A stretch of 64,000 bases of DNA from Salmo salar. Its lineage: Eukaryota. The stretch's first letter is position 1. Every line of letters starts with the position of its first letter. The stretch covers positions 34,224,034 through 34,288,033 of the forward strand of contig NC_059455.1 of NCBI RefSeq assembly GCF_905237065.1. The letters run 5' to 3'. Under the pieces are notes generated by a model, which worked only from the letters and a program-made list of their open reading frames with translations, did no database searches and had not been told where the DNA came from. Positions 1 through 64,000 of the stretch are shown here, in pieces. Both the position numbers and the translations under genes were made by a program.

Positions 1-257
1 TCGACGGGGATTTCGCTGAGGGAAAGTGGCTCGCGCGAGGGCTGAGGGGGGTAAAAATGTGTTTGGACTGCATCCCCTGCTCTACAGACACCATAGGGCT
101 CTTTAATGATCATATGACCACTCGTTCCTCCCCTCCGTTTGCTTTCGCGGAAGTAAAATCTGTCAATGTGGTAGCTAACAAAGCAGAGCATCTATTACTA
201 TTTATAGTTTTTTTTCCAGATTGAAAATCTGTAGAAACATAACACTAGTCAGATAAA

Positions 258-537
258 ATGTTATTCCAGGAGAATATGACAAGTTGTGTTACTTTTCAGA
301 CCAAATTAACCTCCGTTATGGATGTGTTGGCCAAAACTGCGGTGGCAGAAATAAGTAAATTATTCGATGACGGGTTTGCTGTTTTACGCTTGGAAATGTG
401 CAGAAGAGAAAATGAAATAGAAGCCTTAAAAATCAAATTATTGTTTATGGAGAACGAACGGCAAACGACAAGGTCCAAAGCGCGAGAAGCAGGCTGTTCT
501 TCCACATGCTCTTCGTCTTCCAGCAGAACGGAGCAGG
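258..537 (+). CDS. C2H2 zinc-finger gene, exon 1 (N-terminal FiNZ-like domain, about 93 aa), ending at donor AGG|GTGAGC
   Basis: ORF 258..569 starts with ATG at 258. The motif '...TKLTSVMDVLAKTAVAEISKLFDDGFAVLRLEMCRRENEIEALKIKL...' resembles the N-terminal domain of fish FiNZ zinc-finger proteins. A strong GTGAGC donor at 538 leaves the exon in phase 1. Confidence 0.7.
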
Positions 538-599
538 GTGAGCCAGCTCGTGCTTGCTTACTGTACTAGCTAGCTAGACCTAGGCCTATCTGAAATGTG

Positions 600-1680
600 T
601 TGCTGTCCATCTCAACTCAAGGGTCAATTCTTAAAAAATATGCAGTATTAACAATGACAATTATTTCTCAATGCCTAACCAGTGTAGATAATGGGTTGCT
701 ATTGCAGTGCTCTCAATTTTGGTATTTTAACATCTGTAACATTAATCTCTATGCAGATAGTGATTTACTCCTGTGCCCCCTCAGTACAGCAGGTCATCCA
801 TGACCTTCAGCATGGTTTTGACTCAACTCAAAAATGGCCTACTTATCTTAAACTAGTGCTAAATGCTAATAAAACCAAGTTTGTTGTTCTGTCGGTCTCG
901 TAATGTTGACTCGTGAGGACCTGCATATTTGCACATTGACTGGAGCCCAAATTGAGCAAGTTCCCCATTCTAAGTACTTAGGTATTTGGATTGACGATAC
1001 TCTTAAAACACTGAAAACTGACAAAAGCTGAGAATTAAGATAGGATTTATTTCTATAAAAGAAACCAGTCTCACTTTGGAAAGTAGAAGGAAGATTGTTC
1101 AAGTAACGCTTCTCCCAGTACTTGATTATGGTGATATAATCTACATGCATGCAGCAGCCTGTTTTAAAACCTTTTAGATTCAGTCTCACTCTGCACTATG
1201 ATCATTTTCGTACACAACACTGCATTTTAAATAGTTCTGTTGGCTGGGAGTCTGATTACCAGAAGAGCCCAGCATTGGCTACTTTTTGTATATAAAGCGG
1301 TTCTTCAGAGACTCCCCAACTACCTCAGCTCATGTATTAAGTGGAGATACAGCAATTTTCAGACCTGCTCTCTGGACTGGCTAGTTCTGGAGGTCCCGCA
1401 GGTCTACATTGACCTGGGGGGGAAAATGCTTTGTTTTTATGCCCCCAGCTCATGGAATAGCCTTCAGGCCACATTGAAATTGGACTCACTGGTCTCCATT
1501 GGACAGTTTACATAGTTTAAGGGAGGTGATATGTGAGAGTGGTTTGTATTGATTCATATTGTATTGGTATTATTCTTAAATGTATGTTCTTGTTCACAGG
1601 GCACCCTTAATTAGACCCTGGTCTCAATGGTGACCCACCCTGTATAGATAAAAGTAAAATATAATTTTTATTAAAAAAAA
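600..1680 (+). mobile_element. Old, degraded 3' portion of an RSg-1/L2-like LINE (RT C-terminal region) within the zinc-finger gene intron, ending in an A-rich tail
   Basis: Frame-shifted translations match the C-terminal part of the intact LINE copies at 41627-42700 and 51403-52032 ('YADDT', 'NANKTKFVVL', 'LPNYLSSCIK', 'WNSLQATLKLDSLVS'). Poly-A runs at 1668-1685. Confidence 0.55.
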
Positions 1681-1724
1681 AAAATAATGACATACTGACA
1701 GTTCCTTTAAACCTTCCCTTTCAG

Positions 1725-2650
1725 GGTCCAAAGGGTGTGATGAGGATGCTGGTGAAAGGACTTCATTTGAGCAGAACGCCAGAGAGAAAGACGACCAACT
1801 GGATCGAAATAGACCACAGCCACCTGCAGAAGAAGTAGAGGGATTTGAACAGTACAGGTCTGGCCACAGAGAGAAGGGTAGTGGACTAGAGTTAGTGAAG
1901 ACTGAGCAGGAAGAGTATGATGTTATTTCACTACATACATCAGGAAGTGAACATGACACAGAGAAATCAGATCATGAGGAAACTGAGTTTGCTGTGGATG
2001 AGAGAGAGAGTCAGATCTGGGCGTCTTTAACAGAGCGCAACTGTGACTCGGAGGGTCCAGATTGCACTTATGGTACAGAACAATATCCACTGGATCAAGA
2101 TACAGACATACAGCTCATTCAAAGTGCAGTGGAGGGTCTCAATAGCGGTCCATCATCAGAGATGGGTGACATTAACAGAGTTATGAAAGAGATGCGAGCA
2201 CAGTCTGTTTGGAATGACAGAAGAAGTACCCCTACAGATTTGGCTCAGGCACAGCCAGGACAGCACAGAGAAACCATGCACCCAGAGAGAAGGCAGGATG
2301 GGACAACTACCAGAGTGCCGTCAGACAAACAAACGCTAGCCAATGAGGGTGCAGGATATTCCAATGTTTGGCTAAACAACGTATTCTCACTTGCCCCAAA
2401 TTGTTCAAATGGTTTCAACTCAGCAAAGGTATCCCCAAGGAGAACCCCAGCAAGAGAGAAGTGGTTTGTTTGCTCCTTTTGTGGAAAGAGCTTTGACCGG
2501 GTTGGTCACCTGGAGATGCATCAGCGGATTCATACGGGAGAGAAACCGTACAGCTGTGTGATGTGCGGAAGGTGTTTCGCTCAGCAGAGTAATCTCCGCA
2601 GACACCAGCGAGTACACAGGGGCCTCACAACAAAGCAAACTGTCTACTGA
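1725..2650 (+). CDS. C2H2 zinc-finger gene, exon 2 (acidic/serine-rich linker plus two C-terminal C2H2 fingers), stop at 2648-2650
   Basis: Acceptor 'ccttccctttcag|GG' at 1722-1724. The frame is open from 1725 and continuous with the exon 1 phase (G|GG = Gly). It ends '[51 protein letters not shown]' with the HTGEKPY finger linker. Confidence 0.75.
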
Positions 2651-2990
2651 GCGTTATCACCATGACGAGACAACTAAGAACGTTGTGGAACAACATTTTC
2701 TAATGACTGAGAACAGAGTTGTTAAGACCATTAAGACACTCTTGCAGAAAGCAGCAGTGTGTTACTTTTGTCTTCTATAAAGTGAGAGCAGTGAGACCCT
2801 ACCACAACTGTTGCACTAGTGGTGCTTATATACTGTAGTGAGGGATCAGAGTTGCTGGTTTACAGCTTCCTGCTTGTAACCTTTTAAGGAACGCTTAAGA
2901 GGAGGATCTCCATCATCTTTAGGTTTTTGTAGAGCTATGCCAGACTAACACTACAATGGACATGCTTTTGTCAATGCATACATTTTTATG

Positions 2991-2996
2991 AATAAA
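2991..2996 (+). promoter_or_regulatory. Candidate polyadenylation signal AATAAA for the zinc-finger gene
   Basis: AATAAA lies about 340 bp downstream of the stop codon. No other gene is on this strand nearby. Confidence 0.3.
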
Positions 2997-3371
2997 AATT
3001 TGAATTATCCAACTTTGAGCCCTTTCGATTTGTTGTTGAAATGAACATGAAAATAACTAACTCACAAGGTCAGGATATATTTGGATATCAGAACTATAAG
3101 GTTAGCTAAAATGATAGCACAATCACAACTGATGAGTGCTTACACAAGACTGGGTTTATAGTTGATACAAAGTGATGGTGCAATCTTGTCCAATCTCTAC
3201 TTAGACTAGTACATTTTGTTTACATAGGACATACAAGAAGACAATGCTGATAAAAAAAGACAAATGGCAATGAACGTGAGCATGAAGTTGCCAAACCCAA
3301 ATTTCTGTATAATGACCACTAGGTTAGGGTGGAGCTGAGGGCAGTTCCCTTTTCAGCCAAGCCTCCCATGT

Positions 3372-3671
3372 CTAGATGATCTGTCCTCTGGGGTGTAGGA
3401 GGATGGCGTTGGAGTGTGGTTTGGGCCGCAGGAACCCGTTGCTGTAGTGGAAGTGGTTGGAGAGCGCCTCTGAGATCTGGTAAGAACTGGTGTCACAGTC
3501 TGCCTCATCAACCTCCAGCACAGCCCGGCTGTGGCCCCAGTCTTCCCCTTTGGTCACCCCCTCCCTCTGGCCACACAGGTCACTGAGCATTGGAGGGATG
3601 TCTGTGGGCCCCACACTGCCATCCTGGTCCTGGGGCTTGATGGGGACAAGGGAGGAAGGAAGGCCAGAGTC
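3372..3671 (-). CDS. nectin4: nectin-4-like gene, last coding exon (cytoplasmic tail, 99 aa plus stop)
   Basis: ORF 3372..3698(-). Acceptor 'caattttgcag|GACTCTGG'. The C-terminus '...EALSNHFHYSNGFLRPKPHSNAILLHPRGQII*' parallels the mammalian nectin-4 tail '...[31 protein letters not shown]'. Confidence 0.7.
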   Translation of the reverse strand, partial: DSGLPSSLVPIKPQDQDGSVGPTDIPPMLSDLCGQREGVTKGEDWGHSRAVLEVDEADCDTSSYQISEALSNHFHYSNGFLRPKPHSNAILLHPRGQII

Positions 3672-3833
3672 CTGCAAAATTGAGACCACATATTGCAAGG
3701 CATTGAGAAAAACAGATAGGCCTGTGAGTTATTACAGAATAAACAATGTGCATTTAAACTTTTACGTATACTCTTCCTTGATCAGACAAATACACACCAG
3801 GGACATATTGCTTCTCTTCAGGTACGACTCCAC

Positions 3834-4010
3834 CCTTCGTCTGCGCTCTTCCCTCTCGCCCTCCATCTCAGCGCCCCTCATACTCTCTCTGCCCTCATGC
3901 CAGCTAGACTGGTACAGGACAGGGCGGCCTAGGTAGTCCACATCCCCCTGTCCAACAGTCCCACGCCTCCCAACCAGGGATGATTCACTGCCTATGTAGA
4001 TGGGACGGTC
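3834..4010 (-). CDS. nectin4: nectin-4-like gene, cytoplasmic exon (59 codons, DRPIYIGSESSLVGRRGTVGQGDVDYLGRPVLYQSSWHEGRESMRGAEMEGEREERRRR). The 3' boundary is tentative.
   Basis: Acceptor 'cctgttag|GAC' is in phase with the preceding exon. The frame is open, acidic and arginine-rich like the nectin-4 cytoplasmic region. The donor was chosen as AGG|GTGGAG to keep phase 0 into the last exon, but alternative donors exist. Confidence 0.45.
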
Positions 4011-4317
4011 CTAACAGGAGGGATCCAAATAATGCCATATATTAAACGTCAATGAAAAAAAATCTTTGATAGTGGACATAATGTTGTAGATGTATAATAT
4101 TGCTTAAAAGTATTTTATGGAACTCACCTCAAGGGACATTAGGCTGTTTTTCATTCTACTGTCTAGTCTAAGTAGTGTACAGTCTTCATTCTGGGGTGAA
4201 AAGTAGAGAGAATTATTTGGGGTATCACAGTCATTCACAAATAGATACTAACTGTTCATGATAGTTTATCATCTATTTTGCTCAAATTTCCAGTTGAGTA
4301 TGTAAAGTACTGAGTAC

Positions 4318-4393
4318 CTGTCCTCTGGGGTCTGTGCTGACAGAGTTGAGTCTCTGAGAGGAGTCCTGTCTGGAGAGTGTGTTGATTTTTAAA
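4318..4393 (-). CDS. nectin4: nectin-4-like gene, cytoplasmic exon (TLKINTLSRQDSSQRLNSVSTDPRGQ)
   Basis: ORF 4282..4626(-) fragment. Acceptor 'tctttcacag|T', donor 'CAG|gtactc'. 'TDPRGQ' matches nectin-4 'HTDPRSQ'. Confidence 0.6.
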
Positions 4394-4429
4394 CTGTGAA
4401 AGACAGAGAATGTCAAACTGAAGGGGATT

Positions 4430-4600
4430 TGAGGATAGGGGTTAAGAGCATTGGGCAAGTAACCAAAAGGTTGCTGGTCTGAATCCCAGAGCCGACTAGG
4501 TGAACAATTGCAGATGTGCCCTTGTGCAAGGCACTTAACCCTAATTGCTGCTGTAAGTCGCTCTGGATAACAGAATCTGCTAAATGACTCAAATGGAAAG
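4430..4600 (+). mobile_element. Salmonid tRNA-derived SINE (HpaI/SmaI-type) in a nectin-4 intron
   Basis: tRNA-like head 'gggttaagagcattgggcaagtaaccaaaaggttgctggtctgaatccc' and body '...gtgcccttgtgcaaggcacttaaccctaattgctgctgtaagtcgctctggataacagaatctgctaaatgac'. Confidence 0.7.
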
Positions 4601-4631
4601 GGGGAGCAAAGTATTGTGGAAATCAACTCAC

Positions 4632-4797
4632 GTTCTTTCGCTAAGCTCCATCTCTAATTTTCTGTTTTTGCGCCTGTGGTATCGGTTGACTAAGATGATG
4701 ATGATGATCATGACGATGACCAAAACCCCAGCAGCCACAACTATAATGATCATCACTAGAGTGTCAACAGTGGTTTCCTGCACACTGCGAATTCTCT
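4632..4797 (-). CDS. nectin4: nectin-4-like gene, transmembrane exon (TLVMIIIVVAAGVLVIVMIIIIIL followed by stop-transfer NRYHRRKNRK)
   Basis: ORF 4628..4834(-). Acceptor 'cacatag|AG', donor 'AGAAC|gtgagt'. A hydrophobic 24-residue helix is followed by a basic cluster. 'RYHRRK' is shared with mammalian nectin-4 (SRYHRRK). Confidence 0.8.
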
Positions 4798-5010
4798 CTA
4801 TGTGAGGGAAGGGAACATACACAATTGTAAACAAATGACCAACTACAGTGATCTAGTTAAGTTGCGGATTTTCTATTTGAGCAAAGTTGGTATTTCAGAT
4901 CATCACAAGGGGGCAGCAATGTTGCACAAATGGTACCAAACACATCAGGAGATAAGTTCTATTATGCTGTCCAGGTTCTCCCAAAATACAGGAGTAACTT
5001 TGCCCATTAC

Positions 5011-5162
5011 CTGTCACTGTGATGTTCGATTCTACTTTCCTTGTCCCAATGCCGTTGTTCACCACACATTCATAAACTCCAGTGTCATTCTGTCTCAGGG
5101 CTCGGCCAAACAGAAGCCTTGCTCCATTCACAGTAAGACCGTCTGGCAGGGCCTTACCACCC
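5011..5162 (-). CDS. nectin4: nectin-4-like gene, second half of the membrane-proximal Ig C2 domain (…GVYECVVNNGIGTRKVESNITVT)
   Basis: ORF 4895..5233(-). Acceptor 'ctgcag|GGG', donor 'ACAG|gtaatg'. Contains the Ig Y-x-C motif. Confidence 0.8.
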
Positions 5163-5235
5163 CTGCAGATGGAGACAAACACATACAGGAAATTAAAGAA
5201 GAATGTCCATATTAATACTGAGCTACTCAACAATG

Positions 5236-5890
5236 TAATCGTAACCTACTTAACATGCACTACATGACCAAAAGTATGTGGAAACCTGCTCATCAAACAT
5301 CTCATTCCAAAATCCTGGGCATTAATATGGAGTTGGTCCTCCCTTTGCTGCTATAAGAGCCTCCACTCTTCTGGGAAGGCTTCCCACTAGATGTTGCGGG
5401 GACATACTTCAATTCAGCCATGAGCATTAGTGAGGTCGGGCACTGATGTTGGGCGATTTGGCCTGGCTCGCAGTAGGCGTTCCAATTCATCCCAAAGGTG
5501 TTTGATGGGGCTGAGGTCAGGGCTCTGTGCAGGCCAGTCAAGGACAGACAATTTTTTAAGTGCTATATGCTTCGGCACTCTGTGGACCCGTTCTGTGAGC
5601 GTGTGTGACCTACCACTTCCCGGCTGAGCCGTTGTTGCTCCTAGACCTTTCCACTTCACAAAAACAGTATTTACAGCAGCTCTAGCAGGGAATACATTTT
5701 ACAAATTGGCTTGTTGGGAAGGTGGCATCCTATGATGGTGCCATGTTGAAAGTCACTGAGCTCTTCAGTAAGGCCATTCTACTGCCAGTGTTTGTCTATG
5801 GAGATTGCATGGCGGTGTGCTCGATTTTATACACCTTTCAGCAACGGGTGTGGCTGAAATAGCTGAATCCACTAATTTGTGTGTGATATA
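5236..5890 (-). mobile_element. Internally deleted Tc1-like DNA transposon (transposase remnant on - strand) in the nectin-4 intron
   Basis: Terminal 'tacatgaccaaaagtatgtggaaacctgctcatcaaacatctcattccaaaatc...'. ORFs 5414..5659(-) and 5302..5541(-) encode the Tc1 transposase C-terminus ('DWPAQSPDLSPIKHLWDELER'). Confidence 0.75.
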
Positions 5891-5909
5891 GATACACACA
5901 CACACACAC

Positions 5910-7496
5910 AGTTGAAGTCGGAAGTTTACATACACTTAGGTTGGAATCATTAAAACTCGTTTTTCAACCACTCCACAAATTTCTTGTTAACAAACTATAG
6001 TTTTGGCAAGTCGGTTAGGACATCTACTTTGTGCATGACACAAGTAATTTTTCCAACAACTGTTTACAGACAGATTATTTCACTTATAATTCACTGTATC
6101 ACAATTCTAGCGGGTCAGAAGTTTACATACACTAAGTTGACTGTGCCTTTAAACAGCTTGGAAAATTCCAGAAAATTATGTCATGGCTTTAGAAGCTTCT
6201 GATAGGCTAATTGACATCATTTGAGTCAATTGGAGGTGTACCTGTGGATCTTTTTCAAGGCCTACCTTCAAACTCAGTGCTTATTTGCTTGACATCAAGG
6301 AAAATCAAAAGAAATCAGCCAAGACCTCAGAAAATAAAATGTAGACCTCCACAAGTCTGGTTCATCCTTGGGAGCAATTTCCAAATGCCTGAAGGTACCA
6401 CGTTCATCTGTACAAACAATAGTACGCAAGTTTAAACACCATGGGACTACGCAGCCATCATACCGCTCAGGAAGGAGACACGTTTTGTCTCCAAGAGATG
6501 AACGTACTTTGGTGCGAAAAGTGCAAATCAATCCCAGAACAACAGCAAAGGACCTTGTGAAGATGCTGGAGGAAACAGGTACAAAAGTATCTATATCCAC
6601 AGTAAAACGAGTCCTATATCAACATAACCTGAAAGGCCGCTCAGCAAGGAAGAAGCCACTGCTCCAAAACCGCCATAAAAAAGCCAGACTACGGTTTGCA
6701 ACCTCTGGTCTGATGAAACAAAAATAAAACTGTTTGGTCATAATGACCATTGTTATGTTTGGAGGAAAAGGGGGATGCTTGCAAGCCGAAGAACACCATC
6801 CCAACCGTGATGCATGGAGTGGCAGCATCATGTTGCGGGGGTGCTTCGCTGCAGGTGGGACTGGTGCACTTCACAAAATAGCATCATGAGGCAGGAAAAT
6901 TATGTGGATATATTGAAGCAACATCTCAAGACATCAGTCAGGAAGTTAAAGCTTGGTCGCAAATGGGTCTTCTAAATGCACAATGACCACAAGCATACTT
7001 CCAAAGTTGTGGCAAAATGGCTTAAGGACAACAAAGTCAAGGTATTGGAGTGGCCATCACAAAGCCCTGACCTCAATCCCATAGAACATTTGTGGGCAGA
7101 ACTGAAAAGGCATGTGCGAGCAAGGAGGCCTACAAACCTGACTCAGTAACACCAGCTCTGTCAGGAGGAATGGGCCAAAATTCACCCACCTTATTGTGGG
7201 AAGCTTGTGGGAGGGTACCCGAAACATTTGACCCAAGTTAAACAATTAAAAGGCAATGCTACCAAATACTAACTGAGTGTATGTAAACTTCTGACCCACT
7301 GGGAATGTGATGAAAGAAATAACGATTTATTTAAGCTTTTATCTCTACTATTATTCTGACATTTCACATTCTTAAAATAAAGTGGTGATCCTAACTGACC
7401 TAGGACAGGGAATTTTACAAGGATTAAATGTCAGGAGTTTTGAAAACTGAGTTTAAATGTATTTGGCTAAGGTGTATGTAAACTTCCGACTTCAAC

Positions 7497-7497
<1 letters not shown>
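5910..7497 (+). mobile_element. Full-length Sleeping-Beauty-type Tc1 element (about 1.6 kb) with a degraded transposase, flanked by (CA)n and (TG)n
   Basis: Inverted repeats 'cagttgaagtcggaagtttacatacac' at 5910 and 'gtatgtaaacttccgacttcaactg' at 7470-7495. ORF 6368..6727(+) encodes the transposase N-terminus ('GAISKCLKVPRSSVQTIVRKFKHHGTTQPSYRSGRR...'). Downstream frames are broken by stops. Confidence 0.85.
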
Positions 7498-7528
<31 letters not shown>

Positions 7529-7537
7529 AATGTACTT

Positions 7538-8588
7538 ACAGTGCATTCGTAAAGTATTCAGACCCCTTCACTTTTTCCACATTTTGTTACGTTACAGCCT
7601 TACTCTAAAATGGATTAAAGTGTTTTGTTTTTATCTACACACAATTCCCCATAATGACAAGACAAAAAACTGAAATATCACATTTATGGAGGTCCTGAGC
7701 ACTCTGGATCAGGTTTTCATCAAGGATCTCTGTACTTTTCTCTGTTCATCTTTCCCTCGATCCTGGACTAGTCTCCCAGTCCTTGCCGCTGAAAAACGTT
7801 CCCACAGCATGATGCTGCCACCATTATGCTTCCCTGTAGGGATGGCATTGGCCAGGTGACGAGTGGTGCCTGGTTTCTTCCAGATGTGACGCCTGGCATT
7901 CACGCCAAAGAGTACAATCTTGGTTTCATCAGACCAGAGAATCTTGTTTCTCATGGTCTGATAGTCCTTTTGGCAAACTCCAAGTAGGCTGTCATGTGCA
8001 TTTTACTAAGGAGTGGCTTCCGTCTGGCCACTCTACCATAAAGGCCTGATTGGTGGACAACTGTAGAGATGGTTGTCCTTCTGAAATGTTCTCCCATCTC
8101 CACAAAGGAACTCTGGAGCTCTGTCAGAGTGACCATCAGGTTCTTGGTCACCTCCCCGACAAAGGCCCTTCTCCCCCGATTGCTCAGTTTGGCCGGGCAG
8201 CCAGCTCTAGGAAGAGTCTTGATGGTTCCAAACTTCATCCATTTAAGAATGACGGAGGCCACTGTATTCTTGGGGACCTTCAATGCTGCAGAAATGTTTT
8301 GGTACCCTTCCCCAGAGCTGTGCCGAGACACAATCCTGTCTTGGAGATCTACGGACAATTCCTTCGAACACATGGCTGAGTTTTTGCTCTGACATGCACC
8401 GTCAACTGTGGACCTTATTTAGACAGGTGTGTGCCTTTCCAAATCATGTCCAATCAATTGAATTTACCACAGGTGGACTCCAATCAAGTTGCAGAAACAG
8501 CTCAAGGATGATCAATGGAAACAGGATGCACCTGAGCTAAACATTTTTGAGTCTCATAGCAAAGGGTCTGCATACTTATGTAAAGAAT

Positions 8589-8667
<79 letters not shown>

Positions 8668-8822
8668 TTTGCTAACATTTAAAAAAAAAAAAAACGTTTT
8701 CATTATGGGGCATTGTGTGTAGATTAAGGGAAAAAAAGATTTAATCCATTTTAGAATAAGGCTGTAACGTAACAAAATGTGGAAAAAGTGAAGGCGTCTG
8801 AATACTTTCGGAATGCACTGTA
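7538..8822 (-). mobile_element. Tc1-like element of a second family, internally deleted (about 1.3 kb), transposase on - strand with a frameshift, containing a (TA)n microsatellite
   Basis: Termini 'tacagtgcattcgtaaagtattcagaccccttcactttttccacattttgttacgttacagcc' and its reverse complement at 8790-8822. ORFs 7951..8373(-) and 7709..7954(-) are transposase ('...WSDETKIVLFG...HGGSIMLWE...'). Confidence 0.85.
8591..8656. repeat. (TA)n microsatellite of about 33 units followed by (CA)4 and A14
   Basis: Direct reading of the sequence. Confidence 0.95.
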
Positions 8823-10068
8823 TGACTAATGGAATAGCAGACTCACTGCATGAAACAACGACTATGTTCATGAAGGCAGATGTATTGGGCAGTGTTGATC
8901 AATTCTCAATTCAAAAGTTCTAAGTCAATTTATGAAAAAAAATTAAAAGCCTTTTGTTCAGCTAGATATTACCAGAATATAAACCTCTGAAGGGAATGTC
9001 AGCTAAGCTACACAGAAGTAGCCTATAATTACAGCCAAACAATAGGTCAGTGTGCATTGGTGAGGTGTTTTAGCAAAATACATTTGTTACATCAGGTTTA
9101 CCACAAAAGGGAAACCAGCAATTTGCATTTATCTGTAAAACCAGTTTAATTACTGCTCCTATTGATCTGAATAGACAAATGCCGCTTGGCTTGGTATGAG
9201 CCAACTACTATATGAAGGAAGACTAAGAGGCCCCTGAATAAGCTCAGACGTCCCAGGAAGTATAATAGAGAGGCAGTTTCTGATCCCACCAGGAACTAGG
9301 TCCACTGAGAGGGCTCAAGTTGCCCAAGTTTCACTGTGCCAGCCAGGCTGCCATTTTACTGTTCACCCCAACAAGGGGCTTCTCACATTTCTCTTCTTAC
9401 TCACTCAGCCCCACCTTATTACCAATCCTTTATAATGGAATCAAAGCCAGAGATTACATCTGACACTGAATACATGTTTGACAATAATTATACTGACAGG
9501 GTTTATTTTCATTCAAATGCATTAAGGTTTTAGAAACATGCCATAAATGTGATACTCTATATACAGTACATTTAGAGCAATTTTGGAAAAGTATCTCTCC
9601 TTCAATTATTTTTAACTACTGCGGAAACTGACACACGATTTGTTAGCATGTTGCAATAGTGAGTATTTAATTGTGTGTTCTGTCATTATTGTAATGCTCA
9701 GAGAAGAATCTTTAATTACGCGCAGACCCTGTGTTTTACAGTGTATTAGAGTGATATTTAAAGCGAGGCACTATGATTAAGTGCTTAAGAGGCGTCTCCA
9801 GCGCTTCCTCCCTCCATGGCTCCCTCCCCTCCCTGGATCGCTCACTCGTGTGAAAATGTCTCCCTTTCAATCGGTTTTCTAATTCTGTAACTCGACAATG
9901 TATTTATTCCATATTGAATGGAACAAAGAGGAAGACACCCTCCTCTAGTTGACACTTTATCCTGCATGTGTGTGTGTTACTTTTGCAAATATTAGAATAG
10001 TAAATTTTTAGTGCAGAGTGTTACATTACGCAAATAATGACAGACAGAAATAGTCAGACAGGTAATAC

Positions 10069-10186
10069 CTGGTCCAGGTGAAGCTCTGTGGTTTGGGGTT
10101 TCCTCCAGTCTCACACTTGAGTTCAGCTCCCTTCAGTCCCATGTACCAGTTTCCATTATAGCCAGTGACAGCTGCATCTGGGGGAA
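10069..10186 (-). CDS. nectin4: nectin-4-like gene, first half of the membrane-proximal Ig C2 domain (PPDAAVTGYNGNWYMGLKGAELKCETGGNPKPQSFTWT)
   Basis: ORF 10026..10208(-). Acceptor 'ttgacag|TT', donor 'ACCAG|gtatta'. Matches the nectin pattern 'SGYDDNWYLGR..L.C'. Confidence 0.8.
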
Positions 10187-10273
10187 CTGTCAACATCAAC
10201 TTTGTCACTTTAATCCAAGCATGGCCATTTAACTATACTACCCCACCATAGTGACAGCTGAGGGTAAACTCAC

Positions 10274-10552
10274 ATTGCACCACCAGGCGGTTACTGATCC
10301 TCCGGGGTTGCTCCAGAGCAGGGTGCCAGACGAGGCAGTCCAGCCGCATGCCGTTCATACTCCTCAGGGGGTGCAGGGAGAAGTGGGTGGACACGGCCCC
10401 GCCCTCGGAGCTGCGGTTCTGCGTCTGACCAGGGAGATCCGTATCCCAGGTCAGTCGAGGTGGAGGACGGGCCACGGAGCGGCAGGAGGCAGCTATGCGG
10501 AAGGACTGGCCCTCCTCCAGAACCACCGGGTCCAGAGAAGAGATTGGTAGGG
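10274..10552 (-). CDS. nectin4: nectin-4-like gene, middle Ig C2 domain exon
   Basis: ORF 10233..10688(-). Acceptor 'cccccccag|CC', donor 'CAAT|gtgagt'. The sequence '...ASCRSVARPPPRLTWDTDLPGQ...RLDCLVWHPALEQPRRISNRLVVQ' gives a C...W...C spacing typical of an Ig C2 domain. Confidence 0.8.
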
Positions 10553-10797
10553 CTGGGGGGGAAGGGAGGTAGAGGGGCAGGGCCAGGCTATATGAGATTC
10601 CATGTTGTGCAGGTAAATCGAGTGCGTAAGTAAGGTTTTGGTCAGTCAGAACAGAGATTTCCTTCCGTGGTTGACTCCAACAAATCAAGTCAAATGTTGG
10701 GTTATTAACAGGAAATGACTATGATGAGTATAACAACGAAAATAGTCACATGGTTTACAACTATGATGAAGAGGATGGTGAAAGTAATTAGTCTTAC

Positions 10798-10965
10798 TCC
10801 ACACAGTGAGTGACAGCTGCCTCTCAAAGTTCCCATAGGGGAATGTGCTGATGTGACAGGTGTATTTCCCCTCATAAGACTCCTCCGTGTTCATGATGAG
10901 CAGGGCAGAGTCCACTGTGGGGCTACTGCTCTCAAACCTCACTCTCCCAGAGTACCGCCCAAACT
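10798..10965 (-). CDS. nectin4: nectin-4-like gene, V-domain exon 2 (EFGRYSGRVRFESSSPTVDSALLIMNTEESYEGKYTCHISTFPYGNFERQLSLTVW)
   Basis: ORF 10685..10942(-). Acceptor 'tctgtcag|AG', donor 'TGGA|gtaaga'. Contains the nectin/PVR-family T(F/Y)P motif (compare nectin-1 'YICEFATFPTGNRESQLNLTV'). Confidence 0.85.
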
Positions 10966-11144
10966 CTGACAGACATAAGACAGAGAGACAAACAGAGAGA
11001 CAAAGACTGATTTATTCCTGGTAAACATTACAATCATTGCAGACAAATGCAAGAAAACAACATTATGATTATAGTGATTGAGTGACTAAGTGGTTAAGAT
11101 GGGGGTCTACTCTGTGTGAGTTGGTGAGGGCATAATGTACCAAC

Positions 11145-11342
11145 CTGTGTGTCCCTCTGTGAGGTGGGCAGTGATGATTTGTTCCTTGGTGCCATCAGGT
11201 AGCTCCTTGAACCAGCTGACCTGAACTACCTGCTCCTCCTCCTGAACTTGAAACTGACAGGGCAGCCGCGTCTCATCCTCCGTCAAGGAACACATGGAGA
11301 AGGACGGAGGAGGCTCCACAAACCCACCCCTCACACACACTG
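11145..11342 (-). CDS. nectin4: nectin-4-like gene, V-domain exon 1
   Basis: ORF 11107..11340(-). Acceptor 'ctcatacag|CA', donor 'ACACAG|gttggt'. '...LPCQFQVQEEEQVVQVSWFKELPDGTKEQIITAH...' carries the V(S/T)Q-type motif region. Confidence 0.75.
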
Positions 11343-11539
11343 CTGTATGAGAGAGAGGTGTGTGTGTGTGTGTGTGTTAGAGAAAGCGAAACAGGGTGAG
11401 TGACGGGGTGGAGAAAGAGTAATGCATCATCACTATAACAAACAAGGAATCGCAAACATTGCCCTTTGAAGTGTTGAGGTGGGTATAGACTGTCTGTAGT
11501 TAATGATTCCTTCACTCATTAATGATTACACCCGCAGTT

Positions 11540-11830
11540 AAAAGACCATGGCACATACATGTAACTGCCAAAATAAAGAAAACACCAATATACTGTAAAG
11601 TGTTAATAGGGCGTTGGCCCAACACAAACTGCCAGAACAGCTTCAATGCGCCCTGGCATAGATTCTACAAGTGTCTGGAACTCGACACCCTTCTTCCATG
11701 AGAAAATCCATAATTTGGTGTTTTGTTGATGGTGGGGGAGTCGCAGTCTCAAGCAACACTCCAGAATCTCCCACAAGTGTTCAATTGGGTTGAGATTTGG
11801 TGACCGAGACACACACACACCCTTTAAACC
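11540..11830 (-). mobile_element. Tc1 transposase C-terminal fragment
   Basis: ORF 11603..11818(-) '[15 protein letters not shown]...MPGRIEAVLA..GPTPY'. Confidence 0.7.
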
Positions 11831-11994
11831 CCCTATTTGTATTTATTATGGATCCCCTGACAGAGTACTCTTCCTGGGGTCCAGAAAAATTAAGGCAGAT
11901 TATACAATTTTAAAAACATTACATTCACAGACTGTGTGCCCTCAGGCCTCTATTCCACCACCCTATGCTCCTTTGAAAGTCACTGAGATCTTAA

Positions 11995-12130
11995 GGCTCC
12001 CGAATGGCGCAGCGGTCTAAGGCACTACATCTCAGTGCTAGAGGTGTCATTACAGACCCTGGTTTGATCCCGGGCTGTATCACAACCGGCTGTGATCGGG
12101 AGTCCCATAGGGCGGTGCATAATTGCACAG
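11995..12130 (+). mobile_element. Salmonid SINE head fragment (tRNA-like)
   Basis: 'cccgaatggcgcagcggtctaaggcactacatctcagtgctagaggtgtcattacagaccctggtttgatcccgggctgtatcacaaccggctgtgatcgggagtcccatagggcggtgcataattg'. Confidence 0.7.
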
Positions 12131-12780
12131 GAACCGCACCAGCTTTGAATATAATTTGTATCTCTCATTTATCCAAGTGTTTCCTTTATTTTGGGGCATG
12201 TTACCTGTATACGAGTTATTCCGTTCATTTCAACCACACAAGAACAAGGACACAGACCCACAGAGGAATGCAATCAAACTCGCACACAGGCTCACACATT
12301 TCTAGTGAACACAAAAAAGGACTCGTTGTGACCTATTTTAAAACGGGGGAAACAGACAGGCGCACACAGGGCCTCAGACAGAGGTCGTTTGTGCCACAAA
12401 GCTGTGTTACTTGCTTTTCCTGTTCATGGCATTCATTGACCTTTATCACACCTCAGTTTAGCAGTTATGCGAAGGCCAATATTACACTGACAGAGTGCAC
12501 TTACCACAAAGGAAGCTTAATTTTAAACACAGGTATAGGCCTACACATGCTACAAAAATGTGTTTGTTGAAACACTCACTACTAATCAAAACAAAAAGAT
12601 ACAGCAGGGAAGTAGCCTGCACTTTGTTTTCCACAGAATGTTACGCTACTACATTTCTATGATGCCGATCCGTACTTGTCACCACTCCCTTTCCTTATAG
12701 TGTCATGGTTATACACCATACAAATGTGAAGCCTAATTGTATTTTAAAAAAAATAAAAAATAAACATTCCCAAATCTTAC

Positions 12781-12844
12781 CAAATGCCCATAGCACCAAC
12801 CACGCTGTGCCCCACTGGCTCGGGCCCCGGACAGGTAACTCCAT
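12781..12844 (-). CDS. nectin4: nectin-4-like gene, exon 1 (start codon plus signal peptide MELPVRGPSQWGTAWLVLWAF-G)
   Basis: ORF 12695..12913(-) contains 'MELPVRGPSQWGTAWLVLWAFG' immediately followed by a 'gtaaga' donor. Phase 1 joins exactly with V-domain exon 1, giving a continuous reading frame. The hydrophobic core is signal-peptide-like. Confidence 0.65.
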
Positions 12845-13799
12845 CCCTTGATTCAGTGGCACTCCCAAAATCAATCTTAGGGTTTTCCAAAATCTATCCA
12901 AGTTCAACAACAAGCTTCAAAATGGTATGAAATAATGCATTTTCGTCATCTCATTATTATTATTAGAAACATGAGAGTAACGTGTTGCCATTGGAGTAGC
13001 CTATTTGGAGAAACATTTGTAGACAAGTTTACGGTGGACTGTGCGTCAGGTGTTCGTGTCTCTTCGTAGTTCTTGCCAATAAAACCAAAGCTGCTCGATT
13101 TATTTACAGTAGCACACAAATTGTGTACACATTTTCTACAGTATAACTACATTCCAAATATTCAGTAACAAGAAAGAAGGTCCCAACTTTTCGGTTTACT
13201 TTTCAAACATTTCTTTCGCTCACACTCTCCAGGAATTCGTAGTCCGTAGCCTACCTGACGCACGAGGTAAAACGTTAATTCCAACTCGAACAGTTGCAAA
13301 ACACCAGACAATCGGGTAACACAACATCGGAACAGAATTAGATTAAGTCACTAGCCTACACAAGACTAACATTCTTCTGTGAAATGTCTCTAATTCTCGA
13401 ATTTACACTTTGCTCAAGCTTTTGCATTCCATTGTTGTATACATATGTTACTGCCTGCGTCTCTCTCCACCCCCTAATTATCATACGTAAAGTAGCCTCC
13501 TTTTTTGTCTTTTAAGTCTGACCATACAACAGTGAATTATTTTATTTGACACAATGCAATGCACAATACTGTACACCTAATTTATAAGTGGTCTATTCTC
13601 AAATGGCTCTAGTCGTGTTTAAATCTAAACGTATTTGGCCAGATTAATGGAAATTACTATTGAATCAGATAAAATCTCAATTCAATAAGTAAAGTTGACG
13701 TCTAATTGGTCACTTTCACTCTTACTGAGGTCTACAGTCATATATTGGCCCGGAATTGTAGATGTTATGTTTGATATTAATTATGGGTATTCACAAGGG

Positions 13800-13925
13800 G
13801 GCGGCTTGTAGCCTAGTGCTTAGAGCGTTGGACTTGAAACCGAAAGGTTGCAAGATCGAATCTGTTGTTCTGCCCCTGAACAAGGCAGTTAACCCACGGT
13901 TCCTATGCCGTCATTAAACATTTAA
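13800..13925 (+). mobile_element. SINE fragment (tRNA-like head)
   Basis: 'gcggcttgtagcctagtgcttagagcgttggacttgaaaccgaaaggttgcaagatcgaatc...gttaacccacggttcctatgccgtcatt'. Confidence 0.6.
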
Positions 13926-14744
13926 AAAAGGATGATGCTGTTGTTACAAAAATGCATGATATAAGGTCTAAATTTGTCCTTCCTGTTTCAGTTCAAGACC
14001 ATTTTGAAAAAGTAAACAGGTTGGTTGAGGTTCACAGACATGTATTTTACTACCAGGACTAGAATGTTATTGTGTTTTTGGTCTTGTGAGTTCATGTTAC
14101 TGTGGAGATGAAATCTGGCATATTGCTGATTCTCTATTATTTTATTTAGATATTTTTTGATTTGAACCTTTATTTAACTATTGAAGTGGTTATTGTTTTG
14201 AATTTGTTTTGAATACAGTTCCATGACCAGTTATTTGTGTATGTAAATAATGGTGATGCATGAGATATTGTAGCCTAGGAGACACTTGTGCTTCTTTTCC
14301 AGTGAGGATGTACCCCAGTGTTTTACCCAAAAGTCTCAGACTTTTCTGTTTCTATATACCTGGGCCGGCACCCGTATCTCACTGGGCCATGGCTCTGTCG
14401 GACCAGCTCAATCTTGGAGCCAAGGCAAGGCCCTGGGTACTTTTCAGCCCTATTTACATAACAATGGCTAACTGTGAACTTCAATACCTTCAACCAAAGG
14501 TTGTTGATTCGGCTCGCCACAAGTATTGATGGAAACACAATAACATCAAAGGGGAATTTCACCTTGGCTCTGCCCCGGCATATAGTCATTACTATATTAA
14601 CAACATTACAATTTTATCATAAACACAATTATCCAAACCACAAGCTAATACTTGCACATTTTCATTTCACTGGTAGAATCGTGAAGTTTTAACTTCCTAT
14701 GTATGAGTCTGCTCATAGTCAACCACAAAGTCTGGCACTCCAGG

Positions 14745-14940
14745 GTGGCAAGGTAGCCTAGTGGTTAGAGTGTTGGACTAGTAACTGAAAGGTTGCAGGT
14801 TTGAATCCCTGAGCTGACAAGGTACAAATCTGTTGTTGTACCCCTGAACAAGGTAGTTAACCCACTGTTCCTAGGCTGTCATTGAAAATAAGAATTTGTT
14901 CTTAACTGACTTGCCTAGTTAAATGAAGGTAAAAAAAAAA
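14745..14940 (+). mobile_element. Complete SINE with the LINE-derived tail and poly-A
   Basis: 'ggtggcaaggtagcctagtggttagagtgttggactagtaactgaaaggttgcaggtttgaatccc...gtcattgaaaataagaatttgttcttaactgacttgcctagttaaatgaaggtaaaaaaaaaa'. Confidence 0.8.
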
Positions 14941-15349
14941 CACAGCAATCTCAGAATTTCTGTGTGCCAGATTTCTTTAGACAATATTTGCTTGTCATCA
15001 TACCTGTGTGGTGTTCTGTGCCTGGCTGTGCTAATTACAAACAAGCACGAAAACATGTTATCTTTCACCGTTCTATCTACCAGAGATTTACCACAATTCT
15101 GCCAGTGGCTTGCATCTATCAAGAATGATGCTGCTTGCGGTGACCAAAGATTATCAGAGGGATTTTCAGGCTGAACTGATGGGGAATCCATTTTGACGAC
15201 AGCTGAGAAGTGATGCGATACCATCGATTTTTTTCCTTCACAACAAAATGGAAGATTCTCAATTAGAGGTAACCTAACATTAGCTAGCTTACTAGCCTAG
15301 CTGGACTAGCTAAGCTAGCTAGCTAGCTAATGTTACAAAATCAAATCAA

Positions 15350-15700
15350 ATCAAATGTTATTTGTCACAATACAACAGACCTTACAGTGAAATGCTTACT
15401 TATAAACCCTTAACCAATAATGCAGTTTTAAGAAAATACAAAAAAAGTAACAAATAGAAGTAATAAATAATTACAGTGCAGAAGTACGGTGACAATAGCG
15501 AGGCTATATACAGGGGGTACTGGTACAGAGTCAATGTGCAGGGGCACCGGTTAGTTGAGGTATTGTAGGTAATATGTACATGTAGGTAGAGTTATTAAAG
15601 TGACTATGCATAGATAATAACAGAGTAGCAGCAGCGTAAAAGGGGGGACACAATGCAAATAGTCTGGGTAGCCATTTGATTAGATGTTCAGGAGTCTTAT
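15350..15700 (-). mobile_element. 3' UTR/tail fragment of the Rex/CR1-like LINE family, same family as the element at 24640-27800
   Basis: About 85% identical to 24640-24900 ('ggctatatacagggggtactggtacagagtcaatgtgcaggggcac...caatgcaaatagtctgggtagccatttgattag'). Terminal (CAAAT)n at 15340-15360. Confidence 0.6.
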
Positions 15701-16439
15701 GGCTGCAAATAAACAATGATTCATTTAAGATTGACTTCGAGTGTCCCTGTGTAAGAATTTTTCCACAACATATATTGAACTCTGAAAGCCATCAGCTAAA
15801 TCGTATAGCTAAATTATTTGGTATACACACTGTCAATCAATTTCGCCAATGCCATGGTAGTCACTGCTAGACTGTTAACTACCTTCAGCAGAGTAAACAT
15901 GTTTGTTTGTTCATTCTATCTTTGACTGACTTTAGCTAACATAAGCTACCTAATGTTAGCAAATAAGAGTAGCTCAATCTGGTAACCATCTATTCCACCC
16001 TTGTCTGGAAAACACTCCGTTACTACAAATATAATTGTTGCTATAGCTAACTCACCCTCTGTTTGTGTGTTGGTAACGTTAGCAATGATGAATGTGTATA
16101 AATCGTCTATGGTTGGTTAGTTGGTTGTCAGACAGTCTCAACTGGATAGCAATCTTGCTGCCAATTTAGTGATGCTAGTTAGTTAACAGCAAGTAGACAG
16201 TATTGAAATGTCCATGTTAGGTATGCTAAGCTAGCCAGTCTAATAGAGATCAATACAGTTAGTGGGGTGGTTAAACTGTGTATTTTGTTGTAGGTGGTAC
16301 ATAATCTGATTCCACCAACATGCTCTTCCAACCCCTAGCTTTGCACAAGGTAAAGGTAAGGTATTTACAAACAAATAGTCTGGGTAGCCATTTGATTAGC
16401 TGTTCAGGAGTCTTATGGCTTGGGGGTAGAAGCTTTCCA

Positions 16440-18950
16440 TACTTGCAACGTGAATTGGTGACCACGGTCGGAGATTATGTCAGTTGGAAAGCCATAGTGC
16501 CGAAGACCTGCTGGAACAATGCCTCAGCGACCCAGAGAGCGGTAGGGAGACATGAGAAAGGGATAAAATGGCAGGATATGGACAATCTGTCCACAAAAAA
16601 CCTAACGGTGGTGAAACCATCAGACAAGGGAAGATCAGTAATAAAATCTATAGATAGATGGGACCAAAGCCGCTGAGGCAAGGGAAAGGGAAAGAGTCTC
16701 CCTGCTGGGTGGAGAATATGTCCACAAAAAACCTAACAGTGGTGAAACCATCAGACAAGGGAAGATCAGTAATAAAATCTATAGATAGATGGGACCAAAG
16801 CCGCTGAGGCAAGGGAAAGGGAAGGAGTCTCCCTGCTGGGGCGTGCCGGGGAGACTTGGTTTGATCACATACAGAGCAGGAGTTGATGTGGCGGTGACGT
16901 CCTGCGCCAAGGTGGGCCACCAGTACTTCACGGAGATGGATTGAGTGGTGTGGGTGATACCTGGGTGTCCAGCAGCAAGGGATGTGTGCGCCCAGTTCAA
17001 TAGCCAATCCCTTACCTCCGTAGGAACGCTCCTGAGGACAGGTAGCAGGCACGGATCCCTCTCCAGAGCCTGGTGTATGTCCACTTCTATGTCCCAAAGC
17101 ACGAGTGCAACGAATTGGGAGGGCTGTATGATGGGCACACTCAGGACTGGAACCTCTCCTGAATCATGGAGATGGGACAGGGCATCGACTTTGATGTTCT
17201 TTGAACCTGGGCAGTATGACAGGGTGAAGTTGAATCTTGTAAAGAAAAGGGCCCATCTTCCTTGACGCGGGTTCAGCCGCTTCACTGTCCGTATGTACTC
17301 CAGGTTCCAATGGTCATTGAAGATGAGAAACGGGTCCGTGGCTCCACTCATCTAATGCCAACTTCACCTACAGGAGCTCCTGATCACCGATGTCATAGTT
17401 CCTTTCTGCAGAAGACAGTTTTTTAGAGTATGCACATGGATACAATTCTTGTGGATTAACTTGAGGTTGTGACAGGACGGCCCCCACACCCACTTCTTAG
17501 GCATCCACCTCCACCACGACGGGCAGCGTAGGATCTGGGTGTTTCAGCAGTAGGCAGAAGGCCTCATCGGCTGCAGGATTCCACACCAACCTACGGGGAG
17601 CACCTTTGAGGAGAGAGGTGAGAGGAGAGGCGATGAAGCTGAAGTTCCTAATGAAGTGGCGGTAGAAGTTGGCAAACCCCCAAAAACGTTGTTGTCCCTT
17701 TATGGTGGTTGGGACTGGCCATGACCTGACTATATTTATCTTCCTCTCCTCCATAACCACTCCCTGTGGGCTGATCCGATATCCCAAGAAGGAGACAGCG
17801 GCCTGTTGGAACTGGCACTTCTCCACTTTGACATACAGATGGTTCTCCAGGAGGCGTGCCAGGACTCCCCCGATGTGGGCAATGTGCTACTCCAAGGTGG
17901 CCGAGAAAATCAGGATGTTGTTGATTTATACGACCACCTGATGCCCAAGCATGTCCCGAAACACCTCGTTCAGTAATGCCTGGAACACTGACAGAGCATT
18001 GGCTAATCCATAAGGCATCACCAAGTACTCGTAGTGCCCAGACATCGTGCTGAAGGCCGTCTTCCATTCATCCCCCTCCTGGATGCAGATGAAATTGTAG
18101 GCACTACGCAGGTCCAGCTTGGTAAAGAAAAACAGGCCTTGCGGAGCTGTTCAATGGTGGCCGGCATCAATTGGAGGGGGTAGCGGTACTTGGTGGTGAT
18201 GGCATTGAGACCTCTGTAGTCAATACATGGACGAAGACCCCCCTCCTTCTTGGCCACGAAGAAGAAACCTGCCGACGCAGGGGAAGTGGATGGGCAGATG
18301 AAATCTTGTTGGAGAGCCTCCTTGATGTATTCCTCCATAGCCTTGCTTTCAGCCACCGACAGTGGGTAGATGCAGAGTCTGTTAGCAGGTCGATGGCACA
18401 GTCCCAGGGGCAATGAAGAAGGAGACAGGTGGCGAGGGTCTTGGAGAAAACCTCCCTGAGAACCTGGTAAACCTCCAGGATGTCGGCCTGGAGGGCAACC
18501 ATAGGACTCTCAACTGACGTGGAACCACAGGGTAAAGGAAAGCAGGTCTTCTGACATCCGGGTGCCCAGGCCGTGGTCTCCATCCTCGAGCAGGAGATGG
18601 TGGGGTTGTGGCTTGGGAGCCCTACGAGGCCGAGGATGACTTTGTGTACGGGTGCCTGGATGATGAGGAGGGAAGGTTTTCTTGGTGCAGAGGTCCCACG
18701 CATTTGGATGGAATCCCATCATATTTGTCTGGAAGAGACAAAAGGGCATCGCTAACCTGGGAAGACTGCTGAATGGACTGGGGTGCTGGCTCGCTGGGTC
18801 GACTCATTGTAGAAGATCCTCCGCTCGTTAGGGGTGACGTCCTTTGAGGAATATCTAGACGTAGAAGAACGCAGAGGACCTCATCCATAGCCATCCCTAG
18901 TTGCACCAGCTGGTCGTGGTGTTGGCAAAGTAGGTCGCCCTTGTTTGCCG
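16440..18950 (-). mobile_element. Ty3/gypsy LTR-retrotransposon pol fragment (protease-RT-RNaseH-integrase), frameshifted, with an internal 136-bp tandem duplication
   Basis: ORFs 18018..18413(-) RT ('[33 protein letters not shown]'), 17497..17826(-) ('[50 protein letters not shown]'), 16779..17351(-) ('FFTRFNFTLSYCPGSKNIKVDALSH') and 16648..17097(-) integrase ('CSVCDQTKSPRHAPAGRLLPFPLPQRLWSHLSIDFITDLP'). Confidence 0.8.
16592..16863. repeat. Tandem duplication of about 136 bp inside the gypsy integrase region
   Basis: 'gacaatctgtccacaaaaaacctaacggtggtgaaaccatcagacaagggaagatcagtaataaaatctatagatagatgggaccaaagccgctgaggcaagggaaagggaa' occurs twice in tandem. ORFs 16475..16681(-) and 16648..17097(-) share the 'LPFPLPQRLWSHLSIDFITDLPLSDGFTTVRFFVD' segment. 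Confidence 0.85.
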
Positions 18951-20339
18951 ACGATCAAGGAGATGTTTCCGTTGGCTGCTGCTTCCATTCTGTGAGGTAG
19001 TATTCAGTAACGGAGATGCATAACAAGTTAGCAGGCGCCAGGCTAACTAGCTAGCAAACTCTAGTCATGTGCTAATGTTTGCTGGTAAACCTAGCTTTAG
19101 TTGGCTGGTTGTAATGTTGTAGCTTGCTGTTTAGTAGCCATACCTACAACTAAAAAAAGAAGAGGTTTTACAATCGAGATACAAAAGATCTCCAATTGTA
19201 AAACCTCTTCTAATTTTAGGTATAGATATGACTACCGGTAGTTGTTTAGCTAACTTAGCTACCAAAATAGTTAGCTAGATATTACAGAAAAATTATTAGA
19301 TTTCCCCCCACTGTAGCAAAATAGTATGTTAGCCAGCAATACACAATATGGGTTTCAGTAGATAAACTAAAGTTAGCTAGCTAGGTGGCTTGCAGGAAAA
19401 ATAACTTACTTAGCTTCTTCAGGATTGGTGGGTCCCCCATGGGACGGTTGAGCTAACGTAGGCTAATGCGATTAGCATGAGGTTGTAAGTAACAAGAAAA
19501 TTTCCCAGGACACAGACATATCTGATATGGGCAGAAAGCTTAAATTCTTGTTAATCTAACTGCACTGTCAAATTTACAGTAGCTATTACAGTAGCTATTA
19601 CAGTGATGCTATTATTTGAGGAGAGTGCACAGTTATGAACTTGAAAAGTTATTAATAAACCAATTAGGCACATTTGGGCAGTCTTGATACAACATTTTGA
19701 ACAGAAATACAATGGTTCATTGGATCAGTTTAAAACTTTGCACATACACTGCTGCCATCTAGTGGCGAAAATCTAAATTGCACCTGGGCTGGAATAATGC
19801 ATTATGGTCTTTCTCTTGCATTTCAAAGATGATGGTCCAATTTTTTTTTTTAAATGGTTGATTTTTTTGGTATTTTCTTTTACAAGATCTGCCGCTTCTA
19901 ACATCATTAGTTAGCTAAATCCAACTCTTTGTTTCAAATCCTCTTCGCTATATTCCGGTGGAAACATATATGGTTGAATGTCACCATATAGCTAATAGAA
20001 CATAAAAAAAAATTGAATTCTTGTTGATGAGAGGAATCACTTGAAACCATTGCGCTTGGTCAGTTCTTTCAGTTTTGCCCAAAGGATTGTGTTTGAAAAG
20101 GAGTGTCTGCCTCCTTTTCAAAAAAGTCTGCCTTGGGGGAGGGACGGTTGCCAGAGCACGAAGCACTGCCCAACACAAGTTGTAGTCTTCCAGAAACTGG
20201 AAAAAATGTATCTGCTTGTACATTTAGCAATGAATCAAATGTTATTTGTCTCATGCGCCGAATACAACAGGTAGACCTTACAGTGAAATGCTTACTTACA
20301 AGCCCTTAACCAACAATTCAGTTTTAAGAAAAATAAATG

Positions 20340-21940
20340 TTAAGTAGAAATGTATAAGTCAGGTACTCAGCAGGAAGGTCTGATTTCACTATTATTAAAA
20401 CAAGACCCAGATGGAAATATAAAGATCCAGTCTATCTTAAAAACTGGAGGCCTCTTACACTTCAATGTTGTGATGCAAAAATACTAGAGAAATGCATAGC
20501 ACTCAGAATTAAAAAGTTTTACCAGGTATTGTTCATCCTGATCAGACAGGTCTTTTACATGGACGATACATTGGAGATAATATACGACAACTACTAGAAA
20601 TAATAGAACATAATGAAACATCTAAGAAGCCAGGCCTGGTATTTATAGCGGATTTTGAAAAAGCCTTTGATAAATACTGGATTTTATTTAGAAATGCCTG
20701 GAGTTTTACAATTTAGGTGATTCTCTTATAAAATGGGTAAAAGCAACGTATAGCAACCCCAGGTGTAAAATAGTAAATAGCAGCTATTTCTCAGAGAGTT
20801 TTGAATTGTCAAGAGGAGTTAAACAAGGGTGTCCGCTGTTACCATATCTATTCGTTATGGCCATCGAAATGCTAGCTATTAAAATTAGATCAAATAACAT
20901 TAGATGATTAGAAATCCAAGGCTTAAAAACGAAGGTGTCCATGTATGCCAATGACTCAAGTTTTATATTAAGTCCGCAAGCTAGATCCCTGCAATGTCTT
21001 ATTGAAGATCTAGATAACTTTTCTGGACTAAAACCTAATTTTGCTAAGTGTACAATATTACGTATTGTATCTTTAAAACTTTTACATTACTCTGCAGTTT
21101 ACCTATGAAATGGGCTGACGGTGAAGTGGACATGCATGGTATTCATATCGCAAAAGATATGAGCTCTCCACAATGAATTTCAATAGAAAACTTGTAAAAA
21201 TAGACAAGATCCTGCAACCATGGAGAGTTAAATACTTGTCTATTTATGGAAAATGTGCCTTGATTAACTCCTTAGTCATATCTCAGTTTACTCACTTATG
21301 ACGCTGCCTACACCTGATGATTCGTTTTTCAAATCATATGGGCAAAAAATATTTTGCTTTATCTAGGATGCTAAACCAGACAAGATAAAGCATGCCTATC
21401 AATGTAATGAATTGGGTGGGTTGAGATTATTAAATATAAAAGCACTAAACCTCTCTCTAAAAGCTTCACTTAAGTTTTACTTGAACCCTAAATGGTTCTC
21501 AAGTAGATTACTAAGAAAAGCTCCTCCATTGTTTAAAAATTGCCTTTTTGCAGATTGCCATGTCTCATTTTCAATTAATTGAGATGATACTTTTTTCAAA
21601 GTGTCTCTTTCAAACAAGCATTGCAGAGCTGGCTATAATTTCAATTTCATCCCCCTGAAAAGAAAGAACAAATATCATGGCTGAACTCAAATGTGCTGGT
21701 TGATAAAATACCTGTATTTATGGGAAAGGTGTTTGAAAAGGGTATTTTGTTTTTAAATGATATTGTAAATTGGAATGGTAGAGTTATGTCTTTCATGGAG
21801 TTATCAGAATTGTATGGGAAGGTCTGCTCAATCCAAGATTGCAACCAATTGATTACAGCAGTACCCCAAAAATGGAGGAGGCAGGTGGCAGCAGGAGGAG
21901 GTAGAGAACTCATCTGTCTGCCCAATATAACAGATCTGTA
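20340..21940 (+). mobile_element. L1/Tx1-like LINE ORF2 (RT) fragment, AT-rich with many stops
   Basis: Frame-shifted translation 'YLKNWRPLTLQCCDAKILEKCIALRIKKVLPGIVHPDQTGLLHGRYIGDNIRQLLEIIEH...FIADFEKAFD' and ORF 21693..21941(+) '...LITAVPQKWRRQV'. Continues at 22960-23230 ('CTFCCEDTESIDHLFWYCPQVACFWSQVQELLK'). Confidence 0.7.
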
Positions 21941-22950
21941 ACGAGCGCCCTGAGAGTCGGGAAGCAAGTACATGGAGTGAGTGTTTTAATAAATAACATG
22001 AAACACAAACAATGCACCGACATGAAAACAGAGTCAATAACACCTGAGGAAAGAACCGAGGGGAGTGACAGATATAGGGAAGATAATCAAGGAGGTGATG
22101 GAGTCCAGGTGAGTGTCATGAGGCGCACGAGACGATGGTGACAGGTGTGCGGGATAATCAGCAGCCTGATGACCTAGCGGCCGGAGAGGGAGTATACGTG
22201 ACAGTACCCCCTCCCCGACGCGCAGCTCCAGCCACAGGACGCCGTCAAAGGGGACGAACCTGGGGATCAGGAGCAGTGGACCGGTCACCCCTACAGATGC
22301 GCGAGGACCTGTCACGCCAGCTGAGGCACTGGAACCTGTCGAGTCAGCTGGGGCGCGGGAACCGGACAGATCGGTTGAGGCAGGGGAGCCTGCTGATCCG
22401 GCTGAGGCATGAGAACATGACGAACCAGTGGAAGCATGGGAGCCTGGCGATCCGGCGGAGGCATGAAAGCCCGATGAGTTGGCTGAGGCAGGGGAGCCTG
22501 GCGATCCAGCTAAGGCATGAAAGCCCGACGAGCTGTCTGAGGCAGGGGAGCCTGGCGATCCGGCTGAGGCAGGGAAGCCTGTCGATCTGGTTGAGGCATG
22601 AGAGCCTGTAGCAGTTCCCGGACCCGATATCATTACTCTGACACAAAAAATAAAACACTCCATGATGCTTCCCTTAGGTGAGGTGTTATTCTGTAACGAG
22701 TGCGCTGAGAGTCGGGAACAAGTTCAGGGAGAAGGTGTTTTAATAAATTAAAGAAACAATGACCACGATACACAAACAACGCACCAACTTGAAAATAGAG
22801 TCAAAAACACCTGAGGAAAGAACCAAGGGGAGTGACAGATATAGGGAAGATAATCAAGAAGGTGATGGAGTTCAGGTGAGTGTCATGAGGCGCAGGTGTG
22901 CGAGACGATGGTGACAGGTGTGCGGGATAATCAGCAGCCTGATGACCTAG
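21938..22950. repeat. Composite insertion in the L1-like LINE: two direct repeats of about 250 bp (21938-22185, 22689-22950) flanking a 27-bp minisatellite (about 22340-22600, about 10 units)
   Basis: The direct repeats both start 'ctgtaacgag.gc.ctgagagtcgggaa' and end 'ataatcagcagcctgatgacctag', at about 88% identity. The internal unit 'ctgaggcaggggagcctggcgatccgg' alternates with 'ctgaggcatgaaagcccgatgagttgg'. The period is 27 bp (9 codons), so three overlapping stop-free ORFs occur on both strands. Confidence 0.8.
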
Positions 22951-23602
22951 GCCTGATGATATGGAATTCTTGCCACCAACAAAATGTTGAATATTTGGGG
23001 CATTCAATCATCGAAACTCTGCACATTTTGTTGTGAGGATACAGAATCAATAGACCATTTATTTTGGTATTGCCCTCAGGTAGCCTGTTTCTGGTCTCAG
23101 GTTCAGGAATTGCTGAAAATGCAGAACATTGATCTAAAATTGACCCTAGAAATAATACTTGGGAGATCTGGAGATACCGGGTCAGTCAATTAATAATATA
23201 CTAATACTCTTAGTAAAAGTATTTATCTTCAACTCACAATCTGTGTATTCTATTCGATTAGATAGATTGAAATTGTATGTTAAACATCACAGCATGGTGC
23301 GTAGAAATCCAAAGAGGGTGGTCAGCGAGATAGGTGGGAGGGGCTGAGGGAAGCTGAGGGTTGGGATGTGGAATTGGAGACAAGTGGGATTGTAGTTGCT
23401 GGGCGGAGGATTGACCATCATTCTAAAATAAAACTATAATAAAATAAAGTCAAAAATAAACCATAACAAAAAGTATTTTTGAATGACACTGAGGGGCAGT
23501 GTTTTTACAGCTAATGCCGGTTTGCCTGAGGCTGATGCCATGCAGGTGTTTGACACCTGCATATACACACAGTCTCATTCAAATGCACACATGTGCATAT
23601 AC

Positions 23603-23604
23603 AC

Positions 23605-23696
<92 letters not shown>
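23603..23696. repeat. (CA)n microsatellite of about 47 units
   Basis: Direct reading. Confidence 0.95.
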
Positions 23697-23699
23697 AAA

Positions 23700-24600
23700 T
23701 AGTGCCATACATGCACTCAAACATATTCAGTTGGCCTTGCTGTTATGATTTTGGTTGTCCTTGATGTCTTTGTTGTTTTTTGCATTGTTGTTTTCTGTTT
23801 TCCTTTGTCTCTCTTTTTTCTCTTTTGCTCATTTTGTTGGTTGTTGGTGCATGGGGGGAGGTCTTGGGGGTGGGTAATGGAATTATCTTTTTAAATTATT
23901 ATTATTCATTTTTATTTCTCGGGGGGGCAGTGGGGGGTGTCACGGATGGTTGAGGGGCAGCTCTTGGGGAACTGTGGGGGGGATCTTGGACAGCTGGCAG
24001 TTGGGAGCTTGGGCCAGTGGCTGATGGATCGCTGGTTGGGGTCCATGTTTTTTGACCTTGTGGAATGTCTGTAGACGTGCCCTTGAGCAGGGCATTGACC
24101 CTGGTTGCTTCTGTGTGTCGCTCTGGATGGGTGTCTGTTAGATGACTAATGTGATGTAGTTGTTGAGCGGCTTCACTGCAAGTATATTGTATGTTTTAAA
24201 CATTCAATATATTTTTAATTTTAAATAGACCATTTATTTTGGAATTGCCATCAGGTAGCCTGTTTTTGGTCTCAGGTTCAGGAATGCCTGAAAATGACAT
24301 TGATCTAAAATTGACCCTAGAAATAGTACTGTTGGGAGATCTGGACGGACCGGGTCAGTCAATTACTGCAAGGGGGGGGGGGGGGTGTTGGATGGTTGAG
24401 GGGCAGCTCTTGGGGTACTGTGGAGGGGGATCTTGGAGGCCTGGTGGGAGATCTGTCGACGTGCCCTTGAGCAGGGCATTGACCCTGGTTGCTTCTGTGT
24501 GTTGCTCTGGATGGGAGTTTGTTAGATGACCAATGTGATGTAGTTGTTGAGCGGCTTCACTGCAAGTATATTGTATGTTTTAAATATTCAATACATTTTT
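23700..24600 (+). repeat. Tandem segmental duplication: an L1 C-terminal fragment plus a G-rich tract plus a SINE-tail-like segment, present twice (23880-24235 and 24360-24600 are about 90% identical)
   Basis: 'gttgaggggcagctcttgggg.actgtgg.gggggatcttgga...gacgtgcccttgagcagggcattgaccctggttgcttctgtgtgt.gctctggatggg.gt.tgttagatgac.aatgtgatgtagttgttgagcggcttcactgcaagtatattgtatgttttaaa.attcaata' is repeated. L1 C-terminal peptides at 22984..23193(+) and 24239..24360(+). Confidence 0.75.
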
Positions 24601-24639
24601 TTAAAACAAACAAAAAAATAGATAAGTCAAAAATGAAAT

Positions 24640-27600
24640 GAAAATAACAAATAATTAAAGAGCAGCAGTAAAATAACAGCAGCAAGGCTATATACGGGTG
24701 GTACCGGTACAGAGTCAATGTGCGGGGGCACAGGTTAGTCGAGGTAATTGAGGTAATTCGTACATGTAGTTAGAGTTAAAGTAATTATGCAGAGATAATA
24801 AAGCGAGAGTAGCAGCAGCGTAAAGGGGGGGGGGGCAATGCAAATACTCAGGGTAGCCATTTGAGTAGCTGTTCAGGAGTCTTATGGCTTGGGGGTAGAA
24901 TCTGTTAAGAAGCCTTTCCGTGCTGTAGCAGAGAGAACAGTCTATGACTAGGGTGGCTGGAGTCTTTGACAATTTTTAGGGCCTTCCTCTGACACTGCCT
25001 GGTATAGAGGTCCTGGATGGCAGGAAGCTTGGCCCCAGTGATGTACTGGGCCGTACACACTACCCTCTGTAGTGGCTTGTGGTCAGAGGCCGAGCAGGTG
25101 CCATACCAGGCAGTGATGCAACCCGTCAGGATGCTCTTGATGGTGAAGCTGTATAACTTTTTGAGGATCTGAGGACCCATGCCAAATCTTTTCACTCTCT
25201 TGAGGGGGAATAGGTTTTGTCGTGCCCTCTTCACGACTGTCTTGGTGTGTTTGGACCATGATAGTTTGATAGTTTGATAGACCATGATAGTTTGTTGGTG
25301 ATGTGGACACAAAGGAACTTGAAGCTCTCAACCTGCTCCACTACAGCCCCATCGATGAGGATAGGGACCTGCTCGTCCTCCTTTTCCTGTAGTCCACAAT
25401 TATCTCCTTTGTCTTGATCACATTGAGGAAGAGGTTGTTATCCTGGCACCACACGGCCAGGTCTCTGACCTCCTCCCTAAAGGCTCTCATCGTTGTCAGT
25501 GATCAGGCCTACCACTGTTGTCATCTGCAAACTTAATGATTGTGTTGGAGTCATAACTGGCCATGCAGTCATGGGTGAACAGGGAATACAGAAAGGGACT
25601 GAGCACGCACCCCTGAGGGGCCCCTGTGTTGAGGATCAGCGTGGCAGATGTGTTGTTACCTACCCTTACCACCTGGGGTCGGCCCGTCAGGAAGTCCAGG
25701 ATCCAGTTGCAGAGTGAGGTGTTTAGTCCCAGGGTCCTTAGCTTAGTGATGAGTTTTGAGGGCACTATGGTGTTGAACGCTGAGCTGTAGTCAATGAATA
25801 GCATTCTCACGTAGGTGTTCCTTTTGTCCAGGTGGGAAAGGGTAGTGTGGAGTGCAATAGAAATTGCATCATCTGTGGATCTGTTGGGGTGGTATGCAAA
25901 TTGGAGTGGGTCTAGGGTTTCTGGGATAATGGTGTTGATGTGAGCCATGACCAGCCTTTCAAAGCACTTCATGGCTACAGACGTGAGTGCTACTGGTCGT
26001 AGTCATTTAGGCAGGTTACTGTAGTGTTCTTGGGCACAGGGACTATGGTGTTCTGCTTGAAACATGTTGGTATTACAGACTCAGTCAGGGACAGGTTGAA
26101 AATGTCAATGAAGACACTTGCCAGTTGGTCAGCGCATGCTCGGAGTACACGTCCTGTTAATCCGACCTGTTTAAAGGTCTTACTCACATCGGCTACACAG
26201 TGCGTGATCACACAGTCGTCAGGAACAGCTGATGATCTCATGCATGCTTCAGTGTTGCTTCCCACGAAGCAAGCGTAGAAGTATTTTAGCTTGTCTGGTA
26301 GGCTCGTGTCACTGAGCAGCTCACGGCTGTGCTTCCCTTTGTAGTCTGTAATAGTTTTCAAGCCCTACCACATCCGATGAGCGTCGGACCTGATGTAGTA
26401 CGATTCAATTATAGTCCTGTATTGATGCTTTGCCTGTTTGATGGTTCGTCAGAGGGCAAAGCGGGATTTCTTATAAGCGTCTGGGTTAGAGTCCCGGTCC
26501 TTGAAAGCGGCAGCTCTACCTTTTAGCTCAGTGCGGATGTTGCCTGTAGTCCATGGCTTCTGGTTGGGTTATGTACGTACGGCCACTGTGGGGATGATGT
26601 CATCGATGCACTTATTGATGAAGCCAGTAACTGATGTGGTGTACTCCTCAATGCCATCGGATGAATCCCGGAACATATTCCTGTCTGTGCTAGCAAAACA
26701 GTCCTGTAGCTTAGCATCTGCGTCATCTGACCACTTCTTTATTGACCGAGTCACTGGTGCTTCCTGCTTTAGTTTTTGCTTGTAAGCGGGAATCAGGAGG
26801 ATAGAATTATGGTCAGATTAGCCAAATGGAGGGCGAGGGAGAGCTTTATACTTGTCTCTGTGTGTGGAGTAAAGGTGGTCTAGAGTTTTTTCCCCTCTGG
26901 TTGCACATTTAACGTGCTGATAGAAATCAGGTAAAACGGATTTAAGTTTCCCTGCGTTAAAGTCCCCGGCCACTAGGAGCGCCGCATCTGGATGAGCGTT
27001 TTCCTGTTTGCTTATTGCCTTATACAGCTCATTGAGTGCGGTCTTAGTGCCATCATCGGTTTGTGGTGGTAGGTAGACAGCTCAGAAAAATATAGTTCAA
27101 AACTCTCTTGGTAAATAGTGTGGTCTACAGCTTATCATGAGATACTCTACCTCAGGTGAGCAAAACCTCAAGACTTCCTTAATAAGTTAATATTAGATTT
27201 CGTGCATCAGCAGTTATTTACAAATAGACACCCTTGTCTTATCGGAGCCAGCTGTTCTGTCTTGCAAATGCAGCGTAAACCCCACCAGCTGTATGTTATC
27301 CGTGTCTTCGTTCAGCCACAACTTGGTGAAACATAAGATATTACAGTTTTTAATGTCCCGTTGGTAGAATATTCATGATCGTAGCTCGTTTATTTTGTTA
27401 TTCAATGATTGTACGTTGGCTAATAGGACTGATGGCAGATTACCCACTCGCCGTCGGATCCTTACAAGGCACCCTTACCCCTGACCTACACCCCTCTGTC
27501 TCTTTCTCATGCAAATGACGGGGATTTGGGCCTTGTCGGGTGTCTGAAGTAAATCCTTCACGTCCGACTCGTTAAAGAAAAAAATCTTTGTCCAGTACGA

Positions 27601-27800
27601 GGTGAGTAATCGCTGTCCTGATATCCAGAAGCTATTTTTGGTCATAAGAGACAGTGGCTGAAACATTATGTACAAAATAATTTCAAATAACGCGAAAAAA
27701 CACACTATAGTACAATTGGTTTGGAGTCTGTAAAACGGCAGCCATTTCCTCCGGCTCCATTCTTTGGTGTAGATAGGAACATTGCTGAAAGACGTCCAAT
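24640..27800 (-). mobile_element. 5'-truncated Rex/CR1-like (jockey-clade) LINE: reverse transcriptase ORF2 on the - strand
   Basis: ORFs 25990..26361(-) ('[51 protein letters not shown]'), 25496..25972(-) ('[15 protein letters not shown]...[20 protein letters not shown]...IKFADD') and 24905..25312(-) ('TAWYGTCSASDHKPLQRVVCTAQYITGAKLPAIQDLYTRQCQRKALKIVKD'). Confidence 0.85.
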
Positions 27801-28437
27801 GGCTCTATCAAACAAGAACAACCATATCTACACGCATAAAAACAAATATTGTGATCAGTAACTATGGATCTGTGAATACCATCTAGTGGTCTTTCTTGAT
27901 CTCAAGCAAGGATACCTGGCTTTGACAGATAAAATAATCTCACATGCAGTTGGTCAGTCAGTCGGTCAGTCCATCGGACTCTGTGCAGTCAGTTGTTGAG
28001 CCTTTGTTGGGTTCTTCCCACGGTGACACAGTAGAATGTAGTAGTAACACTCATATGTAACACAGTAGTAACACTCATATGGTTTTATAATATCAGTTTA
28101 AGCATGGACAGAATACATTCATGTCAATGAAGCTGTAATCAAAAAAGAAAACTGACCCTGATTTAAGTTAGTTTCTGAATCATTTAATCTTTAAATGACA
28201 AGTTAATTGATAGTCAATTATACAAAGTGAAAGGGCTGCTTTACAGAATAACCAAAATGCATCTTAAACACTTCCCATCTCGGGCCCGCAGTCAACAGCC
28301 ACCAACACTACCGGCCCAACCTAACCTAAGATTTGGAAAGCAAGCAGTCATATAGATCAAAACTAATTTAAATGCCATGTAAGACGGGGTTGTGGTTTGT
28401 TGTTTACCACCACTCACACTACTGTCTTCTTCCTCTA

Positions 28438-28506
28438 TCACACCAGCATCGCTTTCTTCTGCACCTTGATGGTCTCATAGGTGTCCTGACCTTTATGGGT
28501 CAAACC
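28438..28506 (-). CDS. fcer1g: FcR-gamma-like ITAM adaptor, last exon (GLTHKGQDTYETIKVQKKAMLV*), encoding the second ITAM tyrosine YETI
   Basis: Acceptor 'cctctcacag|GGT'. 22 codons then TGA. Compare human FCER1G C-terminus '[20 protein letters not shown]'. Confidence 0.75.
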   Translation of the reverse strand, partial: GLTHKGQDTYETIKVQKKAMLV

Positions 28507-28624
28507 CTGTGAGAGGAAGAACAATGAGGGACTTGAAAACAACTTGAAATCCTTAAAACTGCAATATTCTTTGTCATTTATGATATACTGTAAGTCATAA
28601 TAAGAATAAGAAAAATGATCTTAC

Positions 28625-28645
28625 TGCGTAAAGTCCCTCTCCTTT
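28625..28645 (-). CDS. fcer1g: FcR-gamma-like adaptor, 21-nt microexon (KGEGLYA), encoding the first ITAM tyrosine
   Basis: Perfect acceptor 'ccattttacag|AAA' and donor 'GCA|gtaagat'. It is in frame (phase 0/0) with the last exon, giving the ITAM 'YAGL-x7-YETI'. Confidence 0.6.
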
Positions 28646-28699
28646 CTGTAAAATGGAAATTACGAGAGCTGTTATCTGCGTTGTTATCTGCTGAAGGCA

Positions 28700-28710
28700 C
28701 ACATGCACAT

Positions 28711-28768
<58 letters not shown>

Positions 28769-28770
28769 AA
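28700..28770. repeat. (CA)n microsatellite within an fcer1g-like intron
   Basis: Direct reading. Confidence 0.95.
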
Positions 28771-29399
28771 TTTATTTTATCAGAAGAACATTTAACAAAA
28801 GAACATCATTCCTCATTTCTCCTTCCGTCTTTCTCATGTTCTCCTTCTCTACTTTTTTTAATCGGGCAAAGAAAGGAATTGGTGTAGAAGACTAGACACA
28901 GAGGGTGATGATGCGACCGTTTAAAGCTTCACTACTCTTTGCTTCCACTGTATTTTGATTTTCTTTCTAAGTAATCTGTCTACCCGGGTATTTCTGTGTA
29001 ACAGGATATAGTGTTGCATTTTAGTCTGACTGTAATGGAAACTGTGTTTATAAGTGGCAGGGTTGGTGGTCAGTTCTTGTTAACAGGAAATTATCACAGT
29101 TGCTGAAGGAGGGGGACGAAAAGCAGAACTGTGGACTTCGAGGGGACATGGTAAGACAGCATATGACATATTCCTCTTACATAGCTAATTTGTTGAACAA
29201 CCAGGAGGAAGCATTTCGCCAGCTGAATTTGATCAACATTCAGATGTATACATATATTTTGGGGTTTGTAAAGAAAGCTAGAGTTGAATAGTGGTTATTG
29301 AGGGTATTGTGTAAATTATACATGCCCAATACACATTTACTTTCTCTCTCGCTCTTTCTTTCTCTCCCTCTTACATATGCACACACATTTTTATTGTAC

Positions 29400-29459
29400 C
29401 TGTGGATACCCGCCAGTGCCCTGTGGAGATCCGCCATTGTTTATGTAGATGGGATGTAT
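29400..29459 (-). CDS. fcer1g: FcR-gamma-like adaptor, tentative linker exon (IHPIYINNGGSPQGTGGYPQ)
   Basis: A 60-nt open frame between acceptor 'ttcctcag|ATA' and donor 'CAG|gtacaa', phase 0/0 as required between the TM exon and the microexon. No homology support. Confidence 0.35.
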
Positions 29460-29736
29460 CTGAGGAACATGATAAATATAATTTTAATTAAACAGCTGTG
29501 TGAATGTGAAACATATTCTATTTATGTGGGAGCTGGTCTTCAATTGGTGAGGCATTTATATTCTTATTGATGTTTTGAATGTGCTATTATTATTGAAATA
29601 TAAATAGCATTTTACAGTATGAATATTGTTAATATGGTCATGGAGATATGTGTGCACTGCATACCCTGATGTATCATATGTTTTGTGGATGGTGGAATGA
29701 TTTATAATGTGTTATAGAGCGTTTATAATTCCTTAC

Positions 29737-29831
29737 CCTCAGTCTGCAGTACAAGATGGTGAGAATGACGCCATAGATCACGAGAATCCCATCCAGGATA
29801 TAACAGAGTTTACCGTCTGGCACTTGAGCCT
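29737..29831 (-). CDS. fcer1g: FcR-gamma-like adaptor, transmembrane exon (EAQVPDGKLCYILDGILVIYGVILTILYCRLR)
   Basis: ORF 29674..29874(-). Acceptor 'tgtgcag|AG', donor 'CTGAGG|gtaagg'. Near-identical to human FCER1G '[28 protein letters not shown]' and CD3-zeta '[21 protein letters not shown]', including the intramembrane Asp and the dimerising Cys. Confidence 0.85.
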
Positions 29832-30107
29832 CTGCACACATTATGGGATCACACTGCATCATCATCATCATCACTATCCCATCATCATGTAAAACAATGT
29901 TTTCTCAACCACAAGCCTACTATTTGTATCTGTTCATGTTGTAATACTGCAAATAATGAATTATACATGTAATACACATTAGTGTTTAGAACATTGTAGT
30001 TAAATATAAAGATAAATCATCTATTGCATAGAGTACTGTGTTACTAGGCCATTAAGTTGAGGATCAGGAGTAATTATCACAGTACACTGAGTATACATGT
30101 CCCTCTA

Positions 30108-30156
<49 letters not shown>

Positions 30157-30227
30157 TAAATATCCCTGTCCATGATGGAATAAAAAAGTGCTGAACATCA
30201 TAATGTAAAATAAAACAGGATTCTCAC

Positions 30228-30282
30228 CTGCAAAGCTGAAGTTCAAGAGTAGAGCGACCAAGATCAGAGATCCCCGAAACAT
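30228..30282 (-). CDS. fcer1g: FcR-gamma-like adaptor, exon 1 (MFRGSLILVALLLNFSFA, signal peptide)
   Basis: ORF 30064..30297(-) begins '(MPATK)MFRGSLILVALLLNFSFAG' with a 'gtgaga' donor right after 'GCAG'. Phase 1 joins 'G'+'AG' = Glu at the start of the TM exon. Confidence 0.7.
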
Positions 30283-31349
30283 CTTCGTAGCAGGCACAAA
30301 ATGAAAGGTTAAAGAGAGTAGATGGAGAGTTGGAGTACTTCGTGTTATTTCAATGGCTGTCTGTGGGTTTCTGACACCTCTGAACAGAAAGTGCAGAGAG
30401 CTCTAGCAGGAAGTTATGGGCTCATACTGGTGTCCGTTTTTATATGCTAAAACCACATGCTTGTCCCCTTCCCACCCACAGATATATAGTACTTGTTAAC
30501 TTCAGTGAGAAGAGAAGATGGAAACACAAACATATACACATTTATGATGCATACATTATTACACTGTGCCTGGATACCTCATTATGTGCCATATTGTAAT
30601 TCAAAAGAATGGATACTGTGTAAGGCTACTTGTTGGTGTGAATAACTTTTTTTTAAAGTTGTGATGTAAATATTAAATAATATGGTGGTCAGAAACATAA
30701 ACTTCAACTTAGTATGATATACATACACATGGCTAAATAAGAAGTTACTTTTCAGGGTGTTCACATGGTGTTGCATGTTTTCACTAAAGCATTGTTCACA
30801 CTTCAGGCCTTAATGCTCAAATCAGTTTTGTTTTTCAAATTCGTTTAGGAATATTGACTGTCCAAACAACAAGTTACAAGTAACCAAATCGGATTTGTGC
30901 ATGTTCAGACAGCAGTCATTCGCTGACATGGCTACGCTATTTGTCGTAGTAATGACAGGCGTGTGCCCATTGATGTAGGCTGATTGGTGGTGGTGCTCCT
31001 GCTTCCTATCACACATAAGTTATGTAGCAAGCTAAGGTGACAACAATGCCTGCCATGGACGTTTCTCAGTTGATTTGAATGTTCAAAATCATAGTGTAAG
31101 AACCCTTTTAAAGCCTCAAAGGATATGATCCAACTTTCTAAATGAGTTTGTCTAGCCACAGCAGTCAACTAGCTAGGTAGCTTTTTTGCTTTCTAGCACA
31201 TTCACTACTTTGTAAACAATTATCTAGTTACCTACCACATGTTCTTGTCAACAAAGTAGCTAGCAAGCAACAAGATATGCCAAATAACATTAAAAAAATC
31301 ACTTGAGGGCAAATAGATCAGATTTGACCGTTCAGACACAAGTCGCATG

Positions 31350-31810
31350 GCCAGGTATCAATCAAATTTATTTATAAAGCCCTCAGCCGATGTCACAAAG
31401 TGCTATACAGAAACCCAGCCTAAAACCCCAAACAGCAAGCAATGCAGATGTAGAAGCATGGTGGCTAGGAAAAAGTCCCTAGAAAGGCAGGAACCTAGGA
31501 AGAAACCTATAGAGGAACCAGGCTCTGAGGAGTGGCCAGTCCTCTTCTGGCTGTACCGGGTGGAGATTATAACTGAACATGAACATGGCCAAGATGTTCA
31601 AATGTTCATAGATGACCAGCAGGGTCAAATAATAATAATTACAGTGGTTGGTCAGCACCTCAGGAGTAAATGTCAGATGGCTTTTCATAGCCGAGCATTC
31701 AGAGTTCAAGACAGCAGGTGCGGTAGAGTCGAAAACAGCAGGTCCGGGACAAGGTAGCACATCCGGTGAACAGGTCAAGGTTCCATAGCCGCAGGCAGAA
31801 CAGTTGAAAC
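31350..31810 (+). repeat. Fragment of an unclassified salmonid interspersed repeat
   Basis: 'atttatttataaagccctcagccgatgtcacaaagtgctatacagaaacccagcctaaaaccccaaacagcaagcaatgcagatgtagaagcatggtggctaggaaaaagtccctagaaaggcaggaacctaggaagaaacctatagaggaaccaggctctgagg...' matches a high-copy salmonid repeat I recognise but cannot name. ORF 31347..31757 is spurious. Confidence 0.45.
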
Positions 31811-33499
31811 TGTATCAGATTTGTGTCTTGAAATGTCCTATTCCATGTGCTTTTTTTGACTGTTCAGACCGCAGGAAAAAGAACAGATTCGAATCAGATA
31901 TGCCAAAAAATTGGATGAGTCACTTCAAACTGCCAATGTGCAGTTTGAAGTAGCTTTAGCTTAAGAGCTATATTGAATTGAATAATGGGGTATTATGCAC
32001 ACAAAAAAAGACAATGGAACTGATCAGGAAAAAAAATGTTTTAGGTAAAAAAGGGAAGTTTAAACTCAATCTGAATTATTTTTATCCTTCTCTGAATTAT
32101 GAAAGCGCTCTGAGATCAGGGATTAGATATACTGTAGATTGCTTCTTGTTTAAAGACCTCACATATTCCATTAAGTCTTTAATCATCTTCTAATCAGTAG
32201 GCTTACCGTACTCTTTTTGCTAACAGGGCAGGATAATGATAACCTCTTACAACCATCTGGAACTCTCCCAAGATTACATTCTGTTTCACTACACATATTT
32301 CAGCAGTAATCAGTCTGGTAATACGAGGCTAGGAAAATGACAGACAGGTCTTCACACAATCACAACTCAGTGTGTGTGAGAGAAAAAGGAGTGAGAACAG
32401 GTGCACAGGAAAATGGTTTAATAATGTCAAAAACATCTAGCACACTATACAAGCTACTATTATTAATAAAATAAACAATACAAGTCAAATGTACACGTGT
32501 ACAAGCTGTCCTCTTTTCCAAAAGTAAATGTTTCATTTTTATTGAATTGCATTATAACTTAGGCATCTTAAAAAAAAGAAACAAACAAGCTCATCATATA
32601 AAATGTACCTAAACCCTAAATTCTAGAATCCATAAAAAACGGGAACAATCATTTGCGTTCTGTCATCCAGATGTTCTCATCAGTTACGTCAACTAGTTCT
32701 GCACTTTGTTTCATTGGTTCTCACAGAAATGAAGGGCATTTCTGCTTGAATTAAAATGACTGGCAGTCATAGTGGCTCAGTTGTCCAAAAAAAGGTCGAC
32801 AACAGTTTGGAGCAGTTCAAGTCTCAACACCAGGCTGCCAGTTACAGTATGTCTTGGTTAGAACCGAGAAGTGTAGTGGTCAGAGAAGTGGTTCTTTGCC
32901 AGAGATGACCGGACAGCGTTTCGTAGTTCACACATGGGTAAGGCTGTTGGATGCCGCAATCATACTGTGCTTGTTTTAATATGTGGCACAATCTGGTGAT
33001 TTGCTACAACTGCAGAGGTCTTGCAGTGAGGATACAATCACATGTTCCAGGGCAGAAGAAGATGGATGGAGGACAGTGGACACAGGGTAAAGACAAGAGG
33101 AGTCCATTCAAAAAAGCTTAATTGAACTACAGGTTATTCAGGACAGTCTGTATGAGAAAGCTGTCCCAAGGCAGGGATTCTCAGATTTCCTCATTCAATG
33201 TTACCAAAATCATGATAACGTGTGTAAAAAGGCAAGCGTAAATTGAAATGTGAGCCACATATACACGGAATATATGACTCCTTACAACATACAGTCTCAG
33301 ATACAACAAGCTCAGGAATGTAGTTCCTTCCTAAACAGATGGAGACAGTTGGCCTACAGACAACAAGAAAAACCTTAATTCAATACGTATACATTCAGTA
33401 ATAAAAAAAAAGTCACACCCTATATAAAACAGGCCTAACCATCACTTCAAGCACAACACACTGGCAATGAGTAGAAGCAGTTTACCAACTTTGCAGTCA

Positions 33500-33690
33500 G
33501 CTGACTTACATTTTTGTCATTTAGCAGACACTCTTATCCAGAGTGACTTACAGGAGCAATTATGGTAAAGTGCCTTGCTCAAGGGCACACCGACAGATTT
33601 CCCAGCTGGTCGGCTCAGGATTCGAACCAGCAACCTTTTGGTTACTGGCCCAACGCTTTTAACCGTCAGGCTGCCTGCCACCTTTGAGAG
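33500..33690 (-). mobile_element. SINE (tRNA-derived, HpaI/SmaI-type) in - orientation
   Basis: Reverse complement reads 'ggcaggcagcctgacggttaaaagcgttgggccagtaaccaaaaggttgctggttcgaatcctgagccgacc...gtgcccttgagcaaggcactttaccataattgctcctgtaagtcactctggataagagtgtctgctaaatgac'. Confidence 0.75.
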
Positions 33691-33726
33691 TTGTACTCTG
33701 ATTGGTCCTTTCGTAAGACATGACAC

Positions 33727-33880
33727 ACCCACTCTAACGGGGTCAGCTTTTGTCAAATTAACGTTAGGTTGACTTTTCGTAGCAGGTTAGGAGAATTAAC
33801 GTACCAGGTTAAGATAATTAGGTAAAGAAAAGGGTTAGCTAAATGCAACTTTTGATGTTAATTTGACAAAAGCTGGATCC
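33727..33880. mobile_element. Small MITE-like element with about 22-bp terminal inverted repeats
   Basis: 'cagcttttgtcaaattaacgtt' at 33729 and its near-perfect reverse complement 'gatgttaatttgacaaaagctgg' at about 33855, 19 of 22 matches. Confidence 0.45.
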
Positions 33881-34197
33881 ATTCTAGCCATGACCCTCTA
33901 GCAGTCAGATAGTGATCTTTATGTGATGAGTTTACTACACAGTGATCAGTGGTTGCAGTCAAAGTAGCAAAAATTGCTGTTATTCATCAGAATAAATGTA
34001 GGCCAATGCTCCCTTTGGAAAAACAAGGGAATTTTACAGTGTATCATAAAGACATGGTCAAGGCATCCATCTTCTTTCTATGGAAGATTGCAGCTTCATC
34101 ACATTCTGTTAACATCCATGACAATGGTTCAATAGGAGATTACATGATCTAGCACCCTGCGTATCCCAGTAGGATGAGGGGCCTCCACTGACCCCCT

Positions 34198-34458
34198 CTA
34201 CACAGAGGTCTCCGACTGTAGCCTCATCACAAACTTGTGGCTCTTGGGGTCGATAAACTCCTCACCAATACGCAGGAAGGGGAGGGGCTGCACCGTGACG
34301 ACCAGGGAGAAGTCAAGGCGGCGCAGGGAGAAGACCAGACCCTGACGCAGGGCAGAGGTCACCGGCTCCTCGCTCACTAGAGTCCAATGGCGCCCCCTGC
34401 CATTCTCACGCTGGTACTGCAAGGTAGGGCCTGGGCTGAGGTAACGCTCCAGGAAAGC
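34198..34458 (-). CDS. vangl2: vangl2 exon 7 (last exon, ...[18 protein letters not shown]-binding ETSV)
   Basis: ORF 34198..34470(-). Acceptor 'tcttttcag|GCT'. '[16 protein letters not shown]...LVSEEPVT...DFSLVV...[21 protein letters not shown]' is near-identical to the human VANGL2 C-terminus. Confidence 0.9.
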
Positions 34459-34695
34459 CTGAAAAGACAAAAATACAGCCTTTCAAAATCAACCTTACAC
34501 AGGAAGAACTGTGAATGGGTACAGAGTAGATGAGTAGTTAAGCACAACTGATTGTTTGAATTGTAGATCTGATCAAATGCAGGATATTTATCCCAAAAGC
34601 TATTGTAACATTATACCCAGGAAGTGACCCAATGTATCCCTTCTCTTTGCAGGTTATACATTATAGACAAGTGAACGTGATACGTTGTTTCTCAC

Positions 34696-34942
34696 CTTGG
34701 GGGTCATGTTGTGAGTGATACAGAACTGCAGGTGTGTGAGGATGCTCTCCATGCTGTGGTAGGGCTGCTGGCGCGTGGTCCTCAGGTACTTCTGCATGGC
34801 TCGGGCCATGGGGGCGAAGATAGCCTGAGCCGCCTCCCGGGGGTCCATCACCTCACGGGGGTGTTTGGGGGACGATGCTGCGGGGTCATCATCCTGGAGA
34901 CGCTTGATGTGGGTGAAGGCCTCTTCCACTGCCACTACCAGC
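34696..34942 (-). CDS. vangl2: vangl2 exon 6
   Basis: ORF 34654..34983(-). '[16 protein letters not shown]...[55 protein letters not shown]' matches human VANGL2 '[16 protein letters not shown]...[56 protein letters not shown]'. Donor 'AAG|gtgaga'. Confidence 0.9.
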
Positions 34943-34984
34943 CTGGACAACGCAACAATCATCATTATGATCACCATCATCATG

Positions 34985-35190
34985 CTCCCGAGTGGCGCAG
35001 CGGTCTAAGGCACTGCAGTCCCTGGTTCGAATCCAGGCTGCATCACATCCGCCCGTGATTGGGAGTCCCATAGGGCGGCGCACAATTGGCCCAGTGTCAT
35101 CCGAGTTTGGCCGGGGTAGGCCGTCATTGTAAATAATAATTAGTTCTTAAGGGATTGCCTAGTTAAATAAAGGTTAAATATTTTATTATT
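34985..35190 (+). mobile_element. SINE (head plus LINE-derived tail, internally deleted) in vangl2 intron 5
   Basis: 'cccgagtggcgcagcggtctaaggcactgcagtccctggttcgaatccaggctgcatcacatccgcccgtgattgggagtcccatagggcggcgcacaattggcccagtgtcatccgagtttggccggggtaggccgtcattgtaaataataattagttcttaagggattgcctagttaaataaaggttaaata'. Confidence 0.8.
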
Positions 35191-35422
35191 ATATATCTTT
35201 TTTTTTAAATCATGATACAGGAGAGCTTAATGGATAGTGTCATCAGTCATCATTACTGTGCCTGAAATGCACTATGAAAGGGACTGGTCATTCTCTAGCA
35301 ACGTACATAACAAAATTCACTGAACACAAACAGAATAGGGACATTAACAGGGTTTGTCCCCCTGTAATCACTTAAAAGTATATTATACAAATGTATAGAA
35401 AACAGGATGTTGTCCGTCTTAC

Positions 35423-35558
35423 CTGGCCTTCCGCTTGCGGCACCTGCGGTCCAGCTCGGCCTCCTCGTAGTAATACTCACTGTGAGAGTTGTCTCTCCTG
35501 CGGGCTGCAGCAGCAATCATGGCCCGGGACTGACTGTTGGTGTTATTGGTGCTGTTCT
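35423..35558 (-). CDS. vangl2: vangl2 exon 5 ([46 protein letters not shown])
   Basis: Acceptor 'ccacag|AG', donor 'GCCAG|gtaaga'. Matches human '[46 protein letters not shown]'. Confidence 0.9.
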
Positions 35559-35693
35559 CTGTGGATCAAAACATATACATCAGTCAGTGGATGGATGGAT
35601 GAATGGAGTGAGGTAAGGGTTGGTTAGTTGGTGGATGAATGGATGGATAGAGGGATGAGGTAGAGAAAGTAAGTAGTCTATAATGCTATTTAC

Positions 35694-35827
35694 CATCCAG
35701 AGAGTAGACTTTGAATCCAGACATCTTCTTGGAGAGGATAGACTTGGGCAGGTTGAGCAGGGCAGGGTTGTAGACAGGGAAGTCCCTGTAGTACTGATCC
35801 AGCACCCACACTGCTGCCCTCTGGACA
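35694..35827 (-). CDS. vangl2: vangl2 exon 4 (SVQRAAVWVLDQYYRDFPVYNPALLNLPKSILSKKMSGFKVYSLD)
   Basis: Acceptor 'tgttccag|T', donor 'GATG|gtaaat'. Matches human 'SIQRVAVWILEKYYHDFPVYNPALLNLPKSVLAKKVSGFKVYSLGE'. Confidence 0.9.
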
Positions 35828-36599
35828 CTGGAACACACAGACACCAAGTATTTCTATTTACTTCGGATCTGGAATCCCTCAACTGAAGCTAGCCAGCTAA
35901 CTACCTACCAGCTATCAGTCAGCAAACCATTGCTAGCGGTCATCAGCTAACCTTTAGCTCGGAAAGCTCTCGCCAGTTCGAACAACGTGACTCAAACCAG
36001 AGCATAACGGACCTATTATGATTTGTTTTTTTAATTTCCGATATCCCCGGATTCCTATCGTGCCCAGAAACCTGCTCCTTTTACTCTCTGTTCCAAACGT
36101 GCTAGACGGCCAGTTCGTATAGCCTTTAGCCGTACCCTTATCCTACTTCTCCTCTGGTGATGTGGAGGTTAGTCCAGGTCCTGCTGTGCCTAGCTCAACT
36201 CCCACTCCCCAGGTGCTCTCATTTGTTGACTTCTGTAACCGTAAAAGCCTTGGTTTCATGCATGTTAACATTAGAAGCCTACTCCCTAAATTTGTTTTAC
36301 TCACTGCCAAAGGGGGCAGTGTTGCAATCTACTGCAAAGACAGTAATATAGAACTCTGCAGGCTTTCCAAGTCTGTACCCAAACAATTCGAGCTTCTACT
36401 TCAAAAAATTCATCTTCCAGAAAGTTTGTCACTGTTGCCGCTTGCTATAGACCTCCCTCTGCTCCCAGCTGTGCCCTCGATACCATATGTGAATTGCTTG
36501 CCCCCCCATCTATCTTCTGAGCTCGTGCTACTAGGTGACCTAAACTGGGACATGTTTAACCTCTTTGGGCTGGGGGGGCAGTATTTTCACATTCAGATG

Positions 36600-39440
36600 A
36601 AAAGCGTGCCCAGAGTAAACTGCCTGCTACTCAAGCCCAGAAGCTAAGATATGCATATTATTAGTAGATTTGGATAGAAAACACTCAACTTTCTAAAACT
36701 GTTTGAATGATGTCTGTGAGTGTTACAGAACTCATATGGCAGGCAAAAACCTGAGAAAAATCCAACCAGGAAGTGGGAAATCGGAGGTTTGTAGTTTTTC
36801 AAGTAATTGCCTATCCAATATACAGTATAAATTTGGTCAGATTGCACTTCCTAAGGCTACACACTAGATGTCAAGTCTTTAGAAGTTGTTTCAGGCTTCA
36901 ACTGTGAAAGGAAAGCGAAAAAGAGCACTCTAAGCAGATGGCCCAGGTGAAAGCCTTTAGTTTAGTGACGCTCACGGCCGTGAGCACGAGCTCCGTTCCC
37001 TTTCATTTCTAAAGGCAAAGGAATTGTCCGGTTGGAATATTATTGAAGATTTATGATAAAAACATCCTAAAGATTGATTCTATACATTGTTTGACATGTT
37101 TCTACAAACTGTAATGGAACTTTTTTGACTTTTCGTCTGAACCTAGTGCCTTGTGCATTTGGAATAGTGAACTAAACGCGCGAACAAAAAGGAGGTATTT
37201 GGACATAAAGATTAACTTTATCGAACAAAACAAACATTTATTGTGGAACTGGGATTCCTGGGAGTGCATTCCGATGAAGATCATCAAAGGTAAGTGAATA
37301 TTTATAACACTATTTCTGACTTTTGTTGACTCCACAACATGGCGGGTATCTGTATGGCTTGTTTTGGTGGCTGAGCGCTGTACTCAGATTATCGCATGGT
37401 GTGCTTTCACCGTAAAGTTTTTTTGAAATCTGACACAGCGGTTGCATTAACCTCTCTGGGCTAGGTGGGACGCCCACCTACTCAACAGCCAGTGTAATCA
37501 CGTGGCGCGTTATTCAAATACCTCAAAAACGCAAAAACTTCAATTTTTCAAACATATGACTAATTTACACCATTTTAAAGACAAGACTCTCGTTAATCTA
37601 ACCACACTGTCCGATTTCAAAAAGGCTTTACAATGAAAGCAAAACATTAGATTATGTCAGCAGACTACCCAGCCAGAAATAATCAGACACCCATTTTTCA
37701 AGCTAGCATATGTCACATAAACCCAAACCACAGCTAAATGCAGCACTAACCTTTGATGATCTTCATCAGATGACAACCCTAGGACATTATGTTATACAAT
37801 ACATGCATGTTTTGTTCAATCAAGTTCATATTTATATCAAAAACCAGCTTTTTACATTAGCATGTGACTAGCATTCCCACCGAACACTGCCGGTGAATTT
37901 ACTAAATTACTCACGATAAACGTTCACAAAAAACATAAAAATTCTTTTAAGAATTATAGATACAGAACTCCTCTATGCACTCGCTATGTCCGATTTTAAA
38001 ATAGCTTTTCAGTGAAAGCACATTTTGCAATATTCTCAGTAGATAGCCCGGCATCACAGGGCTAGCTATTTAGACACCCAGCAAGTTTAGCACTCACCAA
38101 AGTCAGATTTACTATAAGAAAAATGTTATTACCTTTGCTGTTCTTCGTCAGAATGCACTCCCAGGACTTCTACTTCAATAACAAATGTTGGTTTGGTCCC
38201 AAATAATCCATTGTTATATCCAAATAGCGGCGTTTTGTTCGTGCGTTCAAGACACTATCCGAAAGGGTAAATAAGGGTGACGAGCATGGCGCATTTCGTG
38301 ACAAAAAATGTCGAAATATTCCATTACCGTACTTCGAAGCATGTCAACCGCTGTTTAAAACCAATTTTTATGCAATTTTTCTCGTAAAAAAGCGATAATA
38401 TTCCGACCGGGAAAGCGTGTATACGTACAAAGAGAGAGAAAATAAAAACATCTCGTGCCCTCGTGCACGAGCCTGAGTCTCAGAGTACTCTGATCGGCCA
38501 CTATCCAAACGCGATAATGTTTTTCAGCCTGGGGCTGCCTCGATATCATTCAGCTTTTTCCCGGGCTCTGAGAGCCTATGGGAGCCGTAGGAAGTGTCAC
38601 GTTACAGCAAAGATCCCCAGTCTTCAATAAAAAGAGCCAAGATGAACAACAACTTGTCAGACAGGCCACTTCCTGTTCAGAATCCTCTCAGGTTTTTGCC
38701 TGCCATATGAGTTCTGTTATACTCACAGACACCATTCAAACAGTTTTAGAAACTTTAGGGTGTTTTCTATCCAAAGCCAATAATTATATGCATATTCTAG
38801 TTACTGGGCAGGAGTAGTAACCAGATTAAATCGGGTACGTTTTTTATCCGGCCGTGTCAATACTGCCCCCTAGCCCTAACAGGTTAAGGAGAAGTTTATC
38901 TATAATCCTATGCATAACATTTGTATCTTTCATCAAAGTTTATGATGAGTATTTCTGTGGCTCTCTGCAAAATCACCGGATGTTTTGTAGGCAAAACATT
39001 ACTGAACATAACGCGCCAATGTAAACTGAGATTTTTGGATATAAATATGAACTTTATCGAAATTTGATTTGATTTGATCGAACAAAACATACATGTATTG
39101 TGTAACATGAAGTCCTATGAGTGCCATCTGATGAAGATAATCAAAGGTTAGTGATACATTTTATCTCTATTTCTGCTTTTTGTGACTCCTCTCTTTGGCT
39201 GGAAAATGGCTGTATATTTCTTTGTGACTAGGTGCTGACCTAACATAATCGTATGGTATGCTTTCGCCGTAAAGCCTTTTTGAAATCAGACACTGTGGCT
39301 GGATTAACAAGAAGTTAATCTTTAAAATGGTACATAATACTTGTATGTTTGAGGAATTTTAATTATGAGATTTCTGTTTTGAATTTGGCGCCCTGCAATT
39401 TCACTGGCTGTTGTCGAGGTGGGACGCTAGCGTCCAACAT
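36600..39440. mobile_element. Cluster of a non-autonomous DNA element with terminal inverted repeats, flanked by a TTAAC duplication (piggyBac-like), inserted into the LINE. Internally arranged as a direct copy (36650-37455), an inverted copy (37500-38880) and a partial direct copy (38885-39440).
   Basis: The LINE ORF is contiguous across the insertion ('...LLGDLNWDM' | 'NTPAILQS...'). The left junction is 'gggacatgTTTAAC|CTCTTTGGGCTGGGGGGGCAGTATT'. The right junction is 'GGGACGCTAGCGTCCAACATATCCCAGAGAGG|TTTTAACacccc'. The termini are mutually inverted (CCTCT.TGGG...CCCAGAGAGG). The same terminus recurs at 37455 'ttaac|cctctctgggctaggtgggacgc' and, inverted, at 38850 'gccctaacag|gttaa'. Confidence 0.55.
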
Positions 39441-40056
39441 ATCCCAGAGAGGTTTTAACACCCCGGCCATCCTACAATCTAAGCTTGATGCCCTCAATCT
39501 CACACAAATTATCAATGAACCTACCAGGTACAACCCCAAATCCATAAACACGGGCACCCTAATAGATGTCATCCTAACTAACTCGCCCTCCAAATACACC
39601 TCTGCTGTTTTCAATCAAGATCTCAGCAATCACTGCCTCATTGCCTGCATCCGTAATGGGTCTGCGACCAAACGACCACCCCTCATCACTGTCAAACGCT
39701 CCCTAAAACACTTCTGCGGGTGACACTCTAGACCCAAACTGCTACAGACCTATATCTATCCTACCCTGTCTTTCTAAGGTCTTCGAAAGCCAAGTTAACA
39801 AAGAGATTACGGACCATTTCGAATCCCACCGTACCTTCTCCGCTATGCAATCTGGTTTCAGAGCTGGTCATGGGTGCACCTCAGCCACGCTCAAGGTCCT
39901 AAACGACATCATAACCGTCATCGATAAGAGACATTACTGTGCAGCCGTATTCATCAACCTGGCCAAGGCTTTCGACTCTGTCAATCACCACATTCTTATT
40001 GGCAGACTCGACAGCCTTGGTTTCTCAAATGATTGCTTCGCCCGGTTTCCCAACTA

Positions 40057-41623
40057 TACTGCTCAAAAAAATAAAGGGAACACTTAAACAACACAATGTA
40101 ACTCCAAGTCAATCACACTTTTGTTAAATCAAACTGTCCACTTAGGAAGCAACACTGATTGACAATAAATTTCACATGTTGTTGTGCAAATGGAATAGAC
40201 AACAGGTGGAAATTATAGGCAATTAGCAAGACACCCCCAATAAAGGAGTGGTTCTGCAGGTGGGGACCACTTCTCAGTTCCTATGCTTCCTGGCTGATGT
40301 TTTGGTCACTTTTGAATGCTGGCGGTGCTTTCACTCTAGTGGTAGCATGAGACGGAGTCTACAACCCACACAAGTGGCTCAGGTAGTGCAGCTCATCCAG
40401 GATTGCACATCAATGCGAGCTGTGGCAAGAAGGTTTGCTGTGTCTGTCAGCGTAGTGTCCAGAGCATGGAGGGTGCTACCAGGAGACAGGCCAGTACATC
40501 AGGAGACGTGGAGGAGGCCGTAGGAGGGCAACAACCCAGCAGAAGGACCGCTACCTCCGCCTTTGTGCAAGGAGGAGCAGGAGGAGCACTGCCAGAGCCC
40601 TGCAAAATGACCTCCAGTAGGCCACAAATGTGCATGTGTCTGCTCAAACAGTCAGAAACAGACTCCATGAGGGTGGTATGAGGGCCCGACGTCCACAGGT
40701 GGGGGTTGTGCTTACAGCCCAACACCGTGCAGGACGTTTGGCATTTGCCAGAGAACACCAAGATTGGCAAATTCGCCACTGGCACCCTGTGCTCTTCACA
40801 GATGAAAGCAGGTTCACACTGAGCACGTGACAGACGTGACAGAGTCTGGAGACGCCGTGGAGAACGTTCTGCTGCCTGCAACATCCTCCAGCATGACCGG
40901 TTTGGCGGTGGGTCAGTCATGGTGTGGGGTGGCATTTCTTTGGGGGGCCGCACAGCCCTCCATGTGCTCGCCAGAGGTAGCCTGACTGCCATTAGGTACC
41001 GAGATGAGATCCTCAGACCCCTTGTGAGACCATATGCTGGTGCGGTTGGCCCTGGGTTCCTCCTAATGCAAGACAATGCTAGACCTCATGTGGCTGGAGT
41101 GTGTCATCAGTTCCTGCAAGAGGAAGGCATTGATGCTATGGACTGGCCCGCCCGTTCCCCAGACCTGAATCCAATTGAGCACATCTGGGACATCATGTCT
41201 CACTCCATCCACCAACGCCACGTTGCACCACAGACTGTCCAGGAGTTGGCGGATGCTTTAGTCCAGGTCTGGGAGGAGATCCCTCAGGAGACCATCCGCC
41301 ACCTCATCAGGAACATGCCCAGGCGTTGTAGGGAGGTCATACAGGCACGTGGAGGCCACACACACTACTGAGCCTCATTTTGACTTGTTTTAAGGACATT
41401 ACATCAAAGTTGGATCAGCCTGTAGTGTGGTTTTCCACTTTAATTTTGAGTGTGACTCCAAATCCAGACCTCCATGGGTTGATAAATTGGATTTCCATTG
41501 ATTATTTTTGTGTGATTTTGTTGTCAGCACATTCAACTATGTAAAGAAAAAAGTATTTAATAAGATTATTTCATTCATTCAGATCTAGGATGTGTTATTT
41601 TAGTGTTCCCTTTATTTTTTTGA
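40057..41623 (+). mobile_element. Near-complete Tc1-like transposon (transposase ORF with about two frameshifts) inserted into the LINE RT region with a TA target-site duplication
   Basis: Inverted repeats 'tactgctcaaaaaaataaagggaacac' and its reverse complement at 41597-41623. ORFs 40248..40523, 40630..40830 and 40919..41371(+) are transposase ('VWGGISLGGRTALHVL...[42 protein letters not shown]'). Host LINE sequence 'ccaacTA|cttctctgatagag' is split. Confidence 0.85.
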
Positions 41624-41876
41624 GCAGTGTACTTCTCTGATAGAGTTCAGTGTGTCAAATCGGAGGGCCTGTTGTCCGGACCTCTGGCAGTCTCTATGGG
41701 TGTGCCACAGGGTTCAATTGTCGGGCCGACTCTCTTCTCTGTATACATCAATAATGTTGCTCTTGCTGCTGGTGATTCTCTGATCCACCTCTACGCAGAC
41801 GACACCATTCTGTATACTTCTGGCCCCTCTTTGGACACTGTGTTAACTAACCTCCAGACGAGCTTCAATGCCCGTG

Positions 41877-42012
41877 TGGCTCAGTTGGTAGAACATGGTG
41901 TTTGCAACGCCAGGGTTGTGGGTTCAATTCCCAGTACGGAGAAAAAATGTATGAAATGTATGCATTCACTACTGTAAGTCACTCTGGATAAGAGCGTCTG
42001 CTAAATGACTAA
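41877..42012 (+). mobile_element. SmaI-type tRNA-derived SINE inserted into the LINE RT
   Basis: 'gtggctcagttggtagaacatggtgtttgcaacgccagggttgtgggttcaattcccagtacggagaaaaaatgtatgaaatgtatgcattcactactgtaagtcactctggataagagcgtctgctaaatgactaaaatgtaaata' interrupts 'LQTSFNA|IQLSF' of the LINE relative to the copy at 51250. Confidence 0.8.
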
Positions 42013-43255
42013 AATGTAAATACAACTCTCCTTCCGTGGCCTCCAACTGCTCTTAAACGCAAGTAAAACTAAATGCATGCTATTCAATCGATCACTGCCC
42101 GCACCTGCTCGCCCGTCCAGCATCACTACTCTGGACGGTTCTGACTTAGAATACGTGGACAGCTATAAATACCTGGGTGTCTGGTTAGACTGTAAACTCT
42201 CCTTCCAGACTCACATTAAGCATCTCCAATCCAAAATTAAATCTAGAATCGGCTTCCTATATCACAACAAAGCATCCTTCACTCATGCTGCCAAACATAC
42301 CCTCATAAAACTGACCATCCTACCGATCCTCGACTTCGGTGATGTCATCTATAAAATAGCCTCCAACACTCTACTCAACAAACTGGATGCAGTCTATCAC
42401 AGCGCCATCCGTTTTGTCACCAAAGCCCTATACACGACCCACCATTGCGACCTGTACGCTCTCGTTGGTTGTCCCTTGCTTCATATTCGTCGCCAAACCC
42501 ACTGGTTATCTACAAGTCTCTGCTAGGTAAAGCTCTGCCTTATCTCAGCTCACTGGTCACCATAGCAGCACGCGCTCCAGCAGGTATATCTCACTGGTCA
42601 CCCCCAAAGCCAATTCCTCCTTTGGTCGCCTTTCCTTCCAGTTCTCTGCTGCCAATGACTGGAACGAACTGCAAAAATCTCTGAAGCTGGAGACTCATAT
42701 CTCCCTCACTAGCTTTAAGCACCAACTGTCAGAGCAGCTCACAGATCACTGCACCTGTACATAGCCCATCTGTAAACAGCCCATCTACCTACCTACCTCA
42801 TCCCCATACTGTATTTATTTATCTTGCTCCTTTGCACCCCAGTATCTCTACTTGCCCATTCATCTTCTGCACAGCTACCATTCCAATGTTTAATTGCTAT
42901 ATTGTAATTACTTCGCCACCATGGCCTATTTATTGCCTTAACTTACCTCATTTGCACTCACTGTATATAGACTTTTTGTTTTCTTTTGTTCTACTGTATT
43001 ATTGACTGTATGTTTTGTCTATTCCATGTGTAACTCTGTGTTGTTGTATGTGTCACACTGCTTTGCTTTATCTTGGCCAGGTCGCAGTTGCAAATGAGAA
43101 CTTGTTCTCAACTAGCCTACCTGGTTAAATAAAGGTGAAATATATATATATATTTTTTTTTAAATGGTAAGATCCATCGTCATTATGATCTTTATCATTG
43201 TGTTAGTAATGATCATCCTCATCCTATGACACACTACAGTCACACACATACTGAC

Positions 43256-43863
43256 CTGAGGTGTCCCACATTGTAGAAGCGGCTAGCCCCGTCTGTGGTG
43301 CGCACCACCTTGAGGCAGAAGGCAGGCTGCAGTTGTCTGACCTCCAGTAGCACCAGGGCCAGGTACTGGATAAAGAGCAGCGCGTCCACCAGCGACGCCG
43401 CATACTCCACGATGCCTCTATAGTCCCTTTCCCGGGGCTCCAGCACACGCACGCCATAGAACAGCCAGTAGGACGCCACGAACAGGAACACCAGCACCAT
43501 GAGCAGGCAGCGGAAGACGAAGAAGCGGGGCAGGGTGGCGCGCGGAGGGCGCAGGAACAGTGCCCAGGAGGAGATGAGGAGCACCAGGAGCTTGAAGGCC
43601 AGAGAGACGTATAGACCCTCGCAGGGCGTGCCGCAGGGCTCCAGGGCCTCACGCCACAGCAGCTGGGGGAGGACCAGGAAGGCCAGGGGGGTGAACAGGG
43701 CGAACAGGCCCAGGCAGCCACCCAGCACAGGCCCCAGGAAGCGCTTGCATTCCAGGGGAGACGATTCCTCCAGCTCCTTGGAGACGCGCGTCAGGTCCTC
43801 GTTGGAAACGCTGTGTTCTGATGTGCCTGTGACCACAGTGGTGGTCTCACCCCAGTTGTCATC
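43256..43863 (-). CDS. vangl2: vangl2 exon 3 (large exon encoding all four transmembrane helices)
   Basis: ORF 43240..43836(-). Acceptor 'ctctgtag|GAT', donor 'CTCAG|gtcagt'. '[18 protein letters not shown]...[37 protein letters not shown]...[75 protein letters not shown]' matches human VANGL2 almost residue for residue. Confidence 0.9.
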
Positions 43864-44121
43864 CTACAGAGAGGAACAGAGACAGGAGATAGTGTAAACA
43901 TAGAGGAGAGATTGGAAAGGGGGCTTTAAAGAGATATGAGAGGATAGAGATGTTGAGATTTGGATGGGTAGGGAAGATGACTGGGGCCCTGAGGTTTTTC
44001 TGACCACATAACCTGATCTGAGTTTTTCCTGGTTAGGTCACATGGTCAGGAAAACCTCTGGCCCTATTATGAGATAAAGATTATGAGATGTAGAGGGGTT
44101 GGAGGAGGTTGTGATTCTGAC

Positions 44122-44245
44122 CCGGTCATCTCCGCGGGTGGATTCTGCATCTAGCAGTGGCTCCCCAGGGGCATGGACGGTCACAGACTTGTCTCCACGG
44201 CTGCTGCCGTCTCTGCTCTTGGAGCGATGCCTGTCCCTCCGATCC
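44122..44245 (-). CDS. vangl2: vangl2 exon 2 (RDRRDRHRSKSRDGSSRGDKSVTVHAPGEPLLDAESTRGDDR)
   Basis: ORF 44038..44271(-). Acceptor 'gtgctccag|G', donor 'CGG|gtcaga'. Matches human VANGL2 'RDRRDRHRSKSRDGSRGDKSVTIQAPGEPLLDNESTRGDER', which is diagnostic for Vangl2 rather than Vangl1. Confidence 0.9.
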
Positions 44246-44475
44246 CTGGAGCACAGAAACAGGACAACCACACAGTTATGTCAGCGTGTTAAGCCCATGT
44301 CATTGTGTGACCGAAGCCTGGGGGTACATGTGTGATCCGTGCGTGTGGTTGCTCATCAATGTGCCCATTGACTAATGGATCGATGTGTATTACACACATG
44401 CCTTTGATCTCTGTGTTTACAGTGTGCGTGCACGCTTGTGTGTTTTTGGGGCATTTGTGACCACCCTTCTGGTAC

Positions 44476-44546
44476 CTGTGCTTGCGGGAGCTGCGGGAGT
44501 GGGACGACTTGTAAGAGTAGCCCGAGTACTGTGACTCGTTGTCCAT
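44476..44546 (-). CDS. vangl2: vangl2 first coding exon (MDNESQYSGYSYKSSHSRSSRKH-R)
   Basis: ORF 44289..44738(-) contains 'MDNESQYSGYSYKSSHSRSSRKHR'. ATG at 44544-44546 on the complement strand. Donor 'CACAG|gtacca', phase 2, joining exon 2 as AG+G = Arg. Human: 'MDTESQYSGYSYKSGHSRSSRKHR'. Confidence 0.85.
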
Positions 44547-46499
44547 GTCGCGGGTCGGTGGGCAGGGTTTGCGGGCCCCTCCTCCCCCCGTGGCTTGTTC
44601 CCTGGCTCCGCCCAGCTGGCTCTTGCGCTCAGAGATGGACTTGGTGGACAGGGCCAGAGGCAGCTTCAGCAGGTCAACCTTACTCCTGAAGGAATCTATT
44701 TTGGAGGCCGGAGGACAGGGAGAGGTAGAAGAGCCCACCAGATAGAGGGAATCAGGGAAACGATGGACTAGAGAAAGGAGGGAAGGAGAAGAAAAGCTAG
44801 ACTAGACAGGGAGGGTAAAAAAATATGATGGTTGGGAGTATAGGAGGCGGGTGTTGAAGTGGACAGGTCCTGAAATAGAGGAGAGAAGGGTTAGAATTAG
44901 TGACAAAAACAAACTCCTATCCCTAAGCTGTGGTGTTTAAAACCAACCTGTTTCTTGGTATTTGACCCCGACTGTCTGCGCAACTCAAGACAACGTTTGC
45001 CAATTGAGCTAAAATATGTTAGCTCTAGAGGTAAAGATAAGCTTTCAGATCTCAAGGTTGATCTTCACGTGAGCGTAGTTCTACAGGCCATAAGACTGCA
45101 GTGAGATGAGGTCCTGGAAAGCCTACAGATCTGATACAATGGCAGCCACATTGGATTACTGTGTTTTCACAAACTTATTTGACCTCTCCCTCTTTCCCCA
45201 TCTCACATTCCCTCTTAGTCTCCCTTGGTCCCCTGGGTAACAGGGCCTCTCCGCTGCCATGGTAATGAAAGAGGGTGTTCAGCTGGAGGGGATTTGAGGT
45301 TGACAGTTTCCATGGGAACCTGACCTTACACCACCCTCTCATACCCTGAGGAAAATGCCCCATAAATACAAGTGTTTGTGTGACTGTCTTGTCACATGCT
45401 TAATTGATATGGGCACTATGTTAATTGTATGGGCTCACCAAGTTAATTGGAGATCTTGATGTTAATTGGAGAGCTTGATTTGTCACATGTGGGGCGACAG
45501 TCAGTCATAGCCTTGCAAGGCATTAAATTAAACACTACCAAAATACCATTATATTCTCAAGTACCCTCCTTCCATAAAAAAATGTAAAAGTATGTATGTG
45601 TCTGCTTGCACAAGTTGACATAAGCCTTGTCTTAGTAGAGTGCCCCAATGTTTATGCTAATAAACTCAGCCTTTGTACACACCTATAAAAACATATGAGC
45701 CCCAGAGCATGTGCTGAACTTCAGCTCCCATCGAATGCTGAAAAGAAACACAATCTATTAATCAGTCTCGGTGGAGGTGCTGTGTAAAGGATGTGGGGGA
45801 AAATGTATGCTTAATGTATAGGCATACTCCTGAAATTCGAGACAAGGTAGGCTATGCTAGATAGTGAGGAGCAGGGAGAAGACATGCTCATCCCAGCTTG
45901 CTGTTAGTATTCCCATGATCTGGACTTGATACCCCAAGGACAGACCAGGCTGTCTGCTTGATACTGGGGATATGATGAACACCTGATCCATCAAGGTGTG
46001 GTCTGCTGGAGAGATGTATAGACCTAGATAGAGTTTCCTTTCCCTATTCAACCCTGTGTGTCTTGTGACCCAGTTAATTAACTGTGCGGGTGGTGGTGAC
46101 TCCTCACGTGACTAACGCCAACCTCACTCAACCACATCATCATGTCATAAAGGCTAACCAGAGCCATGTAATTAGAGAGTTGGGCCATTGAGGTTTCTGC
46201 ATTATGATGCATTAACATGGCACTCCAACATTCTGTGTCAGCCATGTTAGCGTCTTATTAACATAACATGTGGAATATTTAAATAATGCTATAACTGAAT
46301 GTCTAGAATTACAACAATATTTAAAAAAAAAAAATTAAATGGCCCAACTCTTTAAATACTCAGCTCTGAGGCCAACCATACCGTAGCAATCTAAACAAAC
46401 ATAGAAGGCTGTCAGATTCACCTGCCTGTGCTTGTATAAAATCCATACACAAGCAAGCCCAGTACCAAATCAACCGAATTCACTTTTAGCAGCATAATC

Positions 46500-46940
46500 T
46501 GGCCCTGTAGTCATATTATATATAGATATATACACACACAATATATTTTTTTTTCCTCCCAATTTCAATCTTGTCTCAACGCTGCAACTCTCCAAGGGGT
46601 TCGGGAGAGGCGAAGGTCGAGTCATGTGACCTCTGAAACATGACTCACCAAACCGTGGTCTTAACACCCGCCCACTAAACCTGGAAGCCAGCTGCACGCA
46701 GGCGCCCGGCCCGCCACAAGGAGTCGCTAGAGCGCGATGAGCCAAGTAAAGCCCCCCCCAGACAAACCCTCCCCTAACCCGGACGATGCTGGGCCAATTG
46801 TGTGACACCCTATCGGACTCATCAGTCGAGGCCGGTTGTGACACAGCCCAGGATCTAACACGGGTCTATAGTGACGCCTCAAGAACTGCGATGCAGTGCC
46901 TTAGACAGCTGCACCACTCGGGAGGCCCCTATTTATTTAT
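46500..46940 (-). mobile_element. Full-length (about 440 bp) salmonid SINE in - orientation
   Basis: Ends '...gcagtgccttagacagctgcaccactcgggaggcc', the reverse complement of the SINE head 'ggcctcccgagtggtgcagctgtctaaggcactgc'. The body 'caacgctgcaactctccaaggggttcgggagaggcgaaggtcgag...' is shared with the copy at 56760-57215. Confidence 0.75.
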
Positions 46941-47382
46941 TTTAATAGCTAGTCCCATTAAACCTTAGTCTCTTAAAATATACATTTTATATTTAACCTT
47001 TATTTAAAAAAGATGATGATCCAGTCAGACAAGCCAACGGCAGGGCTTTCCTGACAGTGTATAAACTATTATGCACGTCTCGTTGCCTCATAGTGAGTAT
47101 CACAGATGCCTTGCCTTCTATGAGTACATCTATCTCTTCACATGACTCTACACCATTACCTAGACTACCATAACAGCACACATGCCTGACAAATGACACC
47201 ACCATCTCCTTCCTCTCCCACAAAGCTTCATCTTTTAATGGCGCTTGGTGAATATAAGCAGGGGAGGTGATATACCCCTAACTACATGCCCACACAGAGA
47301 CCCTTCAAAACCATTTTTATTAAATCAAATCCAAACTTTCACCAACTGTTTGAGGGAGTGGCAAAGTCCAAACAAACAATTA

Positions 47383-47462
47383 TCATAGTGTCAAAGCGGT
47401 ATGTTACTTCATGTCAGAGTAATGATCAGTGTCAAAGCGGTATGTTACTTCATGTCAGAGTA
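47383..47462. repeat. 39-bp tandem duplication ('tgtcaaagcggtatgttacttcatgtcagagtaatgatcag' twice)
   Basis: Direct reading. Confidence 0.85.
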
Positions 47463-48234
47463 ATATGAAGGAAAAAATGGCAACTGTGAAAATAAATGTA
47501 CAAAGCCCAGCACCGGTGGTATAGAGAGAGTGTATGAGAGAGGGCCACACACACACCATTTCAAACCCCACCCACCTACTGCTAGCTGCAAAAACACCAG
47601 AAAACCCACTGGAAAACAGACAACTGTGCACTCTCAACCTTTGTGCCCAATCTGCCCATGTGATATGAAGTGGAGCTGGTGTGTGTAGAATACAATGTGG
47701 AAGACATGGTGTGGCCAAATCAATAAATTATGGACTGGACAGTGCAGTCTTGTTACGATTGATACAAGAGGGGCAAGACAATTTACCAAACACAAACTGT
47801 GCTGTGCCCATAAGCCATATTCAAGCCCATGTATGGGTTAGAGGTTACCACTGTCCCAAGTCTTGCCTCTGTCACCATTGACTTTGCCTCATCTATAGGC
47901 CTATGACTTGTTGGCCTGTTTATTTTGAGAGCCACGGCAGCTGGGACAATAGCCTGGGCATTGGGAACTCTACAGTAGCCCAAGAAAAAGCTAGTGGCCA
48001 ATTACTACATGATAAAGGTAGGCATAAAATTAACAAAATAATAATATTGTAGCCAGCTGTTATTTTGTTTATATATTTTGGATGATTGCAGTGGCAAAGT
48101 TGGTTATTTGTTGTACTTTCATTAGCTTCTGATAATTTTACAAGACCATTTTGATTTCATTATGCATAACACAACAGTTAACTTTAACCTAACATAACTT
48201 TCAACTGAAAACATTGTAATTGTGTACATTTTAG

Positions 48235-48375
48235 TAATTTAGCAGACGCTCTGACTTACAGGAGCAAATAGGGTTAAGTGCTTTACTGAAGGAGACATAG
48301 ATTATTTTCACCTAGTGGGTTCGGAGATTCGAACCAGCGACCTTTCGGTAACCGGTCAAACGCTATTTGCTGCAC
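48235..48375 (-). mobile_element. SINE fragment (HpaI/SmaI-type) in - orientation
   Basis: 'ttagcagacgctctgacttacaggagcaaatagggttaagtgctttactgaaggagacatagattattttcacctagtgggttcggagattcgaaccagcgacctttcggtaaccggtcaaacgct' is the reverse complement of the SINE body and head. Confidence 0.7.
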
Positions 48376-49734
48376 AGTTTTTGTAGTTTACTTTGATCGG
48401 AAAGTAAAACAAGCACCAGCATTTGAGCTGCTGCAGTAGTCTACATACATACTGTTTCACTTTAATCTCTAGACTGTAGGATACATTTATTAAATGCATA
48501 GCTACAGTCCTTTTAACAACGTTACAATCTTGTTACAATGGGGACAATCCTTGCTACAATGTTGTAACAATGTTACAAACATTTACTTTAACCACCAGCT
48601 GAATCAGATACGAATATAACTTGCTACAGTGTAACATAGTGGCATGCATCAACCTCATTTCGTGCCCAGCCTGTTTGGAACAGGGACCAACATGAAGGTC
48701 TATTAATAATTAAACATCAAAACCACAAAGGACTGAATGAAACAATAACCTGTTACTACATGAGCAATAAACTAGCAAACAAAATATGTTAATCGAAGAT
48801 TCAACTACGAAAAACAAGTTATAAATGCCAGTTGTATGCAACATCAGCATCGTCCATTATGAGGGCTAGGGCAAACAATGGGGCGAGACTGACATTTCCA
48901 GTCGGCGAATCTTTTTACGCTCTTTTCGAAAGGGAAAACCCTGGATGGATGATGGATCATGCACATTGAAATAAACACCAACCTTCGGCGAAAATTCTCA
49001 CGAAGCTGGAACCCATGTATCCTCTCCGAGTCTAGTTTCCATGCCGTCGCGATGGGGGTAGGCTACTTCCTCCCAAATTGTTGGGGACTCGGGACTCAGC
49101 CCTACGAACCGTCCGATATCTGGTTAGATACCGTAGATACGTGTCCAGGGTGAAAATAACAATAGGCCCGATCAGGGGTCCTCTCTAAACTTCCCTGCAA
49201 CTGCGGTCTCGAGCGATAACAGACTTATTGTTTCGGAAACATGAGACTCTAGCGCCTATTTATTTTGTCTTCCCCTGTACTTCAATGGTCAATGATGTCC
49301 AAACATTGTTCTCTATACCTATCCACACTGAAAAACTCCTTAGATGTCCCAAAATATTCATTCAGGTATTTTCTCACGTTCCTCATTTCCCCCCCTCAAC
49401 AGTAGCACCCTGCGGCCCGCCCCCGATTCATTGCCCCTCCTCCACTCCTTTCTTTTTGTGGAACCTCAAGGCTGATGACGTAGCCAACTTCAGACCCCCA
49501 TGTAACATCCTACTTAGAATTAGTACTAAAACCAGTGATGCCAATTTAGCAATTTTGTTGCTAGATTTTGCAACTTTTCAGACTACCCTGGCAACTTTTT
49601 TTTCAAACAGCACCTAACAACAAATGTAGCTACTTTTAAAAATGTATTTGGAACTTTTAGCAACTTTTGAAAAGTGACTTAAATGCTAAAATGCACTCAT
49701 TTCCCCTCTAAATGACACAAAAACGATTCTCTCT

Positions 49735-52435
49735 GTCACACAAATGATCAATTTATCAATGAACCTACCAGGTACAACCCCAAATCCGTAAACACGGGCA
49801 CTCTCATAGATATCATCCTAACTAACTCGCCCTCCAAATACACCTCTGCTGTTTTCAATCAAGATCTCAGCGATCACTGCCTCATTGCCTGCATCCGTAA
49901 TGGGTCTGCGACCAAACAACCACCCCTCATCACAGTCAAACGCTCCCTAAAACACTTCTGCGAGCAGGCCTTTCTAATCGACCTGGACCGGGTATCCTGG
50001 AAGGGCATTGACCTCATCCCGTCAGTAGAGGATGCCTGGTTGTTCTTTAAAAGTGCCTTCCTCACCATCTTAAACAAGCATGCTCCATTCAAAACAATTA
50101 GAACCAGGAATAGATATAGTCCTTGGTTCACTCTAGACCTGTCTGCCCTTGACCAGCACAAAAACATCCTGTGGCGTTCTGCATTAGCATCGAATAGCCC
50201 CCGTGATATGTAACTTTTCAGGGAAGTTAGGAACAAATATACACAGGCAGTTAGGAAAACTAAGGCTAGCTTTTTCAAACAGAAATTTGCATCCTGTAGT
50301 ACAAATTCAAAAAAGTTCTGGGACACTGTAAAGTCCATGGAGAATAAGAGCACCTCCTTCCAACTGCCCACTGCTCCGAGGCTAGGAAACACTGTTACCA
50401 CCGATAAATCCACTATAATTGAGAATTTCAATAAGCATTTCTCTACGGCTGGCCCGCCCCATCCCCCACCACTCCTTCACCCAAATCCAGATAGCTGATG
50501 TTCTGAACGAGCTGCAAAATCTGGACCTCTACAAATCAGCCGGGATAGATAATCTGGACCCTTTCTTTCTAAATTTATCTGCCGAAATTGTTGCAACCCC
50601 TATTACTAGCCTGTTCAGTCTCTCTTTCGTATCGTCTGAGATTCCCAAAGATTGGAAAGCTGCCGCGGTCATCCCCCTCTTCAAAGGGGGTGACACTCTA
50701 GACCCAAACTGCTACAGACCTATATCTATCCTACCCTGTCTGTCTAAGGTCTTCGAAAGCCAAGTTAACAAAGAGATTACCGACCATTTCGAATCCCACC
50801 GTACCTTCTTCGCTATGCAATCTGGTTTCAGAGCTGGTCATGGGTGCACCTCAGCCACGCTCAAGGTCCTAAACGATATCATAACCGCCATTGATAAGAG
50901 ACATTACTGTGCAGCTGTATTCATCGACCTGGCCAAGGCTTTCGACTCTGTCAATCACCACATTCTTATTGGCAGACTCGACAGCCTTGGTTTCTCAAAT
51001 GATTGCCTCGCCTGGTTTACCAACTACTTCTCTGATAGAGTTCAGTGTGTCAAATTGGAGGGCCTGTTGTCCGAAACATTGGCAGTCTCTATGGGGGTGG
51101 CACAGGGTTCAATTCTCGGGCCGACTCTTTTCTCTGTATATATCAATGATGTTGCTCTTGCTTCTGGTGATTCTCTGATCCACCTCTACGCAGACGACAC
51201 CATTCTGTATACTTCTGGCCCTTCTTTGGACACTGTGTTAACTAACCTCCAGACGAGCTTCAATGCCATACAACTCTCCTTCCGTGACCTCCAACTGCTC
51301 TTAAACTCAAGTAAAACTAAATGCAATGTATTCAATCGATCACTGCCCTGACCTGCTCGCCCGTCCAGCATCACTACTCTGGACGGCTCTGACTTAGAAT
51401 ACGTGGACAACTACAAATACCTGGGTGTCTGGTTAGACTGTAAACTCTCCTTCCAGACTCACATTAAGCATCTCCAATCCAAAATTAAATCTAGAATCGG
51501 CTTCCTATATTGCAACAAAGCATCCTTCACTCATGCTGCCAAACATACCCTCGTAAAACTGACCATCCTACCGATCCTCAACTTCGGCGATGTCATCTAT
51601 AAAATAGCCTCCAACAGTCTACTCAACAAATTGGATGCAGTCTATCACAGTGCCATCCGTTTTGTCACCAAAGCCCCATACACTACCCACCACTGCGACC
51701 TGTACGCTCTCGTTGGTTGGCCCTCGCTTCATACTCGTCGCCAAACCCACTGGCTACAGGTTATCTACAAGTCTCTGCTAGGTAAAGCCCCGCCTTATCT
51801 CAGCTCACTGGTCACCAAAGCAGCACCCACTCGTAGCACGCGCTCCATCAGGTATATCTTACTGGTCACCCCCAAAGCCAATTCCTCCTTTGGTCGCCTT
51901 TCCTTCCAGTTCTCTGCTGTCAATGACTGGAACAAACTGCAAAAATCACTGAAGCTGGAGACTCATATCTCCCTCACTAGCTTTAAGCACCAGCTGTCAG
52001 AGCAGCTCACAGATCACTGCACCTGTACATAGCCCACCTGTAAACAGCCCATCTATCTACCTCATCCGCATACTGTATTTATTTATTTATCTTGCTCTTT
52101 TGCACCCCAGTATCTCTACTTGCCCATTCATCTTCTGCACATCTACCATTCCAGTGTTTAATTGCTATATTGTAATTACTTCACCACCATGGCCTATTTA
52201 TTGCCTTAACTCCCTTATCTTACCTCATTTGCACTCACTGTATATAGACTTTTTGTTTTCTTTTGTTCTACTGTATTATTGACTGTATGTTTGGTTTATT
52301 CCATGTGTAACTCTGTGTTGTTGTATGTGTCGAATTGCTATGCTTTATCTTGGCCAGGTCGCAGTTGCAAATTAGAACTTGTTCTCAACTGGCCTACCTG
52401 GTTAAATAAAGGTTAAATAAAATAAAAAATTAAAA
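49735..52435 (+). mobile_element. 5'-truncated RSg-1/L2-like LINE with nearly intact RT, the cleanest copy in the window
   Basis: ORFs 50419..51351(+) (310 aa RT: 'FRAGHGCTSATLKVLNDIITAIDKRHYCAAVFIDLAKAFDSVNHHILIGRLDSLGF...GVAQGSILGPTLFSVYINDVALASGDSLIHLYADDTILY') and 51403..52032(+). 3' tail 'ggccaggtcgcagttgcaaattagaacttgttctcaactggcctacctggttaaataaaggttaaataaaataaaaaa'. Confidence 0.85.
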
Positions 52436-52904
52436 AACACACTCAGTCACAACACACGTGCCTGGCTGCAAAAGTGCATTGTGAGTGACGTCAGCAGCAG
52501 GCCAGCAGCAATTTCAGCAAATTGCAAATCATTGTTGGCTGACTGCAGCAGCAGTGGTACGGGTTCGACGAGACAAACCCAATGAATATAGTTGGTCACG
52601 AATGTTTGATCTTGAACAGAACTTACAACATCAATCAACATGTCTCAATCAAAATTGTACAGCCAGAAGTACAGAAAAGAGTGGGAGTCTGTACCTGAAG
52701 AAATGTCAAACCATATTTTTCGCTGAGATGGCCAGTCAATTTGAGTAACGTTATTGTGTATTCTACGTAATGACGCAGTTTTATGTTATCACACAATGAC
52801 ATCACAATGTCATTTAGCAACTTTTAGCAACAAATCAACCTGCCTCTAGCAACTTACCCTGAAAATTAGTTGGCAATACTGACTAAAACTCCAATATCAA
52901 AGAT

Positions 52905-54655
52905 ACAGAGCCTTCAGATATTCACACCCTTTGACTTTTTCCACATTTTGCTGTATTACAAAATGAGATTAAATGGATGTAATTGTCATTTTTTTTGTCA
53001 ACGATCAACACCGAATACTCTGTAATGTCAATGTGGAGGAAAAATTGGAACATTTGTAAAAAAACGAATATACCTTGATTAGATGAGTATTCAACCCGCT
53101 GGGTCAATACATATTAGAATTACCTTTGGAAGCGATTACAGCTGTGAGGCTTTCTAGGTAACTCTCTAAGAGCTTTCCACACCTGGATTGTGCAACATTT
53201 GCCCATTATTCTTCAAGCTCTGTCAAATTGGTTGTTGATCATTGCTAGACAAATATTTTCAGGTATTGCCATAGAATTTCAAGTAGATTTAAGTCAAAAC
53301 TGTAACTCGGCCACTCAGGAACATTCAATGTCTTGGTAAGCAGCACCAAGTGTAGATCTGGCCTTGTGTTTAGGTTATTGTCCTGCTGGAAGGTGAATTA
53401 ATCTCCCAGTGTCTGGTGGAAAGCAAACTGAACCAGGTTTTCCTCTAGGATTTTGTCTGTGCTTAGTTCCATTCTGTTTCTTTTTTATCCTAAAAAACTC
53501 CCCAGTCCTTAATGATTACAAGCATACGCATAACATGATGCAGCCACCACTATGCTGAAAATATGAAGAGTGGTACTCTGTGTTGTATTGGATTTGCCCC
53601 AAACACTTTGCTTTCAGGAGAAAAAGTGAATTGCTTTGCCACATTTTTTGCAGTATTACTTTAATGCCTTATTGCAAACTGGATGCATGTTTTGGAATAT
53701 TTTTATTCTGTACAGGCTTCCTTCTTTTCATTCCCAATTAGGTTAGTATTGTCAAGTAACTACAATGTTGTTGATCCATCCTCAGTTTTCTCCTATCACA
53801 GCCATTAAACTCTTAACTGTTTTAAAGTCCCCGTTGGCCTCATCAAGGACCCCACACACCCTTACCTCACCATGCTCAGAGGGATATTCAATGCCTGTTT
53901 GTTTTTTTACACATTTACCAATAGGTGCCCTTTGCGAGGCATTGGAAAACCTCCCTGGTCTTTGCGGTTGAATCTGTATTTGAAATTCACTGCTCAACTG
54001 AGTGACCATACAGATAATTGTGAGTGGGGTACAGAGATTAGGTAGTCCATGCAATTTATTTGACTTGTTAAGCACATTTCCTGAACTTATTTAGGTTTGC
54101 CTTAACAAATGGGTTGAATACTTACTAACGCAAGACATTTCAGATTTTCATTTTTAATTAGTACAAATTTCATAAAACAATTCCACTTTGACATTATGGG
54201 GTATTTATTTAAAAATGTACCTTTATTTAACTAGGCAAGTCAGTTAAGAACAAATTCTTATTTACAATGACAGCCTACCAGAAGGCATCCTGCGGGGACG
54301 AGGGCTGGGATTAAGAATAAAATAAAAATACAGGACAAAACACACAGAGACACCACAACACTACATAAAGAAAGACCCAAGACAACAACATAGCATGGTA
54401 GCAACACAAAACATGTTACAAACATTATTGGGCACAGACAATAGCACAAAGGGCAAGAAGGTAGAGACAACAATACATCACACATAGCAGCCACAACTGT
54501 CAGTAAGAGTGTCCATGATTAGGTCTTTGAATGAAGAGTATTGTGTGTAGGCTAGTGACAAAAAAAAATACATCTCTATTTAATCCATTTTAAATTCAGG
54601 CTGTAACAAAATGTGGAAAAAGGGGTGTGAATAGTTTCTGAAGGCACTGTATGTA
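52905..54655. mobile_element. Tc1-like element of the second family, coding region degraded, carrying an internal SINE-tail fragment at about 54215-54295
   Basis: Termini 'cttcagatattcacaccctttgactttttccacattttgctgtattacaaaatgagattaaatgg' and '...ccattttaaattcaggctgtaacaaaatgtggaaaaaggggtgtgaatagtttctgaaggcactgtatg'. Internal 'tttatttaactaggcaagtcagttaagaacaaattcttatttacaatgac' is a SINE tail in - orientation. Confidence 0.65.
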
Positions 54656-55489
54656 ATTGCCTACTGCAGTACCTTCTCCTGTCCTAGACCATGTCCTGTA
54701 CCAAAACCATGCTGGGAAATAGTAGAGAAGCAACACTAGATAGGAAAAAAGGCCATGTTTATTTAGTTAAAGGCAATAATCACATTTATTCCCCAGTTGG
54801 TCAAAATCAGAGGTCACCTTCACATACAAAAAACCTCCAGGTCAATTAACAATTCCATCAATACATGATTAAAAACATGTGGGCATGATGTTATTAAATC
54901 CTGCAATTTATGTCTAGATTTAAAATAAAATCGATTTTTAAAGACTGCAACCCAAATAAAAAAAATACTATTTCGATATCCGAATGTTTAAGGATAGTAG
55001 TGGTCATTCAGCTGTACCCACATCCAAAGTCCATTTGCCCGACATAAGGTTCATTCTCCTGAGAAAAGACAGGAAAGCTATTGTACATACTACAACCGCA
55101 TACTCAACAAACACACTTGCACACGCTCGCAAACACTCACCTCCCATTTGGACACACACTCACACGTCAAGGTCAAACAAAGTTTAGTGCCTAATCCCAT
55201 GATACAGTAAACAAAACATTATTTGACAAAACAAAATATGATTTTTTTTTTACAGTGGTGGCAATCTGACCCTGGTGAGTCCACATCCATCCAGGCCAAT
55301 CAAATCCGGTTATGTGTTAAAACTCATCTGTGTGAGTCCAAACAGCCCATTCACTGCGAGTTAAAACAACCAGTTCTGCCTAACCTGTCCATTTGTCTGT
55401 GTACCTATCGTGTGTAAAAAAAACAACAACAAAAAACAGTCTGTCCTGTTTGGTTGTGAGAGTAGTGGTCGCTGGTTAGTATGAGGCAA

Positions 55490-55612
55490 TCAGTATGCGC
55501 CGTTGTTGGGTTCCCTGACGGCGCTGAAGAGGACATCTGCCTTGGTACTGACAAAGTATGTCACCAGTAGCGATGTTAACAACACGGCCACTCCCACGCC
55601 TAAGGTCAGCAT
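55490..55612 (-). CDS. ncstn: ncstn (nicastrin) exon 17: transmembrane helix plus C-terminus (MLTLGVGVAVLLTSLLVTYFVSTKADVLFSAVREPNNGAY*)
   Basis: Acceptor 'ctctcatag|ATG'. Human '[40 protein letters not shown]'. The ORF-track frame (55476..55685) is the wrong frame. Confidence 0.85.
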   Translation of the reverse strand: MLTLGVGVAVLLTSLLVTYFVSTKADVLFSAVREPNNGAY

Positions 55613-55843
55613 CTATGAGAGAAATTAAGAGGAAAGAAAAAGGTAAATAATGTGATTCTCTTCTACCATCATCTTTATCAGACAATGGATACAGTCAAAC
55701 GTGTAAAACAAATATACAATAAAAATACAATATTTTACCACTTACACAGGCTTACTAGATTCAAACAGAACTACATGAACGTATACAAAACTGTAATTAA
55801 TTAAACAGATGGATCATGGTGGGAAAATTGAGTGCCGTTTTAC

Positions 55844-56056
55844 CTCCAGGTCCCGGCTGGCTACTAGGAAAATTCGTGCTTTGATGAACGTCCACTGCGA
55901 TTCTGTCCACGTGGAATATTCTTTGGAAACGTAATCCCCCAGGTCGAAGGCAGGGGACACTGCCTTGGCCAGGCGTACTGCTGTGCGTACGCAGAAAGAC
56001 TCCCTCTGGGTGCTGTTGGGTAGGACCATGCCCTGAACCCAGAAATAAGAGTACAT
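55844..56056 (-). CDS. ncstn: ncstn exon 16 (MYSYFWVQG...YSTWTESQWTFIKARIFLVASRDLE)
   Basis: ORF 55814..56056(-). Donor 'GAG|gtaaaa'. Human '[71 protein letters not shown]'. Confidence 0.9.
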
Positions 56057-56172
56057 CTGAGGGAGAGAATGAGCGAATCAGAGTGCGGTGTGGTTCCAGC
56101 AATACAAAGAAACACATTTTTCATTTGTAAACATCTATCCATCAGCACAGACAGATCCAGAGGCACATTTAC

Positions 56173-56339
56173 ATATGTGCTCTCGTTTGGCAGCTCATCT
56201 GGCTTCTTGCACTGGCTCTGGGTGAGGTTGGTGGCTGTTCCCGTTAAATTGGCCAGGAGATATTGGACCAGATAGGTCAGTGCGTTAGCCTGATGGGGCA
56301 ACTTGGCAACACCAACGTAGTACTGGGGTGGGTTGGGCT
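56173..56339 (-). CDS. ncstn: ncstn exon 15 (…PNPPQYYVGVAKLPHQANALTYLVQYLLANLTGTATNLTQSQCKKPDELPNESTY)
   Basis: ORF 55864..56364(-). Acceptor 'ctctcag|AG', donor 'TAT|gtaaat'. Human '[48 protein letters not shown]'. Confidence 0.9.
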
Positions 56340-56508
56340 CTGAGAGACAGAAAACACAATGCAATGAAGACCCAAGTACCTTCTTTATAGACGTGAGTGT
56401 GTCTGTGACTAGTCCAGATCTGCATGGGTTTTACGACGTCAGTAGTAGCAGAACACCTCTATAGTGCCAAAGGGTGTCCTTGTGAAAAAGTATCAGACTA
56501 AAACTCAC

Positions 56509-56596
56509 GGAGAACGTCCTTCAGTTCTGGGGCCATCAATGCTTGAAACCAGCTGTTGTTGGATCTAACCAGAAACCCATACAGCATCTGGGTCAC
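56509..56596 (-). CDS. ncstn: ncstn exon 14 (VTQMLYGFLVRSNNSWFQALMAPELKDVL)
   Basis: Acceptor 'ctctctcag|GTG', donor 'CTCC|gtgagt'. Human '[30 protein letters not shown]'. Confidence 0.85.
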
Positions 56597-56759
56597 CTGA
56601 GAGAGAGATGCACAGTGTTGGTCAAACAATTCTGCTCACTGTCCCAAAAAAAAAGAATTTTAAAAGATTTTAGATGTTGAGAATGACATATGTTAGCAGA
56701 CATATTGACAGTGTCATGGAAAATAACAGAGTATAACAGTATGACCGATCAGTTTAAAA

Positions 56760-57215
56760 AACATTTTTTAGCCCTTTTTCTCCCCAATTAAATTTTGTGG
56801 TATCCAATTGGTAGTTACAGTCTTGTCTCATCGCTGCAACTCCCGTACGGATTCGGGAGAGGCGAAGGTCGAGAGCCGTGCGTCCACCGAAACACAACCC
56901 AACCAAGCCGCACTGCTTCTTGACACAATGCCCACTTAACCCATCAATGTGTTGGCCGAAACACCGTGCACCTGGTGACCGTGTCAGCGTGCCCTGCGCC
57001 CGGTCCGCCACAGGAGTCGCTAGTGCGCGACGGGACAAGGACATCCCTGCCGGCCAAACCCTCCCCTAACCCGGATGATGCTGGACCAACTGTGCGCCGC
57101 CCCATGGGTCTCCCGGTCGCGGCCGTCTGCGACAGAGCCTGGACTCTAACCCAGAATCTCTAGTGGCACAGCTAGCACTGCCTTAGACCACTGCACCACT
57201 TGGGAGGCCATGACT
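56760..57215 (-). mobile_element. Full-length SINE (- orientation) in ncstn intron 13
   Basis: Same family as 46500-46940. Ends 'gcactgccttagaccactgcaccacttgggaggcc'. Confidence 0.75.
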
Positions 57216-57260
57216 GATCAGTTTGACTTGTACAACACCTCATCAATCATCGAGTCTTAC

Positions 57261-57359
57261 TGTTTTGGGGTCTGCATTGATGTTGTTGACTAGGGAGTTG
57301 TTTCCCCCAGCCTGCTTGAAGAGAGCGCGGGCAACTGCAGTAGCCACCTCGGTAAGAGA
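57261..57359 (-). CDS. ncstn: ncstn exon 13 (SLTEVATAVARALFKQAGGNNSLVNNINADPKT)
   Basis: Acceptor 'ctctttcag|TCT', donor 'ACA|gtaaga'. Human '[32 protein letters not shown]'. Confidence 0.85.
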
Positions 57360-57482
57360 CTGAAAGAGTACAGTGAGGGAGGGAAGAGAGAGAGATATTA
57401 TTCTAACAGACAGTGGACAATGTAATGGAAACTGTGACTACTACAAATAAATCCATCAGTGGGTTTACTATGGTAACAATAC

Positions 57483-57585
57483 CTTTGCAGTATCAGTCAC
57501 AAACTCTAGCTGTTCCTCTGGACTCAAGTTAGATGGATAAGTCAGGTTCAGGTGGGCAGCGTTGTCATAAAAACTCTCATAGTAT
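57483..57585 (-). CDS. ncstn: ncstn exon 12 ([34 protein letters not shown])
   Basis: ORF 57468..57656(-). Acceptor 'gcgcag|A', donor 'AAG|gtattg'. Human '[34 protein letters not shown]'. Confidence 0.9.
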
Positions 57586-58152
57586 CTGCGCATGGGTAAA
57601 CGAATTGCAAAAATTGCTGAAGTTGGAGAATTATCTCCCTCACTAACTTTAAACATCTGCTATCTGAGAAGCTAACCGATCGCTGCAGCTGTACACAGCC
57701 CATCCAATCTACCTACCTCATCCCCATATTGTTTAATTAACTTTTTTTGCACACCAGTATTTCTACTTGCACATCATCATCTGCACATCTGTCACTCCAG
57801 TGTTATTTGCTAAATTGTAATTACTTCACCAGTATGGCCTATTTATTGCCTTACCTCCTTACTCCATTTGCACACACTGTAAACTTTTTTTCTCTATTGT
57901 GTTATTGACTGTACGTTTGTTTATTCCATGTGTAACTCTGTGTTGTTTGTGTCGCACTGCTTTGCTTTATCTTAGCCAGGTCACAGTTGTAAATGACAAC
58001 TTGTTCTCAACTGTCCTACCTGGTTACACAAAGGTGAAATAAAAAATAAAAAAAACAGGGTAGAACACTTCACTAATAAACTCATATCAGGCAAGATAAA
58101 GATTGCAGTTATAAAAATGACCAGCAACGACAGACCATAGTCAAACACTCAC

Positions 58153-58322
58153 CTATTGTTGAAAGCTGTTTGATGGTCTGCAAGAAAAATTCCTGGAATT
58201 GCCCGAGCTCGGAGGAAACGCTGAAAGGAGGAGGGCGGGAGTGGCTGAGAAAAACCTGTCTCAACAAATGAGAAGTTGAGACCAGCCGTGGAGGACTGTA
58301 AGTTTTTTACAAGATTCGTAAC
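58153..58322 (-). CDS. ncstn: ncstn exon 11 ([56 protein letters not shown])
   Basis: Acceptor 'ctgtttcag|GTT', donor 'AATAG|gtgagt'. Human '[56 protein letters not shown]'. Confidence 0.9.
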
Positions 58323-58452
58323 CTGAAACAGAGGTAAGAGGTTGGGAAAAGTGGGTTGAGAGAGAGCATAATGAAGAGAATATAGAAAAAAGGGGTGGAT
58401 GAGGATGGACCAGGTAAGCGCGCCACAAATAGAATCATTTCACTCCCCCTTA

Positions 58453-58530
58453 CCTCGTCATGGACGGTGTTGTTCCTCCTGGACACAGGGTCTGAGTGAA
58501 GAAATAGGTTGGTGCCACTGCGCACTGCTA
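58453..58530 (-). CDS. ncstn: ncstn exon 10 (VAVRSGTNLFLHSDPVSRRNNTVHDE)
   Basis: ORF 58307..58525(-). Acceptor 'ttggttag|GTA', donor 'GAG|gtaagg'. Human '[29 protein letters not shown]'. Confidence 0.85.
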
Positions 58531-58650
58531 CCTAACCAATTACATTAGAGATTCATTGTTATTTGTTGGTTGATTGTATATCCATGCATTTTACACATTG
58601 ATGCCTGTTGTGTGCTTGAGTATTCAATGAGAACATATACATGTCTTAAC

Positions 58651-58755
58651 CTGTCCAATCTCCAGTATTGAGTGAACATTGTCCAGGTCTATCACAAACT
58701 TGTTATTCTTCATGTCATAAACCATTCGAGAGCTGCCAATGTAGTCAAATACTTC
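58651..58755 (-). CDS. ncstn: ncstn exon 9 ([35 protein letters not shown]), containing the DYIGS motif
   Basis: Acceptor 'ctctttcag|GAA', donor 'CAG|gttaag'. Human '[35 protein letters not shown]'. Confidence 0.9.
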
Positions 58756-58894
58756 CTGAAAGAGAGGAATAAGCTATAAACATCCTCTTACAGTACAACA
58801 CTGAACAATACTGCTATATGATAAAGTGACCACATGTGACTCCATAATTGACATACCACAGAATGACTTGCTAAGGGAGACCGAAGGAACTCAC

Positions 58895-59047
58895 CCCGTG
58901 GAAGAAGGCAAAGAGGATATTCCGTGTGGGAGGGGCTTCCTGAGTGGCTTCACGTAGTGCCTGGGCAGCAGCCAGCAGAGTAACAAACCCTGAGACACTC
59001 CCCTCCGCTCCTGTAGAATCCTGCAAGAAAAATGCCCTGCTGTCCAG
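58895..59047 (-). CDS. ncstn: ncstn exon 8 (LDSRAFFLQDSTGAEGSVSGFVTLLAAAQALREATQEAPPTRNILFAFFHG)
   Basis: Acceptor 'ccatttttgtag|CTG', donor 'GGG|gtgagt'. Human '[51 protein letters not shown]'. Part of it lies in ORF 58950..59162(-) in another frame. Confidence 0.85.
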
Positions 59048-59300
59048 CTACAAAAATGGAGAAAGAATCCAGTGTCCAGTCAATTTTCCATAAACGCCAA
59101 ACAAGGAAAAACCATATAAGGATTGTATAGAAGGAAATGGTACTGAGCAAATACCAAAGCACTTTTCAGGATGTGTATAACACACACTGGAATGTGGCTC
59201 ATATTGTATATACTATTTTGTAGATTCCAAAAGGCTTAGACATCTGTGAACATGTGACAAGATGAGTCAGTGGGAGGCAAGGCCTCAATGCATCACCCAC

Positions 59301-59413
59301 CCTGGCTGCTGCTACAACAACACTCTCGTTCTCCTTGTGACCAAAGGCGGTGCTGTTATAAGGCCGGATGAAAGCACACACATTATAATCACCTAGAGGG
59401 TTACACACCATCA
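59301..59413 (-). CDS. ncstn: ncstn exon 7 (…MVCNPLGDYNVCAFIRPYNSTAFGHKENESVVVAAAR)
   Basis: ORF 59199..59414(-). Acceptor 'ctcacag|TG', donor 'AGG|gtgggt'. Human '[36 protein letters not shown]'. Confidence 0.9.
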
Positions 59414-59516
59414 CTGTGAGAGAGAGAGAGAGAGAGCGAGAGAGATGTCTGTAATATATACATGACAGTGTGTGTATTGACTACTCACGCATATACAATA
59501 ATGCATCTTTGTATAC

Positions 59517-59661
59517 CTGGGGAGGTGCTGAAGTCGATGCTTCTGCGTCTCATGCAGGTTGCAGTGTCAGTGACAGCATACATATGAGATAAGAGCTGCA
59601 TGGCACACAGAGGGTACTGCAGGCCACTGCCGTTCACCACACGATTATGATCAAAGTAGCA
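59517..59661 (-). CDS. ncstn: ncstn exon 6 ([48 protein letters not shown])
   Basis: ORF 59485..59703(-). Acceptor 'ctacctgcag|TGC', donor 'CCAG|gtatac'. Human '[50 protein letters not shown]'. Confidence 0.9.
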
Positions 59662-59832
59662 CTGCAGGTAGAGAGTGGATACATTTATCAGAATGAGGAG
59701 CACATTGTTTTAATACACATAAATACTGTAGAATAAGACATCACCTCTGTTCTTTGAATAAAGACATTTCATGGTCATTAAGTGACATGATTTTACCAGA
59801 CTGGGTTGTGACTGCTTGAAGTGACTCCTCAC

Positions 59833-59978
59833 CTGTTTGATGGCCTCTGTTTCATTGTCTTCTTTCAGGGAGAAGACAGGGAAGTCAAATTCCTCATAGG
59901 ATAGACCGTTCCCCCGAGGATTCCATACAGTCGTGTTACAGTGCGCTAAATGATGATCATAGGTTTCCGTGTAAACAC
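59833..59978 (-). CDS. ncstn: ncstn exon 5 (…GVYTETYDHHLAHCNTTVWNPRGNGLSYEEFDFPVFSLKEDNETEAIKQ)
   Basis: ORF 59710..60009(-). Acceptor 'atcctcag|GT', donor 'CAG|gtgagg'. Human '[49 protein letters not shown]'. Confidence 0.9.
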
Positions 59979-60080
59979 CTGAGGATAAAAGTAAACAAAT
60001 GACGTTCAAAAAACATGCTGGTTAGCAAAGATCATTTGGTCATTTTAACAGACTATCGTCCTAATGCCTGATCCTCCTAC

Positions 60081-60196
60081 CTGTGTTCTCATTGGGACAT
60101 GTTGTATGTGGCGAGAACTCCGGTGGGCTAGTTTTTGGGACCACCACAACCCCTGCCACCCTGCTGGAGGCATTCTTAATCTTCATCATGATGGAC
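60081..60196 (-). CDS. ncstn: ncstn exon 4 (KSIMMKIKNASSRVAGVVVVPKTSPPEFSPHTTCPNENT)
   Basis: Acceptor 'ttttacag|G', donor 'ACAG|gtagga'. Human '[41 protein letters not shown]'. Not covered by any listed ORF in the right frame. Found by phase continuity. Confidence 0.8.
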
Positions 60197-60358
60197 CTGT
60201 AAAATTAGGACAATGTTCGAGTATGAGGGGGCTACTAGGATATAGATCATATCATTGTGTGGCTGTGCTGAACAATAGTCACAGTGAGAGTGTTCCAACT
60301 TTGTTCTGGAGGTCAATGGAGATGGAGTTGACTGTTTTTGGCTGTGTGTATTGCCTAC

Positions 60359-60470
60359 TTGGTGAAGAGGGATGACTCCAACAGGACCATATAAGGAGGA
60401 TTGGGTCCTTTGCTCAAAGGCCATTCCAGATCTGCCTCAGACTCCAAGACATGGATCACCCCTGTATCAC
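60359..60470 (-). CDS. ncstn: ncstn exon 3 ([37 protein letters not shown])
   Basis: Acceptor 'gatatcag|GT', donor 'CCAA|gtaggc'. Human '[39 protein letters not shown]'. Confidence 0.85.
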
Positions 60471-60606
60471 CTGATATCGAGGCTGAGACACAGGATAGAA
60501 AGAAATGCTTGTCTTAGTATGCAAATATCCAGCATTACATAAATATAGCAAGGATACAGAGCACAGTATTGTACCAAGCAGAGTGTGTGTGTGTCATGTC
60601 ACTCAC

Positions 60607-60708
60607 ACTGGCAGCCAATCTGATGTGTAGCATTGAGCAGTCGGACGCATGGTACAGTGTTATTCAGTTCGACATAAATCTTCTGCGCAACAGAGTTACA
60701 ACTCACAT
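60607..60708 (-). CDS. ncstn: ncstn exon 2 ([34 protein letters not shown])
   Basis: ORF 60599..60811(-). Acceptor 'tgtctttcag|AT', donor 'CAGT|gtgagt'. Human '[30 protein letters not shown]'. Confidence 0.9.
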
Positions 60709-60929
60709 CTGAAAGACAAAAGAAGAGAAACAATTGAATTGAAGTGACCAGTTTCTGTAATGATGTATTCCCAAGACACCAAACCAAATCGAATTGTATT
60801 GGTCGGTACACAGTTTAGCAGGTGGGTGCAGCAAAATGCTTATGTTCATAGTTCCTATCAAATAATGCAGTAAATGCCAATAAGCACAAAATAATATATT
60901 ATTTTGTACAGTAGTAGATATATAAATAG

Positions 60930-61460
60930 AATGTCAACAAATTTGCTTACATCCCTGTTAATAAGCATTTCTCCTTTTCCAAGATAATCCATCCACCTGA
61001 CAGGTGTGGCATATCAAAAAGCTGATTAAACATCATTATCATTACACAGGTGCACCTTGTGCTGGGGACAATAAAATGCCACCCTAAAATGTGCAGTTTT
61101 GTCACACAACGCCACAGAAGTCTTGAGGGAGCATGCAATTGGAATGCTGACTGCAGGAATGTCCCCCAGAGCTGTTGCCAGATAATTGAATGTTCGTTTC
61201 TCGACCATATGCGGCTTCCAACGTCATTTTAGAGAATTTGGCAGCATGTCCAACTGGCCTCACAATCGCAGACCACGTGTAACCACGCCAGCCCAGGATT
61301 TCCACATACCAGCTTCTTCACCTGCGGGGGATCCTCTGAGACCAGTCACCCGGACAGCTGATGAAACTGACGGGGTATTTCTGTCTGTAATAAAACCCTT
61401 TTGTGGGGAAAACCTATGCTTGTCCTAGGCCCACCCATGGCTGCGCCCTTGCCCAGTCAT
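60930..61460 (+). mobile_element. 5' fragment of a Tc1-like element in ncstn intron 1
   Basis: 'tacatccctgttaataagcatttctccttttccaagataatccatccacctgacaggtgtggcatatcaaaaagctgattaaacatcattatcattacacaggtgcaccttgtgctgggg...'. Frame-shifted peptides '[34 protein letters not shown]' match the transposase N-terminus. Confidence 0.7.
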
Positions 61461-61960
61461 GTGAAATTCATAGATTAGTGCCAAATTCTTTTATTTCAAT
61501 TGACTGATTTCCATATATGAACTGTAACTCCGTACAATCGTTGAAATGACTGCATGTTGCATTTATTTTTGTTTTGTATATAATGCCTGTATAGCCGCCC
61601 ACCCACTGCTTGCCTTGAGCTCTGAGTGGTCACGCTGTGGCTGACTCAAGTTGTGGTGCCTAGCAGCAACAGTATCAGTTTCACAAGTTTGCTAGTTAGC
61701 CAGCTGGTTAACATGGCTACCTATCTAGCTAAGTGCATCGCATACGGGATTTCAAAAAACTTGATACATAATTCGGGTTGTCTAGTGTACAATTATAAAG
61801 CATTATAATCCATAGGACCTCACTGTCAGCAACGTCGTTGACTAAATAATTGGGCTATTAGTTAGCTGTAGCTTACTGAGCCAAACTAAAACGGTAATAA
61901 GATATAGGTAAGTGAACGCATGTAGCTAGTATTAACGTTACAAACGAAAGGAATTCTTAC

Positions 61961-62015
61961 TTTTGAAAAGCCAACAAACTATGAACATAACCCATTTCGA
62001 TGATTCCAACGCCAT
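61961..62015 (-). CDS. ncstn: ncstn exon 1, predicted (MALESSKWVMFIVCWLFK, signal peptide)
   Basis: 'gaagATGGCGTTGGAATCATCGAAATGGGTTATGTTCATAGTTTGTTGGCTTTTCAAAA|gtaaga' on the complement strand. Kozak-like context and a GTAAGA donor. The phase-1 'A' joins 'AT' of exon 2 to give Asn, recreating the conserved N-S-V start of the mature protein. No homology expected because it is a signal peptide. Confidence 0.5.
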
Positions 62016-62702
62016 CTTCCTGGTTTCATAAAGAACAGTTAAAAACACAGGAAGCGTTGCAGTAAAACTTGTTAGGGGTTCCGATATTGCAAAACCTCAT
62101 CAAAATGGCAGTGAAAACAGAACATAGAGCTAGATAGAGGACTCATCTTTATAGCCATAATAGCGTCTTTGACAGCATGGGCAGCGCGATTGAGTCTTCA
62201 AACCTATAGAAGTCCCACCCAGTCAAAGTATGTGGCGGAGTTCTGAACCGCTAATGGAGCAGACCACATCAGGTTCTATCCAACCACTCCAGCTAAAAAC
62301 CTCTCTGCCTCACAGGGATACAAACTGCCAATCCAAATAAGCTCCATTTATTAAAATCACAATTTAACCAACACCCATCTATTTTTGTGATTACCTGGAC
62401 CTGCCATTTGGTTTTGAAGTATTGAAACAAAACCATATAAAAAATGTGTTGCCTTTTATTTAACTTTATGATTTGAATGAAAATTATTTTAATAAATATG
62501 AAAAGGTGAATGTAAGAAGAGCTCATAATTTCAAATAGGCTACATGTCATATTTAACAGCATATAAACACTCTAAACAGGCCGGGAGCCAGACAGGCATA
62601 GCTGGGGAAGTAGAGATTTTACCCATGCTTCATTAAGGCGATATTGCTCCACTAATACAGGACTATTAAAGGCTCAGTGCACTAATTTGTGGGAAAAAAA
62701 TA

Positions 62703-62748
62703 TTGTTTTAAAATATATATATATATATACACACACACACTACTGGTC
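62703..62748. repeat. (TA)n(CA)n compound microsatellite
   Basis: 'atatatatatatatatacacacacacac'. Confidence 0.9.
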
Positions 62749-64000
62749 AAAAGTTTTAGAACACCTACTCATTCAAGGGGTTTTCTTTATTTTTACTATT
62801 TTCTACATTGTAGAATAATAGTGAAGACATCAAAATTATGAAATAACACGTGGAATCATGTAGTAACCAAAAAAGTGTTAAACACATCAAAATATATTTT
62901 ATATTTGACATTCTTCAAAGTAGCCACCCTTTGCCTTGATGACAAGCATTTGAAGTAAACATTTCACTGTAAGGTCTACACCTGTTGTATTTGGTGCACG
63001 TGACAAATAAACTTTGATTTGATTTGCTGGTTAAGTGTGCCTTGAATTCTAAATAAATCACAGACAGTGTCACCAGCAAAGCACCATCACACCTCCTCCT
63101 CCATGCTTCACGGTGGGAAGCATCTCACAAAGACAAGGCGGTTAGAACCTAAAATCTCAAATTTGGACTCATCAGACCAAGGAACAGATTTCCACCGGTC
63201 TAATGTCCATTGCTCGTGTTTCTTGGACCAAGCAAGTCTCTGCTTCTTGTTGGTGTACTTTAGTAGTGGTTTCTTTGCAGCAATTGAACCATGAAGGCCG
63301 GATTCATGCAGTCTCCTCTGAACAGTTGATGTTGAGATCTGTCTGTTACTTGAACTCTGTAAAGCATTTATTTTGGCTGCAATTTCTGAGGCTGCTAACT
63401 CTAACTTTTTCTCTGCAGCAGAGGTAACTCTTGGTCTTCCTTACCTGTGGTGGTCCTTATGAGAGCCAGTTTCATCAAAGCGCTTGATGGTTTTTGCGAC
63501 TGCACTTGAAGTAACTTTCAAAGTTCTTGACATTTTCCAGATTTTTTTATTTTGTTTTTCTAGGCAAGTCAGTTAAGAACAAATTCTTATTTACAATGAT
63601 AACCCACTGTTCCTAGGCTAACCGCCTCGTTCAGGGGCAGAATGACAGATTTTTACCTTGTCAACTCGGGGATTTGATCTAGCAACTTTTCGGTTATTGG
63701 CCCAACGCTCTAACCAGGCTACTGTACCTGCCGCCCTGACTGACCGACATTCATGCCTTAAAGTAATGATGGACTGTCGTTTCTCTTTGCTTATTTGCGC
63801 TGTTCTAGCCATAATATGGACTTGGTCTTTTACCAAATAAGGCTATCTTCTGTATACCACCCCCACTTTGTCACATCACAACCGATTGGCTCAAATGCAT
63901 TAAGGAAAGAAATTCTACAAATGTACTTTTAACAAGGCACACCTGTTAATTGAAATGCATTCCAGGTGACTACCTCATGAAGCTGGTTGAGAGAATGCCA
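62735..64000 (-). mobile_element. Tc1-like element (transposase antisense to the + strand) running off the window end, with a SINE inserted at 63545-63735
   Basis: Terminus 'cactactggtcaaaagttttagaacacctactcattcaagg'. Internal 'ccatgcttcacggtgggaagc' is the antisense of the transposase 'KHGG' region. The SINE in - orientation reads 'ctaggcaagtcagttaagaacaaattcttatttacaatgataacccactgttcctaggc...ggttattggcccaacgctctaaccaggctac'. Confidence 0.7.

Follow-up and report, generated by a model that had tools for sequence, protein, structure and literature searches.

Arrangement and probable origin of the ncstn, vangl2, fcer1gl and nectin4 gene block in Salmo salar

Four complete gene models, ncstn, vangl2, an FcR-gamma gene and nectin4, lie on the minus strand of the window, the stretch of 64,000 nucleotides of Salmo salar DNA analyzed here. 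They are very probably four functionally unrelated, independently transcribed tandem genes that are adjacent by inherited linkage, with a junction derived in teleosts. The block is 58,644 bp long and is bounded precisely by the stop codon of nectin4 at 3372 and the ATG of ncstn at 62015. The intergenic gaps measure 10,943 bp (ncstn-vangl2), 3,915 bp (vangl2-FcR-gamma), and 15,593 bp (FcR-gamma-nectin4).

The CDS models were built by exon mapping; all introns are GT-AG and none of the four models contains an internal stop. The translated products are residue-for-residue identical to the S. salar RefSeq proteins XP_013996167.1 (nicastrin isoform X1), XP_013996169.1 (Vangl2), XP_013996246.1 (FcR-gamma, also identical to ACI69533.1), and XP_013996174.1 (nectin-4 isoform X2). 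All four are carried by a single 101,980,477-bp record, and three have near-consecutive accessions (XP_013996167, XP_013996169, and XP_013996174). The RefSeq annotation describes the same locus and differs in nothing of substance; for the FcR-gamma gene the model represents isoform X3, for nectin-4 isoform X2, and other annotated isoforms take alternative splice sites. The gene identities, the order ncstn>vangl2>fcer1g>nectin4, and the shared strand, as given in a preliminary description of this DNA, are borne out by Pfam, PDB matches, and RefSeq identity. With all four genes already annotated, the locus is known, and it is a real but routine case of conserved synteny.

Gene models and repeat content of the block

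The gene ncstn (62015..55490, minus strand) encodes nicastrin, a gamma-secretase subunit of 699 aa. It has 17 coding exons: 62015-61961, 60708-60607, 60482-60359, 60196-60081, 59978-59833, 59661-59517, 59413-59301, 59047-58895, 58755-58651, 58531-58454, 58322-58153, 57585-57483, 57359-57261, 56596-56509, 56339-56173, 56056-55844, and 55612-55490. Pfam assigns Ncstrn_small (8.5e-24) and Nicastrin (7.6e-17), and the draft product matches human nicastrin among PDB sequences (E 1e-119). The gap toward vangl2 (44547..55489) holds a plus-strand LINE, with reverse transcriptase ORFs at 50419-51348 and 51352-52029 (RVT_1 2.6e-28 for the 310-aa ORF), and other repeat debris. That this gap contains no NHLH1-like bHLH ORF, as previously described, agrees with both searches: the best tblastn hit in 44.6-55.5 kb to an NHLH1 bHLH query had E = 0.3, and none of the stop-free segments of 35 aa or longer scanned on either strand matched an HLH domain in Pfam. 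This set excludes three long segments (two of the plus-strand LINE and one of 200 aa on the minus strand, antisense to the LINE), of which only one was scanned separately.

The planar cell polarity gene vangl2 (44546..34198, minus strand) has seven coding exons (44546-44476, 44245-44122, 43863-43256, 35827-35694, 35558-35423, 34942-34696, and 34458-34198). Its product of 526 aa ends in ETSV, contains a Strabismus domain (Pfam, 4.4e-198), and is identical to pike Vangl2 at 506 of 526 residues. Intron 3 (43255-35828, 7.4 kb) is packed with transposable elements, among them a Tc1 DDE_3 domain (Pfam, 5.3e-13) and a tRNA-like match with a UnaL2 3' element at 41870-42014. Because of transposable elements, the CDS spans 10.3 kb in salmon versus 3.1 kb in pike.

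The FcR-gamma chain gene (30282..28438, minus strand) consists of five coding exons (30282-30228, 29831-29737, 29459-29400, 28645-28625, and 28506-28438) and encodes 99 aa; in a longer isoform of the annotation, splicing to an acceptor farther upstream extends exon 4 to ~28687-28625. The product has the transmembrane motif LCYILDGIL and a single ITAM (YAGL-x7-YETI). It matches TCR_zetazeta (Pfam, 2.3e-14), and among PDB sequences the draft scored 8.7e-15 against FcR-gamma versus 1.3e-7 against CD3-zeta. Zebrafish fcer1gl has been described as a ray-finned-fish-specific paralogue of fcer1g with myeloid-restricted expression (PMC5340972); like this zebrafish pair, the gene in the window codes for an FcR-gamma-type adaptor with a single ITAM. 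Since fcer1gl is the name given to the positional counterpart in pike and to most other relatives in teleosts, and one source names the salmon protein "gamma polypeptide like," the gene would at best be a co-orthologue of FCER1G. Hence, of its earlier assignment as the FCER1G orthologue, the family membership stands, whereas a clean one-to-one orthology does not.

The gene nectin4 (teleost nectin4b; 12844..3372, minus strand) encodes 598 aa in 11 coding exons (12844-12781, 11342-11145, 10965-10798, 10552-10274, 10186-10069, 5162-5011, 4797-4632, 4393-4318, 4190-4128, 4010-3798, and 3671-3372). Its domains are V-set, C2-set_2, and Ig_3 (Pfam), and D1-D2 are closest to human nectin-4 among PDB sequences (130 bits versus 79 for nectin-3 and 60 for nectin-1). 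The product is identical to Oncorhynchus mykiss nectin-4 at 586 of 598 residues, and the DNA of the two loci at 94-95%, which fits a Salmo-Oncorhynchus comparison. Intron 5 (4.9 kb) contains Tc1/Sleeping-Beauty-like remnants, with HTH_SB and HTH_Tnp_Tc3_2 at 7954-8418. The repeat-bearing gap between fcer1g and nectin4 (12845..28437) harbors a degenerate Ty3/Gypsy pol on the minus strand at ~16.3-18.9 kb (Pfam RVT_1, RT_RNaseH, and Integrase_H2C2), a 27/54/108-bp minisatellite at 22320-22608, and a minus-strand LINE endonuclease/reverse transcriptase at ~25.5-27.1 kb (RVT_1 5.7e-25 and Exo_endo_phos_2). No host gene was seen there on unsystematic inspection, and in O. mykiss the 10-kb upstream flank of nectin-4 is free of called genes. 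Outside the block, a C2H2 zinc-finger gene (249..2650, plus strand; zf-C2H2 8.4e-13) converges with nectin4. A 407-aa zf-C2H2 gene occupies the equivalent convergent position at O. mykiss nectin-4.

The block in other teleosts

For each comparison locus, up to 10 kb of flank was visible. In pike (Esox lucius, CM021595.1), ncstn, vangl2, and fcer1gl are co-oriented with gaps of 8 and 4 kb, and no nectin4 was found within 10 kb of fcer1gl. In Limanda limanda (OY755004.1), vangl2 is followed after 1.8 kb by a TCR_zetazeta gene and after a further 2.6 kb by a 579-aa Ig-domain gene, all co-oriented. The latter product has V-set, C2-set_2, and Ig_3 domains and is taken as a putative nectin4 on the basis of these and of a nectin-4-like protein from the same chromosome record. 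Chanos (milkfish) has fcer1gl and, 2 kb on, nectin4, with no vangl2 found within 10 kb of fcer1gl; the vangl2 junction is thus shown directly in euteleosts only. Locus tags of nectin4, fcer1gl, and vangl2 are consecutive in Dallia (DPEC_G00067070/80/90) and close in Umbra (UPYG_G00293520/560/570).

Order and orientation in pike and Limanda are as in salmon, with tighter spacing: the distance between the ncstn and fcer1gl stops is 17.8 kb in pike versus 27 kb in salmon, and that between the vangl2 and nectin4 ATGs is 13.5 kb in Limanda versus 31.7 kb. The layout is therefore neither salmonid-specific nor especially compact.

Mammalian neighborhood and origin of the junction

The mouse order is Fcer1g...Nectin4...Slamf6, Vangl2, Nhlh1, Ncstn, and distal chromosome 1 reads Ncstn-Nhlh1-Vangl2-SLAM cluster-F11r/Usf1/Arhgap30-Nectin4-10 genes-Fcer1g (PMC6120100). 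Together with the gene identities, this order upholds the proposed correspondence to mammalian 1q23/mouse distal chromosome 1, as well as the swap of fcer1g and nectin4 relative to mammals: fcer1g(l) precedes nectin4 in salmon and follows it in mouse. The same four gene families share one segment, and ncstn>vangl2 keeps its relative order; in the salmon block, Nhlh1 between ncstn and vangl2, the SLAM cluster, and the other intervening genes were not seen. Human NECTIN4, which we take to lie on the opposite strand, differs in this from the four co-oriented salmon genes, and the human genes presumably span ~0.9 Mb compared with 59 kb. A single local inversion was considered as the source of the layout, as earlier proposed, and was rejected: a flip from beyond VANGL2 to FCER1G leaves fcer1g antiparallel, unlike the observed orientations.

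The ncstn>vangl2 pair is present in mouse, tarpon, a mormyrid, pike, and salmon and is a long-standing vertebrate linkage. The shared pair, and a layout that is widespread and stable in teleosts, would also fit an ancestral tight arrangement, one of two origins put forward previously. According to this, the bony-vertebrate ancestor had a packed ncstn>vangl2>fcer1g>nectin4 block, and tetrapods spread the genes through the SLAM/CD2 cluster, ~10 housekeeping genes, and a NECTIN4 inversion. Such an arrangement is unlikely. In sterlet, a non-teleost ray-finned fish, and in tarpon and Paramormyrops (a mormyrid), a SLAM-like V-C2 gene directly follows vangl2, 4.5-5.6 kb downstream on the same strand, and tblastn detects no fcer1g or nectin4 sequence in these vangl2 flanks (up to 10 kb). 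The closest full-length PDB match of the sterlet gene is SLAMF6 (1.6e-10), and the arrangement parallels the mouse Vangl2-Slamf6 adjacency. With vangl2 followed by a SLAM-like gene in sterlet, tarpon, mormyrid, and mouse alike, the vangl2/fcer1gl/nectin4 junction is probably derived within later-branching teleosts and not ancestral. This polarity rests on one locus from each of three early-branching lineages; sterlet and teleosts have had genome duplications of their own, and the SLAM-next-to-vangl2 state could belong to another paralogous region than the one assumed here.

The most likely source of the derived junction is rearrangement with gene loss that followed the teleost genome duplication, in the lineage toward clupeocephalan/euteleost fishes. 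There, fcer1gl>nectin4 would have taken the place next to vangl2 that SLAM-family genes occupy in mammals, sterlet, tarpon, and mormyrids. Inherited linkage, and not functional clustering, very probably accounts for the adjacency of the four genes.

Expansion in salmon and the Ss4R duplicate

In a later step, LINE, Tc1, SINE, and Gypsy insertions made the salmon block larger, not more compact, as seen from its domain and repeat content. The duplicate (homeologous) block left by Ss4R is found in O. nerka (CM068930.1), where, as in the window, nectin4 comes after vangl2 on the same strand. Unlike in the window, the two genes lie only 2 kb apart with no fcer1g sequence between them, and ncstn is absent from the 10 kb upstream. 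The duplicate shares 83-89% DNA identity with the window; in S. salar, the duplicate lies on a 105,780,080-bp record (XP_014047170/XP_014047171). This even tighter copy, from which fcer1g is gone, shows that post-duplication gene loss does reshape the region, and it speaks for the second suggested origin, a salmonid-specific compaction after Ss4R with a local inversion. That origin is nonetheless very improbable and is refuted by pike, which lacks Ss4R, and Limanda, which share order and orientation in less space, and by the expansion of the window relative to pike.

Least credible is a functional cluster of co-oriented membrane-protein genes held together by shared regulation or joint action: all four products are membrane proteins, and co-orientation and order persist across euteleosts, but three further same-strand choices have a chance of ~1/8, the Ss4R duplicate has lost fcer1g from its place between vangl2 and nectin4, the genes are set 4-16 kb apart by stretches full of transposable elements, the mammalian counterparts are presumably up to ~0.9 Mb apart, and the pathways (gamma-secretase, planar cell polarity, ITAM signaling in myeloid/NK cells, and epithelial adhesion) are unrelated.

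The Ss4R duplicate locus also aligns to 44463-45350 with 83% identity, and an untranslated 5' exon or a promoter of vangl2 may be located within 44.5-45.4 kb.

Gene models and identity of the four genes

The window contains no Ns, its GC content ranges from 36 to 49%, and the recognisable exons of four genes, ncstn, vangl2, an FcR-gamma gene and nectin4, lie in stop-free segments of the minus strand. The first Pfam scans were run on rough exon concatenations. Exons were mapped by tblastn with orthologous proteins from homology searches as guides, and junctions were then fixed; the full-length nicastrin guide was taken from a representative-protein search. The final four coding-sequence (CDS) models have GT-AG at all introns and no internal stops. 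All on the minus strand, ncstn spans 62015..55490 (17 coding exons, 699 amino acids), vangl2 44546..34198 (7 coding exons, 526 amino acids), the FcR-gamma gene 30282..28438 (5 coding exons, 99 amino acids) and nectin4 12844..3372 (11 coding exons, 598 amino acids). The block is 58,644 bp long, with intergenic gaps of 10,943, 3,915 and 15,593 bp. An exact-sequence look-up identified all four products as public Salmo salar proteins from one 101,980,477-bp record: nicastrin isoform X1 (XP_013996167.1), vang-like protein 2 (XP_013996169.1), high-affinity IgE receptor subunit gamma isoform X3 (XP_013996246.1, as well as the cDNA-derived ACI69533.1) and nectin-4 isoform X2 (XP_013996174.1). The window DNA is 94–95% identical to the O. 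mykiss nectin-4 locus, as fits a comparison of Salmo with Oncorhynchus. Together with the protein matches, this identity places the window in an annotated region of an Atlantic salmon chromosome. The complete CDS models and exact protein matches confirm the order ncstn>vangl2>fcer1g>nectin4 on one strand given in the preliminary description; its limits of 3372 and 62015 coincide exactly with the stop codon of nectin4 and the start codon of ncstn, and the hand-built gene models behind it are accurate to the start and stop codons.

The ncstn product contains the Pfam domains PF18266 (Ncstrn_small, 8.5e-24) and PF05450 (Nicastrin, 7.6e-17) and matches human nicastrin (PDB 5a63_A, E 1e-119) in five collinear stretches. 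The 699-residue model aligns end to end with a 710-residue vertebrate nicastrin. As read from the sequence, it has the DYIGS motif, whose significance in nicastrin is established, and a C-terminal hydrophobic stretch, MLTLGVGVAVLLTSLLVTYFV, corresponding to a single transmembrane helix. Human NCSTN consists of 17 exons.

The vangl2 product contains a full-length Strabismus domain (Pfam PF06638, 4.4e-198) that is present in all of its best 120 matches, and almost all source-named ones among these are called vang-like protein 2. The CDS ends in ...RLQSETSV*, that is, in the C-terminal PDZ-binding motif ETSV. Identity to pike vang-like protein 2 amounts to 96% (506/526), which, together with the match to XP_013996169.1, identifies the gene as Vangl2 and not as Vangl1 or the second teleost vangl2 paralogue. 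This second, more divergent "vang-like protein 2" occurs in percomorphs and salmonids on other chromosomes (Oreochromis CM007483.2 and O. clarkii CM099257.1). Both loci have different neighbours, the tilapia copy being located downstream of an ARHGEF11-like gene (PDZ-RGS-RhoGEF-PH), and the region may be the duplicate left by the teleost genome duplication. The O. clarkii copy (93% protein identity) was considered as an orthologue or as a duplicate from the salmonid genome duplication (Ss4R) and was rejected as such, its DNA similarity being limited to exons and repeats; it is probably an older vangl2 paralogue.

The FcR-gamma gene matches PF11628 (TCR_zetazeta, 2.3e-14) in Pfam. Its product has a zeta-family transmembrane segment with both the conserved Asp and the N-terminal Cys for dimerisation, and one ITAM of the form YxxL-x7-YxxI (YAGLTHKGQDTYETI); CD3-zeta has three ITAMs. 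Within the PDB, FcR-gamma is matched at 8.7e-15 over residues 33–104, comprising the transmembrane segment and the ITAM, whereas the match to CD3-zeta (1.3e-7) is confined to the transmembrane segment. A model with a 27-nt exon (QITTQITAL) was discarded at just 76–81% identity to annotated proteins, and the annotated exon structure was adopted instead. At 28625–28690 on the minus strand, splicing to an alternative acceptor further upstream, located at a tandem CAGCAG, adds 14 codons to exon 4 (ITTQITALVISILQ), in agreement with the annotation of a 113-residue isoform X1 for O. masou and other salmonids. Exon 3 (IHPIYINNGGSPQGTGGYPQ), rich in Gly, Pro and Tyr, is an insert that human FcR-gamma lacks and one pike isoform skips.

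The ectodomain of nectin4 contains V-set (7.6e-15), C2-set_2 (4.5e-9) and Ig_3 (1.4e-16) domains according to Pfam. One transmembrane helix, with the hydrophobic stretch LVMIIIVVAAGVLVIVMIIIIILV, is followed by a cytoplasmic tail; at the C-terminus, where a nectin would bind afadin, the protein reads ...LLHPRGQII. Compared with PDB structures over D1–D2, it scores 130.1 bits with nectin-4, 78.9 with nectin-3, 59.6 with nectin-1, 54.3 with PVR and 54.0 with nectin-2. Nectin-3 as the closest relative, suggested by the first PDB comparison, was a coverage artefact: the solved nectin-4 chain lacks D3, and D1–D2 alone ranks nectin-4 first. Among the best 120 database matches, most bear the names nectin-4, nectin-4-like, nectin 4b or poliovirus receptor-related protein 4; not one of the 120 is named after another nectin. 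The V-set is split by a short intron of 179 bp after ...TEGHT (11145/10965, minus strand). Chanos nectin4 is interrupted at the identical protein position (16477/17349 of its locus); hence, this intron is common to teleosts.

Gene order in other fishes and in mammals

Human NCSTN and FCER1G are about 0.87 Mb apart, and human NECTIN4 is antiparallel to the others. On mouse chromosome 1, the order is Fcer1g, ten genes, Nectin4, Arhgap30...F11r, a SLAM cluster ending in Slamf6, Vangl2, Nhlh1 and Ncstn (PMC6120100). All four window genes belong to this interval and lie here within 58.6 kb, an adjacency far beyond chance. Order and orientation are not conserved as a whole: fcer1g(l) and nectin4 are swapped, a swap first described relative to human and borne out against the mouse order, and the block lacks Nhlh1 as well as every gene that intervenes in mouse. 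The one collinear part is ncstn>vangl2, an adjacency that is old and shared in its order with mammals; in tarpon and Paramormyrops (a mormyrid), ncstn lies 5.4–5.6 kb upstream of vangl2. Compared with mammalian 1q23, the salmon block is thus a case of conserved linkage with rearrangement.

The absence of an NHLH1-like bHLH gene between ncstn and vangl2, also part of the preliminary description, holds as well. An NHLH1 bHLH query gave a best E of 0.3 by tblastn over the whole window. A Pfam scan of stop-free segments of at least 35 residues on both strands of 44.6–55.5 kb, leaving out two plus-strand LINE segments and one 200-residue minus-strand segment antisense to a LINE, yielded no HLH domain and a weak DDE_3 as its sole match; of the three omitted segments, only the 310-residue one was scanned separately, giving reverse transcriptase. 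The same query had no match in the ncstn–vangl2 gaps of pike, tarpon and Paramormyrops. With NHLH2 lying near VANGL1 in the paralogous human region on 1p13, the NHLH–VANGL linkage would be older than the vertebrate duplications, and ray-finned fishes would have lost or moved nhlh1 secondarily.

For the species comparison, each look-up covered the gene and at most 10 kb of flank per side. Pike has, on one strand, ncstn, 8.0 kb, vangl2 (CDS span 3.1 kb), 4.0 kb and fcer1gl, with no nectin4 in the next 10 kb. Limanda limanda has, also on one strand, vangl2, 1.8 kb, a TCR_zetazeta gene, 2.6 kb and a 579-residue nectin-type Ig gene. The latter is called nectin4 on the strength of its V-set, C2-set_2 and Ig_3 domains and because its chromosome record also encodes a Limanda nectin-4-like protein; a tblastn of trout nectin-4 against the locus-covered part of the gene gave no match. 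In Chanos, fcer1gl is followed after 2 kb by nectin4. In Dallia, nectin4, fcer1gl and vangl2 have successive locus tags (DPEC_G00067070/80/90), and in Umbra their tags are close (UPYG_G00293520/560/570). The vangl2>fcer1gl>nectin4 junction is thus common to euteleosts, with its fcer1gl>nectin4 part also found in an otocephalan, which means that it is neither particular to salmonids nor a product of the time after Ss4R.

A different neighbour is found in sterlet, tarpon and Paramormyrops, where a SLAM/CD2-family-like V-C2 Ig gene lies 4.5–5.6 kb downstream of vangl2 on the same strand (24039–28576, 18301–22729 and 18660–24152 of the respective loci). For the sterlet gene, SLAMF6 is the closest full-length PDB match (1.6e-10), and the tarpon and mormyrid genes resemble it. 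This arrangement mirrors the mammalian VANGL2–SLAMF6 adjacency. No fcer1g or nectin4 sequence was found in these three flanks; in salmon, pike and Limanda, the place after vangl2 is not taken by a SLAM-like gene.

Since vangl2 has a SLAM-like gene after it in mouse, in one ray-finned fish outside the teleosts and in two teleost lineages that branched early, these short flanks, which come from lineages with genome duplications of their own, would most simply be read as showing that the teleost vangl2>fcer1gl>nectin4 junction is derived. Tentatively, vangl2>fcer1gl>nectin4b may be a shared derived clupeocephalan/euteleost rearrangement that displaced the SLAM/CD2 cluster from its ancestral place beside vangl2; herein, fcer1gl would be a relocated fish-specific duplicate, not the positional orthologue of FCER1G, and the loss of nhlh1 from the ncstn–vangl2 gap a further ray-finned-fish feature. 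The block as a whole is an inherited linkage, most likely reshaped in teleosts by rearrangement and gene loss; in salmon, it was then inflated by transposable elements.

The preliminary description had offered either compaction with a local inversion or an ancestral tight arrangement. A single inversion from just beyond VANGL2 to FCER1G gives the right order and a co-oriented nectin4, but it predicts an antiparallel fcer1g and is insufficient; at least one more event is needed, or fcer1g is a duplicate inserted in sense orientation. That the window gene is a duplicate is plausible: the name fcer1gl is borne by its syntenic counterpart in pike and by most of its relatives in teleosts, "gamma polypeptide like" is one of the source names of the salmon protein itself, and zebrafish has both fcer1g and fcer1gl, the latter described as a fish-specific paralogue (PMC5340972). 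For the same reasons, the gene may not be a one-to-one orthologue of human FCER1G. Literature searched for the names FcRgamma-like and nectin4b yielded nothing useful on their chromosomal location. Compaction is contradicted by the smaller pike and flatfish counterparts, the salmon block being larger because of transposable elements. An ancestral tight arrangement is at odds with the SLAM-like gene that follows vangl2 in sterlet, tarpon, Paramormyrops and mouse.

The salmonid duplicate block and the nature of the linkage

The Ss4R duplicate block of O. nerka (CM068930.1, 10001–23117) is 83–89% identical to the window DNA and contains vangl2 and then nectin4, 2 kb apart; no FcR-gamma exon was detected between them and no ncstn within 10 kb. 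Its S. salar counterpart is represented by the consecutive XP_014047170 (nectin-4-like) and XP_014047171 (vang-like protein 2) on a 105.78-Mb record. In Coregonus, the contig with the second nectin-4 and vangl2 carries an fcer1g-like gene, apparently kept on that block, which suggests that one fcer1g(l) duplicate was lost in particular lineages. The region is therefore subject to gene loss after duplication, which argues against any functional requirement for the four genes to remain linked.

Nicastrin recruits substrates to gamma-secretase, Vangl2 functions in planar cell polarity, FcR-gamma in the ITAM signalling of myeloid and NK cells, and nectin-4 in epithelial adhesion. These pathways are unrelated, and none of the findings suggests joint regulation. 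Three extra same-strand choices would arise by chance with a probability of about one in eight. The observation is correct and the gene models behind it are excellent, at a locus that is already fully annotated and whose synteny is routine. Its value is mainly that of quality control, in that the window turns out to be ordinary, annotated Atlantic salmon genome sequence. It also provides a comparative footnote for the 1q23 immune-receptor region and the evolution of the fish FcR-gamma adaptor, with a SLAM-like gene beside vangl2 in early-branching ray-finned fishes versus fcer1gl–nectin4 in later teleosts, and with a salmonid duplicate block that has lost fcer1g. This detail can be read from existing genome browsers and raises no new question.

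Mobile elements, repeats and a neighbouring gene

In the 7.4-kb intron 3 of vangl2, a Tc1 element (DDE_3, 5.3e-13) interrupts fragments of LINE reverse transcriptase. Within this pile, Rfam reports a tRNA-like match directly followed by a UnaL2 LINE 3' element (41870–42014, plus strand), which is the structure of a tRNA-derived SINE borrowing a LINE tail. A second UnaL2 tail (33511–33564, minus strand) follows the stop codon of vangl2 after about 630 bp and may belong to its 3' UTR. A LINE related to that of intron 3 occupies part of the ncstn–vangl2 gap (RVT_1, 2.6e-28). The fcer1g–nectin4 gap contains a frameshifted Ty3/Gypsy pol (RVT_1, RT_RNaseH and Integrase_H2C2), a LINE endonuclease/RT and a minisatellite. 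In the degenerate integrase region of Ty3/Gypsy, a 131-bp unit is tandemly duplicated at 96% identity (16579–16840), so that the peptide …GDSFPFPCLSGFGPIYL appears twice in translation. The minisatellite has periods of 27, 54 and 108 bp (repeats 22320–22608) and yields a 229-residue Ser/Gly/Pro-rich open frame (22037–22723, minus strand), which has no Pfam match and is most likely repeat-derived rather than a gene. Intron 5 of nectin4 carries Sleeping-Beauty-like Tc1 remnants.

Convergent on the 3' end of nectin4, a C2H2 zinc-finger gene lies at 249–2650 on the plus strand. It consists of a coiled-coil-like N-terminal exon (249–566) and a large exon (1691–2647) that ends in two or three zinc fingers. 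O. mykiss has a 407-residue zf-C2H2 gene in the matching convergent position beside nectin-4.

Follow-up and report, generated by a model that had tools for sequence, protein, structure and literature searches.

The window analysed here, a stretch of 64,000 nucleotides of Atlantic salmon (Salmo salar) DNA, carries on its minus strand a small gene with five coding exons, which is flanked by vangl2 on the upstream side and by a nectin-4-like gene on the downstream side. The following features were assigned, with all positions referring to the window:

34201-44280, minus strand: vangl2 (Strabismus), upstream neighbour; PF06638 matches at up to 7.6e-107 on four exons
30282-30228, minus strand: exon 1, coding, 55 nt; ATG at 30282; MFRGSLILVALLLNFSFA plus one base; signal peptide
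29831-29737, minus strand: exon 2, 95 nt; (E)AQVPDGKLCYILDGILVIYGVILTILYCRLR; ectodomain stub, Cys and transmembrane (TM) helix
29459-29400, minus strand: exon 3, 60 nt; cytoplasmic linker, IHPIYINNGGSPQGTGGYPQ
28645-28625, minus strand: exon 4, microexon of 21 nt; KGEGLYA, with the first ITAM tyrosine
28506-28438, minus strand: exon 5, coding part, 69 nt including TGA; GLTHKGQDTYETIKVQKKAMLV*, which completes the ITAM YAGL-x7-YETI
28183-28188, minus strand: candidate polyadenylation signal ATTAAA, 249 nt past the stop codon, predicted from a pattern match only
4898-11376, minus strand: nectin-4-like gene, downstream neighbour, with V-set, C2-set and I-set exons

In the window sequence, the five exons have canonical AG/GT boundaries, all introns are of the GT...AG type and the exon phases are compatible, and splicing yields a coding sequence of 300 nt for a protein of 99 aa. 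Exon 1 ends in phase 1 at the donor GTGAGA and exon 4 ends in phase 0. The spliced product agrees with XP_013996246.1 at every position, a match that chance cannot account for (100% identity, 100% coverage, 1.3e-59); this record is named 'Fc receptor, IgE, high affinity I, gamma polypeptide like isoform X3 [Salmo salar]'. Three isoforms are annotated for fcer1gl in the salmon reference, of which X3 corresponds to the five-exon model. A second full-length match at 100% identity is to the GenBank record ACI69533.1, which stands outside the XP_ model series and which, from its accession series, we take to be cDNA-derived. An earlier note on this DNA had placed the linker exon at 29400-29459 from splice signals and phase, and with this exon the product agrees letter for letter with both records. 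The short signal-peptide exon that the note had put before the TM exon was recovered as exon 1, and the expected product of about 98 aa with one ITAM turned out to have 99 aa and one ITAM. Moreover, it had been stated that no ORF caller would find the gene since no exon exceeds 32 codons. The exon sizes are indeed small, the longest exon having 95 nt, but eukaryotic annotation pipelines do annotate the gene. The underlying point on annotation difficulty is borne out by one Coregonus annotation that left out the microexon, and the omission of this exon by some pipelines results in ITAM-less proteins. Mechanical ORFs on the plus strand across the locus were rejected because they run through microsatellites and lack support. 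A search of Rfam gave no match on either strand in the region 27000-31500.

An FcRγ-type protein and its split ITAM

A Pfam search with the 99-aa product revealed a match to PF11628 (TCR_zetazeta) at residues 24-51 (1.5e-14; 53.9 bits at a cut-off of 25), as anticipated by the earlier assignment to the FcR-gamma/CD3-zeta family. The signal peptide, which is presumably cleaved, consists of 18 hydrophobic residues, is followed by about 8 residues before the Cys and aligns with the human leader and stub. Exon 2 encodes the stub EAQVPDGK, a putative dimerisation Cys and the TM helix with its Asp (LCYILDGILVIYGVILTILYCRLR). The protein contains LCYILDG and thus has the features that characterise the TM segment of the family, namely a Cys at the membrane edge, an intramembrane Asp and the CYxLD motif. 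The TM peptide and the ITAM had been quoted exactly as they occur in the sequence. The single ITAM, YAGL-THKGQDT-YETI with a spacer of 7, fits the pattern Yxx[LI]-x6-8-Yxx[LI], and one ITAM in a protein of 99 aa lies within the range of the FcRγ subfamily (about 85-100 aa).

Among solved structures, the human FCER1G chains match at 2.5e-14 over residues 7-94, by which the TM segment and the ITAM are both covered. It could be argued that the gene encodes CD3ζ (CD247) or a CD3ζ-like T-cell receptor subunit, because PF11628 is shared and the TM segments of CD3ζ structures match at about 1e-8. However, this similarity is confined to the TM segment and ends at residue 51, the salmon protein has one ITAM and not three, and the CD3ζ representatives, which have three ITAMs, group in a clade of their own in a neighbour-joining (NJ) tree. 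A CD3ζ identity is therefore extremely improbable. From its single ITAM, its full-length similarity to FCER1G and the restriction of the CD3ζ similarity to the TM segment, the salmon gene is classified by sequence as an FcRγ-type ITAM adaptor of the FcRγ/CD3ζ family.

The 21-nt microexon KGEGLYA, which the earlier note had singled out as splitting the ITAM, is present at 28645-28625 and belongs to an exon plan that is family-wide. Exact spliced alignments revealed the same five exons in all eight fish loci examined, including an NDUFS2-linked fcer1g and the sturgeon gene: a leader exon, a TM exon ending in CRL[KR], a linker, a microexon ending in Yx and a last exon starting with GL. The first YxxL of the ITAM is cut between "Yx" and "GL" in all of these loci, and the homologous microexon measures 21-30 nt. 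The salmon microexon is 100% identical at the nucleotide level to those of charr and of the Coregonus ohnologue. In mammals, read-through gene models point to a 21-nt exon (KSDGVYT) at the same place. As judged by these exon structures, the microexon-split ITAM is an ancestral architecture of the family and not peculiar to the salmon gene, and no evidence for a special regulatory meaning of the split in salmon was seen. As a by-product, the comparison shows that fishes from sturgeon to salmon, and by extrapolation also mammals, have kept both the five-exon plan and the ITAM-splitting microexon of 21-30 nt.

Synteny and paralogue identity

The locus was compared with orthologous loci from pike, charr, Coregonus, milkfish, Astyanax, sturgeon and bichir. 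The order of vangl2 (or ncstn), the FcRγ-type gene and a nectin-like gene is found in the window, in pike and charr, at the Coregonus ohnologue and at the fcer1gl loci of milkfish and Astyanax, with vangl2 being the neighbour also in pike, charr and Coregonus. The gene is thus part of a conserved one-strand block, ncstn-vangl2-fcer1gl-nectin4. The nectin-4-like gene of the window has orthologues in Coregonus and Chanos, which likewise lie downstream of fcer1gl. In agreement with the previously proposed nectin4 neighbour, the C2 exon of the window gene gives 2.7e-18 against human nectin-4 and 2e-7 against nectin-3, nectin-4 being the best nectin in the PDB; a homology search with this exon returned unnamed single-exon fragments only. 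The sturgeon locus covers little of the downstream Ig gene, and the bichir locus, a gene of 75 kb, has no neighbours within the flanks.

The single ITAM had been taken to indicate an FcR-gamma orthologue rather than CD3-zeta. The FcRγ type of this claim stands, but the gene is the paralogue fcer1gl, lacks linkage to NDUFS2 and cannot be called the positional orthologue of FCER1G. A strict one-to-one orthology with mammalian FCER1G would agree with human FCER1G being the best solved-structure match over the full length and with the flanking genes ncstn, vangl2 and nectin4, which correspond to human 1q23. Furthermore, the NDUFS2-linked fcer1g clade has no member from salmonids or pike among the matches listed, so that the gene might be the sole FcRγ-type gene of salmon. 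However, human FCER1G lies directly downstream of NDUFS2, and no Complex1_49kDa (NDUFS2) exon was found near the salmon gene in the window, where the upstream gene is vangl2. In sturgeon, a pre-duplication outgroup, the FcRγ gene likewise lies directly downstream of NDUFS2. Of the two types that milkfish carries on different chromosomes, it is the other one, fcer1g, that lies directly downstream of NDUFS2. The alignment also shows that the TM segment of the salmon protein has the signature ILVIYG…CRLR of the fcer1gl type and not ILF.YG…CRLK, which is common to tetrapods, non-teleost fishes and teleost fcer1g. In two NJ trees, the window protein groups among fcer1gl-named sequences and apart from fcer1g; the bootstrap value is 97% for salmonids plus pike and 50% for the entire fcer1gl clade, the latter being weak because only about 85 columns align. 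Finally, fcer1g and fcer1gl have been described as fish-specific duplicates (Carmona et al., PMC5340972). Taken together, a strict orthology is very unlikely, and the salmon gene is a co-orthologue of FCER1G at best. Rather, we are highly confident that the locus is Atlantic salmon fcer1gl, an already annotated gene of a teleost paralogue lineage that encodes a type I membrane adaptor of 99 aa. The comparison also provides a simple synteny rule, with fcer1g being linked to NDUFS2 and fcer1gl to vangl2 and nectin4, which is useful where fish annotations name the genes inconsistently.

Linker exon, alternative acceptor and selection

The linker exon of salmon fcer1gl contains two 15-nt units, which are identical at 13 of 15 positions, and encodes two non-ITAM tyrosines (YINN and GGYPQ). 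The exon also occurs in charr, the Coregonus ohnologue and pike, where it has 57-60 nt, and in milkfish and Astyanax fcer1gl, where it has 24-30 nt. The lengthening in salmonids and pikes, which amounts to roughly a doubling, goes back to 21-nt-type tandem duplications; Salmo has two of the units, Coregonus has three and Dallia has still more. Relative to the ohnologue, the linker exon shows 8 nonsynonymous and 3 synonymous differences, which indicates relaxed, nearly neutral constraint, and this part of the protein may therefore be devoid of a specific function. Both salmonid ohnologues have retained the membrane-proximal tyrosine within a YxN context (PIYINN, PTYINT, PIYRNT), and YxN resembles a Grb2-type SH2 docking motif. 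It is conceivable, albeit unlikely, that fcer1g proper was lost in the salmonid/pike lineage, which would then depend on a modified fcer1gl with a further signalling site outside the ITAM. Such a loss was considered because of the missing NDUFS2-linked clade members; since the fcer1g of milkfish itself is likewise missing among the matches listed, the missing salmonid fcer1g is no evidence of loss.

A second salmonid peculiarity concerns the microexon, which can be lengthened through an alternative acceptor:

28646-28690, minus strand: alternative 5' extension of exon 4 with the tandem NAGNAG acceptor ttcag|cag|ATA

Use of this acceptor would result in an exon 4 of 63 or 66 nt, adding (Q)ITTQITALVISILQ. 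The frame of the extension is open in the window and, among the loci compared, in salmonids only, with stop codons being present in pike. Isoforms of 113/114 aa with the longer exon 4 occur in Oncorhynchus, Salvelinus and Coregonus, and the 66-nt exon was located in a comparison locus.

Since Coregonus has a second copy, an ohnologue with the same neighbours, the salmon gene could also be a decaying or non-functional duplicate from the salmonid genome duplication. The nearly neutral linker exon and the within-salmonid dN/dS of 0.47-0.51, a moderate value based on few substitutions, would be compatible with decay. However, dN/dS is 0.15 against pike, which indicates purifying selection on the gene, and the microexon and the ITAM exon are 93-100% conserved. 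The ORF is intact, the splice sites are all canonical, the ITAM and the TM residues are complete, and an identical protein record, ACI69533.1, exists outside the XP_ series. Moreover, salmon microarrays carry probes for 'FcRgamma-like protein, fcer1g', which detect regulated transcripts and respond to infection (PMC4079957, PMC7177938). Decay can thus hardly be credited, and salmon fcer1gl is regarded as an intact gene.

Predicted function and comparison with known systems

By analogy with related proteins, salmon fcer1gl most likely acts as a disulphide-linked, ITAM-signalling partner of activating myeloid receptors. By homology, the Cys of the ectodomain stub would link two chains into a disulphide-bonded dimer and the TM Asp would pair with a basic residue in the TM segment of ligand-binding receptors. 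Upon receptor clustering, Src-family kinases would phosphorylate both ITAM tyrosines, and the phosphorylated ITAM would recruit Syk-family kinases via their tandem SH2 domains, which would cause myeloid cells to phagocytose, degranulate and release cytokines. For salmon, the dimerisation, receptor pairing, signalling and myeloid expression are predicted from catfish IpFcRγ-L, which is equated with fcer1gl by name only, and from zebrafish single-cell data. IpFcRγ-L associates with IpLITR 2.6b, for which its acidic TM residue is required, and mediates degranulation and phagocytosis depending on the ITAM tyrosines (PMC4810170). In zebrafish single-cell data, fcer1gl is confined to myeloid-like cells, and fcer1g is expressed also in NK-like cells (PMC5340972). 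The gene is not mentioned in the brown-trout single-cell atlas. The significance of the locus is small, as the gene is annotated, has probes on salmon microarrays and is a member of a teleost adaptor family whose function has been characterised. There is nothing unusual about the gene or its split signalling motif, and both are already known.

Among known systems, the salmon gene is closest in its features to teleost fcer1gl/FcRγ-L (zebrafish fcer1gl, catfish IpFcRγ-L), with which it shares the NCBI name, the synteny, the five-exon plan, the ILV/ILI…CRLR signature and the single ITAM. It differs from other teleost fcer1gl genes in the salmonid/pike linker of 57-60 nt (24-30 nt in milkfish and Astyanax), the internal 21-nt-type duplication with the YxN tyrosine and, in salmonids, the alternative acceptor that lengthens the microexon. 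Teleost fcer1g, the NDUFS2-linked type, belongs to the same family and length class and likewise has one ITAM, with no difference in the exon plan. However, it lies on a different chromosome among other neighbours, with NDUFS2 upstream, and its TM segment ILFLYG…CRLK/CRIK and its C-terminus, usually TYETIGMKK, distinguish it from the salmon gene. With mammalian FCER1G, the salmon protein has in common the signal peptide, the TM segment LCYILD…LYCRL with its Cys and Asp, a single ITAM of the type Yxx(L)-x7-YETL/I and the five-exon logic with the boundary between Yx and GL. Unlike human FCER1G, to which it is about 45-50% identical, it lacks the NDUFS2 adjacency, has a longer linker and carries a Val in place of the TM Phe (ILF). 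CD3ζ (CD247) has a homologous TM dimerisation domain (PF11628), and its ITAMs are each split across two exons; unlike the salmon protein, it is a T-cell receptor subunit with three ITAMs and a tail of about 110 aa or more.

Gene model and product of salmon fcer1gl

The fcer1gl gene is already annotated in Atlantic salmon, and both the gene and its architecture are known and ordinary. The earlier note had proposed five exons from the sequence alone, and all of its exons, quoted peptides and coordinates are exact against the window sequence.

Exons of fcer1gl (window coordinates)
30282-30228, minus strand, 55 nt: exon 1, leader, ATG, MFRGSLILVALLLNFSFA plus 1 nt
29831-29737, minus strand, 95 nt: exon 2, ectodomain stub and transmembrane (TM) segment, …KLCYILDGILVIYGVILTILYCRLR
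29459-29400, minus strand, 60 nt: exon 3, linker, IHPIYINNGGSPQGTGGYPQ
28645-28625, minus strand, 21 nt: exon 4, microexon, KGEGLYA
28506-28438, minus strand, 69 nt including TGA: exon 5, GLTHKGQDTYETIKVQKKAMLV and stop

All introns are of the GT…AG type with a pyrimidine-rich tract before the AG, the exon phases are compatible (1, 0, 0, 0), and splicing yields a CDS of 300 nt encoding 99 aa. The ITAM reads YAGL-x7-YETI, with the exon 4/5 junction between YA and GL. Of the predicted product of about 98 aa with one ITAM, the single ITAM thus stood and the length was short by one residue. The spliced product is identical to a Salmo salar protein (100% identity over 100% of the length, E = 1.3e-59), which also vindicates the linker exon that had been deduced from splice signals alone. 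The same sequence is found under two accessions, XP_013996246.1 and ACI69533.1. The latter lies outside the XP_ model series and presumably comes from the full-length cDNA project on salmon, in which case it is direct transcript evidence for all four exon joins, including those of the linker exon.

The product contains a TCR_zetazeta TM domain (Pfam, 1.5e-14). Among solved structures, the FCER1G chains of human, mouse and rat align from the leader to the ITAM (2.5e-14), whereas the alignment of CD3ζ is limited to the TM segment (about 1e-8), in agreement with the initial preference for FcRγ over CD3ζ. An Rfam scan of positions 27000-31500 on both strands found no family, and candidate ATTAAA, TATAAA and ETS-core motifs near the gene are plain pattern matches.

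The five-exon plan and the two teleost paralogues

Eight protein/locus pairs, covering fcer1gl, the NDUFS2-linked fcer1g and sturgeon, share a single five-exon plan in exact spliced alignments.

Exon plan of the family
Exon 1, 52-70 nt: leader, ending in phase 1
Exon 2, 92-95 nt: TM segment, ending in CRL[KR]
Exon 3, 24-60 nt: linker
Exon 4, 21-30 nt: ending in 'Yx'
Exon 5, 57-69 nt: starting with 'GL'

Aberrant mammalian gene models (colobus, donkey, naked mole-rat, deer mouse, rat and one bat) read on into an intron, with Val as its first residue, behind …CRLK, behind …[YFHR]E and behind KSD[GA]VYT; mammalian exon 4 therefore likewise has 7 codons (21 nt), and its end is at the equivalent site. 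The division of the ITAM over a very small exon is ancestral to the family and no special trait of salmon fcer1gl. Two automated models of Coregonus sp. 'balchen' (P0016 and P0018) omit the microexon, and one of them also the linker exon; they lack a complete ITAM because the annotation skipped the 21-nt exon, which is an artefact. A 75-aa FcRγ-type protein (P0377), deposited as 'hypothetical protein, partial [Enterococcus faecium]' from a 254-bp contig, almost certainly represents fish DNA contaminating a bacterial assembly.

Most of the non-salmonid matches listed are named 'gamma polypeptide like' (fcer1gl). An exhaustive profile-free search over cluster representatives uncovered a second teleost group named 'subunit gamma', with the TM signature …ILFLYG…CRLK/CRIK and usually the C-terminus TYETIGMKK, as well as tetrapod FcRγ, two-ITAM forms of cartilaginous fish and amphibians, and three-ITAM CD3ζ. 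Both teleost types occur, on separate chromosomes, in several species (e.g. milkfish, Hypomesus, Micropterus and Halichoeres), and the genomic context cleanly divides them. The fcer1gl type is flanked on a single strand by vangl2 (or nicastrin) and a nectin-like Ig gene, as seen in pike, charr, the Coregonus ohnologue, milkfish and Astyanax. Milkfish fcer1g lies directly downstream of NDUFS2, which is the arrangement of human FCER1G as well, and in sturgeon, a lineage older than the teleost duplication, NDUFS2 is also directly upstream of the FcRγ gene, with an NDUFS2 exon at 1835-2071 of the sturgeon locus (L009). A gene model of the skink Lerista edwardsae (P0162) fuses the NDUFS2 C-terminus (…DKMSQGHMLADVVAII) to FcRγ; skink and sturgeon both show that the NDUFS2-FCER1G adjacency is tight and old.

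Neighbouring features (window coordinates)
59713-60021, minus strand: nicastrin exon (Ncstrn_small, 2e-11), beyond vangl2
34201-44280, minus strand: vangl2, Strabismus/Vangl exons (matches up to 7.6e-107), upstream of fcer1gl
4898-11376, minus strand: nectin-4-like gene with V-set/C2-set/I-set Ig domains, downstream of fcer1gl
1691-2647, plus strand: 319-aa open frame ending in C2H2 zinc fingers (zf-C2H2, 4.9e-13)
6338-8418, 16782-17351, 25499-26002, 40823-41974, 50419-51348, 63111-63440: transposon remnants in intergenic space and vangl2 introns

The order on one strand is ncstn - vangl2 - fcer1gl - nectin4. The C2 exon of the downstream Ig gene matches human nectin-4 (2.7e-18) better than nectin-3 (2e-7), and this gene is orthologous to the one 3' of fcer1gl in Coregonus and milkfish; the nectin4 neighbour and the 1q23-type synteny proposed earlier are real. 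The 319-aa frame, which borders on the 3' part of the nectin-4-like region or overlaps it, probably represents either a zinc-finger gene of its own or an ORF derived from a repeat. The intergenic and intronic space around fcer1gl is occupied by Tc1/mariner remnants (HTH and DDE domains of Tc1/Sleeping-Beauty-type transposases), by part of a retrotransposon integrase/RNase H and by several LINE-type RVT_1 reverse-transcriptase ORFs.

In NJ trees, the salmon protein is nested in the fcer1gl group; bootstrap values are 97% for salmonids, pike and mudminnow and 50% for the entire fcer1gl clade, the latter being low because only about 85 columns are alignable. The salmon gene is thus the fcer1gl paralogue and at most a co-orthologue of FCER1G. 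Of the earlier reading as an FcRγ orthologue, the FcRγ type and the synteny hold, but the assignment to FCER1G proper does not. A positional orthologue of FCER1G was rejected, since the window has vangl2/nectin-4 flanks and the NDUFS2 linkage belongs to fcer1g. Both genes have been described as duplicates specific to ray-finned fishes (Carmona et al., PMC5340972).

Variation of exon 4 and of the linker exon

A tandem NAGNAG acceptor (ttcag|cag|ATA) is located 42/45 nt upstream of the microexon (28646-28690, minus strand), and its use would extend exon 4 to 63/66 nt. The extension is in frame in the window, encodes the hydrophobic (Q)ITTQITALVISILQ right before the ITAM and matches the 113/114-aa isoforms X1/X2 annotated in other salmonids. 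In pike, stop codons interrupt the equivalent extension, so it is the 21-nt form that is conserved. A long (CA/TG)n microsatellite (about 28700-28770, intron 3) lies directly upstream of the alternative acceptor in gene orientation, and intron 1 harbours a (TG)n(TA)n microsatellite (about 30107-30155). UG repeats beside a 3' splice site can affect exon inclusion in other genes.

According to the spliced alignments, the linker exon measures 57-60 nt in salmonids and pike versus 24-39 nt in the other loci. In the window it contains two 15-nt units (13 of 15 nt identical), and related species have extra GGYPQGT or KYPDDTS units. Comparison of the linker repeats, including those of the homologous proteins P0003, P0008 and P0015, showed tandem units of about 21 nt (GGSPQGT/GGYPQ in Salmo, three GGYPQGT in Coregonus, repeated KYPDDTS in Dallia), by whose duplication the exon evolves. 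Eight nonsynonymous and three synonymous differences from the Coregonus ohnologue point to weak constraint on the linker; for the entire CDS, dN/dS against pike is 0.15. Most salmonid and pike linkers, including those of both ohnologues, keep a YxN tyrosine (PIYINN, PTYINT, PIYRNT). FcRγ-named proteins of caecilian, catshark, elephant shark and frog (P0153, P0161, P0166 and P0177) have in their linker a further YxxI/L pair resembling an ITAM, which makes the cartilaginous-fish and amphibian proteins two-ITAM forms. This hints at repeated gain or loss of tyrosine motifs in the FcRγ linker region.

The NDUFS2-linked paralogue of salmonids and pikes was not found among the matches listed in the homology searches, which raises the possibility that these fishes depend on fcer1gl alone, in a modified form whose linker is expanded and bears the YxN tyrosine. 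We regard this as quite improbable because the absence holds only among the matches listed.

Proposed function of the adaptor

By homology, the fcer1gl product would be a disulphide-linked dimeric adaptor, whose intramembrane Asp may pair with activating receptors without signalling tails. Phosphorylation of the ITAM tyrosines by Src-family kinases would then recruit Syk-family kinases, which could lead to phagocytosis and degranulation. In zebrafish, fcer1gl is confined to myeloid-like cells (PMC5340972), and infection alters the signal of salmon array probes for 'FcRgamma-like protein, fcer1g' (PMC4079957, PMC7177938). The salmon adaptor most likely acts by the same mechanism as catfish FcRγ-L, for which the adaptor function has been demonstrated experimentally with IpLITR 2.6b; there, the acidic TM residue is needed and ITAM Y-to-F mutants are dead (PMC4810170).

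Follow-up and report, generated by a model that had tools for sequence, protein, structure and literature searches.

The locus lies in a 64,000-nucleotide stretch of Salmo salar DNA (the window), where a decayed non-LTR retrotransposon (the host LINE) is interrupted in its endonuclease-coding region by a TTAA-flanked block with inverted termini, at 36556-39458 including the TTAA sites. The block consists of two full-length elements, one inside the other: the outer is referred to as E1 and the inner, in the opposite orientation, as E2. The features are listed by position in the window.

36162..43142, plus strand: host LINE carrying E1 with E2 inside it; the 5' limit is approximate
36556..36559, no strand: left TTAA target-site duplication of E1, read directly; a single TTAA in uninterrupted LINE copies
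36560..37450, plus strand: 5' part of E1, 891 bp, including the target TTAA at 37447-37450; aligns to pTSsa positions 1 to about 890
36560-36581, plus strand: 5' inverted repeat of E1, CCTCTTTGGGCTGGGGGGGCAG, from inverted-repeat comparison
37451..38883, minus strand: E2, a complete 1433-bp pTSsa1-type element, from terminus-to-terminus alignment
37451-37472: 3' inverted repeat of E2, CCTCTCTGGGCTAGGTGGGACG on the plus strand
ending at 38883: 5' inverted repeat of E2, CCTGTTAGGGCTAGGGGGCAG on the minus strand
38884..38887, no strand: TTAA duplicated by E2, partner of 37447-37450
38888..39452, plus strand: 3' part of E1, 565 bp, closing with the inverted repeat ...CGTCCAACATATCCCAGAGAGG; matches published 3' ends
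about 39074-39377, within the 3' part of E1: second unit of the internal duplication of E1, matching 37217-37451
39453..39458, no strand: right junction of E1, extra TT (39453-54) followed by TTAA (39455-58)

The host LINE comprises an AP-endonuclease-like part, homologues of which carry PF03372/PF14529, and a reverse transcriptase part (RVT_1 at E = 3.9e-17). Its 3' limit was set by comparison with a second LINE copy in the window (49749-52419); that copy was also considered as an empty site and rejected, as its 5' truncation extends to about 46 nt beyond the insertion site, on the downstream side. Two uninterrupted copies, L001 and L002, were reached via protein search, and both have just one TTAA at the position of the E1 insertion (ATGCTTAACACC in L001 and ATATTTAACACC in L002). 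The flanking frame of the host LINE continues past the block and reads ...LGDLNWDM-F-NTPAILQS, with the F codon spanning the TTAA, and the uninterrupted copies read WDM-L/F-NTP in the alignment across the site. The first-pass annotation had the LINE frame reading straight through the site as LGDLNWDM joined to NTPAILQS; the continuity stands, and the join has to be amended by the F codon that lies between. The same LINE also harbours a Tc1-like element with ends quite unlike those of E1 and E2.

Both junctions of the block were read directly. On the left, GACATGT is followed by TTAA (36556-59) and CCTCTTTGGGCTGGGGGGGCAGTATT; on the right, ...GCGTCCAACATATCCCAGAGAGG runs to 39452 and is followed by TT and then by TTAA (39455-58) and CACC. 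The termini, CCTCT.TGGG and CCCAGAGAGG, are mutually inverted. With its TTAA sites the block is wider than the limits of 36600-39440 first given, and the TTAA(C) duplication proposed around it applies as described on the left, the TTAA on the right being set off by two extra T. A direct and an inverted recurrence of the terminus, each at a TTAA, had also been reported, and these were located at 37451, adjoining the TTAA at 37447-50, and at 38883, where the inverted terminus ends and adjoins the TTAA at 38884-87. The piggyBac-type combination of TTAA and inverted termini can thus be read directly on both sides of E2 and on the left of E1. BLAST and a terminus pattern search returned no copies in the window outside 36560-39452, and the boundaries were therefore taken from outside sequences.

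With E2 removed, E1 is a plus-strand element of 1456 bp (36560-37450 plus 38888-39452), the inverted repeats of which start CCTCTTTGGG... and CCTCTCTGGG..., and its 3' end resembles published ones such as ...GGGACGCTAACGTCCCACCTAGCCCAGACAGG-TTAA. E2 is flanked by perfectly duplicated TTAA (37447-50 and 38884-87). Deletion of E2 together with one TTAA leaves E1 gapless across the junction relative to four published references, the restored site GCATTAAGGAG being colinear with GCATAAAGGAG of pTSsa1 copies. E1 without E2 aligns end to end with E2 over 1326 ungapped columns at 76% identity, and BLAST between the two copies gives E-values of 1e-50 to 1e-91. This arrangement is simpler than a three-copy cluster: the interior previously described as direct, inverted and partial direct copies is the first 891 bp of E1, the whole of E2 in inverted orientation and the last 565 bp of E1. 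The idea that a LINE-borne element had received a copy of its own kind was correct, as E2 has perfect TTAA flanks and its removal restores E1; the nesting was retained, and the three partial copies became two full-length ones.

Comparison of each sequence with itself revealed an internal tandem duplication with a period of about 400-420 bp in all six cases (E1, E2 and the four references). The match is 307 bp long in E1 and 34-111 bp in the other five. Since this repeated unit of about 400 bp is present in every copy examined, E1 seems to hold an extra partial copy on its 3' side, and the palindromic look of the block follows from the inversion of E2 relative to E1 together with the same duplication. 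The published elements pTSsa1 and pTSsa2 have been described as containing an NheI repeat of about 380 bp, GenBank L25409 (PMC2198921).

The longest ORF in the block is 79 aa, and the five block ORFs of 64-79 aa gave no Pfam match at E<=0.1. An Rfam search over 35500-43000 returned nothing inside the block, by which a tRNA-derived SINE or other known RNA element was ruled out there. A tblastn search of the window with an approximate T. ni piggyBac query gave nothing below E=1.4.

The family, left unnamed in the first-pass annotation, is that of pTSsa1 and pTSsa2, salmonid piggyBac-like transposons described by de Boer et al. 2007, BMC Genomics 8:422 (PMC2198921). Their traits are a TTAA target, CCT(G) ends, imperfect inverted repeats of about 22 bp (range about 18-22 bp) that differ consistently between left and right, a length of about 1440 bp and no ORF, and the authors delimited families at 80-85% similarity (PMC2198921). 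pTSsa1, from Salmo salar and non-autonomous, is DTSsa13 in the supplementary files (PMC2198921), and pTSsa2, a recently active sister family, is DTSsa14 (GenBank EF685967). Copies of pTSsa2 of 1432-1436 bp are polymorphic for presence or absence in Atlantic salmon, as reported by Bertolotti et al. 2020 (PMC7560756), which shows that the pTSsa group is truly mobile; the group is abundant in salmonids and has been mobile recently in Salmo (PMC7560756).

Of the published copies, 75 in number, four were used for full alignment. With DTSsa13-1 and DTSsa13-6, E2 shares 86% identity over about 1370 bp; its identity to the metagenome copies L003 and L004 (ENA contigs) is 90%, higher than to the S. salar references compared with it. 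E1 is 74-78% identical to all copies compared, below the 80-85% level for either family, and against the pTSsa2 references both E1 and E2 reach only 77-78%, again below that level. The central region of E1 has motifs in common with pTSsa2 (e.g. CACTAGATGTCA), and six E1-specific 12-15-mers were absent from all 75 published copies (PMC2198921 supplementary files). A 24-nt internal pTSsa block had no match in the metagenome scan, and a degenerate 23-nt pattern matched three contigs in a second scan.

Termini in the pTSsa group are CCTGTTGGGGCTAGGGGGCAG-like and form imperfect inverted repeats of about 20 bp; the left end is CCTG and the right CCTC in E1, in E2 and in three of the four references, and DTSsa13-6 has CCTG at both ends. 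Checking other copies for the same ends and TTAA, as had been advised, gave agreement in the four published full-length copies (DTSsa13-1 is printed with a TAA start), in L005 (TTAA-CCTGTTAGGG...CCCATAGAGG-TTAA) and in L004, whose right end is ...AGAGAGG-TTAA. E2 shares with pTSsa1 the length class (1433 against about 1440 bp), TTAA on both sides, the CCTG 5' end, the left/right difference of the inverted repeats, the internal duplication of about 400 bp and the lack of an ORF, but it has diverged and is presumably dead. E1 and E2 likewise agree with pTSsa2 in length, termini, architecture and TTAA target, but the locus bears no sign of recent activity.

The piggyBac superfamily (T. ni piggyBac/IFP2 and piggyBac-like elements) is characterized by a TTAA duplication, CCY termini and short asymmetric inverted repeats. 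E1 and E2 have all of these but carry no transposase gene, and the single TTAA expected at an empty site is present in L001, in L002 and in restored E1, so that target site and termini place the two elements, provisionally, in this superfamily. The first-pass reading of a non-autonomous piggyBac-like element agrees with the TTAA duplications, the inverted termini and the single-TTAA empty LINE sites. Its label of MITE suits the elements less well. MITEs are usually under about 800 bp, and E1 and E2, although similarly non-coding, multicopy, bounded by inverted repeats and dependent on a transposase in trans, are at 1456 and 1433 bp about twice the usual upper size and have a complex internal duplication besides; 'non-autonomous element' is the better term.

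Assignment to another superfamily, in which case the TTAA would only reflect where the ends are drawn, was considered very unlikely. A shift of one base would present the flanks of E2 as T-TA-[ACCTC...ACAGGT]-TA-A, in the manner of Tc1/mariner (TA, ACCT...AGGT), and would predict the same empty site, GCATTAAGG; the elements also lack the transposase that would settle the assignment. A plain TA target is nevertheless at odds with the full TTAA at nearly every junction (both of E2, the left of E1, both of L005, the right of L004 and four published copies), the exceptions being the right of E1 and the left of L003 with two extra bases each. The termini start CCT (CCY, piggyBac-like), as opposed to the CAGT, CACT or AACT ends of salmonid Tc1 families (PMC2198921), and the Tc1-like element that this LINE also harbours has quite different ends. 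For PIF/Harbinger, with its 3-bp TWA target, the flanks of E2 would be unequal (TAA on the left, TTA on the right), whereas at 4 bp the two flanks are both TTAA. It may be observed that TTAA with CCT termini is formally equal to TA with ACCT...AGGT when every copy sits in TTAA.

That the palindrome arose when one copy, or two neighbouring ones, underwent rearrangement in place, through inverted duplication or recombination, was judged less probable still. The long inverted arms (36574-36776 against 38666-38870, and 37158-37326 against 38096-38264) would by themselves fit an inverted duplication, but the inverted segment runs from terminus to terminus as a whole element of the canonical 1433 bp, it has identical TTAA bounds on both sides, and its removal restores E1 exactly relative to the references; moreover, E1 and E2 share just 76% identity and come from different lineages, with E2 at 86% and E1 at 76-78% identity to pTSsa1, which is not what duplication in place would produce. 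Coincidence of repeated termini and TTAA in AT-rich repetitive DNA is the least credible account, with a negligible probability: TTAA is indeed common, at 5.4 sites per kb across the window, but the 19-nt terminus TTAACCTCTCTGGGCTAGG, allowing <=3 mismatches, was observed three times against 0.01 expected in shuffled sequence, with 0/100 shuffles reaching three, and the block copies align with each other and with published and metagenome copies over kilobase lengths at E-values from 1e-50 down to 0. The block is, with high confidence, two old, inactive, non-coding piggyBac-like copies of the pTSsa group, E2 having inserted into E1 at a TTAA.

In the proposed sequence of events, E1 (1456 bp) would have moved by cut-and-paste into a TTAA of the LINE endonuclease-coding region, and E2 (1433 bp, pTSsa1 type) would later have entered a TTAA of E1 in the opposite orientation, duplicating it. 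This order fits the divergence, as the outer E1 is 74-78% and the inner E2 86-90% identical to relatives. Neither copy encodes a protein, and each must therefore have moved in trans. A piggyBac-type transposase encoded elsewhere would probably bind the imperfect inverted repeats of about 20 bp (left CCTG..., right CCTC...), with integration at TTAA through a 4-bp staggered cut, both the enzyme and its cleavage chemistry being proposed by analogy. piggyBac-like transposase genes are present in the salmon genome (PMC5381638, PMC5544889), and no transposase partner of pTSsa is named in PMC2198921 or PMC7560756.

The right junction of E1, GG-TT-TTAA (type GGTTTTAA), makes the duplication of E1 imperfect. 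Published copies, L005 and L004 end in ...AGG directly followed by TTAA, and the TT is accordingly an anomaly of the E1 copy; a later 2-bp slippage at 39453-54 is assumed. The left junction of L003, TTAA-AA-CC, also has two extra bases and parallels the right end of E1. If recurrent, such a two-base offset could represent a variant terminus or non-canonical integration as opposed to a random slip. Identity of just 74-78% to any copy points to E1 as an older, unnamed relative. That it stands for a third pTSsa lineage and is no decayed pTSsa1 or pTSsa2 copy, this lineage being older, unnamed, roughly equidistant from both named families, with a central region missing from the 75 published copies and with an odd right junction, is a tentative reading of the sequence comparison that we consider rather doubtful.

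Copies nested in pTSsa copies at TTAA have been described (PMC2198921), and the arrangement, known for the group since 2007, is ordinary. The locus is of little consequence beyond its proper annotation: it calls for masking as one pTSsa-type DNA transposon nested in another, within a LINE that lies in an intron of a vangl-like gene, and there is no reason to record a novel element or an unusual structure. Ancient copies like E1 could be of use in reconstructing the ancestral termini of the group, and thereby aid the search for the partner transposase.

The block was resolved by a repeat map and global alignment into two complete elements with inverted termini, a pTSsa1-type element (E2) nested inside an element of the pTSsa group (E1), which itself lies in the endonuclease region of a LINE (about 36162–43142, + strand):

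36560–37450 and 38888–39452, + strand: E1, outer element, 1456 bp in total
37451–38883, − strand: E2, inner element, 1433 bp

Aligned end to end, E2 and E1 minus E2 were 76% identical over 1326 ungapped columns. E2 is flanked by an identical TTAA on each side and E1, after removal of E2 and one TTAA, reads ...GCGGTTGCATTAAGGAGAAGTTTATCTATAATCC..., gap-free across the junction against four family references (corresponding point in pTSsa1 copies, GCATAAAGGAG), so E2 inserted at one of the TTAA sites within E1. The first-pass annotation had described nested reinsertion in three pieces (direct, inverted and partial direct copies); one element does lie inside another, but the alignment gave two full-length copies, and the 'partial direct copy' (about 39020–39452) is the 3′ part of E1. 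Its resemblance to 37187–37451 comes from a tandem duplication inside the element (period about 400–420 bp), which self-comparison detected in E1 (307-bp match) and, as shorter matches of 34–111 bp, in E2 and each of the four references. E1 and E2 contained no ORF above 79 aa and none with a Pfam match, and no Rfam family matched inside the block.

Positions 36300–39800 were read directly, placing the left junction of E1 at GACATGT-TTAA(36556–59)-CCTCTTTGGGCTGGGGGGGCAGTATT... and the right junction at ...GGGACGCTAGCGTCCAACATATCCCAGAGAGG(39452)-TT-TTAA(39455–58)-CACC. The terminus is present again at 37451, just after TTAA at 37447–50, and in inverted form ends at 38883, followed by TTAA at 38884–87. 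The terminal inverted repeats are imperfect and about 20 bp long, with a typical left end CCTG... and right end CCTC.... Chance similarity of termini and TTAA was excluded, as the 19-nt pattern TTAACCTCTCTGGGCTAGG (≤3 mismatches) occurred three times in the window versus 0.01 expected from shuffles and the long similarities inside the block had BLAST E-values of 1e-50 to 1e-91. Direct reading and the shuffle test confirmed the earlier observation of a TTAA-flanked block with inverted termini in a LINE. BLAST across the 64-kb window found no further copies outside the block.

The flanks of the block belong to a decayed non-LTR retrotransposon whose reverse transcriptase part matches RVT_1 (E=3.9e-17). 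When the endonuclease segments on either side of the insertion were joined and used as a protein query, 316 matches were returned at E≤1e-10, several with PF03372 or PF14529. Fourteen aligned homologues read ...LLGDLNWDM-L-NTPAILQSK... (F for L in one copy), so the two LINE halves, annotated earlier as directly continuous, are separated by one codon; the frame can be restored, and without E1 would be predicted to read D-M-F-N-T. TTAA is single in two uninterrupted copies outside the window, CTGGAACATGCTTAACACCCC in L001 and CTGTGATATATTTAACACCCC in L002, and is present twice at the occupied site, ATGT-TTAA-[E1]-TT-TTAA-CACC, showing that TTAA was duplicated at the E1 site. Both insertions duplicated TTAA, and the order of nesting is LINE, then E1, then E2. 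Divergence agrees with this order, E1 being at most 78% identical to any compared copy and E2 86–90% identical to its relatives.

The endonuclease region (36230–36520, + strand) is decayed, with about 40 codons missing after ...RSLLPKFV relative to aligned homologues and a frameshift in a poly-C run near 36500 (window ORF SLLPLAIDLPLLPAVPSIPYVNCLPP, homologues VAACYRPPSAPSCALDTICELIAP). A second, 5′-truncated LINE copy of the same family (49749–52419, + strand) is 93–97% identical to the first and keeps a 725-bp stretch (49963–50687) deleted from the first at 39718. Its sequence begins only about 46 nt downstream of where E1 inserted, which makes it unusable as an empty site.

The inverted arrangement was also considered as a local inverted duplication, a reading rejected because what is inverted is an entire element between TTAA sites, the E2 lineage differs from that of E1, and E1 is restored exactly once E2 is removed. 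The constant TTAA and the CCT termini speak against assignment to Tc1/mariner or PIF/Harbinger, as do the flanks, which are unequal if a 3-bp duplication is read. While every copy sits in TTAA, a 4-bp TTAA duplication is indistinguishable from duplication of TA by an element whose termini extend one base further. The first-pass interpretation of non-autonomous piggyBac-like elements at TTAA, nested in a LINE, was supported with four refinements: two complete copies in place of three pieces, a size too large for MITEs, a published family name and one imperfect junction. From established knowledge of piggyBac, E1 and E2 would be non-autonomous and mobilised in trans by a piggyBac-type DDE transposase, which would bind the inverted repeats, excise the element and reinsert it at TTAA through cuts staggered by 4 bp. 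Each element contains about 5–12 TTAA sites, so copy-into-copy insertion is expected in a high-copy family. No piggyBac transposase was found in the window with an approximate query; the transposase partner of pTSsa is not named in PMC2198921 or PMC7560756, and piggyBac-like transposase genes occur in salmon genomes (PMC5381638, PMC5544889).

The TTAA duplication is perfect for E2 and imperfect at the right junction of E1, which reads AGAGG-TT-TTAA and not AGAGG-TTAA. The standard mechanism does not account for the two extra T at 39453–54, which were assumed to have arisen later, by slippage of 2 bp in the T run. A mirror image (GTTTTAA-AA-CCTG) occurs at the left end of a pTSsa copy in a metagenome contig (L003, reverse complement, positions 1–12). 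About a dozen junctions were examined, and these two of the GGTTTTAA type may reflect either a variant terminus or 2-bp slips that coincide by chance.

Two further insertions lie in the host LINE, both missing from the second LINE copy. A Tc1-like DNA transposon of about 1.57 kb (40057–41629, + strand; right end ...GAGCAGTGTA) lies nested within the reverse transcriptase part and has a DDE_3 transposase ORF at 40919–41371 (E=1.8e-10). A tRNA-derived SINE of about 147 bp with an L2-type tail (41870–42019, + strand) matches Rfam tRNA (41870–41942, 35 bits) and the UnaL2 LINE 3′ element (41961–42014, 67 bits). ORFs matching Strabismus/Van Gogh-like PF06638 lie on both sides, at 34654–34983 (− strand, E=1.5e-36, profile positions 338–418) and 43240–43836 (− strand, E=2.9e-98, profile positions 56–248), so the LINE and the four insertions nested in it appear to be intronic, within a minus-strand vangl-like gene. 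Elsewhere in the window, inspection by eye identified a 251-aa ORF ending in C2H2 zinc-finger-like repeats (1895–2650, + strand), an ORF resembling the N terminus of Tc1-like transposases (7951–8373, − strand), overlapping ORFs resembling retroelement pol (16648–18703, − strand) and a reverse-transcriptase-like ORF (24905–25972, − strand; about 25.5–26.0 kb).

A conserved block from the pTSsa interior, used to scan metagenome contigs, gave three more copies. In L005 a pTSsa2-type copy is present together with its two flanks (...TTGT-TTAA-CCTGTTAGGGCTAGGGGGCAG...CCCATAGAGG-TTAA-TGAAC...), and L004 shows a 3′ end (...AGAGAGG-TTAA), so independent copies end at the same termini beside TTAA and pass the refutation check set in the first-pass annotation. 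Identity to E2 is 90% for both L003 and L004. The left flank in L005 (reverse complement, 121–150) is CATGACACAAGTCATTTTTCCAACAATTGT, which resembles a Tc1-like inverted repeat (Sleeping Beauty/Tss type); if it is one, another pTSsa copy has inserted in another transposon.

The piggyBac-like family left unnamed in the first-pass annotation has a published name: de Boer et al. 2007 (PMC2198921) described pTSsa1 and pTSsa2, both piggyBac-like and non-coding, from Salmo salar. The two families insert at TTAA, measure about 1440 bp, contain a 380-bp NheI repeat and no ORF, and end in inverted repeats (end CCTG, about 22 bp) whose left and right versions differ consistently. The MITE label does not fit elements of 1433 and 1456 bp. 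Against four full-length copies from the supplementary FASTA of that paper (75 published copies), E2 was 86% identical to DTSsa13-1 and DTSsa13-6 (pTSsa1) and 77–78% to pTSsa2 copies, and E1 76–78% identical to all four. Six E1-specific 12–15-mers were absent from all 75 copies. On these comparisons E1 may belong to an unnamed older pTSsa lineage. Intact pTSsa2 copies of 1432–1436 bp are presence/absence polymorphisms in Atlantic salmon, which indicates recent mobility of the pTSsa group, and brown trout has independent expansions (Bertolotti et al. 2020, PMC7560756). Element type, target, termini and nesting habit were all published in 2007, including the nesting of copies at each other's TTAA sites to a depth of up to three (PMC2198921); E2 within E1 is thus already known in kind, and ordinary.
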